Shown here: positions 1 through 64,000 of the stretch, piece by piece | Layout: the number at the start of each line of letters is the position of its first letter | How positions within the stretch are numbered: the stretch's first letter is position 1 | DNA from: Opitutaceae bacterium | Lineage (GTDB): Bacteria > Verrucomicrobiota > Verrucomicrobiia > Opitutales > Opitutaceae | DNA length: 64,000 nucleotides | NCBI GenBank assembly: GCA_040255565.1 | Contig: JBDZVH010000003.1 | Location: forward strand, 677,228-741,227 | Direction: 5' to 3' | Notes under the pieces: generated by a model | What the model saw: the letters and a program-made list of their open reading frames with translations, nothing else | Database searches by the model: none | What the model was told of the DNA's origin: nothing | Position numbers and translations under genes: made by a program

Positions 1-369
1 GATCGCCAGCTTCAGCTGTTTCAGATTGCCCGAGAGGACCTCGGTGAGGAATTCGTGCTGCACGGCGTTTTCGTTCATCGCGAGGAGCTCGCGCTCGATC
101 TCGACCGTGTTGCCATCGGGACGCAGCGCACGCGCGGTGCCGTCCTCGGCCAGTTGCGGACGGAGCCGATCGGACGCGGCCGCGAGACCGCCAGCCTTGA
201 GCTCGTTTCTCAGCTGCTGCGCAAAATCCGGAGCGACGTCGAGGCGGTGGTAACCGGGGGTTTCGACGTTCGCGATGTTGGAGGCGATCGCCTCCTCGCG
301 GAGCACCGTTGCGTCGAGGAGCTTCCGAGCGAGGAGGTAATTGTCGGCGCTGAAGACCGGATCGATCAT
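1..369 (-). CDS. flgB: flagellar basal-body rod protein FlgB (C-terminus cut by window edge)
   Basis: Not in the ORF track because the frame runs off the window. My translation of the minus strand from the ATG at 369 gives MIDPVFSADNYLLARKLLDATVLREEAIASNIANVETPGYHRLDV... This carries the rod-protein N-terminal signature (SNIANxxTPGY). The frame stays open for 123 codons down to position 1. Confidence 0.8.
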   Translation of the reverse strand, partial: MIDPVFSADNYLLARKLLDATVLREEAIASNIANVETPGYHRLDVAPDFAQQLRNELKAGGLAAASDRLRPQLAEDGTARALRPDGNTVEIERELLAMNENAVQHEFLTEVLSGNLKQLKLAI

Positions 370-383
370 TGCGCGCACGCTTA

Positions 384-400
384 AGCAGAGCAGGTGCCAG
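384..400 (-). promoter_or_regulatory. sigma54-type (-24/-12) promoter candidate upstream of flgB
   Basis: The minus strand reads C-TGGCAC-CTGCT-CTGC-T. GG and GC have the spacing of the TGGCAC-N5-TTGC consensus, with one mismatch in the -12 box. It ends about 15 nt before the flgB ATG. A sigma54 activator is encoded at 15890..17374. Confidence 0.35.
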
Positions 401-576
401 CGTTGTGGATACACACGCAAGTCGCTAGTTTGTATTCAAATAGAATTTACTCACCCCATGGACGGGTCCTCGCCGCCGCGGAGAGCGGAACGTCACCGGA
501 AAAATTTTCCTCCCGTGCGAAATCGCAGGTCGCGCTTCATTCCCGCTGCAACGGGACGATATAGGGCGGAGACCTC

Positions 577-1407
577 ATGAGGGACAGCGAGTTCGATTTC
601 ATCCGCAGTCTCGTTTACGAGCGCAGCCGCATCAACCTGAGCTCGGACAAACGGGAACTGGTGTCCGCGCGTCTGGGCAAACGCCTGCGCGCGACGAAAC
701 TGGCGTCGGTCGGCGACTACTGTCGCCTGCTGCAATCGCCGGGCGCCGAAGGTGAGCTCGCCCACCTCATCGACGCGATCTCGACGAACCACACGTTCTT
801 CTTCCGCGAGCAGGCGCACTTCGACTATTTGCGCACGGTGGTCGTGCCCGAGCTGCGCGCGCGGGCTTCGCGGGAGCACTGGTCGCAGCTGCGCGTCTGG
901 AGCGCCGCCTGCTCGTCCGGCGAGGAACCCTACTCGCTCGCGATGACGCTCGCCGATTGCGCCAACGGCTGGAAGTGGCATATCCAAGCCACGGATATAT
1001 CGCACCGGATCCTCGAAAAGGCGCGGCTCGCCATCTATCCTGAAGAGTCGGTCGGCCGGCTCCCGACCGCGACGGTGCAGGCCCATTTTCAACGCGGCTT
1101 CGGCCCGCAGGACGGCAATTTCCGCATCAAACCCGCGCTGCGCGAGCAGGTCACGTTCCGCCATCTCAACCTCCTCGAGGGCGAGCCGCCCTTCTCCGAA
1201 CCGTTCCAGGTCATTTTCTGCCGCAATGTGATGATTTATTTCGACCGGCCCACGCAGGAGGAGCTGATCAACCGGCTCACCCGGCGGCTCGTGCCCGGCG
1301 GCTACCTTTTCGTCGGTCACGCGGAAAGCCTGACCACCATCAATCATTCGCTCCAGACGGTGCGGCCGGCCATTTATCGCCGTCCGCCCTCGCGCGCCTC
1401 CGCATGA
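577..1407 (+). CDS. cheR: chemotaxis protein methyltransferase CheR
   Basis: 276-aa ORF with a CheR-type SAM-binding region (VWSAACSSGEEPYSLAMTL...IFCRNVMIYF). ATGA overlap with cheB. Confidence 0.92.
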   Translation: MRDSEFDFIRSLVYERSRINLSSDKRELVSARLGKRLRATKLASVGDYCRLLQSPGAEGELAHLIDAISTNHTFFFREQAHFDYLRTVVVPELRARASREHWSQLRVWSAACSSGEEPYSLAMTLADCANGWKWHIQATDISHRILEKARLAIYPEESVGRLPTATVQAHFQRGFGPQDGNFRIKPALREQVTFRHLNLLEGEPPFSEPFQVIFCRNVMIYFDRPTQEELINRLTRRLVPGGYLFVGHAESLTTINHSLQTVRPAIYRRPPSRASA

Positions 1408-2486
1408 AACGGCCCATTCGCGTGCTCATTGTCGACGACTCCGCCGTCGTCCGAAAACTCGCGACCGACGCGTTGAGCGCCGATCCGGACATCGAGGTCG
1501 TCGGCTCCGCCATCGATCCCTACGTCGCCCGCGACAAGATCAAGCAGCTCAAGCCCGACGTGCTCACGCTGGATCTCGAGATGCCGCGCATGGACGGGCT
1601 GACGTTTCTCCGGATCCTGATGGAGCAGCACCCGCTGCCGGTCGTGATCATGAGCTCGCTCTCGCAACGCGGCTCCGATTACGCGCTCGAGGCGCTGCGG
1701 CTCGGCGCCTGCGACGTCCTCGGCAAGCCCGCCGGGTCGTATTCGTTCGGCGATCTCGGCCCGCAACTCATCGCCCGCATCAAGGCCGCCGCCGGCGCCA
1801 AGCTCCGCCGTCCCGGCGCCACGCTGCGCGCCGTCGCACCGGAGCCGCAACCGCTGCCCGCGCGCCTCCGCCCCGCGGCCGCGCGGCAGATCATTCTCCT
1901 CGGCGCCTCCACCGGCGGCACCGAGGCGCTCCGCACCGTGCTCACGCAGCTGCCGGATGGACTGCCGCCGATCGCGATCGTGCAACACATCCCGCCGGTC
2001 TTCTCGCGCGCGTTCGCCGACCGGCTGAGCACGCAGTGCGCCTTCAAGGTGCGCGAGGCGGTCGACGGCGATCGGCTCGAACCCGGCCTCGCGCTCGTCG
2101 CTCCCGGCAACTTCCACCTGATGGTCCAATGGGCCGGCGACCACTATCGCGCGCGCGTCACCGGCGGACCGCAGATCTGGCACCAGCGCCCCGCGGTCGA
2201 TCTGCTGTTCAAATCCGCCGTCGACTGCGGCGCGGCGCCGCACGCGCTCGCCGGAGTGCTGACCGGCATGGGCAAGGACGGCGCCGAGGGCCTGCTGCGA
2301 CTCCGCGAACATGGCGCGACCACCTTCGCGCAGGACGAGGCGAGCAGCGTCGTCTATGGCATGCCGAAGGCGGCCTGGGAGAATGGCGCCGCACATTACC
2401 AGATCGCGCTCGACCGCATCGCCCATTTTATCGTTCATCCGCTTCAGCCTTCCGCCGACGCCCCGGCATGTGCGACTGCCTCATGA
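1404..2486 (+). CDS. cheB: chemotaxis response regulator protein-glutamate methylesterase CheB
   Basis: 360 aa. N-terminal receiver (VLIVDDSAVVR...LDLEMPRMDG) followed by a methylesterase domain (LLGASTGGTEAL...GMGKDGA). Confidence 0.92.
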   Translation: MKRPIRVLIVDDSAVVRKLATDALSADPDIEVVGSAIDPYVARDKIKQLKPDVLTLDLEMPRMDGLTFLRILMEQHPLPVVIMSSLSQRGSDYALEALRLGACDVLGKPAGSYSFGDLGPQLIARIKAAAGAKLRRPGATLRAVAPEPQPLPARLRPAAARQIILLGASTGGTEALRTVLTQLPDGLPPIAIVQHIPPVFSRAFADRLSTQCAFKVREAVDGDRLEPGLALVAPGNFHLMVQWAGDHYRARVTGGPQIWHQRPAVDLLFKSAVDCGAAPHALAGVLTGMGKDGAEGLLRLREHGATTFAQDEASSVVYGMPKAAWENGAAHYQIALDRIAHFIVHPLQPSADAPACATAS

Positions 2487-3757
2487 CCGCCTCCGCCTCC
2501 ACGTCCGAACCTCCCACCATCCTGATCGTCGACGACGAGCCGGTGGTGCTGGCGGCGCTCCAGCAAACGCTCGAGCGCGAGCGTTTCCACGTGGTCGCGT
2601 GTTCGAGCCCGACGAAGGCGCTCGCCATCCTCGCGGAACGCGACTTCGCGGTGATCATTTCCGACCAGAAGATGCCGGAGATGCTCGGGCTGGATTTTCT
2701 GATCGAGAGCCGCCGGATCCGGCCGCACGCGTCGCGCATCTTGATCACCGCGGTGCTCTCACTGCCGACGATCGTCGATGCGATCAACAAGGGCGAAATT
2801 TTCCGTTTCGTCGCGAAGCCCTGGTTGCGCGAAGAGCTGATCGCCACGGTGCGCAACGCCGTCCATCGCCACGAGCTCGTCACGCACAACTCCATCCTCC
2901 AGGCGGAAACGCAGCGGCTGAACGAAGAGCTGACCGCCGCCAATGCCGTGCTCGCCCAGCAGGTGCAGAGCCTCGAACGGCAGCGCGAGGGCCTCGACGC
3001 CGCGAACCGCAAGCTCGCGGCCAATTACGAACACTCGCTCGAGCTCTGCCGCCGCATTCTCACCACCTTCGACCCGATCCTCGGCGGCCAGGCCAAGGCG
3101 CTCGTCGAGTTCGCCGGCCACCTCGCCGTCAGCGATCTGTTCGACGACGAGCAACGCCACGCGCTGCGGACCGCGGCCTGGCTCTGCGACATCGGTCTGA
3201 TCGGCGTCCCGCGCGAGATGTTGCGCGCCTTCCGTTCGAAAGCCGACGACCTCACCGAGCGGGAACGCGCGATGCTGCACAACCATCCGGTTTACAGCCA
3301 GACGCTCGCCGCCCTCGTCGACGACGACGGCAAAGTCGGCGAAGTGATTCGCGCGCATCACGAACGTTTCGACGGGCGCGGTTATCCCGACGGCCTCGCC
3401 GGCGACGCAATTCCGTGGCCCGCGCGCTGCCTCGCGGTGGCGGTTGGCTACGTCGAATCCGGCCTGCCCAAAGCGGCCGCGATCGACCTGATCCTTTCGC
3501 AATCCGGCAGCGCCTTCGATCCCGAGGCGGTGCGCCTCTTCCTGAAAGTCACCAATCTCGCGCAACTGCCACGGCAGGTGCGGGAGATCACGTTGCACGA
3601 GCTCGAGCCCGGCATGGTGCTCGCCAATGGCATCTACAGCCCGCACGGACTGCTGCTGATTGGCGAGGGCCAGGAACTGAGCCCCGGCACGATCGCGAAA
3701 ATCCGCAGCCACAACCAGGTCACGCCGATCAGCCAGCGGCTGCTCGTGCGGATCTGA
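2483..3757 (+). CDS. response regulator with HD-GYP-type output domain (metal-site residues partly substituted)
   Basis: The start was trimmed from ORF 2036..3757 to the ATG at 2483, which overlaps the cheB stop (ATGA). Receiver: ILIVDDEPVVL...ISDQKMPEMLG...KPW. A coiled-coil linker follows. The C-terminal domain has HHERFDGRGYPDGL (HD-GYP hallmark), but the HD dyad reads CDIGL. Confidence 0.85.
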   Translation: MTASASTSEPPTILIVDDEPVVLAALQQTLERERFHVVACSSPTKALAILAERDFAVIISDQKMPEMLGLDFLIESRRIRPHASRILITAVLSLPTIVDAINKGEIFRFVAKPWLREELIATVRNAVHRHELVTHNSILQAETQRLNEELTAANAVLAQQVQSLERQREGLDAANRKLAANYEHSLELCRRILTTFDPILGGQAKALVEFAGHLAVSDLFDDEQRHALRTAAWLCDIGLIGVPREMLRAFRSKADDLTERERAMLHNHPVYSQTLAALVDDDGKVGEVIRAHHERFDGRGYPDGLAGDAIPWPARCLAVAVGYVESGLPKAAAIDLILSQSGSAFDPEAVRLFLKVTNLAQLPRQVREITLHELEPGMVLANGIYSPHGLLLIGEGQELSPGTIAKIRSHNQVTPISQRLLVRI

Positions 3758-3930
3758 CGCGGCCCCGCACTTTCTCGCGCCACCGCGGCGGAATTTCCGG
3801 CGCGCGCCTCAAGTTTGGCGTGGCCGGACCGTATAATGCCACGCGGCCGCCTGGTTTGCCGCCCCGATCCATGCCTTTCGATTTTCACCTTTTGTCCGGA
3901 CGCGCAGTTGTCGCGCCCGCTGTCTGACGC

Positions 3931-4452
3931 ATGGGCGCCCCGACGATTGCCTCCATCTTCGCCCAACGTGTCGTGATCGGTGTCGGCGACATGGCGGTGT
4001 CCAACAACAGCCTCGTCACCCTGAGCACGTATGCGCTCGGCTCCTGCATCGGGGTCGTCGCCTACGATCCGCTCGTGAAAGTGGGCGGCATCCTGCACCT
4101 GATGCTGCCGGACTCCTCGATCTCGCCGGAGAAAGCCGCGGGCCAGCCGGCGATGTTTGCCGACACGGGACTGCCGCTTTTTTTCCGTTCGCTGCTGGGC
4201 CTGAAAGCCGACCGCTCGCGCCTGCGCGTGTTCGTGACCGGCGGCGCCTGCGTGCTCACGAGCCATGACAATTTCAAGATCGGCGAGCGCAACACCAAGG
4301 CGACGCTCGAGTTTCTGGCCGCCAACGGCTACCGTATCCGCCAACAGGTTACAGGCGGCACGACCAATCGCACGGTCCACCTGGAGATCGGCAACGGCAA
4401 CATGACGTTGAAGACGCCGCAGGCCAACGAGGGAATTTCCCTCGCGGCGTAA
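3931..4452 (+). CDS. cheD: chemoreceptor glutamine deamidase CheD
   Basis: 173 aa. LGSCIGVVAYDP...GGILHLMLP...FKIGERN is typical of CheD. Confidence 0.88.
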   Translation: MGAPTIASIFAQRVVIGVGDMAVSNNSLVTLSTYALGSCIGVVAYDPLVKVGGILHLMLPDSSISPEKAAGQPAMFADTGLPLFFRSLLGLKADRSRLRVFVTGGACVLTSHDNFKIGERNTKATLEFLAANGYRIRQQVTGGTTNRTVHLEIGNGNMTLKTPQANEGISLAA

Positions 4453-4478
4453 GTTCGCGGATCGCGACACCGCCAAAC

Positions 4479-4640
4479 CCACCTCGGAGTGGCGATCGGG
4501 ACGATCGCCGCTACCCTCCTGATCTAGACCACGGAGTGCACAGAACGCACGGAGTGCCCGCGGCACTGAGATCGAAGCGGAGGGCCACATTCTGTGCACT
4601 CTGTGCCCTCCGTGGTTCAAAATTCCGGATCCGAAAAACA
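4479..4640. repeat. structured intergenic repeat, family A (copy lacking the first hairpin module)
   Basis: Contains the GGCGATCG-gga-CGATCGCC hairpin. It also has the long inverted repeat ACCACGGAGTGCACAGAA ... TTCTGTGCAC(T/C)C(T/C)GTGGT and ends in TTCAAAATTCCGGATCCGAAAAA. Near-identical modules occur at 4724..4884 and 13392..13895. Confidence 0.85.
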
Positions 4641-4654
4641 CGCGTATTCGGTGG

Positions 4655-4680
4655 AGCCCGGCGTCCCCGCCGGGCTGTTT
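4655..4680 (+). terminator. GC-rich hairpin between the two family-A repeat copies (possible cheD terminator)
   Basis: AGCCCGGC-gtcccc-GCCGGGCT is a perfect 8-bp stem followed by GTTT. The U-tract is weak. Confidence 0.3.
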
Positions 4681-4723
4681 GTCGCTCCTTCGCCGCCGCC
4701 GCTCACTCCTGCAAGCGACCACC

Positions 4724-4884
4724 GAACTCAGGACGCGTGAGGACACGCGTCCCCACCTCGGAGTGGCGATCGGGACGATCGCCGCTACCTTCCTGATTCT
4801 AAACTACGGAGTGCCCGCGGACTGAGATCGAAGCGGCAAGTCGCATTCTGTGCACTCCGTGGTTCAAAATTCCGGATCCGAAAA
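4724..4884. repeat. structured intergenic repeat, family A (full three-hairpin unit)
   Basis: Module 1 is GGACGCGT-gaggac-ACGCGTCC. Module 2 is GGCGATCG-gga-CGATCGCC. Module 3 is a CACGGAGTG-type long imperfect palindrome ending GGTTCAAAATTCCGGATCCGAAAAG. Confidence 0.85.
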
Positions 4885-4898
4885 GCGCCCGCGCCAGC

Positions 4899-5771
4899 TC
4901 AGAACGACACCGCGCCTTGCGAGAGCTTGTCTTTCAGTCGCGCGCTCGCGCGTTCATGCACGATCGGCATCGTCTCCTGCAACAGCTCGGGCGTGAAACC
5001 CCATTCGAGCAGGAACGATTCGTTGAGCGAATAAAGGAATCCGTCCTCGCCCACGCCGGGACCGAACGACGTCGCCACGTATTTCGCCGCGTGCAGATGC
5101 GCGATCAACGGCAATGCCTCCGCCGGCGCATGCGACGGGCTGAGGTAATGCTCGGCCACCGCGATGAGCACGGGCGGAAAATTCCACGCCCGCAACAAAC
5201 GCGCGCCGACCTGAACGTGGTGATACCCCAGGACCGCCGTTTCCGCTTCGGTCCAGGTTCCACCATGGCTCGCGCAATACGCGCGGATCGCCGGATGAAA
5301 CCCCTCGCAGGCGTGAGCGACGGCCAGCTTGCCCACATCGCACACGAGCCCGGCGGTGTAGGCGGTCTGCGGCGACACCCGCTCGCTCATGCCGGCGAGC
5401 ACCTCGGCCGCGATCGCGGTGCACAGCGCATGACGGCAGAAATCGCCCGCCTCGCCGTGCCCCACGCCGGTCTCCCAACGACTCACCAAGGCCAGTGCCG
5501 CGAGCCGGTAAAGCTCGTGCTGACCGAGCCGCATCACCGCTTCCGCCACGCTTTCCACCGGCGTGCCGGCGGCAAAAAAGGCCGAGTTCGCGAGTCGCAG
5601 CGTCGACGACGCGAGCCCCGGGTCGACTGTGATGATCGCTGCAATGTCGTCCGCGCTGGTGTCTGGCGACTGCAACGCCGAGATCAATCGGGGCAGCAGC
5701 GCCGGGGAACAGGGCAGCCGCAACGCACGTTCGCAGACCTGTTCGAGAGTGGGTGGCTTGGACGGAATCAC
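4899..5771 (-). CDS. HDOD domain signalling protein
   Basis: 290 aa. LPCSPALLPRLISALQSPDTSADDIAAIITVDPGLASSTLRLANSAFF is the HDOD N-terminal pattern. It lies directly downstream of cheA on the same strand. Confidence 0.8.
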   Translation of the reverse strand: MIPSKPPTLEQVCERALRLPCSPALLPRLISALQSPDTSADDIAAIITVDPGLASSTLRLANSAFFAAGTPVESVAEAVMRLGQHELYRLAALALVSRWETGVGHGEAGDFCRHALCTAIAAEVLAGMSERVSPQTAYTAGLVCDVGKLAVAHACEGFHPAIRAYCASHGGTWTEAETAVLGYHHVQVGARLLRAWNFPPVLIAVAEHYLSPSHAPAEALPLIAHLHAAKYVATSFGPGVGEDGFLYSLNESFLLEWGFTPELLQETMPIVHERASARLKDKLSQGAVSF

Positions 5772-5825
5772 GGGAAAGGGTTTGGGTGGAGTCGCCGGCC
5801 GGCGCAGTTCGCGCCAACGCGGGGT

Positions 5826-7973
5826 TCAGGCAGCCTGCAACAACGTGGCCGGATCGAGAATCAGCGCGATGTTGCCGTCGCCCAGGATCGCGCCGCCCGC
5901 GACGCCCGGCAGGCTTTGCATGAACGCGCCGAGGTTTTTGATCACCACTTCCTGCTTGCTGACCATCTCGTCGACGAGGAGCGCCGACACGGTGCCCGAA
6001 TGCTCGACGATCACGACGATGCCGTCCCAGGGATTCTCCGCCTGATGCGGGATGCCGAAGCGACGGTGCAACCGGTGGATCGGCAGGAGGCGACCGCGCA
6101 GATCGAGCACCTCGCCGCGGCCGTGCACCGTGGAGATCGCCTCGCGCGCCGGTCGCAGCGCCCGTTGCACGGACGTGCTCGGGAGAATGAAACGATCTTC
6201 GCCAACGCGCACGACCAGGCCGTCGATGATCGCCATCGTGAGCGGCAGCTTGATCTTGAAAATCGAACCCTGGCCCACCTCGGACGTGATCTCGATCTTG
6301 CCGCGCAGTTTCTCGATGTTGCGCTTCACCACGTCCATGCCGACGCCGCGGCCGGAGACCGCGGTGACCTTCTCGGCGGTCGAAAAACCGGGCGCGAAAA
6401 TCAGGCCGAGAACCTCCTCGCGACTGAGACTCTCCCCTTCGGAAACGATGCCCTTTTCGAGCGCCTTCTTGAAAATCTTCTCGGGATCGATGCCGCGACC
6501 GTCGTCCTGCAGCTCGATGACGATGTTGCTGCCCTGGTGGTAAGCCTTGAGATGAATCGTGCCGGCTTCCGGCTTGCCGGCGGCGAGGCGCGCGGCGGTG
6601 GGTTCAAGACCGTGATCGAGCGCGTTGCGGACCATGTGCACGAGCGGATCGCCGATTTCCTCCACGACGGTCCGGTCGAGTTCGGTGTCGTCGCCACTGG
6701 TCATGAAATGAACCTTCTTGCCGAAATCCCGCGCGAGATCGCGCGCCAGACGCTCCATCTTCTGGAAGGTCTGCTTGATCGGAATCATGCGCAGCGACAT
6801 CGCCGTGTGCTGCAGCTCCTTGGTGATGCGCGACAGCTGCGCGACGTTGCGCTGCAACGGCGACCCGGTGTTTTCGCCCTGTTGGCGCGCCGTCTCGAGC
6901 AGCTGGCTTTGCACGATCACCAGCTCGCCCACGACGTCCATCAACGAATCGAGCTTCTCGGTGTTGACGCGCACGGTGGCGCCGCCCGTGTTTTTCTGCG
7001 TCGAAGGAGCGATCACGCTCGGTGCCGCCTTGGCTGCGGCCGCCGGCGGAGTCGCGTGGTGCGGAGCGGGCGTTTCGAGCGCAGCGGGCACGTGCGTCCC
7101 GTCGGCCTGGGGCGCCGGAGTGGCGACGGGTTTCGGCGCAACGTCCGCGGAAGCGGCGCTCGCCGAGCCGGAGTTTTCCGCGAGGCGTTTCACCGCGCGA
7201 ATGAGATGACCGACCGGAACGATCTGATCGGGCAACTGGCCTTTCTCCAGCGCCAGGGCGACCTGCTGCGTCAGGGCCACGAGCGCGTCGCGGCTGCGCA
7301 GGATCTCCGTGATGATCGCCGCGTTCAGGCGCAGCTTGTGATTGCGCGCGAGATCGAGCAGCGACTCGACTTCGTGCGCGAGCGTGTGCATCGGCACCAG
7401 CCCGAGGAATCCAGCGTTGCCCTTGATCGTATGGAAGGAACGGAAAATGGAATTGAGCGCCTCCGGATTCTCCGGCTCCTGATCGAGCGCGAGCAGCGCC
7501 GCTTCGATCTGCTGGAGATGATCCACGGCCTCGCCGTAGAACTCGCCGAGCAGCTCGCGATTGTCCTCGAGGTGCAGCGTCAGCATCACGTCCTCGGTCG
7601 AGCGATCCTCGGCGGGCGCGGTCGCCGGCTTTGACGCCGCCGGCGCGGCCGCGGCCGAAAAGGACGGGACCGGTATCGACGCCCTCAGGGCGTCGAGTGC
7701 GACGGGCAGCCACTCCACGAGCCGCTGCAGTTCGGCGAGCGTCGGCTCGTCGAACGGTTGCGCGGCATCGAGCCGCTGTTCCAGCGTCGCGTGCATCGCC
7801 GCAATCGGCTGGCTCAGCGCCGGCTCGCCCGCACTCAGATCGCGGAGATCGCTCAGCAGGCTATAGGCGGGCACGAGCCCGTCGTCGCGACCTGGCTGGG
7901 CCAGGATCGATTCGGCGGCGAGACGATTGATGGCGTCGTCCAGGGCTTTCAGGGACTCCGGAGAAATGGGCAT
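5826..7973 (-). CDS. cheA: chemotaxis histidine kinase CheA
   Basis: 715 aa. Hpt motif [15 protein letters not shown], HATPase region ([10 protein letters not shown]...DDGRGID...GRGVGMDVV) and a C-terminal CheW-like domain. Confidence 0.93.
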
Positions 7974-8168
7974 GGAGCGAAGTGGAAACAGAGGCGGTGC
8001 CTTTACTTCGGCTCGCGCCGAAGGTTCTTGAATCGAAACGCCGCCCCCACATTCGGGCCGCTTACTCCGCCTGCATGTACCAAGTACGGTCGCGTGCCGC
8101 TGTTAAAAAATCGCGAAGCACGCTCTCGCTACTCATCGGCGAGAGGTTTTGCGCCGCTGTTTTGCGCG

Positions 8169-9752
8169 ATGAAAACCTGGTCCCTGCGGAAGCTGCTTCT
8201 GGTCGGCTTCTCTGTTCCCACTCTCGCTATTCTGGCGCTCGCCGCCACCTGCTTCGTGAGCCTCGGCACGGTGAGGCACGAGGTCACCCAGATCACGGGA
8301 GAAAGCATACCGGGTTTGACGATCAGCAATCGGGCCCTCGGCGAGGCGACCGCCTACCGCGTCACCACGCTCAAGCACATCATCAGCGACAACGTCGACG
8401 AAATGAAGGCGCTCGACGAACAGTGCATCGCCCTGGGGAAGCAGGTGCTCGCCACGCTCGCCACCTACCAGCAGAAGATCGTCACGCCGGAGGACCGTGC
8501 GTTGTTCGAGCGCGTCGGCCCCGCCTTCGAAACCTACCGCGAAAGCGCCCGGGCGATTCGCGAACTCAGCCTCGCCGGCAAGCCCGCCGAAGCCGAGGTG
8601 CTGATGAAAGGCTCGGGCTCGCAGGCGTTTGCTGCCTACGAACAAACCGTACAAGCACTCGTAAACTACAACATCACCGCCGCCGAGACGTCGCGCACCC
8701 AGGTTGCCGCCACAATGGTGCGCGCCAGCTACGTCACCACGGTCGTCTCGCTGAGCGCGATCGCCCTCTGCGTCCTCGCCGGCTTTCTCATCACCCGCTT
8801 CGTCAACAAAACCCTCCGCCGCGTCAGCGCCGCGCTCGACGACACCTCCGCGCAGGTCACCTCCGCCGCCAGTCAGGTATCCGGCGCGAGCCAGTCGCTG
8901 GCCGAGGGCGCCAGCGAACAGGCCGCCAGCCTCGAGGAAACCGGCGCGTCCATCGAAGAGCTCTCGAGCATGACGAAGCGCAATGCCGACAGCGCGCAGC
9001 AGACGAAGGAGCTCTCGAATCACACCCGCAGCGCCGCCGACACCTGCGCCACCGACATGCAGGAGATGAACCGCGCGATGGACGAAATCAAAGCCTCCTC
9101 CTCCGACATTTCGAAAATCATCAAGACCATCGACGAGATCGCGTTCCAGACCAACATCCTCGCACTCAACGCTGCCGTGGAAGCGGCTCGCGCCGGCGAA
9201 GCGGGCATGGGTTTCGCCGTCGTGGCCGACGAGGTCCGCAGTCTCGCGCAGCGCTCCGCCCAGTCCGCGAAGGAAACCGCCTCCAAGATCGAGGAGGCGA
9301 TCGGCAAGAGCGAGCAAGGCGTGCGCATCTCGGGCAAGGTCGCCGCCTCGCTCGGTGAAATCGTCGAAAAAGCCCGGCGCGTCGACGCCCTCGTCGCCGA
9401 GATCGCGACCGCTTCGCAGGAGCAGAGCCAGGGCATCCAGCAAGTGAATACGACGGTCAGCCAGATGGACAAGGTCACCCAGTCCACCGCGAGCAACGCC
9501 GAGGAAACGGCCGCGGCAGCCGAAGAATTGAGCGCGCAGGCCGTCGCCATGCAGGACGCCGTCGCGGATCTGCGTCGCCTGATTGACGGGGGTTCCTCCC
9601 GTCCGTCCGCGAAACCGGCGCGAGCCGACGCCCCATCCCCCGCGGTCACGCTCACCGCCGCGTCGCCGCGCCGGCCGGTGCTGGTGTCCTCCCATGGCCC
9701 GGCCGACCCGGTCGATCTGAATTTTGCCGACCTCGGCGATCGTCGGAACTGA
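8169..9752 (+). CDS. methyl-accepting chemotaxis protein
   Basis: The start was trimmed from ORF 7758..9752 to the ATG at 8169 ([26 protein letters not shown], an N-terminal TM segment). There is a second TM segment. The signalling domain is highly conserved: [44 protein letters not shown]. Confidence 0.92.
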
Positions 9753-9838
9753 AGCCCGCGTCGCCTGCCGTTTTCCCCTCAACCCGCCATCGAAACAGCC
9801 GATGGAGTCTCCGAAAGCGTCATGCCGGCCGCCGCCGC

Positions 9839-10360
9839 ATGGCGCGCCCGCCAACCATCATGTCCACTATCAACGCTCCCAGCGCCAAGACGAAACTCGC
9901 CGGCAAGTATCTCACCGTCGTGCTCGAGAACGAAGCCTACGGCATAGCCGTGCTCAAGGTGCGCGAAATCATTCGGATGCAAAAGATCACGCCGGTGCCG
10001 CAGATGCCGAGCTTCGTGAAGGGCGTGATCAACCTGCGCGGTCGCGTGATTCCGGTCGTCGATCTTCGCGTGAAGTTCGGCCTCAAGGCCGAATTCGCGG
10101 AGCGCACGTGCATCGTGGTCGTGCAGGTGAAATTGCCCACGGAGCAGGTGGTGCAAATGGGACTGATCGTCGACAGCGTTGAGGAGGTCGTGACGCTCAC
10201 GAACGACGAGATCGAACCCACGCCGGATTTCGGCACCAAGATCGACACGAGCTACCTGCTCGGCATGGCGAAGGTGAAGGGCCAGGTAAAGACGCTGCTC
10301 GACATCGACCGCGTCGTCGCGCCCGAAACCGTCCAGGCGATGACGGAAGTCGCACCCTGA
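9839..10360 (+). CDS. cheW: chemotaxis coupling protein CheW
   Basis: KYLTVVLENEAYGIAVLKVREIIRMQKITPVPQMPSFVKGVINLRGRVIPVVDLRVKFG is a CheW domain. The ATG at 9860 is an alternative start. Confidence 0.88.
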   Translation: MARPPTIMSTINAPSAKTKLAGKYLTVVLENEAYGIAVLKVREIIRMQKITPVPQMPSFVKGVINLRGRVIPVVDLRVKFGLKAEFAERTCIVVVQVKLPTEQVVQMGLIVDSVEEVVTLTNDEIEPTPDFGTKIDTSYLLGMAKVKGQVKTLLDIDRVVAPETVQAMTEVAP

Positions 10361-10390
10361 GGCTTCCGCGCTGCTGCGGTCCCCTTTTCG

Positions 10391-11149
10391 GTGGTGAACT
10401 CGCCTGCCTTCACTTCGTTCGCCAAACGGAGCTACGTGCGCTTTACGTCCGCCGGCACCACGCCGGCGGATCGCACCGCCAACATTTCCGCACGGCTGCG
10501 GGTCCTGCTGGTCGATGACGATCCGATCGCCGGGATGGCGTTGACCGCCTGGCTCCAGGATCTCGGCCATCAAACCGTCTACGCCGCCGGCCCGGTGGAA
10601 GCGGATGCCGCTTTCGAAACCGGCGATTTCGATGTCGTGCTCAGCGACGTGCAGATGCCCGGCAACTTCCGTCTCGAATGGATCGAGCGGCGACTCCAGG
10701 CCGAATGTCCTCCCCCGGTCCTGTTGATGACCGGCAGTCCCCAGCTGGAGAGCGCGATGCGCGCCGCCAATCTTCCCATTGCCGGCTACCTCCTCAAACC
10801 GATCGATTTCAAGAAAACCGCGCCCCTCCTCGAACGCCTTGGTCAAGAACGCCGTCAACGGCGGGCGCTGTTTTCGCTCGCACAGGAAGTCGCTCGTCTG
10901 ACCGGCCAACGCCCCGCCACCAGCGGCGATGCCGCCGCCGACGAACTGCGCGAACTGGCCGGCCGGCTCGCGGCCGAAGCCAGTCGTCCACCGCGGGAAC
11001 GCGGGGGAGAAACGGGCGGCCAGCCGTGGCTCGACGCGATCGTCGAAACCATCGCGGTGCTCGAAAAGACGAAACACAGCTTTCGCTCGAAGGAACTCGG
11101 CGAATTGCGCAAGCGGCTGCTGCAATTGGTGCCCGGCGCGGCCGTCTGA
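10391..11149 (+). CDS. response regulator: receiver domain plus helical C-terminal region of unknown function
   Basis: 252 aa, GTG start in the ORF track. Receiver: LRVLLVDDDPIAGMA...VVLSDVQMPG...LLKPIDF. I do not recognise the C-terminal roughly 110 aa. Confidence 0.75.
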   Translation: MVNSPAFTSFAKRSYVRFTSAGTTPADRTANISARLRVLLVDDDPIAGMALTAWLQDLGHQTVYAAGPVEADAAFETGDFDVVLSDVQMPGNFRLEWIERRLQAECPPPVLLMTGSPQLESAMRAANLPIAGYLLKPIDFKKTAPLLERLGQERRQRRALFSLAQEVARLTGQRPATSGDAAADELRELAGRLAAEASRPPRERGGETGGQPWLDAIVETIAVLEKTKHSFRSKELGELRKRLLQLVPGAAV

Positions 11150-11185
11150 AAACCCCGTTCCTCGCAACCGCCGCGCGCCAGCGAC

Positions 11186-11212
11186 TAAAGTCCGGCCGCT
11201 CGCGGTCGATAT
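11186..11212 (+). promoter_or_regulatory. sigma28 (FliA)-type promoter candidate
   Basis: TAAA-N15-GTCGATAT against the consensus TAAA-N15-GCCGATAA. It sits about 110 nt upstream of the receiver-protein and MCP gene pair. Confidence 0.45.
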
Positions 11213-11322
11213 AATACGTGTTGCGGTGCGCACAAGCGCAGCCGCCTTTTTCGGGCAGGTGATCGACCTGCAAGGCAAAGGAGCAACGTTCGCCCTCCTC
11301 CGAGGGCTCGTCCACCTTTGCC

Positions 11323-11805
11323 ATGTCGCTCCGTCCTTCCCACGACTCCTTCGTCTTTACCGCCTCCACTGATGCGCGGGACTTCGTCATCGCGTCCAAC
11401 GCGAAGGTGACGCAGCGTTCCGATTTCATCCCGGCGCACGTCCTGATCGTCGACGAAGACCCATTGAGCTGCGCCGGTCTCGGGCGGCTCGTCGCCCAGT
11501 CCGGCCACTCGATCGCCCTCGCCTGCAGCCTGGCGGTCGCCGATGCCATGCGGCTGTCGCTGACCTTCGATCTGGTCCTCGTCGACCTGAGCCGCCCCTC
11601 CCCCGACCTCGACCGCTGGGTGGCCTGCCTGGTCGCCGATCCCCGTGGCGCGACGATCGCGCTCGTCGGCAACGAACCCGCGCGGGCCGCAGCCGATGGC
11701 ATCGATTTTTCGGATACATTTCACCTCGCCAAGCCGGTCGATCCCGCCGCCCTGCGCGCGCTGCTCGCCCGCTTTGGCGCCGAGCAGGACCTCCCTTCCA
11801 TCTGA
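11323..11805 (+). CDS. single-domain receiver (REC) protein
   Basis: 160 aa. [14 protein letters not shown]...[12 protein letters not shown]...HLAKPVD is a receiver pattern. The third codon position is GC-rich. Confidence 0.65.
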
Positions 11806-11813
11806 CTCTCACC

Positions 11814-13373
11814 ATGAAAAACTGGACCATCCGCAAGCGGATCATCACCGGCTTTGCCGTCATTCTCGTGCTCGTCTGCATCCAGGCGATCGCGACCCGG
11901 CTGCTGCTGCGGCCTGTCGTCGCAAGAAGCGACGAGATCGAAAACAAGCTGCTCCCAAGCCTGACCTTGATCAGCGAGGTGAAGAGCAACATCGGCGAAA
12001 TTCAAATTCGTGTGGTGCGCACGCTCCTCGCCGAGGATCCGGTCGAGCTGAAGCGGATCATCGACGAGACCGAGGCGATGCGCGCCCGCAATCTCGAGCT
12101 GATCGAACTCTATGCCAAGACCATCACCGACGAGGAGGATCGCGGCTTTTATACGTCGTTGAAGGAGAACCTCACGCACTACGCCGCGGCCCGCCAGCAG
12201 CTCTTTTCCCTGCTGCTCTCCGGCCAGCGCGCCGAAGCCAATGCCTGGAACCTCTCCGCCGTCCGGCCGGCCTACGAAGCATATCAGGCTGACGCGAGCC
12301 GGCTGCTCACGCACAACATCGCCACCGCGACCGCCGCGGTCGACGCAAGCGGCAAGGACATTCGCAAGACCGACCTTATCACGGTCGTGAGCGCCACCGC
12401 GGCGATCGGCCTCGGCATCGTTTTCGCCACCGCGATTGTCATCGGACTCAGCCGCCTGCTCGGCCGCGTGGCTTCCGCCTTGGAGGACAGCGCAGCCCAG
12501 GTCGCCGCCGCCGCCGGTCAGGTTTCCTCCGCCAGCCAGACACTCGCGTCCGGTTCGAGCGAACAAGCCGCCAGCCTCGAGGAAACCAGCGCGTCGCTCG
12601 AGGAGATGTCCTCGATGGCAAAGCGCAACGCCGCCAGCGCCGCCGAAGCGAAGGACCTCTCCAGCGAAACCCGCGGCGCCGCGGACGCCGGTCAGACCGA
12701 CATGCAGGAAATGTCGCAGGCCGTGGCTGCGATCAAACAATCGTCCGACGGGATCGCCAAGATCGTGAAGACCATCGACGAGATCGCGTTTCAAACGAAC
12801 ATCCTCGCGCTCAATGCCGCGGTGGAGGCCGCGCGCGCGGGCGAAGCGGGGATGGGTTTCGCTGTCGTCGCCGAAGAGGTGCGCAATCTCGCGCACCGCT
12901 CGGCCCAGTCCGCCAAGGAGACCGCGGTCATGATCGAGGAATCGGTGCGACGCAGCGAACACGGGGTGGCGATCAGCGAGAAAGTCGCGCAATCGCTCAC
13001 CGGCATCGTCGCCCGTGCGCACAAGATGGACGGCCTCGTCGCCGAAATCGCGCAAGCGTCGGGCGAGCAGACACAGGGCATCGGCCAGGTGAACTCCGCC
13101 GTCGCGCAGATGGACCGCGTCACGCAATCCAATGCAGGCACCGCGGAGGAGACCGCCGCGGCCGCGGAGGAATTGAGCGCGCAATCGCACGCCCTGCGCG
13201 AGCACGTCGCCGAATTGACCCGGCTCGCTGGTGTGCGAGGAAGCGTCAGGGAGTTGAAAACCTCGGCGCCCGTGCCGCCGGCAAAGCCGGGAAAAAAGTC
13301 GAAGCGCGAGATGACCGCCGTCACGCTCCGGACGCCGTCAGAGGCACATCCCGACCTCGCACCGGTTGCCTGA
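11814..13373 (+). CDS. methyl-accepting chemotaxis protein
   Basis: 519 aa. N-terminal TM segment and a four-helix-bundle-like sensor. The signalling domain is nearly identical to the MCP at 8169 ([44 protein letters not shown]). Confidence 0.92.
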
Positions 13374-13391
13374 CCAGGCAAGGCGCACGCC

Positions 13392-13895
13392 GAACTCAGG
13401 ACGCGTGGGGACACGCGTCCCTACCTCGGAATGGCGATCGGAACGATCGCCGCTACCTTTCTGATTTCTAGACCACGGAGTGCACAGAATGCACGGAGTG
13501 CCGTATTCCGTGCATTCTGTGCATTCTGTGGTTCAACATTCCCGATCCGAAAAAGCGCGAAGCAGAACTCAGGACGCGTGGGGACACGCGTCCTTACCTC
13601 GGAATGGCGATCGGGACGATCGCCGCTACCTTTCTGATTTCTAGACCACGGAGTGCACAGAATGCACGGAGTGCCGTATTCCGTGCATTCTGTGCATTCT
13701 GTGGTTCAACATTCCCGATCCGAAAAAGCGCGAAGCAGAACTCAGGACGCGTGGGGACACGCGTCCCTACCTCGGAATGGGGATCGGGACGATCGCCGCT
13801 ACCTTTCTGATTTCTAGACCACGGAGTGAGATCGAAGGCGGAAGTCCGTATTCCGTGCACTCCGTGCATTCTGTGGTTCCAGATTCCGGGTCGGT
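13392..13895. repeat. tandem array (about 2.9 copies, 173-bp period) of the family-A structured repeat
   Basis: Unit starts (GAACTCAGGACGCGTGGGGACACGCGTCC) are at 13392, 13565 and 13738. The first two units are almost identical and the third diverges in the long hairpin. This generates the duplicated ORF-track entries 13431..13637 and 13604..13810. Confidence 0.9.
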
Positions 13896-13939
13896 AACCG
13901 GTGAAGTCCGGCGCCCCTTCCCCGCTGTTCGTCAGCCCC

Positions 13940-13981
13940 AAAAAAGAATCGGGCGGGTGGCCACACAACAACCACCCGCCC
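13940..13981 (-). terminator. Rho-independent terminator of the REC-REC-STAS gene
   Basis: On the minus strand a perfect 10-bp stem (GGGCGGGTGG / CCACCCGCCC) with an 11-nt loop is followed by GATTCTTTTTT. It lies 40 nt downstream of the stop at 14021. Confidence 0.7.
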
Positions 13982-14020
13982 GCTGCTTCTTCGTTAACCC
14001 CCAGAGGGGAAATCCGGCCT

Positions 14021-15169
14021 TTACGCGGGCGCGAGCGCGGGCGCCTTGCCCAGGTTCGCCTTCGCATCCTCGAGCGAATCGTAGAACGTCCAGCCGCGCG
14101 TGTCCTCGAAGCCTTTGCACTCGGTGACGATCTGCGGATTGGCGACCAGCGCGAACTGCATCGCCAGCTCACGACAGGTCTGCATCGCCTGGAACAGCAG
14201 CTTGATCACGCCCATGTGCAGCGAGCGCAGCTGGTGGATGTCGATGACGACCTTGTTGTGCCCGGCGTCGACCGCCTCGGCGAACTTCGGTTTCAGATAC
14301 GTCGCCGCCTCGGCGATCACCGCGGGAGAGCAGTTCTCCGGCAGGCGCATGATCAACGCGTCGCCCTCGATCGCGTAGTAGCGTTGCGAGGTGTCGAGGT
14401 TCATCGCCTTGGCCATCTTCGTCTCGAGTTCGCCGAGATCGATCGGCTTCGTGACGATGGCGCTGAAACCCACGGTCTGCGCCTGCTGCTGCTGCGCGAC
14501 TTCGGTTTTCACCACGAGCGCGAAAACCGGCGTGTATTTGGTTTTCACATTCGTGCGGATGAGGCGGAAAAGCGTGAACGCCGATTCCTCGGGCAGCGAA
14601 AGGCTGACGAGCATGAGGTCCGGCGGTGTGCGCGAACAGAAATCGATCGCCTCGCCCTGCGTGGCGACGCCATGGATCTTCCACGGCGTGTGCTTCAGGC
14701 CATCCTGGATCTGCTGGATGATCGCCGGCTTGTCCTCGACGATGAGGATGTCGGCCGGATCGAAAATGGATTTCGCCTTCGCGGGCGTCTCGGAGAGCGG
14801 CTTCAGGTCGATGATGCGGCCGGCCTTCTCGATCAGCACGTCTTCCTTGAACGGCTTCACGAGATAATCGCGCACACCGATCTTGGCAATCTTGAGCACG
14901 TTGTCGCGGCCGCCTTCAGCCGTGAGCATCATGACGGGGATGCCCTTGAGGGCAGGATCCGCCTTGAGCTTCGTGAGCATCTCGACGCCGTCCATCACGG
15001 GCATCGTCACGTCGAGGAGGATCAGGTCGGGGTTCTCCTTGGCTGCGATCGCCAGGCCCTCGACGCCGTTGCCGGCTTCGAGAATCTCGCAGTCGTAGGT
15101 TTTGAAGGCTTTTCGAACGATGATGCGAACGGTCTTCGAGTCGTCGACGGTGAGAATCTTGTAACGCAT
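14021..15169 (-). CDS. CheY-like receiver - second receiver - STAS (anti-sigma-antagonist fold) fusion protein
   Basis: 382 aa. REC1 is strongly CheY-like: KILTVDDSKTVR...LILLDVTMPVMDG...MLTAEG...YLVKPF. REC2: ILIVEDKPAII...LMLVSLSLPEES...IVTKPID. The C-terminal roughly 110 aa is SpoIIAA/RsbV-like STAS: ALIMRLPENCSP...KVVIDIHQLRSLHMGVIKLL...FALVANPQIVTECKGFED. Confidence 0.8.
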   Translation of the reverse strand: MRYKILTVDDSKTVRIIVRKAFKTYDCEILEAGNGVEGLAIAAKENPDLILLDVTMPVMDGVEMLTKLKADPALKGIPVMMLTAEGGRDNVLKIAKIGVRDYLVKPFKEDVLIEKAGRIIDLKPLSETPAKAKSIFDPADILIVEDKPAIIQQIQDGLKHTPWKIHGVATQGEAIDFCSRTPPDLMLVSLSLPEESAFTLFRLIRTNVKTKYTPVFALVVKTEVAQQQQAQTVGFSAIVTKPIDLGELETKMAKAMNLDTSQRYYAIEGDALIMRLPENCSPAVIAEAATYLKPKFAEAVDAGHNKVVIDIHQLRSLHMGVIKLLFQAMQTCRELAMQFALVANPQIVTECKGFEDTRGWTFYDSLEDAKANLGKAPALAPA

Positions 15170-15178
15170 GATGTGTGA

Positions 15179-15739
15179 TTAGGAAAGGGGCTCTTCGTCC
15201 TGGTCCTGCTTCAGCAGGATGTCCGCGATGATGCGGTGGCCGGAACAATCGAAATGGTAGATGTAGCGGGCGACGGAGCTGATCGGCTCGATCGTGAAAT
15301 TGCTGCCGTGCAGGATCGAGGGGATCGTGAGCTTGCACGGATAGCCGGCATCGCAGAGGCCGTTCTTGAAGCTGCCGACGGTCATGTTCGTCAGTTCGCC
15401 GATGGCGTCGTTCAGCACCTCGTCGCCGGCCTCGCTGAGTTCCTCATCGGTCATGCCCAGCAGCTGGCAGGTGCAGTGGCGGGCGAACGCGAGATCGAGA
15501 TAAAGATAGATCAAGCCGTTGGCCTCGCCGATGAAGCCGACGGTGCCCACGACGTGCGGGCGCGGATTGTCGGCCAGCGGCGACTGCGCCGGCCAGGCTT
15601 TCTCGAGATCCGTGGCGCCGCCCGCCGGCGGGGGCACGAGCGCGGGCTCACGGCTGAGCATGGTTTTGAAGACATCGCCAACGGCGCGGGCAATGTTGTC
15701 ACGAATCAAGGTGGCGGTGATTTGCTCGGCAGCAGGCAT
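15179..15739 (-). CDS. cheX: CheX/CheC-family CheY-P phosphatase
   Basis: 186 aa. The active-site motif D-x3-E-x2-N is present (DAIGELTN), within a GFIGEANGLIYLYLD context. Confidence 0.75.
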   Translation of the reverse strand: MPAAEQITATLIRDNIARAVGDVFKTMLSREPALVPPPAGGATDLEKAWPAQSPLADNPRPHVVGTVGFIGEANGLIYLYLDLAFARHCTCQLLGMTDEELSEAGDEVLNDAIGELTNMTVGSFKNGLCDAGYPCKLTIPSILHGSNFTIEPISSVARYIYHFDCSGHRIIADILLKQDQDEEPLS

Positions 15740-15770
15740 GATGGGGCTGGTGGCTGGAAACTCCCCGCTG

Positions 15771-15798
15771 CTATCGGCGCGTTTCCCGCGCGGATTTA
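15771..15798 (-). promoter_or_regulatory. sigma28-type promoter candidate for the cheX / REC-REC-STAS operon
   Basis: The minus strand reads TAAA-N16-GCCGATAG. The spacer is 1 nt longer than the consensus. It sits about 30 nt upstream of the cheX start. Confidence 0.35.
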
Positions 15799-15889
15799 GG
15801 GTTATTCCGCAAGTTATGCGGCGGGTCCCCGTTTTGCCGCCCGCCGGCGGTTCTGCGGATCCGCCTGCCGCTCTGGCCGCAGTCCGTCC

Positions 15890-17374
15890 TCAGCCGTCGA
15901 TCGAGGCCAGGTCGGCGTCGATCGCATCGCCCGCCTCGCGATATTCCTGCAGCTTGTTGCGCAGCGTGCGAATGCTGATGCCCAGTTCGGCCGCCGCTTG
16001 CGTGCGGTTGCCGTTGGTCTGCCGCAACGCCGCGCGAATCGCCTGTTTCTCCAGTTCGTCGAGCCGCAGCACGAGGCCGTTGTTCCCGACCACGGACGGC
16101 GTTGCCGCATCCGGGGAGACCGGTGCGGGCGCGGCAGGCTCGGGCGGGAACAACTCTGGCGATTCGGGCGGCGGAGCGGTTTCGATCGCCGGCTCCGCGA
16201 AACTCAAATCGCCGGGTAGGCCGAGTGCGCCCGCCGATACGGGTCGTCCGGACTCCGACAGGATCACCGCGCGCTCCACCGTGTTCTGGAGCTCGCGGAC
16301 ATTGCCCGGCCAGCGATAGGCTTGGAGCGCCGCGCGCGCGGCCTCGGAAAATCCGGTCACCTTCACGCCGTGCTTGCGCACGAAACGCCGCAGGAAGTGG
16401 TCCGCGAGAAAGAGAATATCCTCGGGCCGCTCGCGCAGGGCCGGCACGTGCACGGGGAACACGTTCAGCCGGTAATAAAGGTCCTGGCGGAAATCGCCCT
16501 TCTCGACGTGCTTCAACAAGTCGCGGTTCGACGTCGCGATGATGCGCACGTTGACCTTGATCGTGCGGCTGCCGCCCACGCGTTCGAACTCCCGCTCCTG
16601 CAGCACGCGCAAAAGCTTCGCCTGGAGGTTCGCGGGAATCTCGCTCACTTCGTCCAGCAGCAGCGTGCCCTGATGCGCCAGCTCGAAGCGGCCCTCGCGG
16701 CGCTCCGTCGCGCCGGTGAACGCCCCGCGTTCGTGGCCGAAAAACTCACTCTCGATCAGGTTTTCGGATACGGCCGCGCAATTGACCTTGATGAACGGGT
16801 GCGCCCGCCGCGGGCTGCGGCGGTAGAATTCGCGCGCGACCATTTCCTTGCCCGTGCCGCTCTCGCCGGTGACGAGCACCGTCGCATCCGTGGGCGCCAC
16901 GCGCTCGATCAACTGTCGCAACCGGATCATCGCCGGACTGCGCCCCACCAGCGTGCCATCCTCGTCGCCGGGATTGTCGCTCAGGAGGCGGTTGACCTTG
17001 AGCAGCTGGCGATACGACTGGGCCTTCTTGAGGATGACATCGATCTGGCTCGGCGAAAATGGCTTCAGGACGTAGTCGAACGCCCCCGCGCGCATGCAGG
17101 CGACCGCGGACTCGATCGTGCCGTAGCCCGTCACCATCACGACGAGCGGACGCTCGGGCAGCGCGGCGATCTGCTCCAGAAACTTCTGGCCGTCGCCGTC
17201 CGGCAGCCGGATGTCGAGCATCATCAAGTCGAACTGCTCGCGCTGCAGGATCGCCGCCGCCTCGGCCAGGTTGTTGGCGGAGGTGATCGGAAGTTTATGC
17301 CGCTGGAAAATACTTTGGAGCAGGTTTCGAACGACGAGTTCGTCCTCAACAATCAGTATCTTCTCAAAGGACAT
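15890..17374 (-). CDS. sigma54-dependent response regulator (NtrC/FleR/FlbD class enhancer-binding protein)
   Basis: 494 aa. Receiver ([11 protein letters not shown]...[12 protein letters not shown]), AAA+ domain ([20 protein letters not shown] loop, [13 protein letters not shown]) and a C-terminal Fis-type HTH ([20 protein letters not shown]). Confidence 0.9.
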
Positions 17375-17411
17375 TGCGTAGGGAGCTGGAGAGTGCGCCG
17401 CGTCCGACCAG

Positions 17412-17434
17412 GATGGCGGCGAAGGACCGCCATC
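17412..17434. other. intergenic hairpin between the receiver gene and the sigma54-activator gene
   Basis: GATGGCGG-cgaagga-CCGCCATC, a perfect 8-bp stem with no U-tract on either strand. Confidence 0.3.
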
Positions 17435-17478
17435 TAAGACACTCCCTCCGCTTCAATTCAACCAAATGTTGGCATGTA

Positions 17479-17916
17479 TCAGCCGGACGGTGCGAGCAGC
17501 GCCGTCACGCGCCGCATGACTTCCGCCGGCATGTAGGGTTTGGCCAAAAATTGACACGGTCCGCCCGCCGCGAGCGCGACCTCGAGCGCCCGCTGATCGC
17601 GCCCGCTGCTGATCAGCAGCGGCAGTCCGGGCACCGCGGCCCGCAGTTCGTGGCAAAGATCCGCCCCGGCGACATCCGGCAAATGGCAGTCCACGATCGC
17701 CATGGAAACGTGGTCGCGATTGCGGGCAAAGAGCGCCCGCGCGGTCTCGCCATCCGCCGCCCGCAGCACCTTCACCTGGATACGCCGCAACAGGTGCGTC
17801 AGCAATTCGGCCAGCGAATCCTCGTCCTCGATCAGCAAAACAACCGGCCCTTCGGCCGGGGAAGAAGACGGGGCGGCGGTCGGCCCCAGATCCGGGAAGA
17901 GAACGGAGGAAGACAT
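17479..17916 (-). CDS. single-domain response regulator (receiver)
   Basis: 145 aa. VLLIEDEDSLAELL...AIVDCHLPDVAG...FLAKPY. Confidence 0.8.
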   Translation of the reverse strand: MSSSVLFPDLGPTAAPSSSPAEGPVVLLIEDEDSLAELLTHLLRRIQVKVLRAADGETARALFARNRDHVSMAIVDCHLPDVAGADLCHELRAAVPGLPLLISSGRDQRALEVALAAGGPCQFLAKPYMPAEVMRRVTALLAPSG

Positions 17917-17961
17917 CGCCGGGGATTTACGGATACTTCCGCTAAAACTTTAACAAAAATC

Positions 17962-17988
17962 TCAAGCCGCCTGCAGATGAGCCGATAA
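17962..17988 (+). promoter_or_regulatory. sigma28-type promoter candidate (perfect -10 box)
   Basis: TCAA-N15-GCCGATAA. The -10 octamer is identical to the consensus and the -35 box matches 3 of 4 positions. It sits 44 nt upstream of the ATG at 18032. Confidence 0.5.
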
Positions 17989-18031
17989 AGCCTTCACCGC
18001 AAGGGCGTCCGCCTGCGCACTTTTTTCAAAC

Positions 18032-18424
18032 ATGCGCCTTCTCTCCTTCCTCACCGACATCGAACGGGCGGTCCGTCTCGAAGCCAACGCCGGCGAAGGC
18101 GCCATCTGGAACAGCTCCCGGATCATCAATTTCCGCACCGGCCTCGCGCGCCTGACCTTGAATCTGCGCGAACGCGACAGCGGCTTCCCCGAGGGTTCGG
18201 TGATCGTCCAGTATTTCGGCTTGGCCGATGGCTCGTTCTGCCTGAAGGCCAGCCTGGCCTGGCAGGGCACCGACGCCGCCCAGACGCTCTCCGTCTACGA
18301 CACGCCGCTGCTGAATTGGAAACTGGAAGCTTCCCGCATCGCCGCGGCGTGGCTCGCCGGTCCGCCGGCGGCCGCTAGTATCGGCGCCGAAGCCGAACCG
18401 GAACGCGTCGCCGTCGCGAGCTGA
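18032..18424 (+). CDS. hypothetical protein (no recognisable domain); monocistronic unit with a sigma28-like promoter and its own terminator
   Basis: 130-aa ORF with GC-rich third codon positions. It is flanked by the promoter candidate at 17962 and a canonical terminator at 18445. Confidence 0.65.
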   Translation: MRLLSFLTDIERAVRLEANAGEGAIWNSSRIINFRTGLARLTLNLRERDSGFPEGSVIVQYFGLADGSFCLKASLAWQGTDAAQTLSVYDTPLLNWKLEASRIAAAWLAGPPAAASIGAEAEPERVAVAS

Positions 18425-18444
18425 GCGCGGCAGCCCCCTTTGGT

Positions 18445-18478
18445 CGCGTCCTGCCTGCGGGCGGGACGCGTTTTTTTT
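18445..18478 (+). terminator. Rho-independent terminator
   Basis: CGCGTCCTGCC-tgcg-GGCGGGACGCG, an 11-bp stem with one G-U pair, is followed directly by TTTTTTTT. Confidence 0.8.
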
Positions 18479-18564
18479 GGCCTCTTCATCGGGCGCATCC
18501 GTCGCAAGGATACGTCGCGCGGGCGGGGCGCGACCGGCAAACCGTCCTGGCGCGAAACCCGCGC

Positions 18565-18939
18565 TCAACCCCGGCCCTGAAAACGGCTCGACGTCGGCGG
18601 CGTGCGTTCCGCCCGGCCGTAGGCCGGCGCGATCTGCGCCACGCGCGTCGCGCTCTCCTGGAGCGCGGCGAGCTCGGCGCGCGCCACGGCCAGCTGGGAC
18701 TCGAGAAACTCCATCGAATGCTGCCGCCGCGCGAGCAGGCCCGCGACGCGCGCCCGCGCACGTTCGTCGGCAACGTCCGACCCGAGGTCGCTCAGGCCGG
18801 CCACGACCGGATCGGCGCGTTCCTGGATCGCCTGCAAGGCGTCATAGTCGCCGTGCGCCAGCGACGCCGCTTCCTGCAGCACCAGGTCGTCGAGCGCGTC
18901 GACGAGCCGGTTGAACTTCTCGCGGGCGGCGTCCTTCAT
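18565..18939 (-). CDS. hypothetical helical protein, possible FliT-like flagellar chaperone
   Basis: 124 aa, all-helical and Ala/Leu/Glu-rich. It lies immediately downstream of fliS, the usual fliT position. No diagnostic motif was recognised. Confidence 0.55.
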   Translation of the reverse strand: MKDAAREKFNRLVDALDDLVLQEAASLAHGDYDALQAIQERADPVVAGLSDLGSDVADERARARVAGLLARRQHSMEFLESQLAVARAELAALQESATRVAQIAPAYGRAERTPPTSSRFQGRG

Positions 18940-18945
18940 GCCGGT

Positions 18946-19371
18946 TCAGGCCACGCCGCGGAGCGATTCGGTGTGCGGCTCCTCTTGCTTCAGGAGCATC
19001 TCCGCCCAAGCATCCCGCAGCGGACGGACAAGCTCCTCCACCTCGTGCACGATCGCCACGTCCTTCTTTACGTTGGCCTCGAACAGCCGCCGCGTGTGGT
19101 AGTCGTAAAGTCGATACATCGTCTGGGCGAACTCGCCGCCGGCCTGGAGATTCAGGCCGCTCTGCAGCTCGGCGAGGATGCTCTGCGCCTTCTGCAGCTG
19201 GTGATTGATCACCTCGATCCGCCGCACGTCCTCCTCGGGTCGGGCGAACGCGTCCGCCGCGATCGCCATCGCCTTCAACGCCCCATCGTAGAGCATGAGG
19301 ACGAGCTGGCCGGGGCTGGCGGTGAGCACCGCGTTGGTGCGGTAGGTCTTGACGTAACCGTTGGCAAGCAT
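18946..19371 (-). CDS. fliS: flagellin-specific chaperone FliS
   Basis: 141 aa. YRTNAVLTASPGQLVLMLYDGALK...EFAQTMYRLYDY is the FliS pattern. Confidence 0.88.
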   Translation of the reverse strand: MLANGYVKTYRTNAVLTASPGQLVLMLYDGALKAMAIAADAFARPEEDVRRIEVINHQLQKAQSILAELQSGLNLQAGGEFAQTMYRLYDYHTRRLFEANVKKDVAIVHEVEELVRPLRDAWAEMLLKQEEPHTESLRGVA

Positions 19372-19378
19372 GGAGGGC

Positions 19379-19663
19379 TTACGATTCGTCTTCGCTCAGA
19401 TCGGGAGAGGTCAGGATCGCCGCACCGACGTGCTTGAGCACCTCGCGCGACGGATAATTCGGATCGGAAGCGAGGGCCCGGGCCCGCTCCACGACTTCGG
19501 CGCGGACTTCCGGCTGGCGCTGCAGCTCGGAACGGAGGAACGCGGCACTGTCGGTCGAAAGCTGATCGGGCCGCGGTTTCAGCGGTCGGGGGGCGGCATG
19601 CGCGCTGGCGGCGAGGGCCTCGGCGTGCGGAGTCCTGTCGGTCGGATTCGTCGAGTTGATCAT
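19379..19663 (-). CDS. anti-sigma-28 factor FlgM-like protein
   Basis: 94 aa. The N-terminus looks disordered. The C-terminal EVRAEVVERARALASDPNYPSREVLKHVGAAIL resembles the FlgM sigma28-binding helices. A consensus sigma28 promoter lies upstream. Confidence 0.55.
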   Translation of the reverse strand: MINSTNPTDRTPHAEALAASAHAAPRPLKPRPDQLSTDSAAFLRSELQRQPEVRAEVVERARALASDPNYPSREVLKHVGAAILTSPDLSEDES

Positions 19664-19734
19664 TTGGTTTCGTGTAACGAAACGGTCAGCCTCTGAGGTC
19701 TGTTACAGGGAACGCCGTTGGTTGAATGCAGGGT

Positions 19735-19761
19735 TTATCGGCTTGATGCCCGAATACTTTA
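19735..19761 (-). promoter_or_regulatory. sigma28 (FliA) promoter, full consensus
   Basis: The minus strand reads TAAA-gtattcgggcatcaa-GCCGATAA (TAAA-N15-GCCGATAA). It sits 72 nt upstream of the flgM-like start. Confidence 0.7.
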
Positions 19762-19849
19762 GCCGGGATGCACGATCCTTGGCGAAGGGCTGACGGCCGA
19801 TTCCGTTTCGACCCGCGCCGCGCGCATCGGTTCGCCAGCGGCGCCGCTT

Positions 19850-20590
19850 TCAGCGCGTCTCCGCCGCGGGCGGCGGCACATACACGGGCGGCAGCGTCGC
19901 GAACGTCGCACCCGCGACGTAGCTCGCGAATTGCGAGGGCGACTGGAGCACGCTGCGCGTCAGATCGGCCGGCACCCCGCCCCGCTCCGCGTCGAGGAAA
20001 CGACGACGCGCGCTGTTGGCCACGGCGGGATTATCGGCGGAAAACACGTTGTCAAAGCTCCACAGGATGCGGACCGGTTCGCCGGTCGTCGCGAGCTTCG
20101 CGCGCACGCCGAGCAGCAGCGGACGGAAGGGTTTGTAGGCGGTGACGTCGACAAACATGACGCCGTCGGCCGCGAAATCGCGCCGGAGCCGGCCGGCAAA
20201 ATCGTGCGGGAGCGATGCGGTGGAGAGCAATTCCTCAGCGCGGTAGCGCTGGAGGAGTTCCTCGCGGGTCAGCGGGACCACTTCGAAACGGTTCTGTTTC
20301 TGCAGCTCGGCGACAAACACCGGATCGAGCGCGGCGGCACTCTCCGCCCCGGCGATCGCACCGCCGGCGACCGGCAGCAGCACGACCCGGCGGAGACCGG
20401 CCGGGAGCTGCGCCTCGCCGACGACATTGGTCGGTGTGAAAAACGGACCGATTCGCGCGCTGTCGCCTGGCGAAGGATGCATGCAGCCGGACCAGGCGGG
20501 AAGCGAGAGGAGCATTGCACCGGCGAAAGCGCGCGCCGCGGTTTTCGCGAACGCGGTGCGGGTCGGACGGGAGGGACGCAGCCGGCTCAT
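19850..20590 (-). CDS. putative lipoprotein translationally coupled to fliD
   Basis: 246 aa. Signal peptide with a lipobox-like LPAWSGC. The start overlaps the fliD stop (ATGA at 20587..20590). Confidence 0.7.
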   Translation of the reverse strand: MSRLRPSRPTRTAFAKTAARAFAGAMLLSLPAWSGCMHPSPGDSARIGPFFTPTNVVGEAQLPAGLRRVVLLPVAGGAIAGAESAAALDPVFVAELQKQNRFEVVPLTREELLQRYRAEELLSTASLPHDFAGRLRRDFAADGVMFVDVTAYKPFRPLLLGVRAKLATTGEPVRILWSFDNVFSADNPAVANSARRRFLDAERGGVPADLTRSVLQSPSQFASYVAGATFATLPPVYVPPPAAETR

Positions 20591-22320
20591 GAGTTGTTAT
20601 TCTTTTTGAAGAACATGTCCTCGATGCTCTTTTGCTGCTGCTGGGCCGCCGATTGCGCGTTCTGCATCGCGAGGAAGGATCGCGTGAGCCGCTCGCGCTC
20701 CGTCTCGATGCGGCGGTTCAGCGTCGCGATCTGGTCGTCGAGGCCCTTGTTCTGGTCATTCAGACGCTGCGTCTGGATCGCGAGCGCGCCGCCGCTGGAT
20801 TTCTGCAGTTGCGTGACGTAGCTGGTGAACTGCTGCGCAAAACCATTCGTGGTGTTGCTGAAAAACGTGCCGATCTCGTCGGCGGATTCCGCGAGGGTGT
20901 TGGCGAGTTTGGCCGGATCGATCACGGCCAGCGAAGACCCCATCGATTTGAAGCCGATGCCGAGGTCGTCGAGCCGGCTCATCTTCGTGCTCAGCCCGCC
21001 GATCGTGCCGGAGACCATCGCGCGCAGCTTGGAGCCCCACTTCTCGACTTCGTGATTCCCGCCGAGCGTGGCGGACGTCACCTTGCCGTCGGGCCCGACG
21101 GAGACCGCGGTCTCCTGATCGATGAAGGCCTGCACCGCGTTGTAGGCATCCATGAACGCCTGCAGGGTGTCCATGATCTTGCCGGTGTCCGAGGCGACGG
21201 TGACCGTTTGCGTGGAAAGCGAATCGACCTTCACCGAGAGTCCGGTGATCCCGTGCTCGGTGGCGGTGAGTGTGTTGCTCTTGCTCACGATCTGGTCGCC
21301 GCCGTTGACGGTGACGAGGGCGTTTTTGCCCCGCTGCAGCGACGAGCCGGAGGTCAAGCCCATCGCGTCGAGGAGTCCGCCGGAGACTTCGTTGGCGCCG
21401 ATGCCGGTGTCGCCGGTTGAGTTGTTCGTGAGCACGAACCGATCGTTGGCGGAATCGTAGCTCGCGGTGACGCCGGCGGCGGACTTGTTGATCTTGTTCA
21501 ACACCGATTTCAGGGTGTCGGTCTCGAGGTTGTAATCGATGGTGACGCCGTTGATCGAGAAGCTGCCGTTGCCGCTCGCATCCGCGGACAAGGTCCCCGC
21601 GAGTCGCGACGAGGAAAGCGGCGAGGTGAGCGACGCGGCGCCGAGCTTGCCGCTGCTGGTGACGCTCGCCGTGCCGTTGTTGGCCAGCTGGAGGACGGAG
21701 AGGAGATTGCTGGTGTCGTTCACCGCGCCGAGCACCACTTCGCCGTTGCCGGAGAGCGTGATCTTGTCGGTGGCGGAATCGTAGCTCGCGGTGACTTCGC
21801 CGCCAGTGGCCGTGGAAATCTTGTCGAAGACATCCTGCAACGAATCCGTGAGGCCGACCGCGACGGTGCGGCCGTTGACAGTGATATTGCCGGCGGTGAC
21901 AGCAGTCGCGGTGCGCAGAGTGGCGAGCGTGGTGCCCGACACGTCGGCGGAGTCGCTCAGGCTGGCCGACACGCCGCTCGCGCCGGTGCGCTTCGAGGCG
22001 GTGGCGAGTTGCGAAACGGCAATCGCGTAGGTGCCGCGGGTCGCGCCGACCGAGGGCGTCAGCGTCCAGGTCGAACCCGCGGTGCTCGACGTGGCCGAGC
22101 GCGAGGAAAAGAGGGTCGCGGAGCGCAGATCCACCGCCGCCGCCGAGAGCGAGGACAAGCCGCCGCTGAGCGTGGTGAGGCTGGCGATCTTGTCGTTGTT
22201 GCGCGCCTGCTCGGTCTGCAGTCGGGCGACCGGCTGTTTTTCGATCGTGATCAGCTGATCCACGACCGATTGCCAGTCAAACGAACCTTCGACGAGACCT
22301 GATACGGAGATGCCGGCCAT
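20587..22320 (-). CDS. fliD: flagellar filament cap protein FliD (hook-associated protein 2)
   Basis: The start was set to the ATG at 22320 (MAGISVSGL...); the ORF track begins at a TTG at 22341. The N-terminus GISVSGLVEGSFDWQSVVDQLITIEKQPVARLQ and the C-terminal coiled coil are typical of FliD. Confidence 0.9.
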   Translation of the reverse strand: MAGISVSGLVEGSFDWQSVVDQLITIEKQPVARLQTEQARNNDKIASLTTLSGGLSSLSAAAVDLRSATLFSSRSATSSTAGSTWTLTPSVGATRGTYAIAVSQLATASKRTGASGVSASLSDSADVSGTTLATLRTATAVTAGNITVNGRTVAVGLTDSLQDVFDKISTATGGEVTASYDSATDKITLSGNGEVVLGAVNDTSNLLSVLQLANNGTASVTSSGKLGAASLTSPLSSSRLAGTLSADASGNGSFSINGVTIDYNLETDTLKSVLNKINKSAAGVTASYDSANDRFVLTNNSTGDTGIGANEVSGGLLDAMGLTSGSSLQRGKNALVTVNGGDQIVSKSNTLTATEHGITGLSVKVDSLSTQTVTVASDTGKIMDTLQAFMDAYNAVQAFIDQETAVSVGPDGKVTSATLGGNHEVEKWGSKLRAMVSGTIGGLSTKMSRLDDLGIGFKSMGSSLAVIDPAKLANTLAESADEIGTFFSNTTNGFAQQFTSYVTQLQKSSGGALAIQTQRLNDQNKGLDDQIATLNRRIETERERLTRSFLAMQNAQSAAQQQQKSIEDMFFKKNNNS

Positions 22321-22402
22321 AGGGAGAAAACAATGAAGCAATCGGAGGCATCGTCACTTTTGGCAAAATCTTAAGTGCCGGAAGATTTTGGAGAATTTTC
22401 GC

Positions 22403-22429
22403 TAAACGACGCTTGACGGTCGCCGATAT
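22403..22429 (+). promoter_or_regulatory. sigma28 promoter of flagellin gene 1
   Basis: TAAA-cgacgcttgacggtc-GCCGATAT (N15 spacer, 7 of 8 matches in the -10 box). Confidence 0.7.
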
Positions 22430-22493
22430 CAGGCCCCGTCGAGACAAATGTCGCGACCGGCGAGATCGAGAGCCGACCCCACTCGATCCGAAT

Positions 22494-22524
22494 GCGACAC
22501 GGACGTCGCGCTTAGCATCAAGGA
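22494..22524 (+). promoter_or_regulatory. CsrA-type 5'UTR element: GGA-loop hairpin plus AAGGA at the ribosome-binding site
   Basis: GCGAC-acGGAc-GTCGC hairpin at 22494..22509, then atcAAGGAag 8 nt before the ATG. The same two-site layout recurs upstream of flagellin 2. Confidence 0.45.
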
Positions 22525-22531
22525 AGATATC

Positions 22532-23350
22532 ATGCCAGTTGTCATCAACACCAACTTCGCGGCCACCGTGGCTGCGAACAACCTGACCGCTTCCAACGCC
22601 TCGCTGCAGCGCAGCCTCAACCGGCTTTCGAGCGGTTCGAAAATCGTCAACCCCGCCGACGACGCCGGTGGTCTCGCCGTGTCCATGAAACTGTCCGCCG
22701 CCGCCGTCCGCCAGGGCGCGGTGGGCACGAACATCGGCAATGCCACCTCGTATCTGCAAACGCAGGACGGCGTGCTGAAGGTCGCCGGCAAGGTCCTCGA
22801 TCGCATGGGCGAGCTGAAGACGCTCTACCTCGATCCGACCAAGAACAGCGACGACCTCGCGAACTACGACGCGGAGTTCAAGGCGCTCCAGGACCAGCTC
22901 TCGGCCCTGACCCAGGAAAAGTTCAACGGCGTCACGCTCTTCGGCTCCGGCGAGCTCTCGGTCTCCGTCACGGAAGACGGTGGCTCCAGCTCGGCGGTCA
23001 CGATCAAGGGTCGCGACCTCTCGAGCTCCACCTCGGGCGTCGGCGCGCTGACTTCGAACACCGTGACCTCGCTTTCCGGCATCCAGCTGAGCGACATCAC
23101 GGATGCGATCCAGCACGTCGCAACGTTCCGCGCCGAGAACGGCGCCGAACAGAGCCGCCTCGGCTTCGCCGCCGAATTGCTCACGGTCAACAAGGCCAAT
23201 CTCGAGGCCGCCTCGAGCCGCATTGTCGACGTGGATGTTGCCCAGGAATCGACCCAGCTCGCCCGCTGGAACACCCTCGTGCAGGCCGGCACGGCGATGC
23301 TCTCGCAGGCCAATCAGAGTGCGCAGACCGCACTCAAGCTGCTCCAGTAA
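22532..23350 (+). CDS. fliC: flagellin (short, 272 aa)
   Basis: The start was trimmed to the ATG at 22532 (MPVVINTNFAATVAANNL...). Conserved flagellin N-terminus (LQRSLNRLSSGSKIVNPADDAGGLAVS) and C-terminus (NGAEQSRLGF...DVDVAQESTQLARWNTLVQAGTAMLSQANQSAQTALKLLQ). The central segment is Ser/Thr-rich. Confidence 0.93.
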   Translation: MPVVINTNFAATVAANNLTASNASLQRSLNRLSSGSKIVNPADDAGGLAVSMKLSAAAVRQGAVGTNIGNATSYLQTQDGVLKVAGKVLDRMGELKTLYLDPTKNSDDLANYDAEFKALQDQLSALTQEKFNGVTLFGSGELSVSVTEDGGSSSAVTIKGRDLSSSTSGVGALTSNTVTSLSGIQLSDITDAIQHVATFRAENGAEQSRLGFAAELLTVNKANLEAASSRIVDVDVAQESTQLARWNTLVQAGTAMLSQANQSAQTALKLLQ

Positions 23351-23554
23351 TCCAGGAATAGCTTCCTTGCCCACCGCGCGGGCGGAGTAGTGACCCGCTC
23401 GCGCGACGCAGAGATTCTCACGCGGTTGTCTGAATCTGTGGGGCCCGAAGCCAGTCCTTGAAGTTCCCTCCCCTTTTTTGCGCGGCAGCAGCGCAATCCC
23501 CTTTGAGGCATTCGCCTCGAACGGCGCGGCCCACGCCGTCTATCAGGGCCCGTG

Positions 23555-23588
23555 GCGACTACGGAGTGTCGCAGCTTAAGATCAAGGA
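23555..23588 (+). promoter_or_regulatory. CsrA-type 5'UTR element of flagellin gene 2
   Basis: GCGAC-tacGGAgt-GTCGC hairpin at 23555..23572, then gatcAAGGAtag at 23584..23588, 7 nt before the ATG. Confidence 0.45.
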
Positions 23589-23594
23589 TAGACC

Positions 23595-24413
23595 ATGCCA
23601 GTCGTGATTAATACCAACTACGCCGCGACCGTTGCGGCGAACAACCTCGCCGCCAGCAACGCCTCGTTGCAACGGAGCCTCAACCGGCTGTCCAGCGGCT
23701 CGAAAATCGTGAACCCGTCCGACGATGCCGGCGGTCTCGCTGTCTCGATGAAATTGTCCGCCGCGGCCGTCCGTCAGGGCGCCGTTGCGACGAACATCGG
23801 CAACGCGACCTCTTACCTGCAAACCCAGGACGGTGCCTTGAAGGTCACCGGGAAGATCCTGGACCGCATGAGCGAGCTCAAGACGCTCTATGCCGACCCG
23901 ACCAAGAACAGCGACGACCTCGCGAACTACGACTCGGAATTCACCGCGCTGCAAGACCAGCTGTCGGCGATCACCGACGAGAAGTTCAACGGCGTGGCCC
24001 TCTTCGGTTCGGGCAACCTCTCGGTGAACGTCACCGAGGACGCCAACTCGTCCTCGGCCGTCACGATCAAGGGCCGCGACCTGTCCAGCTCCGGCACGGG
24101 CATCGGCAAGCTCAATGCGTCCAGCGTCACCACGCTGTCCGGCATCGAGCTCAGCGACATCACCGACGCGATTCAGAACGTCGCCACGATGCGCGCCGAA
24201 AACGGTGCCGAACAGAGCCGCCTCGGATTCGCGTCCGAGCTGCTCACGGTCAACAAGGCCAACCTCGAGGCCGCCTCGAGCCGCATCGTCGACGTCGACG
24301 TCGCCCAGGAATCGACCCAGCTCGCCCGCTGGAACACCCTGGTCTCCGCCGGCACCGCCATGCTGTCACAGGCGAACCAGAGCGCCCAGACCGCGCTCCG
24401 TCTGCTCCAGTAA
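23595..24413 (+). CDS. fliC: flagellin paralog (272 aa)
   Basis: Colinear with flagellin 1 without gaps. By eye about 33 substitutions in 272 residues, concentrated in the central Ser/Thr-rich segment. Confidence 0.93.
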   Translation: MPVVINTNYAATVAANNLAASNASLQRSLNRLSSGSKIVNPSDDAGGLAVSMKLSAAAVRQGAVATNIGNATSYLQTQDGALKVTGKILDRMSELKTLYADPTKNSDDLANYDSEFTALQDQLSAITDEKFNGVALFGSGNLSVNVTEDANSSSAVTIKGRDLSSSGTGIGKLNASSVTTLSGIELSDITDAIQNVATMRAENGAEQSRLGFASELLTVNKANLEAASSRIVDVDVAQESTQLARWNTLVSAGTAMLSQANQSAQTALRLLQ

Positions 24414-24425
24414 GTAAACTCCGCA

Positions 24426-24477
24426 CAGGGATTGCCCTGTATCGCCCTCCTGGCCGCCGTATCGCGCGGCGGCCAGG
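24426..24477. terminator. two stacked hairpins between the convergent flagellin 2 and gmhA genes
   Basis: ACAGGG-attg-CCCTGT (24426..24441), then CCTGGCCGCCG-tatcgcg-CGGCGGCCAGG (24449..24477, a perfect 11-bp stem). There is no clear U-tract. Confidence 0.45.
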
Positions 24478-24693
24478 CAAAAGGCGACCGCGGCAATCCC
24501 TGCGGAGGCCCCGGCACGAGGTTGTCGGGTAGTTGGAAAAAACCGCCTCGCGTCCTGCGAAAGCGGATACCCGGCCAAGCAGTCAGTCCGACTCGTGATT
24601 GCGTCAGTGCAACAGGCCCCGGCTTCCCGCCGGGGCCTTCGCATTTTCAACCGTCACCCGCCCACCTGGGACGGCACGCCGAAGCGCCGCCGG

Positions 24694-25272
24694 TCACCGC
24701 CAGCGTTCCGCGTCGATCATCTCCAGGAACTGGTGGACGATCAGCGTGTGCACTTCCTGGATACGCGCGACCCGCGCGCTCGGCACCACGAGCGCATGGT
24801 CGGCGAGCCGCCGCGCCTTGCCCCCGTCCTTGCCGCTCAAGAGCATCGTTTTCACGCCAAGCCGGCGGGCGCGCTTCAGCGCCGCGAGGATATTGGCGCT
24901 GTTGCCGCTGGTGCTGAACGCCACCAGCACGTCGCCCTTCTGCCCGAAGGCTTCCACGCCGCGCGCGAAGATTTCCTCGAAACCGTAATCGTTGCCGATG
25001 CACGTCAGCGCGGTGCCATCGCCACTGAGGCAGAGCGCCGGCAGGCCGCGCCGCTCCGCTTCGTAGCAGCCGACCAGCTCCTGCGCGAGATGCAGCGCAT
25101 CGGCCGCGCTCCCGCCATTGCCGCAGGTCAGAATCTTCCGGCCGCGCCGCAGACAGGCGACCAGATCGCGCCCCGCCGCGCGCACCGCCGGCCCGAGCTG
25201 GGCCGAAGCCGACACGACAGCCGCAAGTTCCTGGACGGATTCTTCAAAGGTGGGTGGTGCAACACGAGGCAT
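24694..25272 (-). CDS. gmhA: SIS-domain sedoheptulose-7-phosphate isomerase (GmhA-type)
   Basis: 192 aa. ILTCGNGGSAADALHLAQEL...VLVAFSTSGNSANIL...IQEVHTLIVH is the GmhA/DiaA SIS pattern. Confidence 0.8.
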   Translation of the reverse strand: MPRVAPPTFEESVQELAAVVSASAQLGPAVRAAGRDLVACLRRGRKILTCGNGGSAADALHLAQELVGCYEAERRGLPALCLSGDGTALTCIGNDYGFEEIFARGVEAFGQKGDVLVAFSTSGNSANILAALKRARRLGVKTMLLSGKDGGKARRLADHALVVPSARVARIQEVHTLIVHQFLEMIDAERWR

Positions 25273-25448
25273 GGCGGCAGAGAACCACGAAACTCACGAA
25301 AGACACGAAAGATTTCCCGAGCCCAAGGCGATTCAGAGTGGCCCACGGAACACACCGAAGGCGACCCGATCCGAAACTCGGAATTCCGTGGCTTCCGTGT
25401 GTTCCGTGGGCCACTCCGGATTTCGTGTCGTTCGTGTAGCTCGTGGTC
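25273..25448. repeat. structured intergenic repeat, family B (fills the whole gmhB-gmhA spacer)
   Basis: Nested imperfect palindrome. Outer arms: AGAACCACGAAACTCACGAAAGACACGAAAG / ATTTCGTGTCGTTCGTGTAGCTCGTGGTCCT. Inner arms: CCCACGGAACACACCGAAGG / CTTCCGTGTGTTCCGTGGG. The arms are built from 9-bp CACGNANNN sub-repeats. Confidence 0.85.
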
Positions 25449-26009
25449 CTACTTCGCTTCCGCGAGCACGTGCCGGATCGCCTCGTCGAAGCGATCGAAC
25501 ACCGGGTAAACGCCCGCCAGTTTTGCCGTCGCGAGTTCCGCGCGCAGATCTTCGCGTCCGGTCGCCACGCCCACGCCACGCGTGCCCGCCCGCGCCGCCG
25601 TTTCCAGGTCGAGCCCGCGATCGCCGATATAGCACACCTCTTCCGGCCGAAGGTTGAAGTCATTCAACACCTCGCGCGCGAAAGCCGGCGACGGCTTGCG
25701 ATAAACGCTCGCCTCGTCCGGCCGCTCCGGCGCGATGCAGATCCGCGCAAACGGCGCCTCGCCCAGCTCCAGCAGCTCGATCAGTCGGCGGTTGCAGGCG
25801 TGTACCGCGTCCAGCGGATACAACCCGCGGCCCACGCCCGACTGGTTGCTATGCAAGAAAAGTTTCAGCCCCGCCCGCTGCGCCGCGAGCAATCCCTCGC
25901 GCACGCCGGGCAGCAACTCCACCCGCGCCGGATCGGCGAGATACGGCACGTGCACGATGAGCGTGCCGTCGCGATCGAGGATGAGCGCCTTCAGTTTCGG
26001 AACAACCAT
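25449..26009 (-). CDS. gmhB: HAD-IIIA phosphatase, D,D-heptose 1,7-bisphosphate phosphatase (GmhB)-like
   Basis: 186 aa. ALILDRDGTLI (DxDGT nucleophile motif)...HSNQSGVGRG...YRKPSP...IGDRGLD. Confidence 0.75.
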   Translation of the reverse strand: MVVPKLKALILDRDGTLIVHVPYLADPARVELLPGVREGLLAAQRAGLKLFLHSNQSGVGRGLYPLDAVHACNRRLIELLELGEAPFARICIAPERPDEASVYRKPSPAFAREVLNDFNLRPEEVCYIGDRGLDLETAARAGTRGVGVATGREDLRAELATAKLAGVYPVFDRFDEAIRHVLAEAK

Positions 26010-26214
26010 GAGCGCTTCCGAGCAAATCGAACCGCGTCCTCCGCGCCAAGATCAGGAACCACGAAAGACACGAAAAGCATACCCGCCCACGGAATACACA
26101 GAACACACGGAAAATACCCGGATCCAAGATTCTGAATTCCGTGTTTTCCGTGTGTTCCGTGGGCTCCTCTGTCTGGGTCGATTTTCGTGTGTTTCGTGTC
26201 TTTCGTGGTTCCTC
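26010..26214. repeat. structured intergenic repeat, family B
   Basis: Perfect 21-bp outer inverted repeat GGAACCACGAAAGACACGAAA (26055..26075) / TTTCGTGTCTTTCGTGGTTCC (26192..26212). It encloses inner arms CCCACGGAATACACAGAACACACGGAAAA / TTTTCCGTGTGTTCCGTGGG. Confidence 0.88.
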
Positions 26215-27360
26215 TCACCCAGCCGCCGCGATCGCTTCGGCCACGATTTTTCCGACCGTTTCGTGGCGGTTGAAATGGTCATAGATCCGCCGGCGCTCTT
26301 CGTTCGACATCGCCAAGGCGCGCTCGCACTGCGTTGCGAGGTCTTGCAAATCCGCATGAGCGTAACGCGAGATCAGCGACGCGTCGTGCAGCTCCTGCAA
26401 GCGCCCGCCCGATTTCGAATCTTCGCTCACCGGCACCAGCCCCAGACAACCCGACCAGAACGGCCGGTCGGTGTGCGTCTTCGCCATCGCCAGCGTGGTG
26501 AACTTTCGACCTTCGGGACAGAAACCCACTTTGAACCGGTTGAGCGTATCGCGTTCGGCGACGGTTACCGAATGATCGTGAAACGGCACGAAGCGGTCCT
26601 TGAACGTCTTTCGCAAAAATTCGATCTGCCGCAGGCGATGCAGCGTGAGCCCGAGTTGCGACCCGAGGAAAACGATCTTCTCCTCCGGCGCTTCGTTGAA
26701 CGGAACCGCGAACGGGACGACGTTCGCGACCCAGCTGCGATGAATCGTCCGGCAGCCCGGCTTCAGTTTGGCGCGGGCCTTTTCGTCAAGCGGCGATTCG
26801 TCGTGAATCAGCACATCGAGATGCGGCGCGATGTCGGAGAAGCACGGCATGAACCGGCTCGCCTCGTCGAAGGCATAGAACAGCAGCTTCACGCCCATTC
26901 GCGACAGCAGGGAGAACACCTTTCCCGCGTTCGCGCCGAGCGCCTGCGGCTGATGTCCCATTAAGATCAGCCATCGCTCCTCGGAGCGTTGTAGGGCGGG
27001 GACTCCCGGCGCCGCCGCGAGCGCCTTGGGTGTGCGCTCCGTCAGTTCGATCAACCCGCGCGTTCCGCAAACCCACGCGGGCAAAAACTCGATCCGCGGA
27101 TGCTGCATCGCCGCAAAGCATCGCAAATTCTCGCCATACCAGTCGCAGTCGAGCCGCGCCTTGCGCATGAGCGCCGCGTCCGCCGGATTCGCGACGAACG
27201 GAGCAAGCTCCAGCGCCCGCACGCGCGCCACATAGGCCGCCGCATCTTCGAGCGCGCCCGCCCAAGTGTTGTAGTAGCAAATACGCAGCTCTCGGCGCGG
27301 GAGACCGGTGCGACTTGCCAGTGAAGCGGCATGCGACAGATCGGCAGTTTCAGCCACCAT
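26215..27360 (-). CDS. hypothetical protein, possibly CgeB-like/GT-B-type glycosyltransferase
   Basis: 381-aa ORF tightly packed in the island. The C-terminal part (KIVFLGSQLG...FCPEG...LGLVPVSED...ERRRIYDHF) loosely resembles the CgeB-like module at the N-termini of 28522..32160 and 36890..39967. The function is tentative. Confidence 0.6.
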   Translation of the reverse strand: MVAETADLSHAASLASRTGLPRRELRICYYNTWAGALEDAAAYVARVRALELAPFVANPADAALMRKARLDCDWYGENLRCFAAMQHPRIEFLPAWVCGTRGLIELTERTPKALAAAPGVPALQRSEERWLILMGHQPQALGANAGKVFSLLSRMGVKLLFYAFDEASRFMPCFSDIAPHLDVLIHDESPLDEKARAKLKPGCRTIHRSWVANVVPFAVPFNEAPEEKIVFLGSQLGLTLHRLRQIEFLRKTFKDRFVPFHDHSVTVAERDTLNRFKVGFCPEGRKFTTLAMAKTHTDRPFWSGCLGLVPVSEDSKSGGRLQELHDASLISRYAHADLQDLATQCERALAMSNEERRRIYDHFNRHETVGKIVAEAIAAAG

Positions 27361-27361
27361 G

Positions 27362-28513
27362 TTAACGAAGGGAATAGGCGGCGCGGACGGTATCGTCTTT
27401 CACGACGTCGCGCTTCGCATGCAGGTCGAGCCAGAACGAATATCCCGCACCGAACCAAAATGGTGTTTGCCGCTGCTCCTCGCGCAATCGCCGGTAATAT
27501 CCATGCGTGCGCCTTACCTCTTCTGCATCGAGCCAGCGTCCGAGCGTGTCCTCGCCAAACGCACCGGAGGCTCCTTCAGGGAAGGCCCACCCATTGAACT
27601 GTCTCCGGCCGCCCAGATCCCCTGCTTCGACTTTCAGCTGCTCCGGCACCGGCGGGAGTTGAAGGGGAAGAAAGTGATATTGACTGATGCACTTGAAGCC
27701 ATGGTAACCGAGCTCGCTGAGCTGGCTGAGGAACCGCTCGAGGTTGCCCAATTCGACCGAGACATAAGTCGGGAGGTCGGAAGCACGCTTCAGTGCTTCG
27801 ATACAAAGATAGTCGTAACCTTCGATGTCGATCTTGAGAAAATGCGGGATGCCGTAGTTGGCGAGAATCCAATCGAAGGTTTGGCAGGGGATCTGAATGC
27901 TATGATGGGGCAGCCCGTCTCGTGACGCGATTTTCCGGTCAAAGGAATTCCAGACGCGATTCGTTTCGCAGATCCAGAAATCGAGCAAGCCCGGTTGCGC
28001 CGCGATTCCCACATTCACGATCTGAAGCCGACTATCCTGAATTTCTTTTTCAAACCGTGTCGCCGCAATCTTGCAGAGTTCAGGATCAGCCTCGACGGCG
28101 ACGGCACGGAATCCGCGATGGAGGTAATACGCCGTATCGTCCCCGTTATTCATTCCTACGTCGTAGATGAGGTCGTCCTGCAATCGTTCGGTTCCGCGAA
28201 GACGGTTGAACCACGTCTCGACTTCAGACGAACCATGCCGGTCCGATCCTCCCTGGTTCTGGAGCGCGGCCAGATTTGCGTTGGCGCATTCGTTCGAGGA
28301 ATCGATCTGAAGAACGGTTTCCAAACAAGCCTGCATCCCGGACCAATCGCCTAGTGCACAAAACGCACGGCCCAAGCCGAGTAATACACCAACCTGATCC
28401 CGATGACGTCCGACCAAGGTGCTGTAAAGGCTGGCCGCCTCCTTGAATCGGCCGGCTTCGAGCTGCGCGTCCGCGCGCTCCTTTGCCGAACCATACATGT
28501 GAGGGACGTTCAT
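27362..28513 (-). CDS. TPR-FkbM family methyltransferase
   Basis: 383 aa. N-terminal TPRs (EAGRFKEAASLYSTLV...ALGDWSGMQACLETVLQIDSSN). Then an FkbM-type methyltransferase domain (IYDVGMNNGDDTAYYL...FLKIDIEGYDYLCIEAL). Confidence 0.75.
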   Translation of the reverse strand: MNVPHMYGSAKERADAQLEAGRFKEAASLYSTLVGRHRDQVGVLLGLGRAFCALGDWSGMQACLETVLQIDSSNECANANLAALQNQGGSDRHGSSEVETWFNRLRGTERLQDDLIYDVGMNNGDDTAYYLHRGFRAVAVEADPELCKIAATRFEKEIQDSRLQIVNVGIAAQPGLLDFWICETNRVWNSFDRKIASRDGLPHHSIQIPCQTFDWILANYGIPHFLKIDIEGYDYLCIEALKRASDLPTYVSVELGNLERFLSQLSELGYHGFKCISQYHFLPLQLPPVPEQLKVEAGDLGGRRQFNGWAFPEGASGAFGEDTLGRWLDAEEVRRTHGYYRRLREEQRQTPFWFGAGYSFWLDLHAKRDVVKDDTVRAAYSLR

Positions 28514-28521
28514 CCTGGTGA

Positions 28522-31500
28522 TTACGCGGCTACCGAGGGTGTCTGCCGTGACACGGCCGTTGCGGGATCCGATCGTTGAAACGCGGGATGCCCCATCATA
28601 AGGGAAAGCAGATTCGCCTCCGTCTTGGTCACGCAGTAGAGCTCTGTGTAGATGTGAAAGAAAGCAGCCACTTCAGCTCGATCGTTGCGACGCGGCGCGC
28701 CTCCAAAAACTTGATCCAAGGTGAAGTGCAACGCCGCCTCGCCCTGCGCCTCATGCGTGAAGCCGAGGCCCCCGTAGAATGCGTCGCCGCACAACACCAC
28801 TTCTTTCCCGAGCAGCAACGCTTCAAGCCCCGCCTGCGAAGTGATCGTGACGCACACGTCGGCCGCGCGAATCAACTCGTAGGTGTCGAATTGATTCTCG
28901 TCATCGAGCACGAGATCGACCCCGAGCTTTTCTCGGCTGCGCTGAAACCCCTCGTGCTGTTCGAGCCATCCCGCCGTTAGTCGGCGGTAATAAGGCACCG
29001 GATCGGGGTAACTCGGGCTCTCCTTGGGATGGAGTTTAATCAGGAGCCTGCACCCCTTCTCCGCCGCATATGCTGCGAGCGCCGCAATTACGTCGACCTG
29101 TGAACTGAATCCCCGCAAGCCGAACAACACCGACGAATCCACGCCTACCTGGCCAATATAGGTGATCGTGCGCTTCCCCGCGTCGCCGCACTCGATACCC
29201 ACGCCGCGCGGTGTGCTATGCTCCACCGATTTGAGCGTCTTCATCGAGCGCAGATATTTGTCGACGGACGCGGCCGCCACTTCGGCATCCACCACATCGC
29301 GGAAGCGCCAATAATAGTTCTTCGCCTGGGTCGCGTTGACCGCGATACCCGAGATATCGTCCCACAGGAGGCGCTCGCGGTGGAACGTGTTTTCGATCGC
29401 GACCACTCTGATCCCGCGCTGTACACCCACGGCCCGCAGCACCGCCGCGACCATGTCGTGCCCTTGCGCCACCATGATCGACTCAGGCCGGTAGAAATCG
29501 CAGAACTGATTGGCTCGATCGATGACGGCGATGGCCGACGCGAACATTGTTGTGATCGCTTGCCACTGCTCAGCGTCCGAAGGATTGATCATAGCGGGCA
29601 AGCGACGGAGTTGCACCGAGAGCCGATAGGCGCAAACCCGCCACAAGAAAATTCCCCGGTGGGATGCGGTCCGAAAATCCAACGGTGTCACCAAGCTCCT
29701 CACTAGGCTCGCCGGCGGCGGTTCTCCAAGCAGCGTGACCAGCAGGACACCTTCGCGTGCCGCCATTCCAAACATCTTTCGTGTATCCAGCCCGAACCAC
29801 GGTTGATATCCGAATAAAACCGTCCGCCCAGGCACCGGATGTTCCTCGAGTGAGCTTGCCGTTTCTGTAGCGACCTCAAACGCGCGGCAGATCAGCAGCA
29901 TCGCTTCATCTCCTCGAATTTCTCGATCCTCGGCGATCGCCTCCACGCACCGCAAATCGGGCGATTGCACAACTAGGCGCTGCCAGCCGCGATCGCTGGA
30001 GGCTGCGCGACCTTCGCCGGAGCATGCGTGCAACTCGAGCAATCGCGTCGCAAATACGCTTCCTGCTTCACCGCGCAAAATGCGCAGGCGCTGACCGTAT
30101 TCTCGAAAACGCGCATCATCGGGCCACAGCGAGGCCCCCTGAACGAAAGACGCCAAGGCCATTTCCGAATCGCCCGACTGCAAGCACGCTTCAGCTTTTC
30201 CAAACCAGGAATCGGAATCACTACGGTCGAATTCGATGGAGCGAGCAAACTCCTCCGCCGCACGGCGGAAGGCTCCCTCTCTTCGGTAAACGCATCCGAG
30301 CGCAAAACGGAAGTCCGGCCGTTGCGGGTTTGCCGCGACCGCGGCCTCAAGAAATCCTTTCTCCTTTTGCAGCAACTCGTCGCGCCGGTCGGTTCGCGTC
30401 TCGCATTCAGCCAGACGAGCGACGGCCACAGCACAAATAAAATGCGCATCGGCGTTCGCTGGGTCGGAACGCAGCGCGAGATTCGCATAGTGCTGTGCTG
30501 CGACGAAATCGAGCGCTTCCAGGGCTCTCCACCCCATCGCCAGATAGCGCCGCGCGATCCACGGCCACGGCAACACACCGGCACTCCACTCCAACAAGGC
30601 GATCCGCGGATTGTCAGGCTGCGCGCGCCGCGCACTCGCGATCATCTTCTGCACGAGGGCTTCGTTTTTGGCCTCGAGCGCCAGCTCCGCGAGAATCAGA
30701 TATGCATCGGATGCCTGCGGATTTTGCGCCACCGCATTCCTCGCGCGAACAAGCGCCCCCTGCAGGTCGCCAGCTTCCAAATATCGCCGGGCTTCACCCG
30801 CCAAGTCGTCCGCCGGCGAAGTGGACTTCTTGCCGGAAACGAAAAGAGGCGTTGCCTGCCGCAGTACCAAGCCGGCGGCGGCCATTCGTGGCTGTAATGC
30901 TGCGAGGTTGGCTGTCGTCGCATCCCAGTACCAAATCCGGCGGCCCGGGAGCGCCGCCCCCTTCGTCATGGTCCGTGCACTGACAACCGCCAAGTCGGGC
31001 ACAACGCCTTCGGGCGCGAACACCCCGGCCACACGCACACGCGGCAAAGTCGAGGCGATGGCCTCCCATTTTTGCCGCTGCGCGTCATCGACGGCGACGA
31101 GCACCTGCTCCTGCTGACGATGCAGCTCGTTGACGACATCGTAGGCTGCGAGCGTGTCATCGAGTTCATTCGCACCGTTGCAGGTGAAGGACGTGACCGG
31201 CGTGGCCGAAGTGGCGAACACTGCTGGCTCTTTTCCCGAAAAAACCAGTTCCGTGAATGCCGCCTGCCGCCGCTCGGCAGTGAAATGTTCTTCGAACCAG
31301 CGACGGCCGGCCTCGCCAATAGCGCGGGCTTCATCTGGATGCGCAAGGTAGTGCCGTGCTTTTTCGACGAGGTCATCCGCGCTTTCGTAGGAAACCTTCG
31401 CCACGCCTTCACGGAGCAAATCGTCCAGACCCGACTCGGGTGCGAGACGATCCGTGAGCAGCATCGCACCGCCGGCGATGGTTTCGAAGACCCGGAGATT

Positions 31501-32160
31501 CAAATCTCCGTTCATCGACGCATTCAGACCGATGAGCGACTCACCGTAATGCGCGAGCACTTCGGACTGCCTCACCTCCTTCCACGCAAGCGGAAGCTTG
31601 GCCGCGATCAGGGCGGCAAATAGACGCTGGCGGCGGAAGTGATAGCCTGCCTTGCCTACCAGAGCCAGTTGCGCGCGCCGCGTTTCCTGCAACGCCGCGC
31701 GAGCCCGCACGTCCCCATGCGCAAACGTGAGCCCGGGAATCCAATGCACGTTGCGGATGCCCGCGGCCCGATAAAACGGAATGTGGTGGCGGTCATACAA
31801 AACGACCACCCGATCGAAAGGCTCGCTCGCTGCATAGCGCACCATCTCGGACAAGGCCCGCTCGCCCCAATGCGAATCCGCAGCGAACAATACGACCGGA
31901 CAGCGAAACGCCCGGACGTTTCGCGGTTTGATGCCGAAACCGCAATCGACGTGACACACCACCACGTCCGGCTGTTGGTCACGTGGAAGCGCACGCGCGA
32001 TCTCCGCGAGATCGAAGGCTCCGTAAGCCGTCGATTTGGAAATCCAGCGGCCGTCGATCTGCCGGCTGACGAAAAACGGCCCGGCATTGATCTGTTCTCC
32101 CGCGAGGCGCGGCGGCGCCATGTGATGCGGAGGCTGACAGGTGAAGAAAAGAACCCGCAC
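28522..32160 (-). CDS. giant modular glycan-assembly protein: CgeB-like GT module - TPR block - KpsS/KpsC-like (capsule-synthesis type) C-terminal domain
   Basis: 1212 aa. The N-terminal roughly 300 aa is paralogous to 36890..39967 (MRVLFFTCQPPHHMAPPRL...NASMNGDLNLRVFETIAGGAMLLTD). Central TPRs follow. The C-terminus (LIKLHPKESP...VTITSQAGLEALLLGKEVVLCGDAFYGG) resembles capsule polysaccharide biosynthesis (KpsS/LipB-type) domains. This domain call is from memory and needs an HMM check. Confidence 0.7.
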   Translation of the reverse strand: MRVLFFTCQPPHHMAPPRLAGEQINAGPFFVSRQIDGRWISKSTAYGAFDLAEIARALPRDQQPDVVVCHVDCGFGIKPRNVRAFRCPVVLFAADSHWGERALSEMVRYAASEPFDRVVVLYDRHHIPFYRAAGIRNVHWIPGLTFAHGDVRARAALQETRRAQLALVGKAGYHFRRQRLFAALIAAKLPLAWKEVRQSEVLAHYGESLIGLNASMNGDLNLRVFETIAGGAMLLTDRLAPESGLDDLLREGVAKVSYESADDLVEKARHYLAHPDEARAIGEAGRRWFEEHFTAERRQAAFTELVFSGKEPAVFATSATPVTSFTCNGANELDDTLAAYDVVNELHRQQEQVLVAVDDAQRQKWEAIASTLPRVRVAGVFAPEGVVPDLAVVSARTMTKGAALPGRRIWYWDATTANLAALQPRMAAAGLVLRQATPLFVSGKKSTSPADDLAGEARRYLEAGDLQGALVRARNAVAQNPQASDAYLILAELALEAKNEALVQKMIASARRAQPDNPRIALLEWSAGVLPWPWIARRYLAMGWRALEALDFVAAQHYANLALRSDPANADAHFICAVAVARLAECETRTDRRDELLQKEKGFLEAAVAANPQRPDFRFALGCVYRREGAFRRAAEEFARSIEFDRSDSDSWFGKAEACLQSGDSEMALASFVQGASLWPDDARFREYGQRLRILRGEAGSVFATRLLELHACSGEGRAASSDRGWQRLVVQSPDLRCVEAIAEDREIRGDEAMLLICRAFEVATETASSLEEHPVPGRTVLFGYQPWFGLDTRKMFGMAAREGVLLVTLLGEPPPASLVRSLVTPLDFRTASHRGIFLWRVCAYRLSVQLRRLPAMINPSDAEQWQAITTMFASAIAVIDRANQFCDFYRPESIMVAQGHDMVAAVLRAVGVQRGIRVVAIENTFHRERLLWDDISGIAVNATQAKNYYWRFRDVVDAEVAAASVDKYLRSMKTLKSVEHSTPRGVGIECGDAGKRTITYIGQVGVDSSVLFGLRGFSSQVDVIAALAAYAAEKGCRLLIKLHPKESPSYPDPVPYYRRLTAGWLEQHEGFQRSREKLGVDLVLDDENQFDTYELIRAADVCVTITSQAGLEALLLGKEVVLCGDAFYGGLGFTHEAQGEAALHFTLDQVFGGAPRRNDRAEVAAFFHIYTELYCVTKTEANLLSLMMGHPAFQRSDPATAVSRQTPSVAA

Positions 32161-32178
32161 GGCAAAATGGAATTCGAG

Positions 32179-33081
32179 CTATGCCGCTTGCGCAGCACCT
32201 GATTTCGCCAGCCTCGTGAGGTGAGCCAGGCATGCTGCTTCGTCCATGCGAGCCATGACCAGAGGTGGGATCTTGCAGAGGCGACTCGTCATCAGGCGGA
32301 TCGCCTGACTGCGCGCGAGCTGCTGCAACGGCGGAGCAAGCGGAATCTCGCATGCCACATCACGACGGACCACCAGGAGCCGCTCGTCAGAAGAAATAGG
32401 GTTGTAAGCCGCCCGCCGGAACCAACGCCCCCAAGGCATCATTCCGGCGATCAACCGATTGATCGCCTCGTGATAATGGAGTTGCCGGTGAAGAAACTCT
32501 TCGACCGAGGTTTCAGATACCGGCTGGCTGTTGTTCACCACGCGCTCGTCGTCCGAGTGCCGCAAAAACTCCAGCAGCCGGTGATCAATCTCGGTCCTGA
32601 CATGCCCGGCCCGCTTCAGCCGTTCGTAAAAGTCCTCGTCATCGAAGCCGTAGCGGCGGATCAGCTCCGAATAACCGTTTACTTCCTCCCACTGAGCCCG
32701 TGTGAACACACATTGCCCATTTGCGCACGTTTTCCCGAACGCGGTTCCCGTGCGCCAATCGCCGGCATAGAAACGCCCCGGCCCAGGTCGAAGACTAGCG
32801 ACATGCGCATCAGGGATGCAATCGGCGTCGCATTTCAGAATGATGTCACCTTTCGCGTGAGAAATTCCGAGGTTGTAGGCATACGCCAAAATCCATTTCG
32901 GCTCTTCGACGGCGCGAACGATCCGGATGCGGGGGTCAAGAACGAGCAGGTCGTCAAACGGTTCACGCGTCGACCAATCGACCAGCACGAACTCTGAAAT
33001 ATCGGGCAACTTCAGCCACTCCGGCAACGCGTGCCGGAGGTGCGGCTCACGATTCATACAAGCGGTGACGAGCGAGATCAT
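32179..33081 (-). CDS. GT-A fold glycosyltransferase (GT2-like)
   Basis: 300 aa. ISLVTACMNREPHL..., KCDADCIP (DxD-type motif), and NGYSELIRRYGFDDEDFYERL, which resembles the C-terminal region of GT2/GT7C-type enzymes. Confidence 0.7.
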   Translation of the reverse strand: MISLVTACMNREPHLRHALPEWLKLPDISEFVLVDWSTREPFDDLLVLDPRIRIVRAVEEPKWILAYAYNLGISHAKGDIILKCDADCIPDAHVASLRPGPGRFYAGDWRTGTAFGKTCANGQCVFTRAQWEEVNGYSELIRRYGFDDEDFYERLKRAGHVRTEIDHRLLEFLRHSDDERVVNNSQPVSETSVEEFLHRQLHYHEAINRLIAGMMPWGRWFRRAAYNPISSDERLLVVRRDVACEIPLAPPLQQLARSQAIRLMTSRLCKIPPLVMARMDEAACLAHLTRLAKSGAAQAA

Positions 33082-33733
33082 GGAGAAGCGAAAGGGTTCT
33101 AGGTTCTGTCAGAGAAACCGCGCCAACAGCCTCTCTTTGCGCGCAGCCTGCCTTGAACTTATGAAGTTCGCCGGGCCGAACTTGCTGGCGGAAGGACCGG
33201 TGTGGAAAAGAGCGGGAAATGACGTAGGGGCCATGGGTCTAGAATCCACCCGCACGTTTCAGGCCCATTCAAACTTCATATACTTATCCTATTTTACGCT
33301 AACGTCTTAAATTTTTTTATCATGACCTAAGGGCAGGACTAAGACGGGTGCCGGCAAATTTTGCCCTTTTTTCCGGCGGCACAGGATGACCATTCCGAGT
33401 CTATATATCAGGCGCTCGCGCTCGAAGTAACTGCGCTTGAGGGCAAGCGCCCCGCGTCCGCTTATTGGAACGTTTCGCTCTCAACTCCCATTCACAGCCC
33501 GGCGTTCCAATCCAGCGAATCCATCCAAGGTGTCATCCTCCCGTCTACAAACTCGGAAAAGGCCGCCTTAGCAGTGCATTGGGGAGCGAGGTCCGCCCAT
33601 TTCGCCTCGACCTCCACTGGATGGTTCTTGTGGTGCTGGCAAGAATAGCCCTTTTGTGCGGCCAAATCGGAAGCGCCGCTTGGCGGCAACTGATATGGCG
33701 GCCACGGCTCGGGGTTGCGTTGCGGTGCGGCAT

Positions 33734-35422
33734 TCAGATCGAGCAGACATCCGCCGTCGTTCCTTGCAGACGCGTCGGTCGACCCTCCCCGGCTTGGATC
33801 ACGCTACATTCGGCTGCGCCGTAACCGCTGCGGGCTTCCGGCTTCCTGACATACCAGCTGGGATATTCATCATCTGTCGTAAGCTGGACCCGCAACCCAA
33901 ACTCACGCGCAAACGAATCGACTGCGTCGATCGTCGGCTGCCACTTGGGATGATAGTCATGCCCAGCGAAAATCCCTCCCGGTTTCACTCGGGACCACCA
34001 ATCGCGCAACGTTTTCCCATCATTCTGTCCCGTATGCGCGTATCCATCGAAATAAATGAAATCCAACGACCCAGGCGCAAAATCCCCCAGCGCTTCGTCG
34101 AACGATTTCCGGACTACCGTGCTTCGAACGCCATATTTCTCCAAGAGTGAGCAAGCACCTAGATACTGCTCATCGTCGTGCCCCCGGTCACCTGCCCACC
34201 GATCAATCGAATATAGCCGGAATCCTTTCCCGGAACTGAGCAGCTCATTTGAAAAGTGCCCCTTCGCCACACCTAGCTCAGCTGCACATCCGTTCGGGGG
34301 AATCAGGCCCGCAAGCTGCGAACGATGATTCAGGAACGGAAGCGGGCAATCGCGCTGCCTTATCGATGCCTCATTTGCGCTCGCCGCCCAAAAGTATCGG
34401 GGGGGAGGAACGGACTCCCCGCCGGTAGTCAGTCGCATCAATGCTTCGTATACCCGCTCGGCATGATTGAAATGTCGGCCGCCCACAACGCGGTTCAAGA
34501 ACTGCCTAACCTGCGCTTGTCCATTCACAAAATTCCTAAACGCATGATTGATCGCAGCCGGCAGGAACCCTTCCGAAATGCCAGGATAACCATCGAAGGC
34601 TGCCAGACCCGCGTTGGGTAGCAAAACCACCGGCTTCCCTAAATATAATGCTTCGATCGCCGCCGTGGAATGCAACGTCAAGACCAAGTTCGCATGTCTG
34701 AGGTAATCGATGACCGACCACCCTTCCGTCTGACCCAGCACGGGAGGTAATGGCAGCGACGGACGATGGCAGTGCTTGCTTGGATACTGTGGATGATCGT
34801 GAACGATGACCGGCATCTTGACCGCCCGTTCGTAGAGTCCCAGCACAGGGTCGATGATTTCCGGCTCAGGCGCGCGTTGCGGAAGAAATGCAATGTAGCC
34901 GCTGCGAGTCGTTTCTACTCCACGTAGACGGTCGAGTTTAGGCAGTCCAAGAGCAAAAGCACGATGTCTATAGACCGGAGCGATTCTCTCCACGTGGGCC
35001 TCCCCAAAACAGAAAAGATAGTCTGCGGCGAAGTTCGAGTTGTAGCAGCTCCAGACTTGAAACAATCCGTGCTGCAAACCGACGCATTTCCCTCGGAAAC
35101 CTGCATCTCTCAGCAACCCGAACATCTGGTTCGAGGGGTAGGATTGCATGTCGCAGATCAGGAAAATGTCGGGAGCCGCCTGGACCACATCGTGTGCCAG
35201 TTCCTTCAACTCAGAGCGGGAAATTCCCGCTTCCGAAAGCTCCGGTATCGGCCGAATCAAGCGCCCAGGAAACCCACAGGTATCAAATCGCGAAGAAGAG
35301 GGATCACCAGACCATGGCAATGCAATGACTTCGCATCGTCCTCCTCGTAACTCTACCAGCCTCAATGCATCGGCATAGTTATCTAGATTTCGATAATTGG
35401 TCGTGAAGGCGACAATGTGCAT
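33734..35422 (-). CDS. bifunctional GT-B-like domain plus class I SAM-dependent methyltransferase
   Basis: 562 aa. N-terminal half: LHSTAAIEALYLGKPVVLLPN (GT-B C-terminal-lobe pattern). C-terminal half: AELGVAKGHFS...LDFIYFDGYAH...GGIFAGHDY (methyltransferase motifs). The last roughly 35 codons may be read-through into the low-GC gap. Confidence 0.7.
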   Translation of the reverse strand: MHIVAFTTNYRNLDNYADALRLVELRGGRCEVIALPWSGDPSSSRFDTCGFPGRLIRPIPELSEAGISRSELKELAHDVVQAAPDIFLICDMQSYPSNQMFGLLRDAGFRGKCVGLQHGLFQVWSCYNSNFAADYLFCFGEAHVERIAPVYRHRAFALGLPKLDRLRGVETTRSGYIAFLPQRAPEPEIIDPVLGLYERAVKMPVIVHDHPQYPSKHCHRPSLPLPPVLGQTEGWSVIDYLRHANLVLTLHSTAAIEALYLGKPVVLLPNAGLAAFDGYPGISEGFLPAAINHAFRNFVNGQAQVRQFLNRVVGGRHFNHAERVYEALMRLTTGGESVPPPRYFWAASANEASIRQRDCPLPFLNHRSQLAGLIPPNGCAAELGVAKGHFSNELLSSGKGFRLYSIDRWAGDRGHDDEQYLGACSLLEKYGVRSTVVRKSFDEALGDFAPGSLDFIYFDGYAHTGQNDGKTLRDWWSRVKPGGIFAGHDYHPKWQPTIDAVDSFAREFGLRVQLTTDDEYPSWYVRKPEARSGYGAAECSVIQAGEGRPTRLQGTTADVCSI

Positions 35423-35609
35423 AGGGACGAAGGCTCACACGGACACGTGTAACAATACACGGGCCACACACCAGTGCCATGCCGCCCAATCCGTTGAGAC
35501 AGCAGATGACCGGTCCGCATCGCGGCCGCTAGCAGGCGCTGGCAGACGGCGAGCGTGGGAAGCGGACGTGGCGTGAAGGGACATGGGGGCGAAGCGGCGC
35601 GGCAGGACC

Positions 35610-36893
35610 TCAATGCATGTATTTCCGAATATTGATGATCTGGCCGGTGTCGTTCGGCTGGGTGTACGCAACGATCGTCTCGGCGACGTCGGTCGGTTCG
35701 AGGGGGGTCTTGTTGGTCACGACCGCGGTCGAAATCATCTTCGTGTTCACACAGCCGGGATTGATGCAGTTGATCAGCACGCCGCGCTCGCGCAGCAGGA
35801 TCGGCGCGATGCCTTCCACGAAATTGTTCACCGCCGCTTTCGACGCGGAGTAGATCGGAATATTGTCCCGGCCTTTCATCGCGGAGCTCGATCCCACGAT
35901 CACGATCGCACCGCCTCGCATCGCTCTGCGCGCGAGATCGGTCACGGCCACCACCGAGCGGAAATTCACTGCAAACATCTCGTCCACACCGGCGAGATCG
36001 TTGCCGTTGTTCAAAATCCCGGCCGTGTGAATGATCGCGTCCCACGGCTGCACGAACGCTTCCGGAATCTCCCGGCGGGCCAGGTTCCATTCGTTCCGTG
36101 TGGGCGCCGTGATCGCCGCTCCACGCTCGCGCAACCCCTTCGCCACGACGGCGCCGATGCCGCCAGTCGCGCCGAGCAACAGCACCTTTTTGCCGCTGAG
36201 ATCAGGCGCGGGGAGCTCGCGCGACGGACGATACTGCAGGATGCGCTCCGCCACGAAGAGGTCCTGCGGATACGTAAGTTTCAGGTTGAAGGGCGAGCCG
36301 GGAACGATCCGGCAGGAGCCGCCGGCCCGGAGAAAGACGCTCACGTCGTCCGACGCGTTGAGCTGACCGGCCGCGCGACGGTAGGCATCGCAAATCGCGG
36401 CATAGCGGAAGCCCTGCGGAGTCTGGCCGCGCATCAACTTCCGGCGGTCGGGGATCGCCTCCACCATGCCGTCCGCGACCTGCACGATCGTATCGTCGGC
36501 GGGAATACAGACGTCGACCGACTCGTGCGTCTGCAGCGCCTCCATGCAATTGCGCAGGATCTCCGTCGTCACGAAGGGGCGCGCCGCATCGTGGATCAGC
36601 ACGAGATCGGTGTCCGGATCGCAGGCCTGCAGCGCCCTCAACGTCGACTCGTTGCGCGTCTCGCCACCGAGGACGTTGATGTCGCCGATCGCCGCGCGCG
36701 GGTTTTCCATCCATTCGGGCGAGAGCACGACCACGATCTTCGCAAACAGGCCCGACTCCCGAAACGTCGCGACGCTGTGCTCGATCACCATACGTCCGTT
36801 GAGCAGGCAGAACTGCTTCGGCACGTCGGCCTCGAAACGGTTGCCGGATCCGCCGGCGAGGATGATCCCGACAATCTTCTGCTTAGTCGTCAT
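35610..36893 (-). CDS. IspD/TarI-type cytidylyltransferase fused to a short-chain dehydrogenase: Bcs1-like CDP-ribitol synthase candidate
   Basis: 427 aa. N-terminus: GIILAGGSGNRFEADVPKQF...LIHDAARPF...RGQTPQGF (IspD/TarI motifs). C-terminus: LLLGATGGIGAVVAKGL...YSASKAAV (SDR TGxxxGxG and YxxxK). The domain order matches what I recall for Haemophilus Bcs1/Acs1. Confidence 0.75.
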   Translation of the reverse strand: MTTKQKIVGIILAGGSGNRFEADVPKQFCLLNGRMVIEHSVATFRESGLFAKIVVVLSPEWMENPRAAIGDINVLGGETRNESTLRALQACDPDTDLVLIHDAARPFVTTEILRNCMEALQTHESVDVCIPADDTIVQVADGMVEAIPDRRKLMRGQTPQGFRYAAICDAYRRAAGQLNASDDVSVFLRAGGSCRIVPGSPFNLKLTYPQDLFVAERILQYRPSRELPAPDLSGKKVLLLGATGGIGAVVAKGLRERGAAITAPTRNEWNLARREIPEAFVQPWDAIIHTAGILNNGNDLAGVDEMFAVNFRSVVAVTDLARRAMRGGAIVIVGSSSAMKGRDNIPIYSASKAAVNNFVEGIAPILLRERGVLINCINPGCVNTKMISTAVVTNKTPLEPTDVAETIVAYTQPNDTGQIINIRKYMH

Positions 36894-39800
36894 GCCACCC
36901 TCCTCTCTTGCGCGGCCCGGTGTTCCGCATCGAGCCGCTCTTCGATGGTCCGCTTGATCGCCGTAGCCACTCCCTCTTCGGGTAAATGCATATAGTCCTT
37001 GTAGGCCGCGCGCCGCGCGGGCCCGCCTTCGTCTCGACCAGCAGCAACGTCGTCAAGAAAGGCTTTGATCTCAGATTCCTCCGTCGCGCGTGCGCAATGG
37101 CTGTGCACGAACTCGCCGTCTGCATTAAGCCCTGGACCGTTTGGATTGTGCAAATAGAGCAACGGTCTCCCCGTGCCCGCGTATTCGAGAACGAATGACG
37201 ACGCATCCGTGAGGAGCGCCGAAGCATACGCGAACACCGGCAGATAACTCGGACGGCGATCGATCAGGATGTTGCCGGCCGCGGCACAACGCTCGAGGAA
37301 ACCGGCGATCTGCTCCGCGGTGAGAATCTCCCGCTGCTCCAGCGTGGCGAAAAATAGCGGATGCGGCCGTATCACGAACGCGAGATCCTGCCGCCGCGCG
37401 AACTCCGCGGGCAAAAACTCCTGCCAGCGCAAAAACGTCGAATAGCCCTTGCCGAAAGCGGAGCCGTCCCGCCGCACATCGAACTGCGGATTCCAGAAAA
37501 CCATTCTCCGCCCGGCGACGAAACGCTCCAGCTCTTCGTCGTGCACGGACGCGAGGTGGCGCAGGTTGTCCATTTTCGGATGACCGGTCACCGTCACGTG
37601 GGCATCGCCCGCTTCGCAGAGTTTCGCAAAGGTCGCGCGGTGCCTGGTGCTGCGCGCAAACACCGCCCACGCGAGTTGCTGCGTCGTGAGGTTCACCTGC
37701 ATCGTGGCGTTCTCCAAGCCGCCCCCGATCTCGAGCGCATAAGGGATGTAGGCGATCCGCGGCACCGAGCGGATGATCTCGTGTGTGCACCAACCCTCCG
37801 GCCGGCTGACGTCGTATGGATTTTGCACGAAGACGACGTCCGCACAACCCGGCTGCAAGCGAACTTCGGACCAGTGCAGATGGGGGATGCCTTCCTTTTT
37901 CAGGAAATCGAAAACTGCATTTCGCTCCTCGTCTCTGGTGTAATACGGGTGGTTGTAGGGCAGCGCGACCACGGTGACCTCCCACGAGGAATCCGCAGCA
38001 AACGCACGATATACCGGCGCGGTGCTCGGCCAGAACGGCCCGTGCTGCACGACGAACATGACGCGACGGCGTCCGCCTGGCGACGGAGCGGAAACGTCAC
38101 CGGAACCACCAACCGCACGTTGATGAAGTTTAAGCGCGTCCAGCACGCGGCCTTGCCGCTTCACCGCGTGGCCGTTCCACAGGAGCGGTTGCGGATCGTG
38201 AGGCGCAAGCAAATGGGCGCGTTGAAACGCATTCGCGGCGGCCTCGTAGCGCTGGGCGTCGAACAAACTCTTTCCCAACGCAAACCACGATGGACGATGC
38301 CGCGAATCGAGCCGTACAGCGGCTTCGAACGCCGCGATCGCCTCCTCGAGCTTGCCCGCTTCGCGCAACGTCACGCCAAGCTCGCATTTCCACTCGACAT
38401 TTTTCGGATCAAGATGGCCCGCCAGTTTGAACGCCACCAGCGCGCCGTCAAAGCGTCGTATCCCGCGAAATCCTCGTCCGAGCAGCCCGTAGGCGGTCAC
38501 GTTTTTGTTGTCCATCTTCACCGCGCGCTCCGCCAATGAGGCCGCCGCCGCGAAATCCTCCTGCGCGAGCCGCTCCGCGGCGTTCTTCAATAATTCCGGC
38601 AGATCGGCCGCCTGGCCTTCGACCGGAACCGCATCGCCGCGCGCGAACAGCGCGTGCCCGCCGCCCTGCGGCACGAGCCCGCGCTCCTGAAGCTGTTTCG
38701 CCAAGGCGGGCAGTTCGCTCGCGGCCGCGTCCCAGCACCACACCCGGGCAGCGCTTTTCGCGAACTCCCCGCTCACCTGCGTGCGGCTGCAAATCACGAG
38801 ATCGGCCGCCGTGGCCGCCCTGCGCCCGACGTGCAGGCGCGGCAATGTGCCGTAAAGGTCCACCACCTCGGCGGGCACCGACGCATCGCACGCGATCGTC
38901 ACGCTTTCCTGAGTGCGATGCAGTTCTTGCATCGTCTCGTAAACGGCGGCGGCTTGATTGAGTCGCAGCTTGTCGCCGCCGAACCACACGCGAGCGCCGC
39001 TCCCCCGCTCGAGCGAAAACTCCGGCCGCGTCCGGCCATCGAACGCCAGCGCGCGAAACGCTTCGCGCCGCCGCGCGTCGTTGAAATGCTCATCGAGCCA
39101 CTTCGCTCCGGCGGCCCCGATCGCCGCCGTTTCGGACCGATGCGCCAAAGCGTGGGCGGCGCGTTCTGCGAGTTCCTCAGGCGAGCGGTAGGTAAGCATC
39201 TCGCGACCGTCGGCGAGCAACGCCGTGAGTCCCGACTCAGGCGCGAGGACATCCGTCAACAACGCCGCTCCGCTCGCGAGCACCTCGAACACGCGGAGAT
39301 TCAGATCGCCGTTGAGGCTCGCATTGAAGCCGATGAGCGACGAACCGTAGAACTTCAGCGCCGCCGCCTGTGGCAGCGGTTGCACGCGGAGCGGGAGCTT
39401 GCGCGCCGCCAGCGCGTCAGCCAGCCGCTGGCGCCGCGGATGATGTTTCCCGAGTTGCCCGACGAAGCCGATGTGCGGCGCGCGTGTCTTCTGCCGCGCA
39501 GCGCGCACCGCGTCGTCGCCATGCGGGAAGGTCAGTCCGGGAAACCAAAAGAGATTCTGCACTCCGGCCGCCTGAAAAAAACCCGCGTGGTGCCGGTCAT
39601 ACAACAACACCACCCGCGTATAGGGCTCGCTCGCCGCATAACGCAGCATCTGCGAGATCGGCTGCTGCAGATGATGCGTGTCCGCCACGAGCAGCACGCG
39701 TGGACACGAAAACTTCGCGAGCCCGCGCGGCGTGTTGCGCCAGCTCGAGTCCACGAGGGAAACGACCACGTCGGGTTGCTGCTCCGGCGGAAGCTTTGCC

Positions 39801-39967
39801 GCAATCGCCGCGAGATCGTACTGACCGATCGGCGTCCGCAGCGAAATCCACCGGCCGTCCGGCGCCCGCTGGTCTTCCCAGTCCGGCCCGCACACCACCT
39901 GCTCGTCGCCGAGCCGCGGCGGAGCCATGTAATGCGCGGGAGAACCTGTCGCGAAGAGGACGCGCAT
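36890..39967 (-). CDS. giant modular glycan-assembly protein: CgeB-like GT module - TPR block - TagF-like CDP-alditol phosphotransferase domain
   Basis: 1025 aa. The N-terminal module is paralogous to 28522..32160 (MRVLFATGSPAHYMAPPRL...NASLNGDLNLRVFEVLASGAALLTD). TPRs follow (DPKNVEWKCELGVTLREAGKLEEAIAAFEAAVRLD...). The C-terminal roughly 380 aa (VFVQNPYD...VTGHPKMD...FVIRPHPLF...LLTDASSFVLEYAGTGRPLLYL) resembles TagF/TarL-type glycerol- or ribitol-phosphotransferases. This call is from memory. Confidence 0.7.
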   Translation of the reverse strand: MRVLFATGSPAHYMAPPRLGDEQVVCGPDWEDQRAPDGRWISLRTPIGQYDLAAIAAKLPPEQQPDVVVSLVDSSWRNTPRGLAKFSCPRVLLVADTHHLQQPISQMLRYAASEPYTRVVLLYDRHHAGFFQAAGVQNLFWFPGLTFPHGDDAVRAARQKTRAPHIGFVGQLGKHHPRRQRLADALAARKLPLRVQPLPQAAALKFYGSSLIGFNASLNGDLNLRVFEVLASGAALLTDVLAPESGLTALLADGREMLTYRSPEELAERAAHALAHRSETAAIGAAGAKWLDEHFNDARRREAFRALAFDGRTRPEFSLERGSGARVWFGGDKLRLNQAAAVYETMQELHRTQESVTIACDASVPAEVVDLYGTLPRLHVGRRAATAADLVICSRTQVSGEFAKSAARVWCWDAAASELPALAKQLQERGLVPQGGGHALFARGDAVPVEGQAADLPELLKNAAERLAQEDFAAAASLAERAVKMDNKNVTAYGLLGRGFRGIRRFDGALVAFKLAGHLDPKNVEWKCELGVTLREAGKLEEAIAAFEAAVRLDSRHRPSWFALGKSLFDAQRYEAAANAFQRAHLLAPHDPQPLLWNGHAVKRQGRVLDALKLHQRAVGGSGDVSAPSPGGRRRVMFVVQHGPFWPSTAPVYRAFAADSSWEVTVVALPYNHPYYTRDEERNAVFDFLKKEGIPHLHWSEVRLQPGCADVVFVQNPYDVSRPEGWCTHEIIRSVPRIAYIPYALEIGGGLENATMQVNLTTQQLAWAVFARSTRHRATFAKLCEAGDAHVTVTGHPKMDNLRHLASVHDEELERFVAGRRMVFWNPQFDVRRDGSAFGKGYSTFLRWQEFLPAEFARRQDLAFVIRPHPLFFATLEQREILTAEQIAGFLERCAAAGNILIDRRPSYLPVFAYASALLTDASSFVLEYAGTGRPLLYLHNPNGPGLNADGEFVHSHCARATEESEIKAFLDDVAAGRDEGGPARRAAYKDYMHLPEEGVATAIKRTIEERLDAEHRAAQERRVA

Positions 39968-39977
39968 GATCGGCCGA

Positions 39978-42338
39978 TCAGCAGCCCAGCCGCGCCGCCA
40001 GTCCCGAAATCTCAGGATGATCCGGCACGTTTTCCTTCAGTGCCTTCAACGCGTCCTGCGCGAGATCGAACACGCCCGCGCGCTCCGCCAGATCGATCAG
40101 CATCAACCACCCGTCCGCCTGCCGCGGATCGAGCCGCAAGCTCGTCTCCAAGGCCTGGATCGATGCCTCTTGCTGCCCGTTCTGCTGCAGCGCCTTCGCC
40201 AGATCCGCCCAACGGGCGGCATCCGCGTCGCTGGCTTCCACCGAAGCCAACAAATAAGTCACCGCCCGCGCTGTCCGTCCGCTGACCAGCAACGCTCGGC
40301 CTAGCAGTGCCCGCGCCGCCGCACATGCGGGATCCAGTCGCAACGCTCGTCGCGCTTCCTCCACGGCAGCCGCGCCATCTTCCGTCAGCAACGCCTCGCC
40401 GCGGACCAGATGGTTCTTCAACTCACCGTCCGAAACTCCAGCCGCGAGCGGTTCGCGCCGGGCGCGGAAACGCTCGTTGCCGAGCCGCACCACTTCGTCG
40501 AAGGCCATCTCGAGCAGGTCGCCCAGCGCATCGGCCGCCGCCAGTGCATCGAGCGGCCGGGGCAGCGCGCCGGCGCGTTCGCGAATCGCGTTCCGAAACG
40601 GATCCGCCTCGCCGGCCTGGCTAGCCCGCTTGGCGGCAAGTTCGATCCACGCGTCCGTATCGCGAGCCACGAGTTCGTCCAGTTTCAGCGAACGAAGCAG
40701 GGCCGCGACCCGCCGGTCGCGCAACGTGTCCCCGGCCAGCGCCACCACCGGCACGCCCGCCTGCAGCGCCGCGAGCGCCAGGCTGTCATCGGAAATCGAA
40801 TACAAGTCGAGCTGCACGTCGGCGACCGCCGCCAGCCGCTCGAAATCGGCCAGGCCCGGCAACGGTGCGGGCGAAAGGATCAAGCGGTCGCCCGCCACAC
40901 CGTGCGCCGCGAGCGCCCGGTCGAAGCCCGCCGCGATCGCCGCCAGCCGCGCCTCGTCCATCGGGCCATCGCCCATCCGCTGAAGCACCACCTGGCTGCC
41001 CGGCACGCGTTGCAGTAGCCGCGCCAGCAGATCCTGTGTTTCCGGCAACAGGCTTTCCCAACCGCCGCCACTCACGAACAGCGTGCCCTCCGCGGGCAGC
41101 CCGAAATCGGCGCGGGTCACCGCTTCCGCTGCAACGTGCGGATCCAGACGCTCGAACGTCCGCGCCGGGCCGGGGACGACTCCCAAGCGCTCGGAGAACT
41201 CCGCCGCGAGGGTCGCCGGTTCCGCGTCCGCTCCGGTCACGAAAAGATCGATCGTGTTCAGTCCCGTCGTCGCCCCGTGACGCGCGCTCGTGACCGCTTG
41301 CAGCGGCGCAAGCCGGGCCGCCGCGAGCCGGGCGATCTCACCGGTCGATCCCGTGATTTCGTCTTCAAAAACCAGCACATCGAGCGCGGCATCGGCCAGC
41401 ATCAACTTCTGATCCTCGATGTCCGCCGGCAGCACTTGAAAACCCTGCGTCCGCTGACGGGCGTGGTTCTCGTTGCGCGAATCCGTCGGCGTGAGCACGA
41501 ACACACTCGTTTCGAACCGCTCCGGATCCAGTTCCGTGAAAAGCGCCAGCGTCGCCGTCGTGGCAATCGTTTCCTCGAACGACGGCACCACAAATCCCAC
41601 CCGCAGTTTCCGTCCTTCCCGCGGCAGCGGCGGATATGCCGGCGCCGGCGCCTGCCGGCCCTGACGCAACATCACGCGTGCGTGCAATTCCGCCACGCGG
41701 CGCAAGCCCGAGCGGCTCAACTTCAAGCGCGGGAAATGCTCCTCCGGGCGATAATGGTTCAGAGCCGCGCGCACCACCGCCGAGCCGGGATTCATCTCCT
41801 TCCAGCGCGCCAGCGCCTCCAGATGCCGCTCCGAGTGCTGCAAAAATTCTTCCGCCTGCCCCGGCGCGACGAAACCCGACGGCACCGCAAACAGCCACGC
41901 CGCGTAGTCTTCGCTCAGCCAATCGGGAACGAGATCCAGCGTCGGCGCCGACGGACAATGCCACGCGGGAGCCAGCAACATCATTGCCACCACGCCTGGC
42001 CAGCCTTTCGCCGATGGCGCTCCCGGCGGCAGCGTCGCCGCCAGGCGTGTCGGCACGTCGGTCGCACTCAGCTCGCGCGCCAGAGCGATCGCCTCCGCGA
42101 CGTCCGGCGCCTTCGGCTGCCCGCGCTCCAGCTTCGCCACCCAGGCCGCTGCGGTCACCAGCGCGTCGACCGCCGTCCGCCATGACGCCTCGTCTTCGGG
42201 GCGGCTCAGCACGTGTGCGACGGCGGCGCGCGCCTGCTCGATCACCGTTCCGCCACCGTTCACGGACTGCTCAGAATCGCCGTCCCTGACGGCCAAAATC
42301 TCGGGGCTCGGACTGGACGAAAGCGCAAGGGAAGTCAT
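39978..42338 (-). CDS. divergent, domain-permuted GT41-like protein (GT core first, TPRs C-terminal)
   Basis: 786 aa. The middle region is colinear with the GT41 paralogs (LRVGFVVPSF...DLFVTGADAEP...LLQRVPGSQVVLQ...). The core motif is degraded: LDLYSISDDSLALAALQAGVPVVALAGDTLRDRRVAALL instead of ...HGTTTTCEALWMGVPVV... TPRs occupy the last roughly 170 aa. Confidence 0.65.
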   Translation of the reverse strand: MTSLALSSSPSPEILAVRDGDSEQSVNGGGTVIEQARAAVAHVLSRPEDEASWRTAVDALVTAAAWVAKLERGQPKAPDVAEAIALARELSATDVPTRLAATLPPGAPSAKGWPGVVAMMLLAPAWHCPSAPTLDLVPDWLSEDYAAWLFAVPSGFVAPGQAEEFLQHSERHLEALARWKEMNPGSAVVRAALNHYRPEEHFPRLKLSRSGLRRVAELHARVMLRQGRQAPAPAYPPLPREGRKLRVGFVVPSFEETIATTATLALFTELDPERFETSVFVLTPTDSRNENHARQRTQGFQVLPADIEDQKLMLADAALDVLVFEDEITGSTGEIARLAAARLAPLQAVTSARHGATTGLNTIDLFVTGADAEPATLAAEFSERLGVVPGPARTFERLDPHVAAEAVTRADFGLPAEGTLFVSGGGWESLLPETQDLLARLLQRVPGSQVVLQRMGDGPMDEARLAAIAAGFDRALAAHGVAGDRLILSPAPLPGLADFERLAAVADVQLDLYSISDDSLALAALQAGVPVVALAGDTLRDRRVAALLRSLKLDELVARDTDAWIELAAKRASQAGEADPFRNAIRERAGALPRPLDALAAADALGDLLEMAFDEVVRLGNERFRARREPLAAGVSDGELKNHLVRGEALLTEDGAAAVEEARRALRLDPACAAARALLGRALLVSGRTARAVTYLLASVEASDADAARWADLAKALQQNGQQEASIQALETSLRLDPRQADGWLMLIDLAERAGVFDLAQDALKALKENVPDHPEISGLAARLGC

Positions 42339-42397
42339 GGGACCCTCGTGATTGCAAGTTTCGGGCCGAGCCGATGAACACAGTTACAAGTTACTTA

Positions 42398-42426
42398 ATT
42401 ATAGCGGTTTAATGCTATTTTTTGAA
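42398..42426 (-). promoter_or_regulatory. sigma70-like internal promoter candidate in an AT-rich spacer
   Basis: The minus strand reads TTCAAA-N17-TATAAT, with a perfect -10 hexamer. It sits in the 146-bp AT-rich gap between 42485 (upstream gene end) and 42338 (downstream gene start). Confidence 0.4.
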
Positions 42427-42484
42427 ACGAACTCCTCGCCTTTTCGCCGCGCCCCGCGCGACGGCGGCAGAAATTTCCCCGTGG

Positions 42485-44404
42485 TCAGGACACCGACGTC
42501 ATCGCCGCGCGCTCAGGGGTCGCCTGGTCACCCGCGGCTCCACCGCACCACCTTCGCCAGCACTCCCGCAGCGCCTCGCCAAAACGCCTCGCCTGCGCCG
42601 CGTGATCCATCAAGGCCGCCCCCTGCAATGCTTCACGCAAGGCACGGCTCGCATCTTCCGTGCGCCGGCCCGCGGCGGCGAGCCCGGCTGCGATCCGCGC
42701 ATAATCGTCCGCGGTGTTGGCCACCCATTCGGCTCGGTCCACCGATGCCAGCAGGCTCGCACCCACGCGCGACACGTGCCGGTCGCCCGCGAGCGTCACC
42801 ACCGGCACACCCATCCACAGCGCCTCACAGGTCGTCGTCGTGCCGTGATACGGATACGTGTCCAGCGCCACATCGATGCGACGATACGCGGCCAGATGCG
42901 CCGCGAGACCCACGATCCGGCCAAGCAACTCGACGCGTTCCGCCGCGATTCCGCAGCGCGCGAAGCGTTCGCGGCACCACGCCTGATTCGCCGGCGTGTC
43001 GAGTCCCTGCGATTTCAACAGCAGCCGTGCGTCCGGCACCGCCGCCAGGATCCGCGACCACAGCGTGAGCGTCGTGTCGCTGACCTTCGAAAAATTATTG
43101 AAACAGCCAAACGTCACCGGCCCCTCCGCCTCCCGCAACGGCTCCGGCGCGTCGCGCGGCGGTGCATACGCCCAGGCCGTCGGCGCAAATCGCACCAGCC
43201 GCTCCGTGTGAAAGCGGTCCGCGTCGCCCGCCGGATCTGCGATCGCATCCGTGAAACGATAATCCATCTCCGCCAGCCCCGTCGTATCCGGATAACCGAG
43301 ATACGTGATCTGCACCGGTGCGAGCCGGCGCGCAAACAGCGGCAGGCGATTGAACCCGGTATGACCGGCCAGATCGATGACGACGTCCGGCGCATCGGCC
43401 CGCATCGCCGCTTCGACCCGGCCGTCCGGCCAACCCGCCACGTGACGCCATTGTGCCGCCTGCGCCCGCAGCCGCTCCGACATCGCGTCCACCCGCGCGT
43501 GATCGTGATACAGGAAAATCTCGAACTGGGTCCGATCGAGTTGCGCCAGCAGCGGCTCCAGAAAATACGCGACCGAGTGCGCCCGCAGATCCGGCGACAA
43601 AAACGCCACACGCAACCGCCGCTCCGGATCCGGCAGGTGCGCAAACTTCGGCGAGGGTGAAAGCCCCATCGCGTCGCGCACCGTGTGCCCGAAGGCCTGG
43701 TGTTCGCGCAGCAACGCTTCGCGCTCAACTCCGTCGAGATAGTGCCGACTCAACAGCCGCGCACTGCGCGCTTCATGATTCGCCGGGTGTTTCGCGAGCA
43801 CCTCGTCATAAGCGGCGACCGCCTCGTCGACGCGATGCGCCTGCTGCAACGCCAGCGCGCGGCCCGTGAGCGCCTGCGCCTCGTCGGGATTGATCGCAAG
43901 GGCCCGGTCGAAACAAGCGACGCCTTCGTCCGGATTGCCCGACTGGGTCAACGCCACGCCGAGATTCGCCCACCCGTCCGCCGCGCGGGGCTGCAGCTCC
44001 GTCACCCGGCGAAAATGCGGCACCGCGGCGGCGAAACCTTCCAGTGCCGCCGCCAGCTCGCCGAGAGCGTAGTGGGCGTCGGCATTCGCCGGCTCAAGCG
44101 CCACGACGCGTCGGGCGGCGTCGCGCGCCTCCGCGTGACGGCCGGATTTCTTCAACGCCTCCGCCAGGCGCAACGCGCACGCCGCCGAGCGCGGATTCAG
44201 CTGCAGCGCCCGAACGAGAAACCGGGCCGCGTCCTCGCAGCGCCCCTGCTGCAGCGCGAGGAAACCGGAGAGTTGAAACGCATCGAAGCTGCGCGGGGCC
44301 GCCGCGCGGGCGTGCGCATAGATCTTTTCCGCCTCGTCCAGACGTCCGGCGCGATGACGCGTCAGGGCATCCTGCAGCAGATTCGCGAGCTGTGCTGGAG
44401 TCAT
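42485..44404 (-). CDS. TPR - GT41 (O-GlcNAc-transferase-like, SPINDLY family) glycosyltransferase, paralog 1
   Basis: The start was trimmed to the ATG at 44404, an ATGA overlap with the upstream stop. N-terminal TPRs. The C-terminus has YLGYPDTTG...DYRFTDAIADP... and YPYHGTTTTCEALWMGVPVVTLAGDRHVSRVGASLL. This matches the OGT catalytic-core signature as I recall it from human OGT (NGHTTGMDVLWAGTPMVT). Confidence 0.8.
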   Translation of the reverse strand: MTPAQLANLLQDALTRHRAGRLDEAEKIYAHARAAAPRSFDAFQLSGFLALQQGRCEDAARFLVRALQLNPRSAACALRLAEALKKSGRHAEARDAARRVVALEPANADAHYALGELAAALEGFAAAVPHFRRVTELQPRAADGWANLGVALTQSGNPDEGVACFDRALAINPDEAQALTGRALALQQAHRVDEAVAAYDEVLAKHPANHEARSARLLSRHYLDGVEREALLREHQAFGHTVRDAMGLSPSPKFAHLPDPERRLRVAFLSPDLRAHSVAYFLEPLLAQLDRTQFEIFLYHDHARVDAMSERLRAQAAQWRHVAGWPDGRVEAAMRADAPDVVIDLAGHTGFNRLPLFARRLAPVQITYLGYPDTTGLAEMDYRFTDAIADPAGDADRFHTERLVRFAPTAWAYAPPRDAPEPLREAEGPVTFGCFNNFSKVSDTTLTLWSRILAAVPDARLLLKSQGLDTPANQAWCRERFARCGIAAERVELLGRIVGLAAHLAAYRRIDVALDTYPYHGTTTTCEALWMGVPVVTLAGDRHVSRVGASLLASVDRAEWVANTADDYARIAAGLAAAGRRTEDASRALREALQGAALMDHAAQARRFGEALRECWRRWCGGAAGDQATPERAAMTSVS

Positions 44405-46281
44405 CGCACGGCTTCGTTGCTGGCGCTCGCCGATCGCTCGCACGCGTTGACCCAACACGCGCGCAACGCGGCGCCAAACCGCGCGGCCTGGCCGGCATGA
44501 TCCAGCAGCGGCGAGCGCTGCATCGCCGTTCGCACGGATGCAGGATCGACCGGGTCAGCCGCAAGCCGCGCGGCGATTCGCACGTATTCATTTTCGTCCG
44601 ACGCCACCCATTCGGGATGTCCGACGGCATGGAGCAGGCTCACGCCCACGCGCGCCGCGTGGCGATCGCCCGCGAGCGCCACCACCGGCACGCCCATCCA
44701 CAGCGCCTCGCAGGTCGTGGTCGTGCCTTGATACGGGAATGTGTCGAGCGCCACGTCGACGCGTCGATAAAGCGCCAGATGCGCCGCCGAATCCGGCAGC
44801 CGCCCCACCAGTTCCAGCCGTTCCACGGGAAGTCCGGCCCGCCGAAAACGCGTCAGCCACCTGTCGCGGGTCGCGGATTCGCCCAGACCTTCGCCCTTGA
44901 TCAACAGCCGCGACGCCGGCACCTCCGCGAGCACGCGGGCCCACAGCGCGAGCACCCGCTCCGTGATTTTCGCGAGATCGTTGAAGGACCCAAACGTCAC
45001 GGGCCCGGGGAGGCGGCGCTCGCGCGGCATCGGCGCAGCGACCGGCGGCCGATACGACCACGCGACCGGCGCGAAGCGCACCAGTTGCTCGGTCGCGAAT
45101 GGCTCCGCGTCACCCGGAGGATCCGCGATCGCGTCGGTGAAACGATAATCCATCGCCGCCACGCCGGTCGTATCCGGATATCCAAGATACGTGACCTGCA
45201 CCGGCGCCACGCGACGCGCGAAGACGGGCAGGCGGTTACACATGCCGGTGTGCCCGGCCAGATCGATCAGAATATCCGGCGCATCCGCGAGCAGCGTCGC
45301 CTCGACAGCCGCATGCGTTTGTCCAACCAGGTTGCGCCACCGCGCACCGCGCGATCGCAGCCGCGCCGACACCTCGTCTTCACGGAAGTGATCGTGATAA
45401 AGCCACACTTCGAACTCCCTTTCGTCGAGATGCTCGAGCAGCGGTTCGAAAAAATACGCGCAGGAGTGCTCGCGCAGGTCCGGCGACCACACCGCCACTT
45501 TCAGCCGCCGCGCCGGATCGCGTTCATTCGCGAAAGTCCGTGACGGCGGTGCGCCCAGCATCCGGCCAAACGCGGCGTGCTCCTCGAAAAGCCATTCGCG
45601 CGACAGGCCGTCCACGCACTGCAGCACCATCAATCGGCAGCTCCGGGCTTCGGCATCGGCCGGTTCAGCCGTGAGCACGCGATCGTAATCCTCGATCGCC
45701 TCCGGAATTCGTTTCAACCGATGCAACACCTGCGCGCGCGCCAGCCGCGCGGACGCGAGATTCGCCTCGAGTGCCAGCGCTCGTTCCTGGCACGTCAGCG
45801 CCGCCTCGAGCTCTCCTTGCAGCGCGAGGGTCAGCCCGTAATTGCACCACAGGACGGCGCTGCGCGCCGACGCGGCCACCGCTTTTTGATGGCAGGCGAC
45901 CGCCTCGGCGAGCCGGTCCTGCGTTTTCAAACAGTAAGCCAGTTGATCCCAGGCCTCCGCGGCGCGAGGATCGCGGGCGGTCACGCGGCGCAACCGCTGC
46001 TCGGCATCCGCCGGGCGGCCCGCCGCCAGCAGCGCCGCGCCCAGTCGCATCTCGCAGACCGAAGACGACCGATCCAGCCGATGCGCTTTCTCCAACAGCT
46101 CGACCGCCTGCGCCGCGCGCCCCTGCTGATGCGCCAGCAATCCCGAAAGGTGCAGGGCGTCAAAATCGAGCGGCTTCGCCACGCGCACCTGTCGATACAG
46201 TGTCTCCGCCGCCTCGAGCCGACCGGCGCGATGCAGCGCCACGGCCTCTTGCAGGATCGATTGTCGCTTGGCGGGAGACAT
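44401..46281 (-). CDS. TPR - GT41 (OGT-like) glycosyltransferase, paralog 2
   Basis: 626 aa with the same architecture: FPYQGTTTTCEALWMGVPVVALAGDRHAARVGVSLL. Confidence 0.8.
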   Translation of the reverse strand: MSPAKRQSILQEAVALHRAGRLEAAETLYRQVRVAKPLDFDALHLSGLLAHQQGRAAQAVELLEKAHRLDRSSSVCEMRLGAALLAAGRPADAEQRLRRVTARDPRAAEAWDQLAYCLKTQDRLAEAVACHQKAVAASARSAVLWCNYGLTLALQGELEAALTCQERALALEANLASARLARAQVLHRLKRIPEAIEDYDRVLTAEPADAEARSCRLMVLQCVDGLSREWLFEEHAAFGRMLGAPPSRTFANERDPARRLKVAVWSPDLREHSCAYFFEPLLEHLDEREFEVWLYHDHFREDEVSARLRSRGARWRNLVGQTHAAVEATLLADAPDILIDLAGHTGMCNRLPVFARRVAPVQVTYLGYPDTTGVAAMDYRFTDAIADPPGDAEPFATEQLVRFAPVAWSYRPPVAAPMPRERRLPGPVTFGSFNDLAKITERVLALWARVLAEVPASRLLIKGEGLGESATRDRWLTRFRRAGLPVERLELVGRLPDSAAHLALYRRVDVALDTFPYQGTTTTCEALWMGVPVVALAGDRHAARVGVSLLHAVGHPEWVASDENEYVRIAARLAADPVDPASVRTAMQRSPLLDHAGQAARFGAALRACWVNACERSASASNEAVR

Positions 46282-46287
46282 GAACCC

Positions 46288-46788
46288 TCAGGCCGTGATC
46301 GGGTTGGCGGCGAACGCCTCCGCGTTGACCAGTTCGTCGATCCGCTGCTGCAGATCCGCCCGACCGGGCGCGAGAGCCAGCGCGCGACGCAGGCACGCGA
46401 TCGCCTCGGCCACCGGGTGGCCCAGCGCACAATGGACATTGGCGAGATTTTCCCACGCTTCGGGATACCCGCGATGTGCCGTCAGCGCCGTGCGCAGCGG
46501 TCGCTCCGCCTCTTCATAACGCCCCGCATCCGCGAGCGCCATGCCGAGGAAAAGTTTGCACTCCACCGAGCGCGGATCGAGGCGCTGCGCGCGCGAAAGA
46601 AACCCGATCGCCTCCTCCAGATGTCCACCGCGCTGAAACGCGAGCGCACCGGCAAGATACCAGCCATCGAACAACCGCGGCGCGGTCCGGCAGACCTGCG
46701 CATAGAGTCGGGCGGCTTCGTCGATCTGCCCGGCCTTGTGCTGGGCGAGTGCGGTGTCGAGGAGTTGGTGGATTTTTTTCGCGTTCAT
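46288..46788 (-). CDS. stand-alone TPR protein
   Basis: The start was trimmed from ORF 46288..46902 to the ATG at 46788 (MNAKKIHQLL...), an ATGA overlap with the upstream stop. The 166 aa are TPRs only and resemble the N-terminal halves of the flanking GT41 paralogs. Confidence 0.7.
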   Translation of the reverse strand: MNAKKIHQLLDTALAQHKAGQIDEAARLYAQVCRTAPRLFDGWYLAGALAFQRGGHLEEAIGFLSRAQRLDPRSVECKLFLGMALADAGRYEEAERPLRTALTAHRGYPEAWENLANVHCALGHPVAEAIACLRRALALAPGRADLQQRIDELVNAEAFAANPITA

Positions 46789-48686
46789 AAAGAGACCAGT
46801 GAAGAGGCCGGGCGCGCGGTATCCGCCGCCGGCTCGATCGCCGCCCGCCAGCACTCGCGCAGCGCCGCACCGAAACGCGCCGCCTGGCCGGCGTGATCGC
46901 ACAGCGGCGAACGCGACATCCGCGAGCGCAGTTCGGCGCGCAACGTCGCCAGGCGATCCGCATCGCGGGCGAGCCGCAGCGCGATTTCAAGATATTCGTC
47001 CGGCGTCCGCGCCACCCAATCGGCGCAACCGACCGCGCTCAACAACGACAGGCCCACGCGCGAGGCATGGCGATCGCCCAGCAGCGCGACCACCGGCACG
47101 CCCATCCACAACGCTTCGCACGTCGTCGTCGTGCCGTGATAGGGAAACATGTCGAGCGCCACGTCGACGCGCCCATAAAGCGCGAGATGCGACGCGGTGT
47201 CCGGCGTATGCGCCAGCAGCTCGACGCGATCGCCCGCGAGACCCACGGCCTCCAGGCGACGCAGCAGCGGTTCACGCACCGCCGGTTCGGCCAACCCGCC
47301 GGCCTTGATCAAGAGGCGGGAATCCGGCAGCTGCGCGAGCAGACGCGCCCACAGCCGCAGCATCGTATCGGTCGCCTTCGCGAAATTGTTGAACGAACCG
47401 AATGTCACACCGCCCCGCGTCAGACACGGCGGCGGCGAGGGCTCCGGCGCGCTCGCGGGCGGCAGATAACACCAGGCCACGTCCGCGAAGCGCACGAGTT
47501 TCTCCGTGTGAAACCTGTCCGCCTCGCCCGCCGGATCCGCGATCGCATCCGTGAAACGATAATCCATCGCCGGGACGCCCGTGGTGTTGGGATAACCGAG
47601 ATAAGAGATCTGCACCGGCGCCAATCTGCGGGCGACCAGCGGGAGCCGGTTCAACCCGGTGTGGCCGGCCAGGTCGACCAGAAGGTCCGGCGCGTCGGCG
47701 CGTATCGTTTTTTCCACGACATCGTCCGCCTGTCCGGCGAAGTGCCGCCAGAGTGCCGCCTTGGAACGCAGCGCCGCGGAAACGCGATCGACCACCGGGT
47801 GATCGTGATACAGCACGATCTCGAACGCGGCCGGATCGAGATGGCGCAACAACGGCTCCAGAAAATAGGCCACCGAATGCTCGCGCAGGTCCGGCGAAAG
47901 AAAGGCGACGCGCAACCGCCGCGCGGGATCGTCCGCCCGGATCCGCCGCGGCGGGGCCGGCAGTTCGCGTCCGAAGGCCACATGCTCCGCCAGGATCTCC
48001 TCGCGGCTGCGTCCGTCGAGACAGTTGAGCACCATCAGCCGATAACTTCTCGCTTCGAGTTGCCGCGGATCGCGCGCGAGCACCGCCGCGAATTCCGCCT
48101 CCGCTTCAACCACGCGATGACATTTGTAGAGCGTCATGGCACGACCGGCTCTCGCCCGCAGATGGCCGGGATCGAGCTCGAGCGCGCGATCGAAACATGC
48201 GAGCGCCTCGGTCGGACCGCCTTGAAGGGCAAGGGTCGCGCCGAGCGCCTGCCAGCCCTGCGCGAAATCGGGCTTCAACTTCACGGCCAGCCGCTGCGCG
48301 TCGATGGCTTCTGCGATGCGCCCGCTCGTCTTCAACACCAGTGCCAGATGATGCCACGCCTCAGCGTGCCGCGGCACGGCCGCGACCACGCGTCGCAGGA
48401 TCGCCTCGGCCTCCGCCGTCCGACCGCACGCGATATTCGCGACGGCAAGACCGAACGCCGTCTGGTGCGACGCCGGGCTGAGCTTCAACGCCTGTGCGAG
48501 CCAGCGCGTCGCCTCTTCCGTTTTCCCCGCCAGCAAGGCCGTCATGCCGGCCTGATGCCACGCCTGCACATCCGACGGCACGAGCGCGCACGCCCGTTGA
48601 TAGCACGCCAGCGCGTCCGCCAAACGTCCTTTGCGGCGCCAGGCGTCACCTTCGGTTAACAGGTGTTGATGTCTAGCGGGCGGCAT
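46785..48686 (-). CDS. TPR - GT41 (OGT-like) glycosyltransferase, paralog 3 (first gene of the island)
   Basis: 633 aa: FPYHGTTTTCEALWMGVPVVALLGDRHASRVGLSLL. N-terminal TPRs. Confidence 0.8.
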   Translation of the reverse strand: MPPARHQHLLTEGDAWRRKGRLADALACYQRACALVPSDVQAWHQAGMTALLAGKTEEATRWLAQALKLSPASHQTAFGLAVANIACGRTAEAEAILRRVVAAVPRHAEAWHHLALVLKTSGRIAEAIDAQRLAVKLKPDFAQGWQALGATLALQGGPTEALACFDRALELDPGHLRARAGRAMTLYKCHRVVEAEAEFAAVLARDPRQLEARSYRLMVLNCLDGRSREEILAEHVAFGRELPAPPRRIRADDPARRLRVAFLSPDLREHSVAYFLEPLLRHLDPAAFEIVLYHDHPVVDRVSAALRSKAALWRHFAGQADDVVEKTIRADAPDLLVDLAGHTGLNRLPLVARRLAPVQISYLGYPNTTGVPAMDYRFTDAIADPAGEADRFHTEKLVRFADVAWCYLPPASAPEPSPPPCLTRGGVTFGSFNNFAKATDTMLRLWARLLAQLPDSRLLIKAGGLAEPAVREPLLRRLEAVGLAGDRVELLAHTPDTASHLALYGRVDVALDMFPYHGTTTTCEALWMGVPVVALLGDRHASRVGLSLLSAVGCADWVARTPDEYLEIALRLARDADRLATLRAELRSRMSRSPLCDHAGQAARFGAALRECWRAAIEPAADTARPASSLVSL

Positions 48687-48948
48687 CCGATCGAAACCGC
48701 GGCTCCGAACGCCGCGAAGCTCCGGAATTCGCCACGATAAGTGTCAGGGGGCGGCTGTTCGTGCACATGACCGCCGGCTGACTGCAAAACTTGGGCCGCA
48801 AAAGCACATCACCTAACAACCTTATTCATATTAACCTCTTATAGAGAATTTTCCCGTCGATTCAGGGGCGAGCGCGCCGCGCGCAGCGAACCGGCCGCGC
48901 AGCCGGCAATAATTGCCGTCCAGCCAGCCGGGTTGGTTAACCACGTCC

Positions 48949-49791
48949 TCAGCTCACTGCCGCGCGCAATGGTCCGAACGACTCGAGGCCCTGTCGCAAC
49001 GCGTCGTCCACTTGCTCCTCGTCGAGGTCGAGATCCCGGCACGCGGCGACGCCGCCGGTCCAGTAATCCGATTCTCCCGGCAGGCCATGCCCTCCCCGCT
49101 CGGCGGCTCCGGCCGCGAGATTGAGCAACTGCGCCAGCGGCGGGGCGCCCGGCACGACGAGATATTGCTGCTGAATCGCCGCAATGGTCGCCAGTGGGAA
49201 ACGCCACTCCTTCAGGATCACCGCCGCCGCCTCGCAATTCGACATGCCGATGAACTGCGTTTCCCAGTCGCCCAGCCGGCCATTTTCGCGACCGCGGTAG
49301 CGCCCGTTGTAGGATCCGTTCCGCGTCAGCCGGTCGAGGGCAACCTTGCCCACGGAGCGCAGGAGCCCCGCCGTGTAGGCGACCTTTGTATCCATCCCAA
49401 CCCTACTCGCCAGCGATTCCATCAGGAGAGCCGTCAGCAGCGAGTTTTCGCGCAGCGTCGCGCCCGCGATGCCGTAAAGCGCCAGATCGTGATCGGCCAG
49501 CTGCGACACCGCCGCCAGCCCGACCAGCCGGTAAACCTCCATGTAGCCGACCCGCGCCAGCGCCTCGTCCAGCGAGCCGTAGGGCTGGCCGGGGTTGTAG
49601 TAGACGCTGTTGCTGATGCGAATGATCCGCACGGTCAGCGCCGTGTCGCGGCGCAGCAGTTCGGTGATCTCGCCCATGTCGGAATTCGGATCGAGCAAGA
49701 GCTGCCCGAGCTGCGACATGATGCGAGGCGCAGCCGGCAGCTGCTTCACGACATGCAGCAGCGTCTCGCGCGGAATCGGCGTGGCGATCAT
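48949..49791 (-). CDS. HDOD domain signalling protein
   Basis: The start was trimmed to the ATG at 49791 (MIATPIPRETLLHVVKQLPAAPRIMSQLGQLLLDPNSDMGEITELLRRDTALTVRIIRISNSVYY). Confidence 0.8.
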   Translation of the reverse strand: MIATPIPRETLLHVVKQLPAAPRIMSQLGQLLLDPNSDMGEITELLRRDTALTVRIIRISNSVYYNPGQPYGSLDEALARVGYMEVYRLVGLAAVSQLADHDLALYGIAGATLRENSLLTALLMESLASRVGMDTKVAYTAGLLRSVGKVALDRLTRNGSYNGRYRGRENGRLGDWETQFIGMSNCEAAAVILKEWRFPLATIAAIQQQYLVVPGAPPLAQLLNLAAGAAERGGHGLPGESDYWTGGVAACRDLDLDEEQVDDALRQGLESFGPLRAAVS

Positions 49792-50017
49792 GCGGGATGC
49801 TATCGTCTCATCTGGCCTCAAATTGAAAGAAAACCGCGCCGCGGCGGCGTCGGTCGCAGCCGACGCAAGACTTCCGCACTTGGCGTGCCGGCGCCCGGGA
49901 TGCCGGCAAGCGGGAGGGCCGGTCGCGCATTCCTCCCTCAAGCCGCGAAGGCGCGGTCCGATTTAGCGTTCCGTGCCCAGGAGCGCGGGAGATGCCCCCG
50001 CGTTCGACTCCACCCGC

Positions 50018-50953
50018 ATGCTCCTCGAAACACCCATTCCTTTCGCGACCTCCTCCTCCCAGCCACCCTTCTCCGACGACGCGATTCGCCGGCGCATCGA
50101 CGCCTGCCCCAAGCTCGGATCCCTGCAAAGCATCAACCGCGCACTGAGCGATCTCGTGCATTCGGAGCAGAGCCTGAACTCCCAGATCGCGGAGATCATC
50201 CGCCGCGATCCGTCGCTCGCCGCACGCCTGCTCCGGATGGTGAACTCCGTTTACTTTGGCCTCTCCACCCGCATCAACAACATCGAGGAAGCCGTTTTCT
50301 TCCTCGGTCTGCGCCAGATTCGCGAGCTCTCGATGGCGACGCCCGTGATCGAGGAGCTGGAGCGCCTCCAGCGCAATTCCCACGCCGTCCTCCCCTGGAA
50401 GGACCTCTGGAGCCACAGCATCGCCACCGCGATCGTCACCCGCGACATCCTCGCGTCGACGTCGCTCCAGATCGACGACGACACCGACTATCTCATCGGC
50501 CTGCTGCACAATGTCGGCAAGGTCGTCATGGCCACCGCGTTTCCCGACGAGTTGCAAAAACTGATGACCATGCCCGCGCGCACGCCGGCAGAGTTCTGCA
50601 AATTCGAACGCGAGCTGATCGGCTGGGACCACGGCCAGATCGGCGCGCACTACCTCAGCCGCCACCAGCTCTCCGACGAAATCGTCAGCGCCGTCCGCTA
50701 TCACAACAACCCCGCGGCCGCGCCCCAACACCAGCTGTTTGCCGCCGCCGTGCAGGTCGCCGATCACCTCGTGCGTCACGCGGGCATCACCGGCGGTTTC
50801 GAACCCGTCGCGCATATCGAGCACGACTCGTGGCTGCTGCTCGACGGGTGGAAAATCCTCTACGAAGCCGACGCGCCGGAAACCATGCTCGCGCGCGCCG
50901 CTCTCGCCAACACCCTCAGCCGGCTGCCGTCGATGCTGCAGGGCCTGCTGTGA
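50018..50953 (+). CDS. HDOD domain signalling protein
   Basis: CPKLGSLQSINRALSDLVHSEQSLNSQIAEIIRRDPSLAARLLRMVNSVYFG...LLHNVGK. The start is either 50018 (MLLETPIP) or 49973. It is divergent from the HDOD gene at 48949. Confidence 0.8.
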   Translation: MLLETPIPFATSSSQPPFSDDAIRRRIDACPKLGSLQSINRALSDLVHSEQSLNSQIAEIIRRDPSLAARLLRMVNSVYFGLSTRINNIEEAVFFLGLRQIRELSMATPVIEELERLQRNSHAVLPWKDLWSHSIATAIVTRDILASTSLQIDDDTDYLIGLLHNVGKVVMATAFPDELQKLMTMPARTPAEFCKFERELIGWDHGQIGAHYLSRHQLSDEIVSAVRYHNNPAAAPQHQLFAAAVQVADHLVRHAGITGGFEPVAHIEHDSWLLLDGWKILYEADAPETMLARAALANTLSRLPSMLQGLL

Positions 50954-51004
50954 GCCGCCCACCCCATCCTTCCCGCCGTCGCTTCGCGAAGGCGCCCCAA
51001 GCCA

Positions 51005-51025
51005 GTGTCATACATTATATGACAC
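51005..51025. promoter_or_regulatory. palindromic operator-like site upstream of the hybrid kinase gene
   Basis: GTGTCATA-catta-TATGACAC, extendable to 9-bp arms. It sits 50 nt upstream of the ATG at 51075, which has an AGGAGG ribosome-binding site. Confidence 0.3.
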
Positions 51026-51074
51026 TCTGTTTGGACGCTTCAGATCGGGCGCGGTGCACCGATAAGCAGGAGGT

Positions 51075-53000
51075 ATGTCTGTCGTGATGGGCGATTCCGT
51101 CGCCGGCGTCGCGCCTTCGCCGCCGGCAGAGAACTGGCTCGGGCCGTGGGAAACCAGCGCCGACCCGGTGTATTGCCATGACTTGGACGGCCGCCTGCTC
51201 GCCGCCAACCTGTCGTTCGCCCGAAAATTTGGCCGCGTGCCGGCGTCGTTGCCCGGGGTCACCGTGGCGGAGTTTCTTCACCCCGATGACGTCGCGGGCA
51301 TGCACGCCGCGCTCGCCGAGGTGGTGCGTCCGCCGCACCGCGTCACCTGCGAAAACCGCTGGCTCACGCCCCAGGGTGTCCGCTGGTTCGCCTGGGAGAA
51401 GGTGGCCCAACTCGATCCGTCCGGCGCCGTCCTCGCCATCCGGGCCGTCGGCCGCGACATCACCCGCCAGCGTCTCGCCGAGGAACAATTCTACCGTCTG
51501 TCCCGCGCTGTCGAGCAGTCGCCCGTCTCGATCGTGATCACCGATCTCGACGGCCGGCCGCAATACGTGAATCCCAAGTTCACCGAGGTCAGCGGCCGCA
51601 CGCTCGAAGACATCCTCGATCGGCAGCTCGAAGTGCTGCGCGACGGCCATCCCGACGAGGCGTCGTATCAAAAATTCTGGGAAACCGTGCGCGGCGGCGG
51701 CGAGTGGCGCGGCGAGCTTTGCACGCGCCGGCCTGACGGCGCCACCGTTTGGGAATCCGTCAAGGTCTCGCCCATGCGCAATCCCGCCGGCGAGATCACC
51801 AACCTGCTCTGCCTGCGGGAGGACATCACCAGCCGCAAGGCCCTCGAGAGCGAGCTCCGCCAGGCGCACAAGATGGAGAGCCTCGGCACCCTCGCCGGCG
51901 GCATCGCGCACGATTTCAACAACCTGCTCGCGATCATCCACGGCTACTCCGAATTCTGCCTTCAGGGCGGCGCCGACCAGGCGATCCTGCAGAAGAGCCT
52001 GCAGGAGATCCACCGCGCCGCGCAGCGCGCGAGCGGGCTCGTGAAACAAATCCTCACATTCAGCCGGAAGGCGGAGATCCGCTACGCGCCCGTCGATCTC
52101 AACCAGCTCGCGCGCGACCTGATCGCGCTCATGGCGGAAACGTTTCCCCGCACGGTGACGTTCCAGCTGAATCTCGCCGAAAAGCTCCCGCCCCTCCTCG
52201 CCGACCAGACGCAGGTTCAGCAGATCGTGCTTAACCTGTGCGTCAACGCCCGCGACGCTATGCCGCAGGGCGGTGCGATCGCCGTGAGCACGAGCGTCAG
52301 GCTCGGGGCCGAGTTGCAGTCGCGGCACCACGCGGCCGAGCCGGCCCGGCGCTACGCATGTCTCGACGTCACGGATACGGGCACGGGCATGACGCCCGAG
52401 GTGCGCGCGCGGATCTTCGAGCCATTCTTCACGACGAAGGCCGCCCACAAGGGCACCGGCCTGGGCCTCGCCGTCGTCTACGGCATCGCCACCAGCCATC
52501 AGGGTTTCATCGACGTCGACAGCACGCCGGGCGTGGGCAGCACCTTTCACGTTTATCTGCCGCTCGCGACGGAGACGTCCGCGACCGCTGCCACCGGCGG
52601 GTCCGCGGAGTTTCCCGCCGGTTCGGAATCGCTCCTGGTCGTCGACGACGAGACCTCGCTGCGCGCGCTGCTCTCCGCCGCCCTCACCCGCAAGGGTTAT
52701 CGGGTCACCACCGCGGCCACCGGCCTGGAGGCGATCGAGACGATCGGCGACACGAACCAAAAACTCGATGCCGTGCTGCTCGACCTCAACATGCCGGGCA
52801 CCAACGGCGTGCAGGTGTTGAAAGTCCTGCGCGCGTGCCGACCGGATCTGCCGGTGCTCGTCATCAGCGGCCACATCACGCCGGATGTCCGCACGGAGTT
52901 CCAGCAGTTGAACCAGCGGGAGTTTTTGCAAAAACCCTACCGGCTCGACGAGGTCGGCCGGCGTCTGCGCGCGCTGCTGGATCAGACGGCGAAAAAATAA
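51075..53000 (+). CDS. PAS-PAS hybrid sensor histidine kinase with C-terminal receiver
   Basis: 641 aa. Two PAS-like segments, HisKA ([13 protein letters not shown]), HATPase ([10 protein letters not shown]...DTGTGM...[11 protein letters not shown]) and a receiver ([11 protein letters not shown]...[12 protein letters not shown]...LQKPY). Confidence 0.9.
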
Positions 53001-53057
53001 TCCGCGCTCCGCACGAGCGGGAGAGCCCCGGCGGTTCGCCGGGCCGGCAATTTGCGC

Positions 53058-53084
53058 TCAGGATTTCCCGCGATGCGCCGATAA
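53058..53084 (+). promoter_or_regulatory. sigma28-type promoter candidate (perfect -10, weak -35)
   Basis: TCAG-N15-GCCGATAA, 52 nt upstream of the ATG at 53137. Confidence 0.35.
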
Positions 53085-53136
53085 CCAGCGTTGGGCGAAT
53101 ACCGGACAATCCATCACATGGACTGCCGTATTATCA

Positions 53137-53736
53137 ATGAATCAACGCGAACCAACGTCCGCACCGTTTGGTGCGGGCCAGGCATTGCCTTGCCTGGCAC
53201 TGTTGCTCCTTACGCTGCTGGCCGGCGTCCGTGGCTGGTCACGGCCCACGCTGCCACCACGGACTGCCAGTCACATCCAACCTTATCTCGTCGCGCTCGG
53301 GGCTCCGCCTCTGCGCTTCGACGAACTCACACCACCTCCCGATCTTGTCACGCGGCCGCCGGCCGGGGCGCCGCCCCAGCCCGTCGAGGTCGCTGACGTC
53401 GCCAACCCTCTGACCAACACCACCGCCGCTCCTGCCGTTCCAACGGCGGATGTCATGGCGCCGCCCGTCGCCGCTTCCAACGTTCCCGTCGTTCCCGGTC
53501 CGGTCGTCGAACCTGCCGCCGTGGACTCCGAACCCGCCGTCGCGCCGACCCGCACGCCGCCGCCGATCATTCCCGACGAGCTGCGACCGCAGGCCCGCCC
53601 CGAAGACTTCCTGCCCTTCTTCCAGATTCCTTCGCCCGCTGGCGACGCCACCGTCATCGTGCCGGTGCCCCGCGCACCCGCGACCGCCGCTCCGCTGCCG
53701 CCAAGCTCGGCGACTTACACGCAAACACCTCGATGA
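53137..53736 (+). CDS. secreted proline-rich hypothetical protein
   Basis: 199 aa. Signal-peptide-like LPCLALLLLTLLAGVRG, then Pro/Ala/Val-rich low-complexity sequence. ATGA overlap with the next gene. Confidence 0.6.
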   Translation: MNQREPTSAPFGAGQALPCLALLLLTLLAGVRGWSRPTLPPRTASHIQPYLVALGAPPLRFDELTPPPDLVTRPPAGAPPQPVEVADVANPLTNTTAAPAVPTADVMAPPVAASNVPVVPGPVVEPAAVDSEPAVAPTRTPPPIIPDELRPQARPEDFLPFFQIPSPAGDATVIVPVPRAPATAAPLPPSSATYTQTPR

Positions 53737-55136
53737 TTTCCCGCATCCGCTCGTCGCCGGCTCGCGCCCGCGCCCGAGATCTCCCGTCCGCTTCTCTCCG
53801 CCATGCCGGACGGCGGGCTCTCGCGCATCGGCCCTCCGCCACGGCCTTGTTGCTGCTTGCGCTCGGCCTCGTGACGCTTCCGGGACGCGCGGAGGACTCC
53901 GCTCACGAGCCGTCCGCGACCTCCGGGTCGGAGTCGGCGGTTGCGACAAACCCGCCCGCAGCGACGTCGGACCAGCCGGAGGAAACCGGCGGCTTGAGCG
54001 AACGCGAAAGCCAGGGGCTCGTGAACCTCGGCGGCAGCCTGACCGAGCGCGGCGACTACGCGGCGGCGGAGATCGCCTTCCGCCAGGTGCTCAACGGCGA
54101 CGCCCCGCTGCCGCAAACCAAGCGCGCCCTGCTCGGTCTCGCGCACATGCACCGCAAACAAGGTTCGCTCACCAAGGCCGCCGCCATCTACGAGCGTTAC
54201 CTCAAGGATTTTCCTGCGGATGACCGCGTGCCCGACGCCCTCCTCGAACTCGGCCGCACGCTGCGCGACATGGGCACCCCGCGGCTCGCCATCGCGCGTT
54301 TCTACAACGTCATCAACTCGACGCTGAAACTTCCCGCCGACAGCGGTTTCGGGCACTACCAATTGCTCGCCAAAACCGCGCAGTTCGAGATCGCGGAAAC
54401 GTATTTCCAATCCGGCGACTACGCCGAGGCCAACAAGTTCTTCTCCCGGCTGCGCATGCTCGACCTCGCGCCGACGGATCGGGCTCGCGCCCATTTCAAA
54501 GCCGCGTTCGCACTCCAGCTCGACGGCGATTTCGCCGGCGCGGTCACCAGCCTTCGCGCCTTCATCGACCAATGGCCGGATGACGAGAACATCCCCGAGG
54601 CGCGCTTCCTCCTCGCGACCTCGCTGCGTCGCCTGAACCGCCCGCAGGAGGCGCTCACTGCCACCCTCGATCTGTTGCGCGCCGAGCGCTCGCGCTCGCA
54701 AGCCGATGCCAAGCGCTGGGCTTACTGGCAACGCCGCACCGGCAACCAGCTCGCCAACGAATTTTTCCAGAACGGCGATTTCCATAACGCGCTTTCAATC
54801 TACAGCAGCCTCGCCGCGCTCGGCACGGACCTGACGTGGCGCCTCCCGGTAACCTATCAGGTTGCCCTCTGCTACGAGCGCCTCGGCGATCTCGAGCGCG
54901 CCTGCGCGACCTACCGCGCCATCGTCGCGGACGCCGGCGAACAGCCCGCCCCCGACCTCGCCGACGTCGTGCGCATGGCGCAGTCGCGGCTCGCACATGT
55001 CGACTGGCGCGACGCGATCAATCGCCGCGTCGCCACCCTCTTTGATTCGACTACGGGGCAAGACATCCCCACTCCTGAAAAACCCGTCGCCAATGACACC
55101 CACCGAAGCTCTGCGTCAGCACCAGCTGCTCTGTGA
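53733..55136 (+). CDS. exported TPR-repeat protein
   Basis: 467 aa. Signal peptide (LLLLALGLVTLPGRAED), then multiple TPR-like repeats (GDYAAAEIAFRQVL..., SGDYAEANKFFSRL..., NGDFHNALSIYSSL...). Confidence 0.75.
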   Translation: MISRIRSSPARARARDLPSASLRHAGRRALAHRPSATALLLLALGLVTLPGRAEDSAHEPSATSGSESAVATNPPAATSDQPEETGGLSERESQGLVNLGGSLTERGDYAAAEIAFRQVLNGDAPLPQTKRALLGLAHMHRKQGSLTKAAAIYERYLKDFPADDRVPDALLELGRTLRDMGTPRLAIARFYNVINSTLKLPADSGFGHYQLLAKTAQFEIAETYFQSGDYAEANKFFSRLRMLDLAPTDRARAHFKAAFALQLDGDFAGAVTSLRAFIDQWPDDENIPEARFLLATSLRRLNRPQEALTATLDLLRAERSRSQADAKRWAYWQRRTGNQLANEFFQNGDFHNALSIYSSLAALGTDLTWRLPVTYQVALCYERLGDLERACATYRAIVADAGEQPAPDLADVVRMAQSRLAHVDWRDAINRRVATLFDSTTGQDIPTPEKPVANDTHRSSASAPAAL

Positions 55137-55470
55137 CGAACTGCACCAGTTCGCGCTCGAGGAAAATCGTTTTCTGCGGCAGCACCAGCGCCCCCTCGCA
55201 TCCGAACTGCTGGAGCGCAAACGCACGCTGCTGACGAAACTCGACGAGTCATTGTCGGCATTGCGCACCGTGCCCGCCGGCCGCGTGAAGGAGCCCGAGA
55301 CTCGCGATCTGCTTGAGCAAACGCGCGCCCGCATCCTGCAGATTCTCCAGCTCGACAAGGAAAACGAGCAGCTCCTGCTCCGCTACAGCCTCACCGGCCC
55401 GCGCCCCGCCGCGACGCCCGCGAGTCCTTCGTCCGCGCTCCTCCAGAAAATCTACTCGCGCATTTCCTGA
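55093..55470 (+). CDS. small helical protein, FlgN-like (tentative)
   Basis: The ATG at 55093 lies within ORF 54862..55470 and overlaps the TPR gene by 44 nt. The 125 aa have a heptad-like Leu/Glu/Gln pattern (LLCDELHQFALEENRFL...LLTKLDESL...ILQILQLDKENEQLLL) reminiscent of FlgN-family export chaperones. Confidence 0.5.
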   Translation: MTPTEALRQHQLLCDELHQFALEENRFLRQHQRPLASELLERKRTLLTKLDESLSALRTVPAGRVKEPETRDLLEQTRARILQILQLDKENEQLLLRYSLTGPRPAATPASPSSALLQKIYSRIS

Positions 55471-55562
55471 ACGGATCGCGCGGTGAATCCCGACGTCCCC
55501 GTCGGAATCTTTTTCTGCTCGCATTCGCCGGCCTCGCCCGCCCTCCGGCAGTCGCGTGCCGA

Positions 55563-56489
55563 TCAACGCGGAGGCAGCGAAAACTCCATCGGGAAACGCG
55601 ATCCCGCGCGCGGCGCCGGAACGCTGACTTCCAGGAGCGAGCTCACCTGCTTGAGCTTTTCTTCGACCTCGATGGCCAGCCCGGGCAAATCGCCCGGCCT
55701 GATTGGCACCATCTGCAGCACGGCATCCGCCGGCAGAGCGATCTCTGCCCCGGCACTGCACACCATGCTTCGCAGCCATTTCGCGCAGTGCAGCAGGCAC
55801 GCCATCCGCGTGTGCGCCGCGCACGCCCGCGGAGCATACTGCCACCGCACCGGTTCGCACATCGGCCGCGGAAATTCCCAATGCTGCAGCAGCGCCGCGC
55901 CGGCGTCGGCCTGGGTGAAACCGAGCGCCGCCCGCTCCTGTTCCACCGCCTCGCGGGGAAAGCCCGCGGAACTGAAACGCAGACCCGGACGATTCCGCAG
56001 CGCCCAGTCGTCGATCGCGACCATGCCGAGGCTGTGCAGCAAACCGACCGTATACGCGACATCGCGATCCTGACCGGTCCGCAATGCGAGGACCTCGGCC
56101 GCCAGCGCGCCGGCCACGGACAACCTCCACAGATCGTCCGCCTCGATTGAATACACCTCGAGCGAGCGAACCAGCACCTGCGCGGCGACCGCGTAGGAAA
56201 CCAGTTCGTAAACCTGATCGTAGCCGACGCGATTGACCGCCTCGTCGACGGTGAAGCAGCGGACGCCTTTGCTGTAATAGGCGCTGTTGCCGACCTGCAA
56301 CACGCGCGCGGCGATCGCAGGATCGAGTCGGATCAGCGCCACGATCTCCGCCATCGAGGAGTTCGCATCGCCAAGCAACTGCTTCAACCGCGGCAACACC
56401 TTCGGCGCCGAGGGCAGGTGCTTCAGCTCACGCACGATGTCATCAGGCGTGAACGCACCAACGGGCGAAGCTGCAGGATCCGCGATCAT
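55563..56489 (-). CDS. HDOD domain signalling protein
   Basis: 308 aa. LKHLPSAPKVLPRLKQLLGDANSSMAEIVALIRLDPAIAARVLQVGNSAYY...LLHSLGM. Confidence 0.8.
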   Translation of the reverse strand: MIADPAASPVGAFTPDDIVRELKHLPSAPKVLPRLKQLLGDANSSMAEIVALIRLDPAIAARVLQVGNSAYYSKGVRCFTVDEAVNRVGYDQVYELVSYAVAAQVLVRSLEVYSIEADDLWRLSVAGALAAEVLALRTGQDRDVAYTVGLLHSLGMVAIDDWALRNRPGLRFSSAGFPREAVEQERAALGFTQADAGAALLQHWEFPRPMCEPVRWQYAPRACAAHTRMACLLHCAKWLRSMVCSAGAEIALPADAVLQMVPIRPGDLPGLAIEVEEKLKQVSSLLEVSVPAPRAGSRFPMEFSLPPR

Positions 56490-56612
56490 GGGGATGATCC
56501 CTCATTTCGGCGCAAACCTCGCGGACTTTCGCGGAATATTAAAGAAGCGTCAAAATCCGTAGCGGGATTGGTAAACCACCGACGGCCGCGGATTTGGCAG
56601 AACCTTTCAGCG

Positions 56613-56665
56613 ACAAAGGCGCGCGTCGGGCGCAATCCATTGCCGCCCGACGCGGATGCCTTTGT
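56613..56665. terminator. long composite hairpin downstream of the peptidase gene
   Basis: Outer arms ACAAAGGC / GCCTTTGT enclose GCGTCGGGCG-(11 nt)-CGCCCGACGC. There is no U-tract. Confidence 0.35.
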
Positions 56666-56700
56666 CTACTAACACCACCAACACTGATCCGGAAAAGATT

Positions 56701-57294
56701 CTAGCGTCCCAAGCTCGCGACCCGCGTCCCGTGGCGGATCTGCTCGTTCAACGCGATCCGCGCGACCATCGCCTTCGGCAGCGCGCCGGTGCGCGACGAA
56801 AACGCCTGGGTGATGACGCCGACGAGGTTGTTCTCCGTCACGGTCTCGACGTCCTCACCGTCGTTGTTCAGCCCCGCTGCGACCCAGCCATAGAGCGTCG
56901 GACGCACCAGCATGTGCGCCACCGTCTCGCCGCGACGAGTCTTGTAAACCACCGGCAGTCCCGGCCTCAGCCGTTCGTAGCCGCCGGCGCGAATCACCAC
57001 CGCGGTGCCGTCCACATAAACGGGTTCCATGGACGCGCCCTCGCCCTGCACCGCCACGCAGCCGCGCTGCGCTTTCGCCGCGCGTTCCGCTGCCGCTAGC
57101 TCCGTGCCGCGTTCCACGATCTGCGGCAGCGGCGCGTTTTCGGCGAAAAGCGCGAGGTTGCTCTCGTTGACCGAAGTCGTGTTGCACCCGCTCAAGCCGA
57201 AGGCTGCGACCGCCGCCACCCCCGCCCACGCCAGCCGGACGAAGCGGCACGAAAGCGAAGGCAACCGGGAAGAAAAGCGGGTCGTTGCAGGCAC
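56701..57294 (-). CDS. lipoprotein with S24/S26-type (signal-peptidase/LexA-like) serine peptidase domain
   Basis: 197 aa. Lipobox-like FGLSGC. GEGASMEPVYVDGTAVV contains the SMxP nucleophile motif of S24/S26 peptidases. Confidence 0.6.
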   Translation of the reverse strand: MPATTRFSSRLPSLSCRFVRLAWAGVAAVAAFGLSGCNTTSVNESNLALFAENAPLPQIVERGTELAAAERAAKAQRGCVAVQGEGASMEPVYVDGTAVVIRAGGYERLRPGLPVVYKTRRGETVAHMLVRPTLYGWVAAGLNNDGEDVETVTENNLVGVITQAFSSRTGALPKAMVARIALNEQIRHGTRVASLGR

Positions 57295-57511
57295 GCGCCC
57301 AGCCTAGGCCACCGCGTAAAATCCCTGTATCCGTGTCGCCCCGTAATTCGCGCTCGCATTTTCCGCTGAGGGATTTCCCTAACTCAAATCGGGAGTATTT
57401 CTAGCGTCGTTAGCAGTGGTTTATCGCCTCCGCTCAAATTCGCCCGGGGAAACACCTCAGGCTTGGCGGACGTGGGCTTTGGCCTCAGCGTCCGTTCACC
57501 TGCTTCCTTTC

Positions 57512-59080
57512 ATGACTCGAGTGCTTCACGCCGAGGACGACCCGCAGATTGCCGACATGGTCCGCCTGCTCTTCGAGCGTTCGGACCGGGACATCGTGCT
57601 CGATCATGTCGACGGCGGACACAAGTGCCTCGCGGCGATGCAACGCGGCGGCTACGACCTGCTCCTGCTGGACCTGATGATGCCGGACCTCGATGGCTTG
57701 CAGGTTCTCGGCGAACTCACCGCGCGTTTCGATCCGACGCCGGTGATCATGGTCAGCGCGCAGGGGCAGCACGAACTCGCGGTCCGCGCGCTGCGCGCCG
57801 GGGCGGTGGATTGCATCGACAAGAACTCCGCCGATTTCCGCCGCATCTCCGAAATCGCAGCGCGCGCGATCGAACGTCAGCGCCGCCGGCACGCCGTCGC
57901 GATCTCCCCTCGCGTCCACCGCGTGCTGTTCGTCGAACCGGAAGTGTCGAACCGCGCCGACGTCGCCGCATTTTTCGCCACCCACGCCTCGCGCCTCCAA
58001 CTCGAACTCGTCGCACCGCAGGCACTGGCCGAGCTCCTCCGCTCCGGCCAGGAAATCGACGCCTTCGTGCTCGGCCCCGGGCTGCGCGATATCCACCTTT
58101 TCGATACATTGCGCCAGCTGCGCTCCCTCGCCGAAGAGGTGCCCGCCCTCGTGCTTTCCGGCGATCGCTCCGCCGAGACGGCGATCATCGCCCATCAACT
58201 CGGCGCGCTGGATTATCTTTTCCACGAACCCGGCTGCCTGCCGGAGCTCGTCTTCTCCCTGAACCACGCCTTGCGCCGCGCCGACACCGACCGGCTCAAC
58301 GCCCGTCTCTCCGCCGAGCTCACCGAGCTGAACCGCTCGCTCGCGGACCAGGTCGCCGAACGCACGCGCGACCTGCAGGCGCAGATCGCCGTCCGCGAAG
58401 CCGCGGAACGCCGTGCCGAAGACCACGCCGCGCGCCTGCAGGCGCTTTCCAACCGGCTCCTGCGCGTCCAGGAGGACGAACGTCACGCGATCGCGCGCGA
58501 GCTCCACGATCAGGTGGGCCAGTTGCTCACCGGACTACGTTTTCAACTCGAAGCGGCACGCACCCGCCCCGCCGCGCTCGACGACGCGCTCGCCGTCACC
58601 GACGACCTCCTCCGCATCGTCCGCGAAATGACCCTCCAACTGCGGCCGCGGATGCTCGACGATTTCGGACTGCGGCCCGCGCTGGAATGGCAGGTGAACC
58701 GCTTCCAGACTCAGACCGGCATCGCGGTCGAACTCGACGTCGCCCTCCCCGACCAGCGGCTGAGCGCGACCCTCGAAACCACCACTTACCGCATCGTGCA
58801 GGAAGCGCTCACCAACGTCGCCCGCCATTCGGGTGCCCGCGCGGCCGTGGTGACCGTTGCGGCCGACGAACACGCACTGCACGTCGAAATCTCCGACCGC
58901 GGCCGCGGCTTCGACGCCACCGCGGCGCTCGGGAAACACAACTCGATCGGCCTCGCCGGCCTCACCGAACGCGTGAACCTCGCCGGCGGGATGTTGGAAA
59001 TTTTTTCGCAGGCCGGCCAGGGCACGCGCATCCATGCGGAATTTCCGCTCGCCGCTGCGGCCGCCTCCTCCGCCCCATGA
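57512..59080 (+). CDS. receiver-containing sensor histidine kinase (HisKA_3/NarX-DegS type)
   Basis: The start was trimmed to the ATG at 57512 (MTRVLHAEDDPQIADMV...LLLDLMMPDLDG...). A second receiver-like segment and a coiled coil follow. Then the HisKA_3 H-box (ERHAIARELHDQVGQLL) and HATPase (QEALTNVARHS...DRGRGF...GLAGLTERV). Confidence 0.88.
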   Translation: MTRVLHAEDDPQIADMVRLLFERSDRDIVLDHVDGGHKCLAAMQRGGYDLLLLDLMMPDLDGLQVLGELTARFDPTPVIMVSAQGQHELAVRALRAGAVDCIDKNSADFRRISEIAARAIERQRRRHAVAISPRVHRVLFVEPEVSNRADVAAFFATHASRLQLELVAPQALAELLRSGQEIDAFVLGPGLRDIHLFDTLRQLRSLAEEVPALVLSGDRSAETAIIAHQLGALDYLFHEPGCLPELVFSLNHALRRADTDRLNARLSAELTELNRSLADQVAERTRDLQAQIAVREAAERRAEDHAARLQALSNRLLRVQEDERHAIARELHDQVGQLLTGLRFQLEAARTRPAALDDALAVTDDLLRIVREMTLQLRPRMLDDFGLRPALEWQVNRFQTQTGIAVELDVALPDQRLSATLETTTYRIVQEALTNVARHSGARAAVVTVAADEHALHVEISDRGRGFDATAALGKHNSIGLAGLTERVNLAGGMLEIFSQAGQGTRIHAEFPLAAAAASSAP

Positions 59081-59718
59081 TCACTGCCCTCATTGCCGAC
59101 GATCACGAAATCGTTCGTCGCGGCCTTCGCACGATTCTCGAAACCGACGGCGCCTGCACGATCGTCGGCGAAGCGGCCGACGGGCTCGCCGCGGTGCAGC
59201 TGGTGGAAAAACACAAGCCGGCGATTCTGATCCTCGATCTCAACATGCCGCGTCTGCACGGGATCGAAGTCCTGCGCCAGACGCGCGCCACGAGTCCACA
59301 CACGCGCGTGATCGTGCTCTCGATGCACAACGACGAGGCTTACGTGATCGAGACGCTGCGTGCCGGCGCGATGGCGTATATATTGAAAGGATCGGAGTCG
59401 CAGGAGATTTCGCGCGCGCTCGCGGAAGTGCTCGCCGGCCGGCGCTTCCTGAGCGCGCCGTTGTCCGAATGGGCGATCAACGCGCTCGTCGCGAAACCCG
59501 CCGACGCCGGCGATCCGTTGCAGGCGGTCACGCCGCGCGAGCGGATGGTGCTGCAACTCGCGGCGGAAGGTGCGAGCAACAGCGAGATCGCGGAGAAGCT
59601 GTTCATCAGCCCCCGCACCGCGGAGACGCATCGCACGAACCTCCTGCGCAAGCTCGGCCTGCAAACCCAGACTGACCTCGTCCGCTTCGCGATCCGCAAG
59701 GGCCTGCTCACGCCGTAA
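59077..59718 (+). CDS. NarL/FixJ-family response regulator (LuxR-type HTH)
   Basis: ATGA overlap with the kinase stop. MITALIADDHEIVRRGL...LILDLNMPRLHG...; C-terminal LTPRERMVLQLAAEGASNSEIAEKLFISPRTAETHRTNLLRKLG. Confidence 0.9.
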   Translation: MITALIADDHEIVRRGLRTILETDGACTIVGEAADGLAAVQLVEKHKPAILILDLNMPRLHGIEVLRQTRATSPHTRVIVLSMHNDEAYVIETLRAGAMAYILKGSESQEISRALAEVLAGRRFLSAPLSEWAINALVAKPADAGDPLQAVTPRERMVLQLAAEGASNSEIAEKLFISPRTAETHRTNLLRKLGLQTQTDLVRFAIRKGLLTP

Positions 59719-59770
59719 GCGGGGCAGCGACAGCGACGCAATGAAACACTGCGCCGAGACCTCTGAACGC

Positions 59771-62700
59771 TCGTCAACGGGGCCGCGGTCGTGAGACCGC
59801 GGAGATAGTGACGAGAAACGTCGCGCGATCGCCATTGGCCTCGCTTCAACGGAGCCGCGGTCGTGAGACCGCGGAGATGAGGAGGGCGTGTGTCCGCTCG
59901 GACCGGAGATTACACCGCTTCAACGGAGCCGCGGTCGTGAGACCGCGGAGATGACGTGCCGAGTCTCCGTGAAGAATGCGCCGCTGCCGGCTTCAACGGA
60001 GCCGCGGTCGTGAGACCGCGGAGATCCAGTCGTAGCATTCCCACAGCACATCCTTGGCGACGTCCTTCAACGGAGCCGCGGTCGTGAGACCGCGGAGATT
60101 GGTTTATTGTCGAGCAAATCTGAATACACAGCACATCCTTCAACGGAGCCGCGGTCGTGAGACCGCGGAGATATCCTCGCCACGAGCACGATCGGCGTCA
60201 CCCGCAACCTTCAACGGAGCCGCGGTCGTGAGACCGCGGAGATCGGCGCCGCACCTGTCGTGCAGCCCTCCGGAGCCGCGCCTTCAACGGAGCCGCGGTC
60301 GTGAGACCGCGGAGATATGTCTGCCACATTGTGGGCAGAGTTAGGTAAGCCACGCCTTCAACGGAGCCGCGGTCGTGAGACCGCGGAGATACCACAGAAA
60401 ATGAAGATCACCATCCGCGACGTAATCCTTCAACGGAGCCGCGGTCGTGAGACCGCGGAGATGAGCTTCGCCTCGTTCAGCCGGCGCAGCACCTCGGCGT
60501 CCTTCAACGGAGCCGCGGTCGTGAGACCGCGGAGATTTCATGGACGAGGTGGTGAAGATCGTCCACTCCCGCCTTCAACGGAGCCGCGGTCGTGAGACCG
60601 CGGAGATCGACAAGCTGAACAACCAGCCCAAGCAGCTCACACACCTTCAACGGAGCCGCGGTCGTGAGACCGCGGAGATACGTATCCTTGTCCGTCGGCC
60701 TCGATAGCAGGACCGCCCCTTCAACGGAGCCGCGGTCGTGAGACCGCGGAGATAACTTACGCGCAACATATTTTTTCTTTCGCGAGCTGGTCCTTCAACG
60801 GAGCCGCGGTCGTGAGACCGCGGAGATACCGTGGGGCGCCGAGCGCTCGGCCTACGGCGCACGCGCCTTCAACGGAGCCGCGGTCGTGAGACCGCGGAGA
60901 TATCAATGGCTGGACGGCGACGGTTGCGGCGATCCTGAACCTTCAACGGAGCCGCGGTCGTGAGACCGCGGAGATCACGCGGTCGAAGAACGACGTGAGC
61001 GAGAGGCGATTCCCTTCAACGGAGCCGCGGTCGTGAGACCGCGGAGATGCGTCTTACGCTACGGCGAGGTGCTTCTACCAAGGGATGCTTCAACGGAGCC
61101 GCGGTCGTGAGACCGCGGAGATTTGCGTGGTGAGCGTCCACGTTTCAGCCCGTATCGTAGCTTCAACGGAGCCGCGGTCGTGAGACCGCGGAGATCATCA
61201 GCCAAAACGCAACGCCCGGCCCGATAGGAACGCTTCAACGGAGCCGCGGTCGTGAGACCGCGGAGATACAAAAGCACCCGCGATACCGGGTGGTCACTGG
61301 TATCGGCTTCAACGGAGCCGCGGTCGTGAGACCGCGGAGATGTCTTTTAGCGATATTTCCGATCGCGATTTGGGGCGCTTCAACGGAGCCGCGGTCGTGA
61401 GACCGCGGAGATAGGCGATTCCCGGCCATCTGCGGGGAGGAAACGACAAGCTTCAACGGAGCCGCGGTCGTGAGACCGCGGAGATAAAGTTTCTTCTGTG
61501 CGGTGGTCACGGCGCCTGAAATGGCTTCAACGGAGCCGCGGTCGTGAGACCGCGGAGATAAAAGAGAAAGAAAAGCTGGGAGTAAGAAGGGAAAGGCTTC
61601 AACGGAGCCGCGGTCGTGAGACCGCGGAGATCTGTTCGAATTTCACGAGAACCACTGGAAGCTTCTCGCTTCAACGGAGCCGCGGTCGTGAGACCGCGGA
61701 GATGGTGCATTCACTTCGCGCCACTCGTCAGCCGCGCGGAGCGCTTCAACGGAGCCGCGGTCGTGAGACCGCGGAGATGCCGCAGGCGTGATGGATGCCG
61801 TGCAGGAGCCGCACGGCTTCAACGGAGCCGCGGTCGTGAGACCGCGGAGATGACGGCTGATGGGCGCCGCTGGCTTTCGCCTGACGCTTCAACGGAGCCG
61901 CGGTCGTGAGACCGCGGAGATGAGGCCGCGCGCCTCGCGCTCGCCGGCGCAGCGTATCCGCTTCAACGGAGCCGCGGTCGTGAGACCGCGGAGATATTGG
62001 CAGCGCCGCCGCGCTGATTCAGACCGCGCTCACGCTTCAACGGAGCCGCGGTCGTGAGACCGCGGAGATCTGGCCGTCCGCGATTGGCGTCGGTATGCGG
62101 TATTTGCTTCAACGGAGCCGCGGTCGTGAGACCGCGGAGATTCCAGGGCGCTCGCCGACCTCGAGCGCGCGTTTTTGCTTCAACGGAGCCGCGGTCGTGA
62201 GACCGCGGAGATCGTTCTCGCGATCAAGTTTCCCAGCGGCTGGCATACCGCTTCAACGGAGCCGCGGTCGTGAGACCGCGGAGATACAGATGGCCTCGTT
62301 GCGCTCTGGCCTGTGGTTGGCCGGGCTTCAACGGAGCCGCGGTCGTGAGACCGCGGAGATTCCTCGTGATCGTCATCGGCAAACACGACGGGCAGGCTTC
62401 AACGGAGCCGCGGTCGTGAGACCGCGGAGATTCACACTGTTTCTCGTCTTCGCGACAACCCTGTTCGCGCTTCAACGGAGCCGCGGTCGTGAGACCGCGG
62501 AGATACACGGAGACCGCGCATGCGCGCAAGAGTCTCCGCTTTGCTTCAACGGAGCCGCGGTCGTGAGACCGCGGAGATGCCACGCCGCCCCATTTGAGCC
62601 TGTAGTCACCGAGGAGGCTTCAACGGAGCCGCGGTCGTGAGACCGCGGAGATCACTGGGAGGATCACCGAATAGGCGTGGCCGATGCAGCTTCAACGGAG

Positions 62701-64000
62701 CCGCGGTCGTGAGACCGCGGAGATCACGTCGCCCGGCTGGCCGGAACCTTTGAGCGCTTCGCTTCAACGGAGCCGCGGTCGTGAGACCGCGGAGATTCCG
62801 CGCGCGGTTGCGCGCATCCTCGACGGTGAAGAGAGCTTCAACGGAGCCGCGGTCGTGAGACCGCGGAGATACCCAGTTGTCACTCCTCGGCTCAATGGTT
62901 CGGAAATGCTTCAACGGAGCCGCGGTCGTGAGACCGCGGAGATACGGCATAGGGGTTCTACAGGTTTCCCCTATTCGCGCTTCAACGGAGCCGCGGTCGT
63001 GAGACCGCGGAGATAGACGCGATGTGGGCGGAGGCGGCAACGGCAGTCGGGCTTCAACGGAGCCGCGGTCGTGAGACCGCGGAGATGGGGGTTATTCCCG
63101 AGGGTGGGACAACGCCGCCGCCTGGCTTCAACGGAGCCGCGGTCGTGAGACCGCGGAGATCCCCAGCATTTTCGTGGCGAGGACCGAGAGGCAGATGTGC
63201 TTCAACGGAGCCGCGGTCGTGAGACCGCGGAGATAGTTTTGCTCACTCGTCATCAACTACGACCTCCCGTGGCTTCAACGGAGCCGCGGTCGTGAGACCG
63301 CGGAGATCGACCTTCTCCATGACGATCCCCGTCGGGGCTTCGTGCTTCAACGGAGCCGCGGTCGTGAGACCGCGGAGATTCGACAGCGAGCACCACGTGA
63401 TGCCACGCACCATGCTTCAACGGAGCCGCGGTCGTGAGACCGCGGAGATATTCAGCATCACGGCGACGGATTCGCGCGATTACTCGCTTCAACGGAGCCG
63501 CGGTCGTGAGACCGCGGAGATGTTCCTCCTGCGCGAAAGCCACTGCCGACAGCAGAATAGCTTCAACGGAGCCGCGGTCGTGAGACCGCGGAGATCTGCT
63601 ATCGAAGCGGCTACGGGCGTAGACCAATTGAGGCTTCAACGGAGCCGCGGTCGTGAGACCGCGGAGATTTTCATGCAAATCGCGCCGTTGCGAGGGGTGA
63701 ATTGGCTTCAACGGAGCCGCGGTCGTGAGACCGCGGAGATCTCCCACGAGGAGCGCGCCATGATCGAAGAAATCTCGGCTTCAACGGAGCCGCGGTCGTG
63801 AGACCGCGGAGATGCCTTGCAGTTGCTCAACGGCGATGAGTTCCGGTGTATCGCTTCAACGGAGCCGCGGTCGTGAGACCGCGGAGATCTTCGCAGTCGA
63901 AGAAGTGATTATTCTTCGTGCGCGGCTTCAACGGAGCCGCGGTCGTGAGACCGCGGAGATCTGTGCACGGTGCCGTAGGTGCCACCGCGAGCACAGAGCT
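59771..64000 (-). CRISPR. CRISPR array: 58 complete 36-bp repeats in the window, continuing past position 64000
   Basis: The plus strand carries [G/C]CTTCAACGGAGCCGCGGTCGTGAGACCGCGGAGAT at a 70-75 bp period, giving unique spacers of 34-39 bp. I located repeat starts at 59772, 59844, 59918 ... 63854, 63926, and a partial one at 63999. The reverse complement ATCTCCGCGGTCTCACGACCGCGGCTCCGTTGAAG[C/G] has an 8-bp stem (CCGCGGTC/GACCGCGG) and a GTTGAAG-type 3' end. The only degenerate repeat is the first (59772, 2 mismatches). I therefore infer minus-strand transcription with the leader and cas genes beyond 64000. Confidence 0.95.

Follow-up and report, generated by a model that had tools for sequence, protein, structure and literature searches.

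A CheX-paired REC-REC'-STAS regulator as a possible CheY-equivalent of a flagellum-embedded chemosensory cluster in Opitutales

Introduction

In classical STAS partner switches, the sensor reaches the STAS protein through a serine kinase and a PP2C phosphatase. In a stretch of 64,000 nucleotides of Opitutaceae DNA (hereafter the window), a CheY-like receiver, a second receiver-like domain and a STAS domain are fused in one regulator, with a CheX-type phosphatase gene directly ahead of it. This locus raises the question of how a STAS domain could be controlled in such an arrangement and on what it would act. A CheY-type receiver fused to a non-phosphorylatable STAS domain and paired with CheX would be a shorter and faster coupling of two-component or chemosensory signals to a STAS interaction, and the regulator may reveal a mode of chemotaxis output in Verrucomicrobiota, a poorly studied phylum.

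Results

The gene pair and its transcription signals

The two open reading frames that an earlier note on this DNA had placed here are present on the minus strand, the CheX gene at 15179..15739 (186 aa) and the regulator gene at 14021..15169 (382 aa), and both are coding-like in their GC3 (0.84-0.87). On that strand the order is promoter, CheX, a 9-bp gap, regulator and terminator, and the spacing measured agrees with the 9 bp given earlier. The sigma28 consensus found ahead of late flagellar or che genes consists of TAAA, about 15 nt and GCCGATAA. A sigma28 (FliA)-type motif, TAAA-N16-GCCGATAG, lies at 15771..15798 (minus strand), 32 nt 5' of the CheX start codon. Three copies of TAAA-N14-17-GCCGATA were found in the window against 0.01 expected, all of them a short way ahead of gene starts, namely those of CheX, the p94-fliS operon (see below) and flagellin. 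Of 84 related loci, 53 have the strict form of the motif ahead of CheX and 14 more a relaxed form; in 1.37 Mb of related loci the strict form has 91 matches, 53 of which fall in the windows upstream of CheX. By motif and position the promoter of the pair is of the sigma28 type, as the earlier note had suggested, and it is predicted to be used by sigma28. The clean terminator reported after the pair was also recovered, as a hairpin with a 15-bp stem (10 G-C pairs) followed by a T-run at 13940..13982 (minus strand), 39 nt past the regulator stop codon.

REC1 and the pseudo-receiver REC'

Two Response_reg stretches were detected in the regulator with Pfam (E 9.6e-42), and its full-length AlphaFold model has a pLDDT of 93.2. 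The first receiver, REC1 (14813..15163, minus strand; residues ~3-119), aligns with E. coli CheY at 38% identity and with a single gap. D9, D10, D53, T83 and K105 of REC1 align with CheY D12, D13, D57, T87 and K109, while A84, E85, Y102 and K115 align with A88, E89, Y106 and K119, and the phosphorylation-site columns are conserved across the regulator family. As judged from these alignments, REC1 is a CheY-like, predicted phospho-accepting receiver with the complete set of phospho-chemistry residues. On the NCBIfam CheY model the full regulator scores 90.7 bits (68.4 bits for residues 1-105 alone) and the next best protein 30.2 bits, which bears out its description as the most CheY-like receiver in the window.

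The second receiver, REC' (14405..14758, minus strand; residues ~138-255), has Ser189 at the acceptor site. Among 32 family members this column holds S in 26, D in three, N in two and G in one, whereas K241 is retained in 31 of the 32 and P242 in all of them. The fusion to a second receiver and a STAS domain proposed earlier stands, but its second receiver is, by alignment, a pseudo-receiver that lacks the acceptor Asp, like the adaptor domain of PleD. PleD of Caulobacter (REC, adaptor pseudo-REC, GGDEF) aligns over residues 3-253 in a phmmer search (E 3.5e-22) and is the best solved-structure match to the regulator both by sequence and by Foldseek. The likeness consists of an accepting receiver followed by an acceptor-less, receiver-like adaptor and then an output. 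The output itself differs, being a GGDEF diguanylate cyclase in PleD and a STAS domain in the regulator, which has no GGDEF match, and on the regulator side there are also the CheX pairing and the sigma28-type promoter. Taken as a whole, the full-length model cannot be superposed on PleD (global TM-score of only 0.30), and a PleD-like quaternary arrangement can accordingly not be claimed from it.

A STAS domain without the phosphorylatable serine

The C-terminal domain (14045..14386, minus strand; residues ~262-375) falls just below the Pfam STAS cutoff in the window regulator (21.9 against 22.6 bits, E 1.5e-4), and in the family of 32 members PF01740 gives a match at E 0.01 or better for 11, the best at E 9.5e-8. 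The best seven matches of a PDB profile search with this domain were all STAS, and so were the best 50 Foldseek matches of its AlphaFold model (pLDDT 91), with TM-scores of 0.64-0.79 to single-domain STAS targets (normalised to the target). The closest solved structures among these 50 are mostly anti-sigma antagonists, SpoIIAA and RsbS included; YtvA and stressosome STAS proteins are also among the best fold matches. The PDB profile search and the fold search agree, and at the level of profiles and models the domain is confirmed as STAS, with a beta-beta-alpha-beta-alpha-beta-alpha-alpha fold.

In the PDB profile alignment, D57-S58-S59-G60 of SpoIIAA stands opposite H318-M319-G320-V321, with S58 facing M319, as in the hand alignment made earlier. 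The Ser58 column is occupied in the family (n=32) by L in seven members, V in five, M and E in four each, P in three, and T, A and S in two each, with other residues in the rest, so that Ser/Thr is unconserved there. The Ser/Thr at the start of helix alpha-2 that marks partner-switch antagonists is absent from the regulator. Pfam scans of window genes detected neither an RsbW/SpoIIAB-type kinase nor a PP2C phosphatase in the set covered, which makes receiver-side control of the STAS domain a reasonable reading, and neither was recognised beside distant family members. A classical partner switch through Ser phosphorylation was rejected on these grounds, namely the unconserved Ser and the lack of RsbW and PP2C genes in the vicinity.

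The regulator shares its STAS fold with SpoIIAA, RsbV, RsbS and HsbA. In the HsbR/HsbA, RsbY/RsbV and RsfR/RsfB systems, too, a STAS protein is ultimately under receiver-domain control, but there a separate REC-PP2C protein, with or without a kinase domain, adds or removes phosphate on a conserved STAS serine; our regulator has receiver and STAS in one chain and lacks the serine, and its binding of an anti-sigma factor is hypothetical. RsbR paralogs combine a variable N-terminal sensor with a constant C-terminal STAS domain. Like these and YtvA, the regulator family has a constant STAS-bearing C-terminus behind exchangeable input domains, except that its constant unit includes the pseudo-receiver, its inputs are REC, REC-HPt, REC-HD_5 or cNMP-binding domains, and no RsbS or RsbT partners were seen near the regulator.

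CheX as the constant partner

The protein encoded ahead of the regulator scores 75.8 bits on the Pfam CheX model (cutoff 27; E 2.9e-21), and CheX/CheC-like matches were obtained in a PDB search. The active-site signature of the family, D/S-x3-E-x2-N and a Pro further on, reads D111-x3-E115-x2-N118 and P140 here, and the CheX partners of distant family members keep all four residues without exception at 24-30% overall identity; the intact D-x3-E-x2-N motif reported earlier is confirmed at D111, E115 and N118. The protein is assigned by sequence to the CheC/CheX/FliY phosphatase family as a CheX with an intact catalytic motif, and its CheY-P phosphatase activity is predicted. CheX was found immediately 5' of the regulator in all 79 of 79 Opitutales loci and likewise upstream of the distant regulators P0128, P0156, P0175 and P0141. 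Such an obligatory partner implies fast signal turnover. In the Borrelia cluster the gene order is cheA2-cheW3-cheX-cheY3 (PMC10703414), so that a CheX gene again lies directly upstream of the CheY-type regulator that it presumably dephosphorylates; the difference is that the Opitutales 'CheY' bears two further domains, REC' and STAS.

A recurrent family with a portable REC'-STAS cassette

Related loci were collected with a five-sequence REC'-STAS alignment, and the 80 loci kept all come from Opitutales-type MAGs; the contexts of distant members were drawn from single look-ups, separate from this Opitutales locus set. The organisms named in the family profile search were Opitutales only, plus one 'Methylomirabilota' MAG. 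As far as the sequences tell, the regulator is a member of a recurrent family centred on Opitutales, within which REC'-STAS is a constant, portable cassette with differing inputs in front. Its variants include cNMP-REC'-STAS, REC-HPt-REC'-STAS, REC-HD_5-REC'-STAS and REC-REC'-STAS-VWA. The cNMP-REC'-STAS variant has neither an adjoining CheX nor a phospho-acceptor. REC'-STAS is conserved at least as well as REC1 and carries family-specific motifs, and in non-flagellar contexts it follows cNMP, HPt and HD_5 inputs. Ordinary hybrid kinases feed some members (P0138), which shows that the cassette is not tied to CheA.

Apparent stand-alone STAS homologs (107-131 aa), at first a possible lead to the partner, were rejected as fragments, L089 and L090 carrying REC-REC' and STAS in different frames and L091 being a similar frameshift fragment. 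The large ORFs 3' of the regulator in L082 and L091 were also set aside, being not homologous to each other; the one in L082 has no Pfam match, and an MCP gene lies directly downstream of the regulator in L091.

The chemosensory and flagellar neighbourhood

The candidate kinase for REC1 is the CheA encoded at 5826..7973 (minus strand), which has HPt, dimerisation, HATPase and CheW domains and a 139-aa N-terminal extension (Pfam). The pair stays beside CheA-HDOD or other che genes through several independent rearrangements (L047, L063, L080 and L035), with CheA adjacency surviving in the first three, and at the distant locus L082 a CheA ortholog of the same subfamily adjoins the pair divergently. 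The link to this CheA drawn in the earlier note is in this way backed by gene neighbourhood. The che cluster is embedded in flagellar operons and is flanked by flgB-flgC-fliE-fliF at one end and by late flagellar genes at the other end. Among 56 Opitutales loci, 39 have late flagellar genes within 10 kb upstream. No ordinary CheY was found in the che cluster, whose other receivers score 30 bits or less on the CheY model. The regulator is therefore most likely the CheY-equivalent of this system, and in Opitutales it appears to be the sole CheY-like output of a flagellum-embedded che cluster. This search covered the window and the flanks of related loci, and an ordinary CheY could be encoded elsewhere in the genome. 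Downstream sequence extends for 8 kb or more in 47 Opitutales loci, and 29 of these have no che gene within 10 kb of the pair; the available sequence of the distant loci L081 and L087 holds no che or flagellar genes.

A precedent for STAS proteins in such clusters is CheS, a STAS-only protein that binds CheA and alters its handling of two CheYs (PMC12654446), and STAS-only genes are listed as parts of several chemosensory gene clusters (PMC9239204). The alpha-proteobacterial CheS is likewise encoded with a chemotaxis cluster and works with CheA and CheY-type receivers; compared by description, it is a free-standing single domain in a system without CheX, whereas the STAS domain of the regulator is fused behind REC-REC', so that the regulator is not a CheS-type, STAS-only protein.

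Just upstream of the pair, at 15890..17374 (minus strand), lies a sigma54 activator gene (REC-AAA+-HTH by Pfam; NtrC/AtoC/FlbD-like by NCBIfam). This is the most constant neighbour after CheX, being upstream on the same strand in 61 of 75 Opitutales loci; it adjoins the pair in the distant L081, L082 and L087 and is still adjacent after rearrangement in L035. In Xanthomonas, the gene for the CheY-like VemR lies between fleQ and rpoN2, and the protein regulates a flagellar rod gene and binds RpoN2 (PMC6637908). The fleQ-vemR-rpoN2 operon resembles our locus in that a CheY-like receiver lies beside a flagellar sigma54 activator, and VemR acts through protein-protein contact; it differs in being a single domain with neither STAS nor a CheX partner.

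The remaining candidate partner is the 94-aa 'FlgM-like' protein p94. Its gene at 19379..19663 (minus strand) lies ahead of fliS and has a separate sigma28-type motif at 19761..19736. Four of 23 p94 orthologs weakly match Pfam FlgM (PF04316; best E 0.013). The p94 of the window itself has no Pfam or NCBIfam match, a PDB profile search and hhalign against E. coli FlgM gave no signal, and a profile search of 5.8 billion proteins returned 'hypothetical protein' entries only, with all named organisms in Opitutales. Only 9 of 42 loci keep the sigma28 motif ahead of p94. The sequence case for p94 as a FlgM is weak.

Discussion

The best explanation of the locus, which we advance tentatively and give somewhat less than an even chance on its sequence features, is a late-flagellar operon of the sigma28 class that encodes the CheY-equivalent of the flagellar chemosensory system together with a dedicated CheX, phosphorylation gating the STAS domain via REC'. 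The neighbouring CheA would phosphorylate Asp53 of REC1, and the phospho-signal would re-pack REC1 against REC', by analogy with the REC-REC' stem of PleD. The re-packing would toggle the STAS domain between states able and unable to bind a protein partner, and CheX would quickly strip the phosphate and so reset the switch. Aspartyl phosphorylation of the fused receiver would then stand in for the Ser kinase/phosphatase layer of the classical STAS switches. We infer the phosphotransfer from CheA, the dephosphorylation by CheX, the relay and the partner binding; the relay is modelled on PleD by analogy and does not stand for a proven equivalence of structure. As the STAS partner we rank the switch complex or the CheA array first, both parts of the flagellar or chemosensory machinery, on account of the fast-reset phosphatase and the lack of another CheY in the cluster; an anti-sigma28 factor and the neighbouring sigma54 activator follow. 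Since the solved STAS structures closest to the domain are mostly anti-sigma antagonists, they do not favour a motor or array target. The many Opitutales loci with no che gene near the pair, the distant loci L081 and L087, and the members fed by hybrid kinases also count against this explanation.

Two of the rival readings are unlikely to about the same degree. The STAS domain, gated by phosphorylated REC1, may bind p94 and release sigma28, so that chemosensory input would tune late flagellar genes; with a sigma28 promoter on the operon itself this would form a feedback loop. In Pseudomonas the non-phosphorylated STAS protein HsbA binds FlgM and frees FliA (PMC6482189), and the STAS domain of the regulator is permanently non-phosphorylatable. 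The small p94 gene just ahead of fliS, its own sigma28-type motif, the FlgM matches of some orthologs, the late flagellar genes upstream of many pairs, and SpoIIAA and RsbS among the closest structures all point the same way. Against this stand the weak FlgM identity of p94, the poor conservation of its upstream motif, and the sigma54 activator, not the FlgM-like gene, as the steadiest neighbour after CheX. Moreover, transcription control would call less for a dedicated fast phosphatase than behavioural signalling would, other inputs precede the cassette in non-flagellar contexts, and the regulator may simply be the CheY of a che cluster that has no other. The second reading borrows from CheS: the STAS domain might bind CheA and tether REC1, which together with CheX would drain phosphate and thereby terminate or tune signalling to the cluster's remaining receivers, namely CheB, REC-HD_5 and the one after CheW. 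The precedents of CheS and of the STAS-only genes in chemosensory clusters, the linkage to CheA-HDOD that survives rearrangement and the obligatory CheX are consistent with such a sink; the cNMP-REC'-STAS variant, having neither phospho-acceptor nor CheX, argues that the cassette does more than drain phosphate, and many loci have no che genes nearby.

An ordinary motor-binding CheY is less probable still. Here phosphorylated REC1 would bind FliM/FliN, with REC'-STAS giving only stability, dimerisation or localisation, in line with the retention in REC1 of the CheY residues T87, A88, E89, Y106, K109 and K119, the cheX-then-cheY order as in Borrelia, the want of another CheY in the cluster and a sigma28 control that is typical of che genes. 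Such a passive role sits poorly with the conservation and family-specific motifs of REC'-STAS and with its retention, in non-flagellar contexts, where a cNMP-binding domain replaces REC1 or HPt or HD_5 is added, which argues for a function of its own. The lowest probability is given to a pair that modulates the adjacent sigma54 activator and hence flagellar middle-gene expression, a late product feeding back on an earlier tier either by direct contact of STAS with the activator or with sigma54 or by competition for the activator's kinase. The constancy of the activator as a neighbour, also in distant and rearranged loci, speaks for it, as do the two of the three distant loci that show no flagellar or che genes, the VemR precedent, and the REC-HPt-REC'-STAS variants, which hint at a place in phosphorelays with another receiver at their end. 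On the other hand, STAS domains are not known to act on sigma54 activators, and the activator, which scores as generic NtrC/AtoC/FlbD-like, could be a mere co-located flagellar regulator. A separate sigma28-type promoter lies between its gene and CheX, and a scan for sigma54-type promoters in the window was not above chance (5 matches against 4.6 expected).

A more far-reaching version, a shade less probable than the p94 and CheS-like readings, would be a switch free of any Ser kinase or phosphatase, in which a CheA-phosphorylated receiver gates the binding of STAS to p94, the sigma28 so released drives the CheX and regulator operon itself in a positive feedback damped by CheX, and REC'-STAS is portable to a common flagellar target. 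If true, chemosensory input would set late flagellar gene expression, and phosphorylation, cNMP or phosphorelay inputs would all reach the same flagellar target through REC'-STAS.

Whichever partner applies, the CheX and REC-REC'-STAS pair is a real, uncharacterised variant assembled from known parts, and REC'-STAS, with REC, REC-HPt, REC-HD_5 or cNMP-binding inputs ahead of it, makes up a signalling output module that is unstudied. None of the terms that we tried for this architecture occurs in the searchable literature. Public annotation gives the family only 'response regulator' or a PleD-type name, the latter being 'cell cycle response regulator' in JGI.

Domain organization of the CheX-regulator pair

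Two open reading frames were found on the minus strand at the positions reported in the earlier note, one encoding the 186-aa CheX (15179..15739) and the other the 382-aa regulator (14021..15169). They are separated by 9 bp, and the G+C content at the codon positions of both follows the pattern of real genes (GC3 of 0.84 and 0.87 in a window of 65% G+C). The upstream protein matches the Pfam CheX family with an E-value of 2.9e-21 (75.8 bits; cutoff 27) and, among solved structures, is closest to CheX and CheC-like proteins. The D-x3-E-x2-N motif, previously described as intact, is indeed so: the catalytic residues D111, E115 and N118, together with P140, are invariant in CheX partners at overall identities down to 24-30%.

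The regulator contains two Response_reg stretches (Pfam, E 9.6e-42). The first, REC1, is 38% identical to E. coli CheY in a 119-residue alignment containing a single gap, and the CheY residues D12, D13, D57, T87, A88, E89, Y106, K109 and K119 correspond to D9, D10, D53, T83, A84, E85, Y102, K105 and K115 of REC1. The whole regulator scores 90.7 bits on the NCBIfam CheY model (68.4 for residues 1-105 alone) whereas the receiver following cheW scores 30.2 and two more have no score or fall outside the top 25; REC1 is therefore the most CheY-like receiver in the window, as had been noticed from the sequence. The best solved-structure match to residues 3-253 is PleD, spanning its receiver and adaptor domain. 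The proposed fusion of two receivers and a STAS domain holds for all three domains, but the second receiver, REC', is a pseudo-receiver since Ser189 replaces the acceptor aspartate. This column is occupied by Ser in 26, Asp in three, Asn in two and Gly in one of 32 family members, while K241 is kept in 31 and P242 in all 32.

The C-terminal domain scores 21.9 bits on the Pfam STAS model, just below the gathering score of 22.6. Its identity as STAS is confirmed by PF01740 matches in 11 of the 32 family members (best E 9.5e-8), by the seven best matches of the family profile among PDB sequences, all of them STAS (3t6o, RsbS, SpoIIAA; E 0.003-0.02), and by AlphaFold models (pLDDT 93.2 for the full-length protein, 91.1 for this domain alone). 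The 50 best Foldseek matches of the domain model are likewise STAS only, including TM1081, RsbS, SpoIIAA, YtvA and SLC26 STAS domains, with target-normalised TM-scores of 0.64-0.79 for single-domain STAS targets. HMMER aligns D57-S58-S59-G60 of SpoIIAA with H318-M319-G320-V321, reproducing an earlier hand alignment, and the family column at Ser58 holds L, V, M, E, P and others, with Ser or Thr in just 4/32. The STAS domain lacks the phosphorylatable serine, in line with the earlier note.

A portable REC'-STAS cassette

Residues 130-382 of the regulator were searched against 1.84 billion cluster representatives, giving 644 matches at E <= 1e-10 and 52 at E <= 1e-30, of which about 30 are full-length proteins of 366-415 aa with 22-55% identity. 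In the family alignment REC1 is canonical, the dead acceptor site has the consensus ILVSLSLP, and the K-P of TKPID is invariant. All named relatives are Opitutales (Nibricoccus sp. IMCC34717 and Opitutaceae or Opitutales MAGs) with the exception of one MAG labelled Methylomirabilota, and public annotation calls them only 'response regulator' or PleD-type 'cell cycle response regulator'.

REC'-STAS is a constant cassette behind varied inputs. A cNMP-binding domain precedes it in 5/32 members, a variant that has no phospho-acceptor and no CheX alongside. REC-HPt is the input in members such as P0138, P0147 and P0293, a variant located after a hybrid histidine kinase gene, and REC-HD_5 (an HD-GYP-related Pfam family) in, for example, P0149, a variant located after a REC-HDOD gene. 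Two further forms outside the window are that of P0168, with a REC input and a VWA domain C-terminal to STAS (REC-REC'-STAS-VWA), and that of P0124, with two tandem STAS-like matches. At one locus (L093) the cassette shares an operon with a REC-HDOD gene. Stand-alone STAS homologs were rejected, the apparent cases being frameshift fragments. At two loci from different samples (L089, 593-1730; L090, 411-1548), the REC-REC' and STAS parts are out of frame with each other, and both loci are broken at the same junction; possible explanations are an assembly error common to both, a pseudogene, or a gene that is truly split or frameshifted.

Each single domain, as well as receiver-controlled STAS systems, is already known. 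The direct fusion of a CheY-like receiver, a pseudo-receiver and STAS, its obligatory CheX partner, its putative sigma28 control and the portable cassette appear to be undescribed; the library of papers searched gave no match for the architecture, and response-regulator censuses may include a bare listing of it.

Promoter and terminator

The motif TAAA-N14-17-GCCGATA, which we take to be the sigma28 consensus, was found at three sites in the window, where chance would give 0.01: 32 nt 5' of the CheX start codon, 72 nt 5' of the start codon of p94 (a 94-aa gene, 19379..19663, minus strand) and 19 nt 5' of a flagellin ORF. Of 84 loci, 53 keep the strict motif upstream of CheX, among them both from the distant P0175 lineage, and 14 more have a relaxed form, with TTAA in 13. 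Out of 91 strict matches in 1.37 Mb of loci, 53 fall within the short windows upstream of CheX. The site upstream of CheX is a putative sigma28 promoter, in agreement with the promoter suggested earlier. A scan for sigma54-type promoters in the window gave hits at chance level only. The terminator reported 3' of the regulator stop codon is present on the minus strand at 13982..13950 as a 15-bp G+C-rich hairpin and a T-run.

Between this terminator and the second MCP gene lies a tandem repeat (13392-13887; 173-bp unit, 2.9 copies, 94% matches) that generates repeated spurious ORFs on both strands. It may be a mobile or REP-like element, or a regulatory array.

Gene neighbourhood and conserved linkage

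The pair sits between a chemotaxis cluster (CheR, CheB, REC-HD_5, CheD, HDOD, CheA, MCP, CheW, two poor receivers and a second MCP) and late flagellar genes (a sigma54 activator, a small receiver, a FlgN/FliT-like gene, FliS, p94, the 246-aa p246, FliD and two flagellins). In related loci reaching beyond cheR, flgB, flgC, fliE and fliF come next, so the che cluster is embedded in flagellar operons. No ordinary single-domain CheY occurs in the cluster (577-13373), and neither an RsbW-type kinase nor a PP2C phosphatase nor FliA was detected when the window genes were scanned with Pfam. Outputs of the cluster include the REC-HD_5 protein (about 2519-3757), an HDOD protein in the same orientation as CheA (4899-5771) and two receivers, one of 252 aa after cheW (10391-11149) and one of 160 aa that is very weak (11323-11805), suggesting a connection of this CheA to outputs related to c-di-GMP. 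Four HDOD-domain proteins lie within the 64-kb window (4899-5771, 48949-49941, 49973-50953 and 55563-56489).

Linkage was tallied in 80 Opitutales loci, counting only those with sufficient flanking sequence. CheX lies directly upstream of the regulator in 79/79, the sigma54 activator upstream on the same strand in 61/75, and FliS or FliD within 10 kb upstream in 39/56. Plain adjacency to the che cluster is the weakest link, as che genes were found within 10 kb downstream in only 18/47 loci. Che genes nevertheless stay beside the pair through independent rearrangements, where the orders are activator-CheX-regulator-CheA-HDOD on one strand with an 83-bp gap 5' of CheA (L047), regulator-CheA-HDOD (L063), CheA-HDOD-CheX-regulator (L080) and CheR-CheB-REC-HD_5-CheD-CheX-regulator-activator (L035). 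At a distant locus (L091) an MCP lies directly 3' of the regulator.

Distant members, with regulators 38-46% identical to that of the window, retain activator, CheX and regulator (P0128 and P0141) or CheX and regulator (P0156). The P0175 locus (L082) carries a divergently oriented CheA of the same subfamily next to the pair, together with CheX, regulator and activator, a homolog of p246 and a gene for a REC-HD_5 protein. Its CheA (217-1566) is 54% identical to the window CheA (5826-7973) in the kinase core and collinear through an unusual N-terminal extension, which in the window protein places 139 aa ahead of the HPt domain and is about 36% identical between the two; this common extension defines a distinct CheA subfamily. 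The ORFs downstream of the regulator in distant loci show no homology to each other.

Two conserved, uncharacterised genes of the flagellar region encode proteins that lack a Pfam match: p246 (19850-20590, between fliD and p94), 35% identical to its L082 homolog, and, close to the activator but on the other strand, a 130-aa protein (18032-18424).

Proposed mechanism and candidate partners of the STAS domain

The order cheX then cheY is that of the Borrelia cluster cheA2-cheW3-cheX-cheY3 (PMC10703414). Given this order, the CheY signature residues, the absence of another CheY in the cluster, the sigma28-type control and the link to one CheA subfamily, the regulator is most likely the CheY-equivalent of a flagellum-associated chemosensory system. 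For everything beyond the domain anatomy, we infer a mechanism in which CheA would phosphorylate REC1, phosphorylation would re-pack the REC-REC' stem by analogy with PleD, the re-packed stem would alter the availability or oligomeric state of STAS, and CheX would reset the regulator by dephosphorylation. The global match of the full-length model to PleD is poor (TM 0.30). In RsbY/RsbV, RsfR/RsfB and HsbR/HsbA, a serine kinase/phosphatase layer joins the receiver to the STAS protein, whereas here the receiver is fused to STAS and aspartyl phosphorylation may stand in for that layer.

REC'-STAS should have a target of its own because its conservation equals that of REC1 and it is retained when other inputs stand in front. 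The earlier note proposed an anti-anti-sigma activity acting through p94 as a FlgM-like protein, and in Pseudomonas non-phosphorylated HsbA binds FlgM (PMC6482189), which keeps p94 among the candidate partners. The size of p94, its sigma28-type motif and its place before fliS are compatible with FlgM, an identity that is not established: p94 itself has no Pfam or NCBIfam match, 4/23 orthologs match Pfam FlgM weakly (best E 0.013) with no other family recurring, and neither a profile search of the PDB nor hhalign against E. coli FlgM gave anything. When 5.8 billion proteins were searched with a profile, every match was unnamed or 'hypothetical', and those with a named organism were all from Opitutales.

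CheA is another candidate, as the STAS-only protein CheS binds CheA (PMC12654446). The sigma54 activator (15890..17374, minus strand), also a candidate, accompanies the pair more constantly than any gene except CheX and has a precedent in VemR (PMC6637908), and the flagellar switch is a further candidate. We tentatively place the motor or array machinery slightly ahead of the rest because a universally retained fast phosphatase suits behavioural signalling over slow gene control.

Flagellin genes

The first flagellin ORF (22448-23350) has Flagellin_N starting at residue 33, compared to residue 5 in the second, and translation of the first probably begins some 28 codons further downstream than annotated. 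Both flagellin genes are followed immediately by a run of sugar-modification genes (24694-33081) encoding SIS, a HAD hydrolase, an FkbM-type methyltransferase with TPR, a 1212-aa TPR/glycosyltransferase/capsule-synthesis protein and a family-2 glycosyltransferase, a region that looks like a flagellin glycosylation island.

Follow-up and report, generated by a model that had tools for sequence, protein, structure and literature searches.

An island of about 24 kb (24694-48686, minus strand) in an uncultured Opitutaceae bacterium (Verrucomicrobiota) adjoins two tandem flagellin genes, raising the question of what its enzymes make and on which acceptor. Reading from the genes alone, we consider it probable that this is a flagellin O-glycosylation island of a ribitol-phosphate-decorating kind, the filament most likely being decorated with a phosphate-linked ribitol sugar chain. 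The window referred to below is the whole stretch of DNA that was analysed, 64 kb in length.

The island and its flagellin neighbours

The island lies within a chemotaxis and flagellar region, with FliS, FliD and the flagellins on one side and HDOD regulators on the other, and the ORFs outside it that were scanned against Pfam are chemotaxis, flagellar and regulatory genes along with a few that have no Pfam match. It comprises 14 ORFs (G1-G14), all on the minus strand, the last of which ends tail-to-tail with FliC2; the original prediction had correctly placed 14 co-directional genes converging on the flagellins. It had also described their junctions as mostly ATGA overlaps or gaps below 20 bp, and 8 of the 13 are indeed tight: three ATGA overlaps (G14/G13, G12/G11 and G9/G8, the second once the G11 start is placed at position 44404, an ATG) and five spacers of 1-18 bp, the remaining five gaps measuring 146-652 bp. 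The sigma-28 pattern found 5' of flagellin 1 has two more exact matches, preceding flagellar and chemotaxis operons, and the same search gave no match ahead of the island operons, a point against linking the island to the flagellum. The features are as follows:

22403..22428, plus strand: sigma-28-type promoter (TAAA-N15-GCCGATA), exact pattern match 5' of flagellin 1
22532..23350, plus strand: flagellin 1 (FliC1), 272 aa, presumed acceptor; Flagellin_N and Flagellin_C
23595..24413, plus strand: flagellin 2 (FliC2), 272 aa; Flagellin_N and Flagellin_C
24694..25272, minus strand: G1, SIS-domain sugar-phosphate isomerase, GmhA-like; SIS_2, 93 bits
25449..26009, minus strand: G2, HAD-IIIA phosphatase, GmhB-like; passes TIGR01662
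26215..27360, minus strand: G3, conserved GT-B-fold glycosyltransferase, island anchor gene; AF2 model and Foldseek
27362..28513, minus strand: G4, TPR and FkbM-type methyltransferase; FkbM passes
28522..32160, minus strand: G5, 1212 aa, PF13524 (CgeB-like) GT, TPR and KpsC/KpsS-like PF05159; Pfam, 76.6 and 51.2 bits
32179..33081, minus strand: G6, GT-A glycosyltransferase (GT2/GT7C); Pfam
33734..35422, minus strand: G7, candidate GT-B-like N-terminal domain and C-terminal Methyltransf_24 (45.7 bits)
35610..36893, minus strand: G8, fusion of IspD-like cytidylyltransferase (IspD, 179.8 bits) and SDR reductase (adh_short, 81 bits)
36890..39967, minus strand: G9, 1025 aa, N-terminal PF13524 GT, TPR and putative C-terminal TagF-like phosphotransferase (aa ~620-1025); Pfam, profile and fold
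39978..42338, minus strand: G10, GT41-like domain followed by C-terminal TPR; PF13844, 52.6 bits
42485..44404, minus strand: G11, predicted TPR and GT41 protein O-glycosyltransferase; PF13844, 124 bits
44401..46281, minus strand: G12, predicted TPR and GT41 protein O-glycosyltransferase; PF13844, 121 bits
46288..46788, minus strand: G13, TPR-only, 166 aa, resembling the N-termini of the TPR-GT41 paralogues by sequence similarity
46785..48686, minus strand: G14, predicted TPR and GT41 protein O-glycosyltransferase, the island's first gene; PF13844, 124 bits

The two flagellins are 88% identical. The Ser/Thr-rich centre ascribed to both is present, with 22 of the 56 residues at positions 135-190 being Ser or Thr in FliC1 (an earlier count gave 21) and 18 of 56 in FliC2. 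Across 108 Opitutaceae flagellins this central segment is the least conserved part of the protein, and its share of Ser/Thr is 34% as against 19% elsewhere.

Enzymes encoded by the island

Most of the family assignments made in the original prediction pass Pfam. These include the GT41 domain in four proteins (G10, G11, G12 and G14), the GT-A enzyme (GT2/GT7C), the two methyltransferases (FkbM and Methyltransf_24) and the CgeB-like PF13524 domain of G5 and G9. TPR blocks were counted in eight proteins (G4, G5 and G9-G14), one more than the seven previously claimed. The TPR block comes first in G11, G12 and G14, and these are predicted to be SPINDLY/OGT-like TPR and GT41 protein O-glycosyltransferases of FlmG-type architecture, the parallel with FlmG having been suggested earlier; the catalytic half of G12 matches SPINDLY (6e-78), the T. 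terrenum OGT (6e-65) and XcOGT (3e-36). Orthologues of G10 in related islands share 41-56% identity with it. G3 has no Pfam or NCBIfam match, and the best 120 of its 887 homologues share 63-99% identity. Its AF2 model (pLDDT 88.7) draws GT-B folds as best Foldseek matches at TM-scores of about 0.45-0.5, the first being GtfC of the protein-glycosylating aSec system, along with SdgB and BshA. The N-terminal domain of G7 gives weak matches to DUF6716 and Capsule_synth, and none to PDB sequences.

Among the precursor enzymes, G8 has as its best PDB matches the ribitol-5-phosphate cytidylyltransferase TarI (4jis, 5e-32; 6xhp). The fusion of an N-terminal IspD/TarI-like domain to a C-terminal SDR reductase is shared with the H. 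influenzae CDP-ribitol synthase Bcs1/Acs1. Both domains pass Pfam, in agreement with the earlier Bcs1-like call, and G8 is predicted to be a Bcs1-type CDP-ribitol (CDP-alditol) synthase, an assignment made by domain likeness under which its product may be another CDP-alditol. Its IspD domain also scores above the threshold of the true-IspD model TIGR00453, which counts against the CDP-ribitol reading. The GmhA and GmhB calls stand for the SIS and HAD families and fail at the equivalog level: G1 scores 196 bits against TIGR00441 gmhA, just below the cut-off of 209, and G2 scores 83 bits against a GmhB cut-off of 178, so that both are family-level assignments only. With no heptose kinase or nucleotidyltransferase within the island, the proposal of a heptose component is correspondingly weak.

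G5 and G9 are giant enzymes in which a GT domain and TPR are joined to a further domain, KpsC-like in G5 and TagF-like in G9. The C-terminal domain of G5 taken alone scores 53.3 bits against PF05159 (cut-off 20), which upholds the KpsS/C-like call, and G5 aligns with KpsC (6mgb) at E=2.4e-5 across the motif SQxGxEALxxGKxV...FYxGxGxT; the KpsC motif QxxxKD is absent from this domain, with GQVGVDSS there instead. The TagF-like call for G9 is weak at the sequence level, with 17.4-19.9 bits against PF04464 falling below the cut-off of 22.1, and is backed by profile, motifs and predicted fold. PF04464 is carried by 14 of its homologues, and a G9 profile finds in the PDB a sole match, TarL (8va1, E=0.021, 158 columns), in an alignment that takes in TGHPKxD, WNPQF, RPHP and SDASSFxLEY. 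The AF2 model of the domain (pLDDT 93.5) retrieves GT-B folds including Bcs3 (8a0c, TMq 0.62), TarL and TagF; by E-value UDP-GlcNAc 2-epimerases rank ahead of the TagF-like enzymes, and by TM-score Bcs3 is best. The motif QHG and the RPHP histidine are kept in 39 G9 homologues. Hexose-phosphate transferases are reported to carry QHG, and glycerol-phosphate polymerases WHG; given QHG rather than WHG, the G9 donor could be a sugar phosphate.

Related loci, the proposed modification and its alternatives

In Opitutus terrae PB90-1 the corresponding island is bordered by an HDOD gene on one side and a flagellin pair on the other, and holds orthologues of G1 (62% identity), G2, G3, G8, G9 and G10 together with one TPR-GT41 protein and a Maf-type (MptE-like) gene. 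At six more loci G3 or G9 homologues stand beside flagellin-FliD-FliS or, in L002, in an island cut off before the flagellin, and the island interiors differ. G3 is the most conserved island gene while the interior varies widely between loci; all 80 G3 loci among the matches listed belong to Opitutaceae or other Verrucomicrobiota. Of 60 Opitutaceae G3 loci with flanks of 7 kb or more, 50 show a flagellin gene downstream of G3, the median distance being 1.9 kb. Every flagellin located downstream of G3 is convergent with it, L087 excepted. In the remaining ten loci flagellin is absent from the 10 kb around G3, which counts against the flagellin reading, and among these L074 adjoins cytochrome oxidase genes. 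The comparative data support flagellin as the probable target, and the synteny kept across Opitutaceae agrees with the flagellin association originally put forward. A TagF-like domain and a nucleotidyltransferase gene occur together in 9 of 12 loci, as against 1 of 75 loci without the TagF-like domain (Fisher p=4e-9, a test that ignores kinship and overstates independence because the loci are related and the nucleotidyltransferase seeds were taken from loci carrying the TagF-like domain). In other loci the nucleotidyltransferases that accompany full-length G9 orthologues are of quite different kinds.

Glycosylation of flagellin takes place in the cytoplasm, before type III export. We infer the acceptor, order of steps, sugars and chain length as follows. 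The soluble enzymes would modify flagellin in the cytoplasm, while it is unfolded or chaperoned and ahead of export. G11, G12, G14 and the related G10 would attach the initial sugars to Ser/Thr in the short variable flagellin centre, the TPR arm of the TPR-GT41 enzymes gripping flagellin as in FlmG. Extension of the glycan would then fall to G3, G6 and the N-terminal GTs of G5 and G9, with the N-terminal domain of G7 as a possible further contributor. G8 would convert a ketose phosphate to CDP-ribitol or a near relative among the CDP-alditols, and the TagF-like domain of G9 would transfer the alditol phosphate to the glycan via a phosphodiester, by the logic of FtaB/FtaD in C. difficile and of PA1090/PA1091 in P. 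aeruginosa. Another residue, possibly a Kdo-type sugar carried by a CMP donor, may be added by the KpsC-like domain of G5, and methylation by G4 and G7 would follow. Each glycan is expected to carry a single ribitol-phosphate unit or a few of them, rather than a long polymer.

A teichoic- or capsule-like poly(glycosyl-ribitol-phosphate) built on flagellin, with G9 as two-domain polymerase and the KpsC-like domain of G5, present in the island, as linker maker, is possible given that G9 shares the domain set (GT, TPR, TagF-like; ~1000 aa) of the capsule polymerases Cps1B, Cps7D and Bcs3, and yet we regard it as unlikely. The two catalytic domains of those enzymes alternate during polymerisation, with TPR needed for primer elongation, Bcs3 gives the best TM-score for the G9 model, and ribitol phosphate offers free hydroxyls for re-glycosylation, which the phospho-threonine of FtaD and FgtA does not. 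However, the TagF family includes the single-transfer enzymes TagB, CpsA and FtaD, FgtA as a GT and TagF-like fusion yields a single sugar-phosphate-X unit, and the varied nucleotidyltransferase partners of G9 orthologues fit a decorating role. Long chains are also disfavoured by the width of the flagellar export channel, ~2 nm, and by the size of the longest known flagellin glycans, about 11 sugars.

It is very unlikely that the product is instead a cell-surface polymer (a group-2-type capsule or teichoic-like glycolipid-anchored glycan) with exporters encoded outside the window and flagellin nearby by mere co-location. ABC-transporter-dependent capsule loci typically combine KpsC/S-like and TagF-like domains with a CDP-ribitol synthase, and the synthetic enzymes of such loci likewise have no TM helices; in the island, a simple Kyte-Doolittle test found no 19-residue window above 1.50 in any protein and there is no signal-peptide-like N-terminus, in line with the all-cytoplasmic character originally proposed. 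Against such a polymer, the predicted lack of exporters extends from the island to the Pfam-scanned ORFs of the 64-kb window, where kpsMT/ED, Wzx/Wzy and polyprenyl-phosphate transferase genes were not found, and multi-TM ORFs lie on the island side in only 4 of 87 related loci. Retention of the flagellin neighbour despite turnover of the interior genes is characteristic of flagellin glycosylation islands, and the three predicted SPINDLY-like enzymes and the O. terrae Maf-type gene also speak against a capsule. Least probable is general cytoplasmic protein O-glycosylation or another flagellar or secreted target (FliD, hook proteins) with flagellin not the main acceptor: GT41 enzymes such as OGT and SPINDLY are generally known to have many substrates and sequence does not fix the acceptor, but the close, convergent placement of G3, the Ser/Thr-rich exposed flagellin segment and the flagellin-directed precedents FlmG, Maf, FgtA and FtaD all weigh against it.

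Comparison with known systems

Teichoic-type chemistry on flagellin, which the original prediction took to be undescribed, has precedents. FgtA (PA1091) of P. aeruginosa is a GT and TagF-like fusion that uses a CDP-activated donor on the flagellin glycan, and C. difficile FtaD (CD0244) is a TagF-like phosphotransferase that moves a CDP-activated phospho-group onto O-GlcNAc flagellin. The PAO1 b-type cluster PA1088-PA1091 adjoins fliC as the island adjoins its flagellins, and both have a large GT and TagF-like fusion, a cytidylyltransferase, a HAD-type enzyme and a methyltransferase; the product, sugar-phosphodiester-X on flagellin Ser/Thr, resembles that proposed here. Compared by description only, FgtA differs from G9 in having a GT2 domain and no reported TPR. 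Its donor is CDP-(di)methylthreonine rather than the proposed CDP-alditol, and its cluster has four genes to the island's fourteen, without GT41 or KpsC-like enzymes. The C. difficile type A modification (CD0240 and FtaABCD) likewise involves TagF-like transfer of a CDP-activated phospho-group, there in vitro, and a cytidylyltransferase, HAD-like enzyme and methyltransferase; it differs from the island in relying on small, separate proteins, in using CDP-N-methylthreonine as donor on a core of one GlcNAc, and in belonging to a Gram-positive host.

Caulobacter FlmG, whose TPR binds flagellin, resembles G11, G12 and G14 as a soluble cytoplasmic protein of ~600 aa with N-terminal TPR and C-terminal GT-B, and Caulobacter flagellins are of similar length (~273 aa) to those here. 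However, the sugar transferred by FlmG is pseudaminic or legionaminic acid, and the island has no nonulosonic-acid synthesis genes. The PF05159 domain and C-terminal conserved motif of the KpsC/KpsS beta-Kdo transferases are shared by G5, in which they are fused to a GT and TPR scaffold, with no lipid-linked pathway or kps exporter around it. Group 2 capsule polymerases (Cps1B, Cps7D, Cps3D, CslB; Bcs3) and the WTA enzymes TagF/TarL parallel G9 in combining GT, TagF-like and TPR modules, and Bcs3 and TarL rank near the top of the structural and profile hits for its C-terminal domain. These enzymes, of about 1000-1250 aa and using CDP-polyol donors, differ from G9 in domain order, GT family (PF13524 in G9) and motif (WHG rather than QHG), and extend a lipid-anchored primer at loci with KpsMT/ED or TarGH exporters, which the island lacks. 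Enterobacterial flagellin glycosylation islands are, like the Opitutaceae ones, hypervariable, horizontally shuffled and flagellin-adjacent, and their type 12 has ribitol synthesis genes in two strains; they belong to another phylum with another transferase repertoire, TagF-like or TPR giants not being described there (De Maayer and Cowan 2016).

Layout of the flagellin-adjacent island

The island borders two flagellin genes in a window with a G+C content of about 65%. The database proteins closest to its products are 99% identical and lie on short metagenome contigs. The DNA belongs to an uncultured bacterium of the Opitutaceae (Verrucomicrobiota), and the named relatives are Opitutus, Lacunisphaera, Oleiharenicola and other Opitutaceae. 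The fourteen minus-strand island genes are here termed G1 to G14, with G1 nearest flagellin 2 and G14 being the first gene.

Features of the window
1-22 kb: chemotaxis and flagellar genes (CheR, CheB, CheD, CheA, CheW, MCPs, CheX, sigma-54 activator, FliS, FliD)
15772-15798, minus strand: exact sigma-28-type promoter before cheX
19736-19761, minus strand: exact sigma-28-type promoter before a small-ORF/FliS operon
22403-22428, plus strand: exact sigma-28 (FliA)-type promoter, TAAA-N15/16-GCCGATA, before flagellin 1
22532-23350, plus strand: flagellin 1, 272 aa
23595-24413, plus strand: flagellin 2, 272 aa, 88% identical to flagellin 1
48686 down to 24694, minus strand: the 14 island genes, tail-to-tail with flagellin 2
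49-59 kb: HDOD and two-component regulators

Every element listed in the original prediction is present in the window, with some adjustment of detail. Eight of the 13 gene junctions are ATGA overlaps or gaps of at most 18 bp, in keeping with the "mostly" tight spacing described there, but the other five are gaps of 146–652 bp; TPR blocks, previously counted in seven proteins, occur in eight. Pfam searches recovered the expected IspD and SDR domains in G8, the FkbM and Methyltransf_24 methyltransferases (G4 and G7), GT2/GT7C in G6, GT41 in G10, G11, G12 and G14, and, in G5 and G9, an N-terminal 'CgeB-like' PF13524 domain, which in G5 is accompanied by a C-terminal Capsule_synth (KpsC/S) domain. 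The proposed lack of membrane helices and signal peptides is borne out by hydropathy, the test applied here: the Kyte-Doolittle value over 19-residue windows is at most 1.50 in all 14 proteins, and none has a signal-like N-terminus. Exporter genes were likewise looked for, and none was found among the ORFs of the 64-kb window scanned against Pfam. By hydropathy and by the gene scan of the window, the island thus encodes soluble cytoplasmic enzymes without a lipid-carrier or export step. Rfam families gave no matches in the window. We also noted four separate HDOD-domain genes (4899-5771, 48949-49941, 49973-50953 and 55563-56489), two of which flank the upstream end of the island; their counterparts border the island in Opitutus terrae PB90-1 and in another related locus, L003.

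The sigma-28 pattern recurs with one mismatch at 11186 and 17962, and flagellin 2 is preceded only by a degenerate version. Unlike fliC1 and the flagellar operons, none of the island operons in the window has a sigma-28 promoter before it, and hence co-regulation of island and flagellin cannot be argued from promoters. Candidate sigma-54 promoters were discarded, as the 5 matches to the pattern are about as many as chance would give (4.6). Tandem repeats of 9 bp, namely CACGAAAGA x3, TTCCGTGTG x2.8 and TTTCGTGTC x2.8 (25286-25312, 26137-26161 and 26183-26207, respectively), are intergenic and, read on the minus strand, precede G1 and G2, where they may be regulator binding sites.

The stretch from G4 to G7 (27362-35422) differs in composition: its genes have GC3 values of 0.58-0.69, whereas the remaining island genes and the flanks range from 0.76 to 0.89, and G+C drops to 0.57. 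Given this low GC3, and that most of the four genes are without a homologue in most related loci, G4-G7 appears to be a cassette that was exchanged recently. Between 33082 and 33733 lies a gene-free gap of 652 bp, which yielded no convincing ORF.

The flagellins and the genomic position of the island

The Ser/Thr-rich centre ascribed to flagellin 1 was recounted at 22 of 56 residues in aa 135-190 (about 21 had been given), with 18 of 56 in flagellin 2. Across 108 Opitutaceae flagellins (254-276 aa) this is the least conserved segment, and it contains 34% Ser/Thr against 19% elsewhere. The same island is found in O. terrae PB90-1 between an HDOD gene and two flagellins, with orthologues of G1 (62% identity), G2 (70%), G3 (64%), G8 (72%), G9 (47%, full length) and G10 (45%), in addition to a TPR-GT41 gene. 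At 20143-21672 of the O. terrae locus, an MptE-like/Maf-type gene and a polysaccharide pyruvyltransferase gene stand directly beside the flagellins; the window has neither. Six further look-ups placed homologues of G3 or G9 beside a flagellin-FliD-FliS-sigma-54 activator-CheX array (one of the six, L002, stops short of the flagellin side), and their interiors differ, containing aminotransferase and nucleotidyltransferase genes, deoxy-amino-sugar genes, TPP enzymes or GT4 giants.

A scan with the G3 alignment, taking one genome per species, found 141 relatives, and the 80 loci returned are all from Opitutaceae or other Verrucomicrobiota. Flagellin lies downstream of G3 in 50 of the 60 loci with at least 7 kb of downstream sequence, at a median distance of 1.9 kb and within 3 kb in 44 of the 50, almost always in convergent orientation. 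Multi-TM ORFs occur on the island side in 4 of 87 loci. Flagellin glycosylation islands characteristically keep their position while their interior is replaced, and it is this combination of conserved placement beside flagellin and variable content that we observed. A literature search found no paper on flagellin modification in Opitutaceae.

The more distant G3 homologues of a minority of genomes (55-58% identity) lack a flagellin gene within 10 kb (L074, 6267-11101; also L086 and L080). In L074 the neighbours are a HAD gene in divergent orientation, genes for a SIS protein and an EamA transporter, and a gene for an NAD-dependent sugar epimerase/dehydratase (PF16363/PF01370), whereas in L086 and L080 an adjacent HAD gene is the only partner detected. 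These neighbourhoods hint that G3, HAD and SIS proteins work jointly on one sugar, possibly heptose. An association of these homologues with flagellar export genes was rejected, as the multi-TM neighbours in L074 are cytochrome c oxidase subunits and transporters.

Predicted activities of the island enzymes

G11, G12 and G14 are proteins of 626-640 aa, with TPRs first and the GT domain second, and match PF13844 at 121-124 bits. The catalytic half of G12 recovers Arabidopsis SPINDLY (E=6e-78), the bacterial TtOGT (6e-65) and XcOGT (3e-36), and on the strength of these matches all three are predicted to be true TPR-GT41 protein O-glycosyltransferases. G13 (46288-46788) encodes a TPR-only protein of 166 aa, which aligns at 37-44% identity with the N-terminal parts of the TPR-GT41 proteins of related loci; it is a shortened paralogue or else an adaptor acting on its own. 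No other island gene is as conserved as G3 (55-78% identity in related loci), which has no Pfam family. Its structural model predicts a GT-B enzyme, with the nearest solved structures including the protein-glycosylating GtfC (accessory Sec system) and SdgB, at TM-scores of only ~0.45-0.5. An alternative view of G3 as a 'CgeB-like' paralogue of G9 was rejected, as the two share no sequence similarity.

The TagF-like domain of the original prediction corresponds to the C-terminal domain of G9. Against PF04464 this domain scores 17.4-19.9 bits, below the cut-off of 22.1, but its fold and two histidine motifs fit the family, and 14 homologues carry a precomputed PF04464 match. In the literature, the TagF-like family is defined by a pair of histidines (TagF H444 and H584), the first within a WHG/QHG motif in the N-terminal subdomain and the second in the C-terminal subdomain. 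An alignment of this G9 domain with 38 full-length homologues (39 sequences) revealed a QHG motif with invariant Q and at least 90% conserved H, and an invariant RPHP motif, which are the putative counterparts of these two histidines, the first being placed by its motif. A profile of eight such C-terminal domains, searched against all PDB sequences, drew in only the ribitol-phosphate polymerase TarL (E=0.021, 158 columns); the match spans TGHPKxD, WNPQF, RPHP and SDASSFxLEY..GKP, with RPHP aligned to 'kmHPf' of TarL. The AlphaFold model of the domain (pLDDT 93.5) adopts a GT-B fold, with the two Rossmann-like units of TagF, TarL and Bcs3. UDP-GlcNAc 2-epimerases rank first among its structural matches by a slightly better E-value, whereas the best TM-score is to the Hib capsule multi-enzyme Bcs3 (8a0c, TMq 0.62), and TarL and TagF are recovered at E ~1e-10. 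The same ambiguity between TagF and 2-epimerases was encountered in a study of C. difficile CD0244. 'TagF-like' is hence the best assignment for this domain, although the motif variant it carries, QHG, has been ascribed to hexose-phosphate transferases.

A profile built from the conserved N-terminal domain that G5 and G9 share with their homologues gave no matches among PDB sequences, and the family of this domain is known by PF13524 only. Across species, this ~440-aa GT domain is fused, usually via a TPR block, to TagF-like, pyruvyltransferase, GT4, SAM-methyltransferase or radical-SAM/SPASM domains (for example, P0004, P0007, P0075, P0081 and P0082 among the G9 homologues).

G8 overlaps G9 by ATGA and fuses a cytidylyltransferase of the TarI/IspD fold (IspD, 179.8 bits, aa 8-220) to an SDR domain (adh_short, 81 bits, aa 282-388), which we take to be the architecture of Bcs1. 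The top PDB match of G8 is the ribitol-5-phosphate cytidylyltransferase TarI (4jis), with TarI and IspD structures scoring almost equally; among NCBIfam models it reaches 141.6 bits with the ribitol-5-phosphate cytidylyltransferase subfamily (cut-off 166) and 199.6 with the ispD domain model (cut-off 181.3). Of the 87 loci, 12 have the C-terminal domain of G9, and a nucleotidyltransferase gene occurs in nine of these 12 against one of the 75 without the domain (Fisher p=4e-9, a figure that is indicative only, because the seeds came from domain-bearing loci and the loci share ancestry). Three of the nine paired loci have IspD-SDR and six have other NTP-transferase types. By adjacency to G8 and by this co-occurrence, the TagF-like domain has a predicted partner making a CDP-activated donor. 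We also observed a TagF-like head on a GT41+GT4+TPR body of 1746 aa, again adjoining IspD-SDR (L007, 3413-8653), and full-length G9 orthologues accompanied by a class V aminotransferase and an NTP_transf_3 gene (L003, 8023-9973) or by two nucleotidyltransferases, a DUF711 protein and two methyltransferases (L004, 13033-17810). The partners in L003 and L004 suggest that the CDP-activated phospho-donors differ between species.

In G5, the same GT-TPR scaffold as in G9 is fused to a KpsC-like domain, which matches PF05159 at 51-53 bits (cut-off 20) with the conserved C-terminal motif and recovers KpsC (6mgb) at E=2.4e-5. The kpsMT/kpsED genes and lipid-acceptor genes that accompany such enzymes were not found in the 64-kb window, and a donor of the CMP-Kdo type is no more than a plausible guess. 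The N-terminal domain of G7 has no PDB sequence match, its DUF6716 and Capsule_synth matches being sub-threshold.

The proposal of a heptose precursor pathway fared poorly, as G1 (GmhA-like) and G2 (GmhB-like) score 196 against 209 bits and 83 against 178 bits, respectively, on the NCBIfam equivalog models. Of the four activities of the ADP/GDP-heptose pathway (GmhA, kinase, GmhB and nucleotidyltransferase), the heptose kinase and nucleotidyltransferase are absent from the island, though copies could lie elsewhere in the genome. We considered that G1 and G2 might instead feed the CDP-alditol branch. They accompany G8 both here and in O. terrae, but neither L007 nor L013 shows the combination within the sequence covered. 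They stand beside G3 in a few loci only.

Polymer or decoration, and comparison with known systems

The locus points to flagellin glycosylation islands of hypervariable content across the Opitutaceae, anchored by G3 and filled with SPINDLY-like protein O-glycosyltransferases and modular giants of a GT-TPR-X family. A broader and less probable reading has a family of TPR-scaffolded enzymes that would diversify the flagellar surface by means of different heads on one conserved N-terminal GT; to judge from their sequences, these heads (TagF-like, KpsC-like, pyruvyltransferase, GT4, methyltransferase and radical SAM) are interchangeable.

We consider it unlikely that G9, using CDP-ribitol from G8, goes further and, in the cytoplasm, joins glycosyl-ribitol-phosphate units into an oligomer or polymer directly on Ser/Thr of flagellin. 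It is similarly doubtful that such a chain, for which the KpsC-like domain of G5 may provide the primer, leaves through the flagellar type III channel as a teichoic-acid-like polymer on protein. G9 does have the same three parts (GT, TagF-like and TPR) as the group 2 capsule polymerases Cps1B, Cps7D and Bcs3, which polymerise by alternating two catalytic domains and need the TPR for primer extension; moreover, a polyol phosphate, unlike phospho-threonine, can be re-glycosylated, so that repeated units are chemically possible. However, the TagF-like family includes single-transfer enzymes, with primases and polymerases being inseparable by sequence, and FgtA of P. aeruginosa, itself a GT and TagF-like fusion, makes one unit. 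G9 orthologues also pair with different donors in different species, as expected of decorating enzymes, and flagellin must pass an export channel ~2 nm wide. Given that the polyol can be re-glycosylated, the system is nevertheless a natural place to test polymerisation on protein, and because O. terrae PB90-1 is cultured and has the same core, the prediction is directly testable.

Flagellin glycosylation is understood in a small number of Proteobacteria and Firmicutes, and we know of no case in Verrucomicrobiota, which are abundant in soil and freshwater. Ribitol phosphate is known from teichoic acids, the Hib capsule and mammalian alpha-dystroglycan; if confirmed, the present system would place it on a bacterial flagellin. 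Ribitol genes have been noted in enterobacterial flagellin islands. The original prediction regarded the recruitment of such chemistry to flagellin as undescribed, which is not the case for TagF-like phosphotransferases acting on flagellin glycans; these (C. difficile FtaD and P. aeruginosa FgtA), like flagellin glycosylation islands and TPR-GT flagellin transferases, are already known. The new elements are the lineage and the way the parts are combined, with a CDP-alditol donor, initiators of the SPINDLY type and the GT-TPR-X family on a highly conserved GT-B anchor, G3.

In Caulobacter FlmG the TPR binds flagellin and the GT-B domain sets the donor. G11, G12 and G14 resemble FlmG in layout and size, being soluble proteins of ~600 aa with N-terminal TPRs and a C-terminal GT-B domain, but differ in donor pathway, as the NeuB/Pse/Leg genes for CMP-pseudaminic or CMP-legionaminic acid are absent from the island and the window. 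In C. difficile, experiments established that FtaB makes a CDP-activated donor, from which the TagF-like FtaD moves the phospho-group to O-GlcNAc flagellin. In P. aeruginosa FgtA (PA1091) a glycosyltransferase is fused to a TagF-like domain, beside a cytidylyltransferase, a HAD enzyme and a methyltransferase. The pairing of G8 and G9 follows the logic of FtaB and FtaD, and would extend the FtaD/FgtA chemistry, a CDP-activated phospho-group placed on a flagellin glycan, to a polyol donor.

What the first reader, a model, noticed from the sequence alone, without database searches (positions are those of the whole stretch)
39978..48686. Tandem expansion of TPR-GT41 (OGT-like) paralogs with one permuted, motif-degraded copy and a free-standing TPR module
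- Three consecutive genes (46785..48686, 44401..46281, 42485..44404) encode N-terminal TPRs plus a GT41 core. All three retain the ...HGTTTTCEALWMGVPVV...DRHxSRVGxSLL signature.
- Between two of them sits a 166-aa TPR-only protein (46288..46788). It looks like an amputated N-terminal half of a paralog.
- The fourth gene (39978..42338) keeps the GT41-like core but has lost the HGTTT motif (reads SISDDSLALAALQAGVPVV). It carries its TPRs at the C-terminus instead.
- Start and stop codons overlap as ATGA at 44401-44404 and 46785-46788.

Multiple protein-directed OGT-like enzymes next to two flagellin paralogs suggest several possibilities: site or paralog specialisation, successive glycan priming steps, or a catalytically dead adaptor.
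Basis: partly seen in the sequence, partly recalled or inferred. Interest (0 to 1): 0.65.

Follow-up and report, generated by a model that had tools for sequence, protein, structure and literature searches.

The report
SPINDLY-type flagellin glycosyltransferase cluster, one dead
A soil Opitutaceae bacterium carries, in its motility region, three old paralogs of SPINDLY-type protein glycosyltransferases, a conserved small helper-like repeat protein and a related enzyme that has lost its active site; together they most likely decorate flagellin with sugars.

Summary
The five genes are real, at the stated coordinates, on the minus strand. The reading needs correcting in four places.

1. **G1, G2 and G3 are SPINDLY-clade GT41 enzymes, not OGT/SEC-type.** Every donor-binding and catalytic residue of Arabidopsis SPINDLY (SPY) is kept. 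That includes the guanine-reading Lys and the Tyr that excludes GlcNAc.
2. **The triplication is old.** The paralogs are 53-56% identical. One-to-one orthologs of all three occur in at least three other Opitutaceae contigs.
3. **The 166-aa TPR protein (T) is not an amputated relic.** It belongs to a conserved stand-alone family of 48 clusters at 49-76% identity. It models as four TPRs plus a capping helix. It lies directly next to SPY-like GT41 genes in the window and in 4 of 5 other contexts.
4. **G4 is not a degraded copy of the tandem set.** It belongs to a separate GT41 lineage with C-terminal TPRs that lies beside flagellin genes across Opitutia. Most members keep a conserved active site. 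The Opitutus clade, including this window and O. terrae PB90-1, has lost it while the helical domains stay conserved. G4 is therefore a probable pseudoenzyme.

The link to flagellin rests on synteny only. Donor sugar and acceptor remain inferred.

Verdict: a new variant of a known kind, of moderate interest.

The parts
46785..48686 (-). G1: SPY-clade TPR-GT41 glycosyltransferase, 633 aa, about 6 N-terminal TPRs plus a GT-B catalytic domain. First gene of the G1-T-G2-G3 operon.
   Evidence: ORF. PF13844 at 124 bits. SPINDLY 7y4i E 1.2e-110 over residues 13-616. All SPY key residues kept. Orthologs at 64-67% in L001, L002 and L018.
46288..46788 (-). T: stand-alone 166-aa protein of 4 TPRs plus a capping helix. 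Its ATGA start overlaps the G1 stop, and it ends 6 bp before G2.
   Evidence: TPR Pfam hits only. 48 homologous clusters of 156-193 aa at 49-76% identity. Mean column identity 64%. AF2 pLDDT 96 with 9 helices. Directly next to SPY-like GT41 genes in L018, L020, L021 and JGI 3300041965.
44401..46281 (-). G2: SPY-clade TPR-GT41, 626 aa. Its orthogroup is the one found in single-copy genomes such as O. terrae. Its sugar pocket differs from G1 and G3: Cys at SPY V497, Asp at N662, Gln at A745.
   Evidence: O. terrae ortholog at 58-59% identity.
42485..44404 (-). G3: SPY-clade TPR-GT41, 639 aa. Its ATG at 44404 overlaps the G2 stop. Last gene of the operon.
   Evidence: Orthologs at 63-66% in L001, L002 and L018.
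42339..42484 (-). AT-rich 146-bp intergenic region between G3 and G4, and the likely start of a second transcription unit. It holds a sigma-70-like TTCAAA-17-TATAAT (42426-42398) and a GG-N10-GC element (42367-42353). It is also the point where island content differs between relatives.
   Evidence: An HDOD gene is inserted here in L001, L002 and O. terrae, and L018 has a different G4 type downstream.
39978..42338 (-). G4: 786-aa GT41-fold protein. Layout: N-terminal helical domain (26-226), GT-B core (about 240-620), C-terminal TPRs (640-785). Donor-binding and catalytic residues are lost, so it is a probable pseudo-glycosyltransferase or scaffold.
   Evidence: PF13844 at 52.6 bits. AF2 pLDDT 85, pTM 0.84. 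Foldseek top hits are all GT41: XcOGT, TtOGT, SPY, hOGT. K665->S, N661->G, H728->D, Y744->I, T747-749->D/S/L, H495->T. Clade-wide relaxation at these sites.
36890..39967 (-). Context: a 1025-aa multidomain glycosyltransferase (Glyco_trans_1_2 + TPR + TagF-like) that starts 10 bp after G4. It follows degenerate G4 directly in every locus where the downstream gene is visible.
24694..36893 (-). Context: the rest of the glycosylation island. Genes are GmhA-like, GmhB-like, an unknown 381-aa protein, FkbM methyltransferase with TPR, a 1212-aa GT, a GT2, a 562-aa methyltransferase and an IspD-SDR fusion.
22532..24413 (+). Presumed acceptors: two 272-aa flagellins, 88% identical, with a Ser/Thr-rich central segment (about residues 165-210 in FlaA ORF numbering; about 137-182 of the 272-aa protein). 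fliD lies at 20587-22341 on the minus strand.

Best explanation
The region is the protein-directed end of a flagellin O-glycosylation island in an uncultured Opitutaceae (Verrucomicrobiota) bacterium.

**G1-G3.** These are three anciently duplicated, catalytically intact SPINDLY-clade GT41 enzymes. Each most likely uses its N-terminal TPR domain to hold flagellin in the cytoplasm. Each most likely transfers a small sugar from a GDP-linked donor onto Ser/Thr of the flagellins' Ser/Thr-rich central segment. Their TPR domains have diverged much more than their catalytic domains, and G2 has a different sugar pocket. The three are therefore more likely to serve different sites or steps than to be redundant.

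**T.** This is a conserved stand-alone four-TPR protein. It probably acts as a non-catalytic accessory that binds flagellin, or a TPR-GT, as specificity factor, chaperone or competitor.

**G4.** This belongs to a second GT41 lineage that is tied to flagellin loci and carries C-terminal TPRs. In the Opitutus clade it lost nucleotide-sugar binding and the catalytic Lys but kept its fold and helical domains. It most likely works as a scaffold or adaptor for the large glycosyltransferase encoded directly downstream.

**Shown:** gene structure, family membership, residue states, conservation patterns and synteny. **Inferred:** flagellin as acceptor, a GDP-sugar donor, division of labour, and adaptor roles.
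For: **SPY-type identity of G1-G3**
- G1 gives a full-length match to SPINDLY at E 1e-110.
- D491, H495, S496, N661, K665, K689, H728, Y744, G746, T747-749 and E752 (SPY numbering) are invariant in G1-G3 and 13 relatives. Residue roles are taken from PMC9715652 and PMC10027727.

**Age of the paralogs**
- The paralogs are 53-56% identical, and there are no gene-conversion tracts.
- They form three orthogroups shared with L001, L002 and L018.

**Divergence pattern**
- TPR domains are 39-40% identical; catalytic domains are 61-65% identical.

**T**
- It belongs to a conserved family.
- It models as a capped TPR fold at pLDDT 96.
- It recurs directly next to SPY-like GT41 genes.

**G4**
- It has the GT41 fold.
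- The degenerate clade is monophyletic.
- Identity at key sites is 35% against a 48% background. In canonical G4 it is 98% against 69%, and in SPY-like proteins 100% against 63%.
- Constraint has moved from the catalytic core to the helical and TPR domains. Invariant positions in N-helical / catalytic / C-terminal TPR regions are 14/17/22% in the degenerate clade and 11/42/9% in the canonical clade.

**Flagellin link**
- G4-type genes lie within 10 kb of flagellin or fliD genes in 7 of 15 genome loci. In four (L005, L007, L009, L014) no other identified gene lies between; in L005 the gene follows nine flagellin genes.
- The window's island sits between fliD/flagellins and chemotaxis/HDOD genes.

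**Precedents**
- TPR domains bind flagellin in FlmG and Maf-1, and GlfM is an adaptor.
- SPINDLY-domain GT41 genes have been predicted in enterobacterial flagellin islands.
Against: - There is no biochemical or mass-spectrometric evidence for any substrate.
- The window holds no GDP-sugar synthesis genes such as gmd/fcl. Only GmhA/GmhB-like and CDP-ribitol-type genes are present.
- SPY A731 is Leu in G1 and G2.
- The Asn ladder that SPY and OGT use to hold peptides is largely missing from the TPRs (read off).
- The SPY-like block is always flanked by HK/HDOD signalling genes, so another acceptor is conceivable.
- G4 lies 15 kb from the flagellins in this window.
- The key-site relaxation in the degenerate clade is only marginal by permutation (7% of random column sets are as low). 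The stronger argument is which residues are lost.
- No RNA data are available.
Confidence: 0.55

Rival explanations
1. G1-G3 are regulatory protein glycosyltransferases, like plant SPY or animal OGT. They would act on cytoplasmic signalling proteins such as the adjacent HDOD proteins, the hybrid histidine kinase or chemotaxis components, rather than on flagellin.
For: The SPY-like block is flanked by the same PAS-HK and two HDOD genes in the window, L001, L002, L008, L015, L016, L018, L020 and L021. In several loci an HDOD gene sits between the SPY-like genes and G4. Eukaryotic SPY modifies many nucleocytoplasmic proteins.
Against: In L014 the SPY-like gene lies among island glycosyltransferases with fliD and flagellins at the other end. 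T homologs also occur next to other glycan-synthesis genes such as NeuB and DegT. The block is contiguous with a large sugar-modification island. The missing Asn ladder argues against promiscuous peptide binding.
Confidence: 0.15
2. G4 is still an enzyme. Its remodelled pocket would use a different donor (for example CDP-ribitol or CDP-glycerol from the island's IspD-SDR gene) or a different chemistry.
For: The ORF is intact and its length is conserved (786-797 aa) across the clade. Ten positions are invariant in the clade but differ from canonical G4, for example R393, Q453 and R454. A CDP-alditol pathway gene is nearby.
Against: The 12 donor or catalytic positions are not replaced by a new conserved set. 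They vary among clade members: K665 becomes S/Q/E/A, and the phosphate loop is S-x-D-D-x-x with variable residues. A further 67 positions that are strictly conserved in canonical G4 are lost. The island already has a TagF-like domain for CDP-alditol transfer.
Confidence: 0.15
3. The three SPY-like paralogs are functionally redundant copies, kept for dosage, with no division of labour. T would be a neutral leftover.
For: All three keep the same catalytic residues. The two flagellins are 88% identical.
Against: One-to-one orthologs of each paralog persist in at least four lineages at 56-69% identity. TPR domains have diverged to 39-40% identity. G2-type proteins differ consistently at two pocket residues. 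T is strongly conserved across 48 clusters.
Confidence: 0.1
4. G1-G3 do not prime the protein. They would extend a glycan that a canonical-type enzyme elsewhere starts, so the GT41 genes act on sugar acceptors.
For: HMW1C-type GT41 enzymes can also form sugar-sugar bonds (citing the ApHMW1C literature). Several large glycosyltransferases are present in the island.
Against: S496 and H495, which position the acceptor Ser in SPY, are invariant. The enzymes carry TPR protein-binding domains. O. terrae has one SPY-like gene and only a degenerate G4, and no other protein-directed candidate is visible in the locus.
Confidence: 0.1

Closest known systems
Arabidopsis SPINDLY (SPY), GT41 protein O-fucosyltransferase (PDB 7y4i, 8dtf-8dti)
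   Same: G1-G3 align over their full length (E 1e-110). They share the N-terminal TPR plus GT-B architecture and the FPY-x-GTTTTCE loop. They also share the catalytic Lys (K665), the guanine-reading Lys (K689), the stacking His (H728), the gate Tyr (Y744) and the S496/H495 acceptor-side residues.
   Different: They have about 6 TPRs instead of 11. The TPR Asn ladder is mostly absent. A731 is Leu in G1 and G2. They are bacterial, encoded as three tandem copies in a motility and glycosylation island, and their presumed acceptor is flagellin rather than many nuclear and cytosolic proteins. The donor is untested.
Bacterial GT41 structures XcOGT (2jlb, 2vsn) and Thermobaculum TtOGT (5djs)
   Same: These are the best structural matches to the G4 model (Foldseek E 6e-18 to 4e-17, target TM-score 0.65-0.72). 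TtOGT is also a strong sequence match to G1 (E 3e-82). The physiological substrates of both are unknown.
   Different: Both keep the catalytic Lys and the phosphate loop, whereas G4 does not. Neither has C-terminal TPRs.
FlmG (Caulobacter) and Maf-1 / Maf-2-GlfM (Shewanella) flagellin glycosyltransferase systems
   Same: Both glycosylate flagellin O-linked in the cytoplasm. A TPR domain binds flagellin, and a small neighbouring non-catalytic factor (GlfM) can supply specificity. The logic matches TPR-GT plus T plus G4.
   Different: Their catalytic domains are unrelated (FlmG C-terminal domain; Maf DUF115, GT-A-like) and they transfer nonulosonic acids. GlfM is a four-helix bundle, not a TPR protein. 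No pseudoenzyme partner is described.
SPINDLY-domain GT41 genes predicted in enterobacterial flagellin glycosylation islands (De Maayer and Cowan 2016, PMC4875605)
   Same: GT41/COG3914 genes lie inside flagellin glycosylation islands, often with FkbM or AdoMet methyltransferases.
   Different: These are genomic predictions only. Most are fused to methyltransferase domains. No tandem paralog sets, free TPR protein or degenerate partner are reported.
GtfA-GtfB (Gtf1-Gtf2) O-GlcNAc transferase complex for streptococcal serine-rich adhesins (from my own knowledge, not checked here)
   Same: A catalytically inactive GT-B paralog partners an active glycosyltransferase and contributes to acceptor binding. 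This is the role proposed for G4.
   Different: It is GT4-like rather than GT41, has no TPRs, and acts on an adhesin rather than flagellin. No interaction has been shown for G4.

Membership tests
GT41 (Pfam PF13844 Glyco_transf_41) | Profile match above the curated cut-off | tested here: met
   G1 124.3, G2 121.4, G3 124.3 and G4 52.6 bits against a cut-off of 25.
GT41 (Pfam PF13844 Glyco_transf_41) | GT-B two-lobe catalytic fold preceded by helical repeats | tested here: met
   G4: AF2 model at pLDDT 85, and the top 50 listed Foldseek matches are all GT41 structures. G1: full-length sequence alignment to SPY. G1-G3 were not folded.
GT41 (Pfam PF13844 Glyco_transf_41) | Catalytic Lys (hOGT K842 / SPY K665) and phosphate-binding loop (hOGT H920-T922 / SPY T747-T749) | tested here: met
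   This row covers G1-G3 and 13 relatives: K and G-T-T-T are invariant. G4 is covered in the next row.
GT41 as an active enzyme (G4 only) | Catalytic Lys, pyrophosphate Asn, base-stacking His, phosphate loop | tested here: not met
   G4 has K665->S, N661->G, H728->D, T747/748/749->D/S/L and Y744->I. Against hOGT: Q839->G, K842->S, K898->L, H901->F, R904->L, H920->D, T922->L, D925->A. G4 has the fold but should not be filed as an active GT41.
SPY-like clan of GT41 (protein O-fucosyltransferases) | Three discriminating residues: K689 / A731 / Y744 in SPY against L866 / R904 / C917 in OGT (PMC10027727) | tested here: inconclusive
   K689 and Y744 are kept in all three. A731 is Ala in G3 but Leu in G1 and G2. 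None has the OGT-type Arg. The pattern is mostly SPY-type.
SPY-like clan of GT41 (protein O-fucosyltransferases) | GDP-fucose contact residues S496, V497, N662, K665, H728, T747, T748, E752 | tested here: met
   All are kept in G1 and G3. G2 and its orthologs have Cys at V497 and Asp/His at N662.
SPY-like clan of GT41 (protein O-fucosyltransferases) | Asn ladder in the TPR superhelix for binding extended peptides | tested here: not met
   Where SPY has NNLG repeats, G1 has HHLA / QALG / GRAM (alignment). G2 and G3 each keep one Asn. This was judged by eye from alignments, so it is of moderate reliability.
SPY-like clan of GT41 (protein O-fucosyltransferases) | O-fucosyltransferase activity with GDP-fucose | not testable with these tools
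No GDP-fucose synthesis genes are present in the window.
Flagellin glycosylation island (functional class) | Glycosyltransferase and sugar-modification genes adjacent to flagellin or fliD genes | tested here: met
   The window has fliD and two flagellins, followed by 24 kb of glycosylation genes ending in G4 to G1. G4-type genes lie within 10 kb of flagellin genes in L005, L007, L009, L010, L013, L014 and L015.
Flagellin glycosylation island (functional class) | Flagellin actually glycosylated by these enzymes | not testable with these tools
   This needs mass spectrometry and genetics.
Pseudoenzyme (non-catalytic paralog retained by selection), G4 | Fold and length conserved across species while active-site positions are lost and unconstrained | tested here: met
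   Intact orthologs of 786-797 aa occur in 8 or more genomes, including O. terrae. Key sites are 35% identical against 48% overall, compared with 98% against 69% in canonical relatives. Constraint has shifted to the helical domains.

The most novel reading that the evidence does not exclude
Opitutaceae run a multi-part flagellin glycosylation machine. Its catalytic parts are bacterial SPINDLY-type enzymes that use GDP-sugars. A conserved free TPR protein (T) and a GT41 pseudoenzyme (G4) act as non-catalytic specificity or scaffold subunits. If so, this would be the first assigned function for bacterial SPY-clade enzymes and the first GT41 pseudoenzyme. It would also be a TPR-based counterpart of the Maf-2/GlfM tripartite system.
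Probability: 0.3. Interest if true: 0.75.

Novelty: new variant of a known kind. Interest (0 to 1): 0.55.

Why it matters
Bacterial SPINDLY-like proteins are widespread. The SPY structure papers note that almost none has a known substrate or role.

This work ties a large Opitutaceae SPY-like family (more than 2,600 database hits at E below 1e-60) to a concrete, testable acceptor, flagellin. It also identifies two conserved non-catalytic partners.

A simpler version of the system exists in a cultured, sequenced organism. Opitutus terrae PB90-1 has one SPY-like gene plus the degenerate G4, so the question can be addressed by genetics and mass spectrometry.

Within one protein family there are natural 'active' and 'dead' forms, and in some members a fusion to a GT4 domain. 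This gives a ready-made comparison for how glycosyltransferase pseudoenzymes arise.

Tried and rejected
- **Recent duplication or gene conversion.** DNA repeats among G1-G3 are only 62-78% identical, with no near-identical tracts and no tandem DNA repeats. Rejected.
- **P. aeruginosa FgtA as closest characterised relative.** It is a GT2 enzyme. Rejected.
- **NCBIfam naming.** Only sub-threshold TPR-family and NGT hits appeared, with no specific family for G1, G4 or T.
- **Foldseek of the T model.** It returned only generic TPR proteins: designed CTPRs, the OGT TPR domain and MamA. It gave no functional lead.
- **Expression evidence.** Only DNA metagenome runs (soil, plant, wastewater) hold the sequence, and no RNA runs were found.
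- **Sigma-54-type promoters.** The GG-N10-GC pattern occurs upstream of both G1 and G4. The loose pattern is no commoner in the window than chance (3 against 2.7 expected). The G4 copy also sits only 14 nt from the ATG. This is left as an observation.
- **Circular permutation of G4.** Rejected, because the N-terminal helical domain is still present.
- **A link between the degenerate G4 and having three SPY-like genes.** Rejected. O. terrae has a degenerate G4 with one SPY-like gene, and L018 has G1-T-G2-G3 with a canonical G4.
- **Literature search for a characterised GT41 flagellin glycosyltransferase.** None was found in the held library.

Full report
**1. What is in the sequence**

- G1: 46785..48686, 633 aa.
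- T: 46288..46788, 166 aa.
- G2: 44401..46281, 626 aa.
- G3: 42485..44404, 639 aa.
- G4: 39978..42338, 786 aa.

All show the high third-position G+C (0.76-0.80) typical of genes in this 65% G+C window.

Gene spacing points to two transcription units.
- G1/T and G2/G3 overlap as ATGA, and T ends 6 bp before G2. G1-T-G2-G3 therefore looks like one operon.
- G3 and G4 are separated by an AT-rich 146-bp spacer. It holds the only sigma-70-like promoter match in the region.
- G4 is followed after 10 bp by a 1025-aa glycosyltransferase.

Pfam Glyco_transf_41 is well above threshold in all four large proteins. TPR hits are N-terminal in G1-G3, C-terminal in G4, and cover all of T.

G2 reads YQGTTTT rather than YHGTTTT.

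**2. Context**

The window is a motility region.
- Positions 1-20 kb hold CheR, CheB, CheD, HDOD, CheA, CheW, an MCP, CheX and a sigma-54 activator.
- Next come fliD and two flagellin genes.
- Then follows an unbroken 24-kb run of minus-strand glycosylation genes: GmhA-like, GmhB-like, FkbM methyltransferase with TPR, a 1212-aa GT, a GT2, a 562-aa methyltransferase, an IspD-SDR fusion and a 1025-aa GT with a TagF-like end. The run ends in G4, G3, G2, T and G1.
- Beyond that lie two HDOD genes and a PAS hybrid histidine kinase.

The two flagellins are 272 aa long and 88% identical. FlaA really starts at Met29, position 22532. Both have a Ser/Thr-rich central segment, and most of their differences fall there.

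The best genome matches are Opitutus and Opitutaceae MAGs and Opitutus terrae PB90-1. The sequence itself is found in soil, plant and wastewater metagenomes.

**3. G1-G3 are SPINDLY-type enzymes**

The best solved relative of G1 is Arabidopsis SPINDLY, E 1.2e-110, aligned from residue 13 to 616. Human OGT scores E 4e-69, and there the best-scoring catalytic stretch covers only G1 residues 425-597.

I took residue roles from the two SPY structure papers (PMC9715652 and PMC10027727). I mapped them on an alignment of G1-G3 with 13 relatives from other loci. All of the following are invariant:
- D491, H495 and S496 (acceptor side).
- N661 and K665 (pyrophosphate contact; catalytic Lys).
- K689 (reads the guanine base).
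- H728 (stacks on the base).
- Y744 (clashes with an N-acetyl group).
- G746, T747, T748, T749 and E752.

Of the three residues said to separate SPY-like from OGT-like enzymes, K689 and Y744 are of the SPY kind in all three proteins. A731 is Ala in G3 and Leu in G1 and G2, and never the OGT-type Arg.

I therefore predict a GDP-linked, small (non-N-acetylated) sugar donor. This is inference, because the window has no GDP-sugar synthesis genes.

Two differences from SPY stand out.
- There are only about six TPRs.
- The Asn ladder that SPY and OGT use to grip extended peptides is mostly absent (read).

**4. The expansion is old and maintained**

- G1-G3 are 53-56% identical as proteins and 62-78% identical as DNA in the conserved core, with no conversion tracts.
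- A neighbour-joining tree gives three orthogroups.
- L001 and L002 (Opitutus/Verrucomicrobia MAGs) and L018 (a soil contig) each carry one member of every group in the same order, at 56-69% identity to the window's copies.
- Genomes with one copy (O. terrae, L013, L014) carry the G2 type, which therefore looks ancestral.
- Divergence is concentrated in the TPR domain: 39-40% identity, against 61-65% in the catalytic domain.
- G2-type proteins consistently differ at two pocket residues: Cys at V497 and Asp/His at N662.

This pattern fits retained, non-redundant paralogs that differ in acceptor site and possibly in sugar. It does not fit a recent amplification.

**5. T is a conserved protein family**

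- T is homologous to the N-terminal TPRs of the SPY-like proteins. It is 33-43% identical and colinear from residue 1.
- It has 48 database relatives of the same size (156-193 aa) at 49-76% identity. Mean column identity is 64%, with sharply conserved motifs.
- Its model has four TPRs closed by a capping helix, at pLDDT 96.
- Relatives lie directly beside SPY-like GT41 genes in L018 (G1-T-G2-G3, as here), L021 and a JGI contig, often with overlapping stop and start codons.
- In L020 the order is GT41, HDOD, T, GT41.
- One relative, in L019, sits next to a giant glycosyltransferase and nonulosonic-acid genes, with no GT41 gene in the 16 kb examined.

T is therefore a selected, independent component of such islands and not a truncation product.

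Its role is unknown. I propose an accessory binding factor, by analogy with flagellin-binding TPR domains and with the GlfM adaptor. A competitive, dominant-negative-like regulator is also possible.

**6. G4 is a separate lineage and, in this clade, a probable pseudoenzyme**

*Separate lineage.*
- G4 is only 28-30% identical to G1-G3.
- It has 26 or more full-length relatives, all in Opitutia.
- Some relatives are fused at the C-terminus to a GT4 domain (P0017, P0020-26, L008, L010, L015, L018, L021).

*Fold.*
- The AF2 model (pLDDT 85, pTM 0.84) has a helical N-terminal domain (26-226), a two-lobe Rossmann-type core and C-terminal TPRs.
- Foldseek's top 50 listed matches are all GT41 structures. 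The top hits are XcOGT, TtOGT, SPY and hOGT.
- G4 is therefore not a permutation but a GT41 with extra C-terminal TPRs.

*Linkage to flagellin genes.*
- G4-type genes lie within 10 kb of flagellin or fliD genes in 7 of 15 genome loci.
- In four of these (L005, L007, L009, L014) no other identified gene lies between.
- In L005 the gene directly follows nine tandem flagellin genes.

*Active site.*
- Most members ('canonical') share a tightly conserved active-site signature of their own: H-Q-T / A-K / F-x-G-V-N-S / D. It is 98% conserved, and the Lys is present.
- The window's G4 falls in a monophyletic clade with P0001-P0007, L001-L003 and O. terrae. In this clade all these positions are changed and differ from member to member.
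- Examples: K665 becomes S/Q/E/A, and the phosphate loop becomes S-x-D-D-x-x.
- Against human OGT, the window's G4 lacks Q839, K842, K898, H901, R904, H920, T922 and D925.
- Key-site identity in this clade is 35% against a 48% background. The sister clades show 98% against 69% (canonical) and 100% against 63% (SPY-like).
- A further 67 positions that are at least 95% conserved in canonical members are lost.
- The share of invariant positions has moved from the catalytic core to the helical domains. Values for N-helical / catalytic / C-terminal TPR regions are 14/17/22% in this clade, against 11/42/9% in canonical members.
- The ORF is intact and constant in length in all members.

This is the expected signature of a pseudoenzyme retained for binding or scaffolding.

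Degenerate G4 is followed directly by the 1025-aa-type glycosyltransferase in every locus where the downstream gene is visible: the window, L001, L002, L003 and O. terrae. Canonical relatives are often fused to a second glycosyltransferase. Both facts suggest that G4-type proteins work together with a downstream enzyme.

**7. The island is mosaic**

By its flanking genes and its G1-T-G2-G3 block, L018 is the closest relative of the window. Even so, it carries a canonical G4-GT4 fusion and different downstream genes. O. terrae, L001 and L002 share the window's degenerate G4 cassette. They lack T in the region examined and have an HDOD gene between the SPY-like genes and G4. The G3|G4 spacer is thus a junction between two modules that are inherited independently.

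**8. Comparison with what is known**

- SPINDLY-domain GT41 genes have been noted in enterobacterial flagellin glycosylation islands, from genomics alone (PMC4875605).
- The characterised flagellin glycosyltransferases belong to other families: GT2 (FgtA), Maf and FlmG.
- TPR domains are the flagellin-binding elements of FlmG and Maf-1, and Maf-2 needs the small adaptor GlfM.
- I found no report of a characterised bacterial SPY-clade enzyme acting on flagellin, of a GT41 pseudoenzyme, or of the T family. The held library is incomplete, so this absence is weak evidence.

**9. Verdict**

Identities, residue states, conservation and synteny are shown. The acceptor (flagellin), the donor class (GDP-sugar), the division of labour among G1-G3 and the adaptor roles of T and G4 are inferred.

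This is a new variant of a known kind of system, the flagellin glycosylation island. It has two unusual conserved non-catalytic components and a cultured organism in which it can be tested. Interest is moderate, at 0.55.

Noticed in passing
window 59842-63962 (to the end of the window): A large CRISPR array with the 36-nt repeat GCTTCAACGGAGCCGCGGTCGTGAGACCGCGGAGAT and a period of 72-74 nt. It holds dozens of units in at least two blocks. The six-frame ORFs listed here are translation artefacts of the repeats. No cas genes were looked for.
   Followed up: partly
window 35610-36893 and 36890-39967: An IspD-like cytidylyltransferase fused to a short-chain dehydrogenase (CDP-ribitol-synthase-like) lies next to a giant GT with a TagF-like CDP-alditol phosphotransferase end. 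The O. terrae island (L016) has a homologous IspD-SDR fusion, and its GT1025 homolog matches over almost the full length. Together these suggest an alditol-phosphate in the glycan.
   Followed up: partly
window 24694-26009: GmhA-like (sedoheptulose-7-P isomerase, just under the equivalog cut-off) and GmhB-like phosphatase genes lie directly after the flagellins. They hint at a heptose component. No kinase or nucleotidyltransferase for the pathway was seen in the window.
   Followed up: partly
window 22403-22429 and 22448-22532: The first flagellin ORF is over-extended, and its real start is Met29 at 22532. A sigma-28-type element, TAAA-N15-GCCGATAT, lies upstream.
   Followed up: partly
window 42353-42367 and 48783-48797 (minus strand): Similar GG-N10-GC (sigma-54-like) elements occur upstream of G4 (GGCCCGAAACTTGCA) and G1 (GGCCCAAGTTTTGCA). 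They are two of only three matches in the window, but the loose pattern is expected 2.7 times by chance. The G4 copy is only 14 nt from the ATG.
   Followed up: partly
L005 1-9538: Nine tandem flagellin genes (65-74% identical to the window's) lie directly upstream of a canonical G4-type gene in a groundwater Opitutia MAG.
   Followed up: no
L008, L010, L015, L018 (12403-15975), L021 (7448-12796): Canonical G4-type proteins are fused to a C-terminal GT4 (Glycos_transf_1) domain, giving proteins of 1087-1782 aa. This is a Rosetta-stone hint that G4-type modules act together with a second glycosyltransferase.
   Followed up: partly
L018 about 6540; L001 about 5100-5630: There is an apparent frameshift in the G1 ortholog of L018 and in the N-terminus of the G2 ortholog of L001. 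These could be assembly errors or real disruptions.
   Followed up: no
window 4899-5771, 48949-49941, 49973-50953, 55563-56489: Four HDOD-domain genes are present in one 64-kb motility window. Two of them, plus a PAS hybrid histidine kinase, are conserved neighbours of the SPY-like block in nearly all related loci.
   Followed up: partly
window 26215-27360 and 19850-20590: Two conserved proteins (381 aa and 246 aa) have no Pfam or NCBIfam match. The 381-aa one recurs in related islands: L007 at 65% identity, with partial matches in L003 and L016.
   Followed up: no
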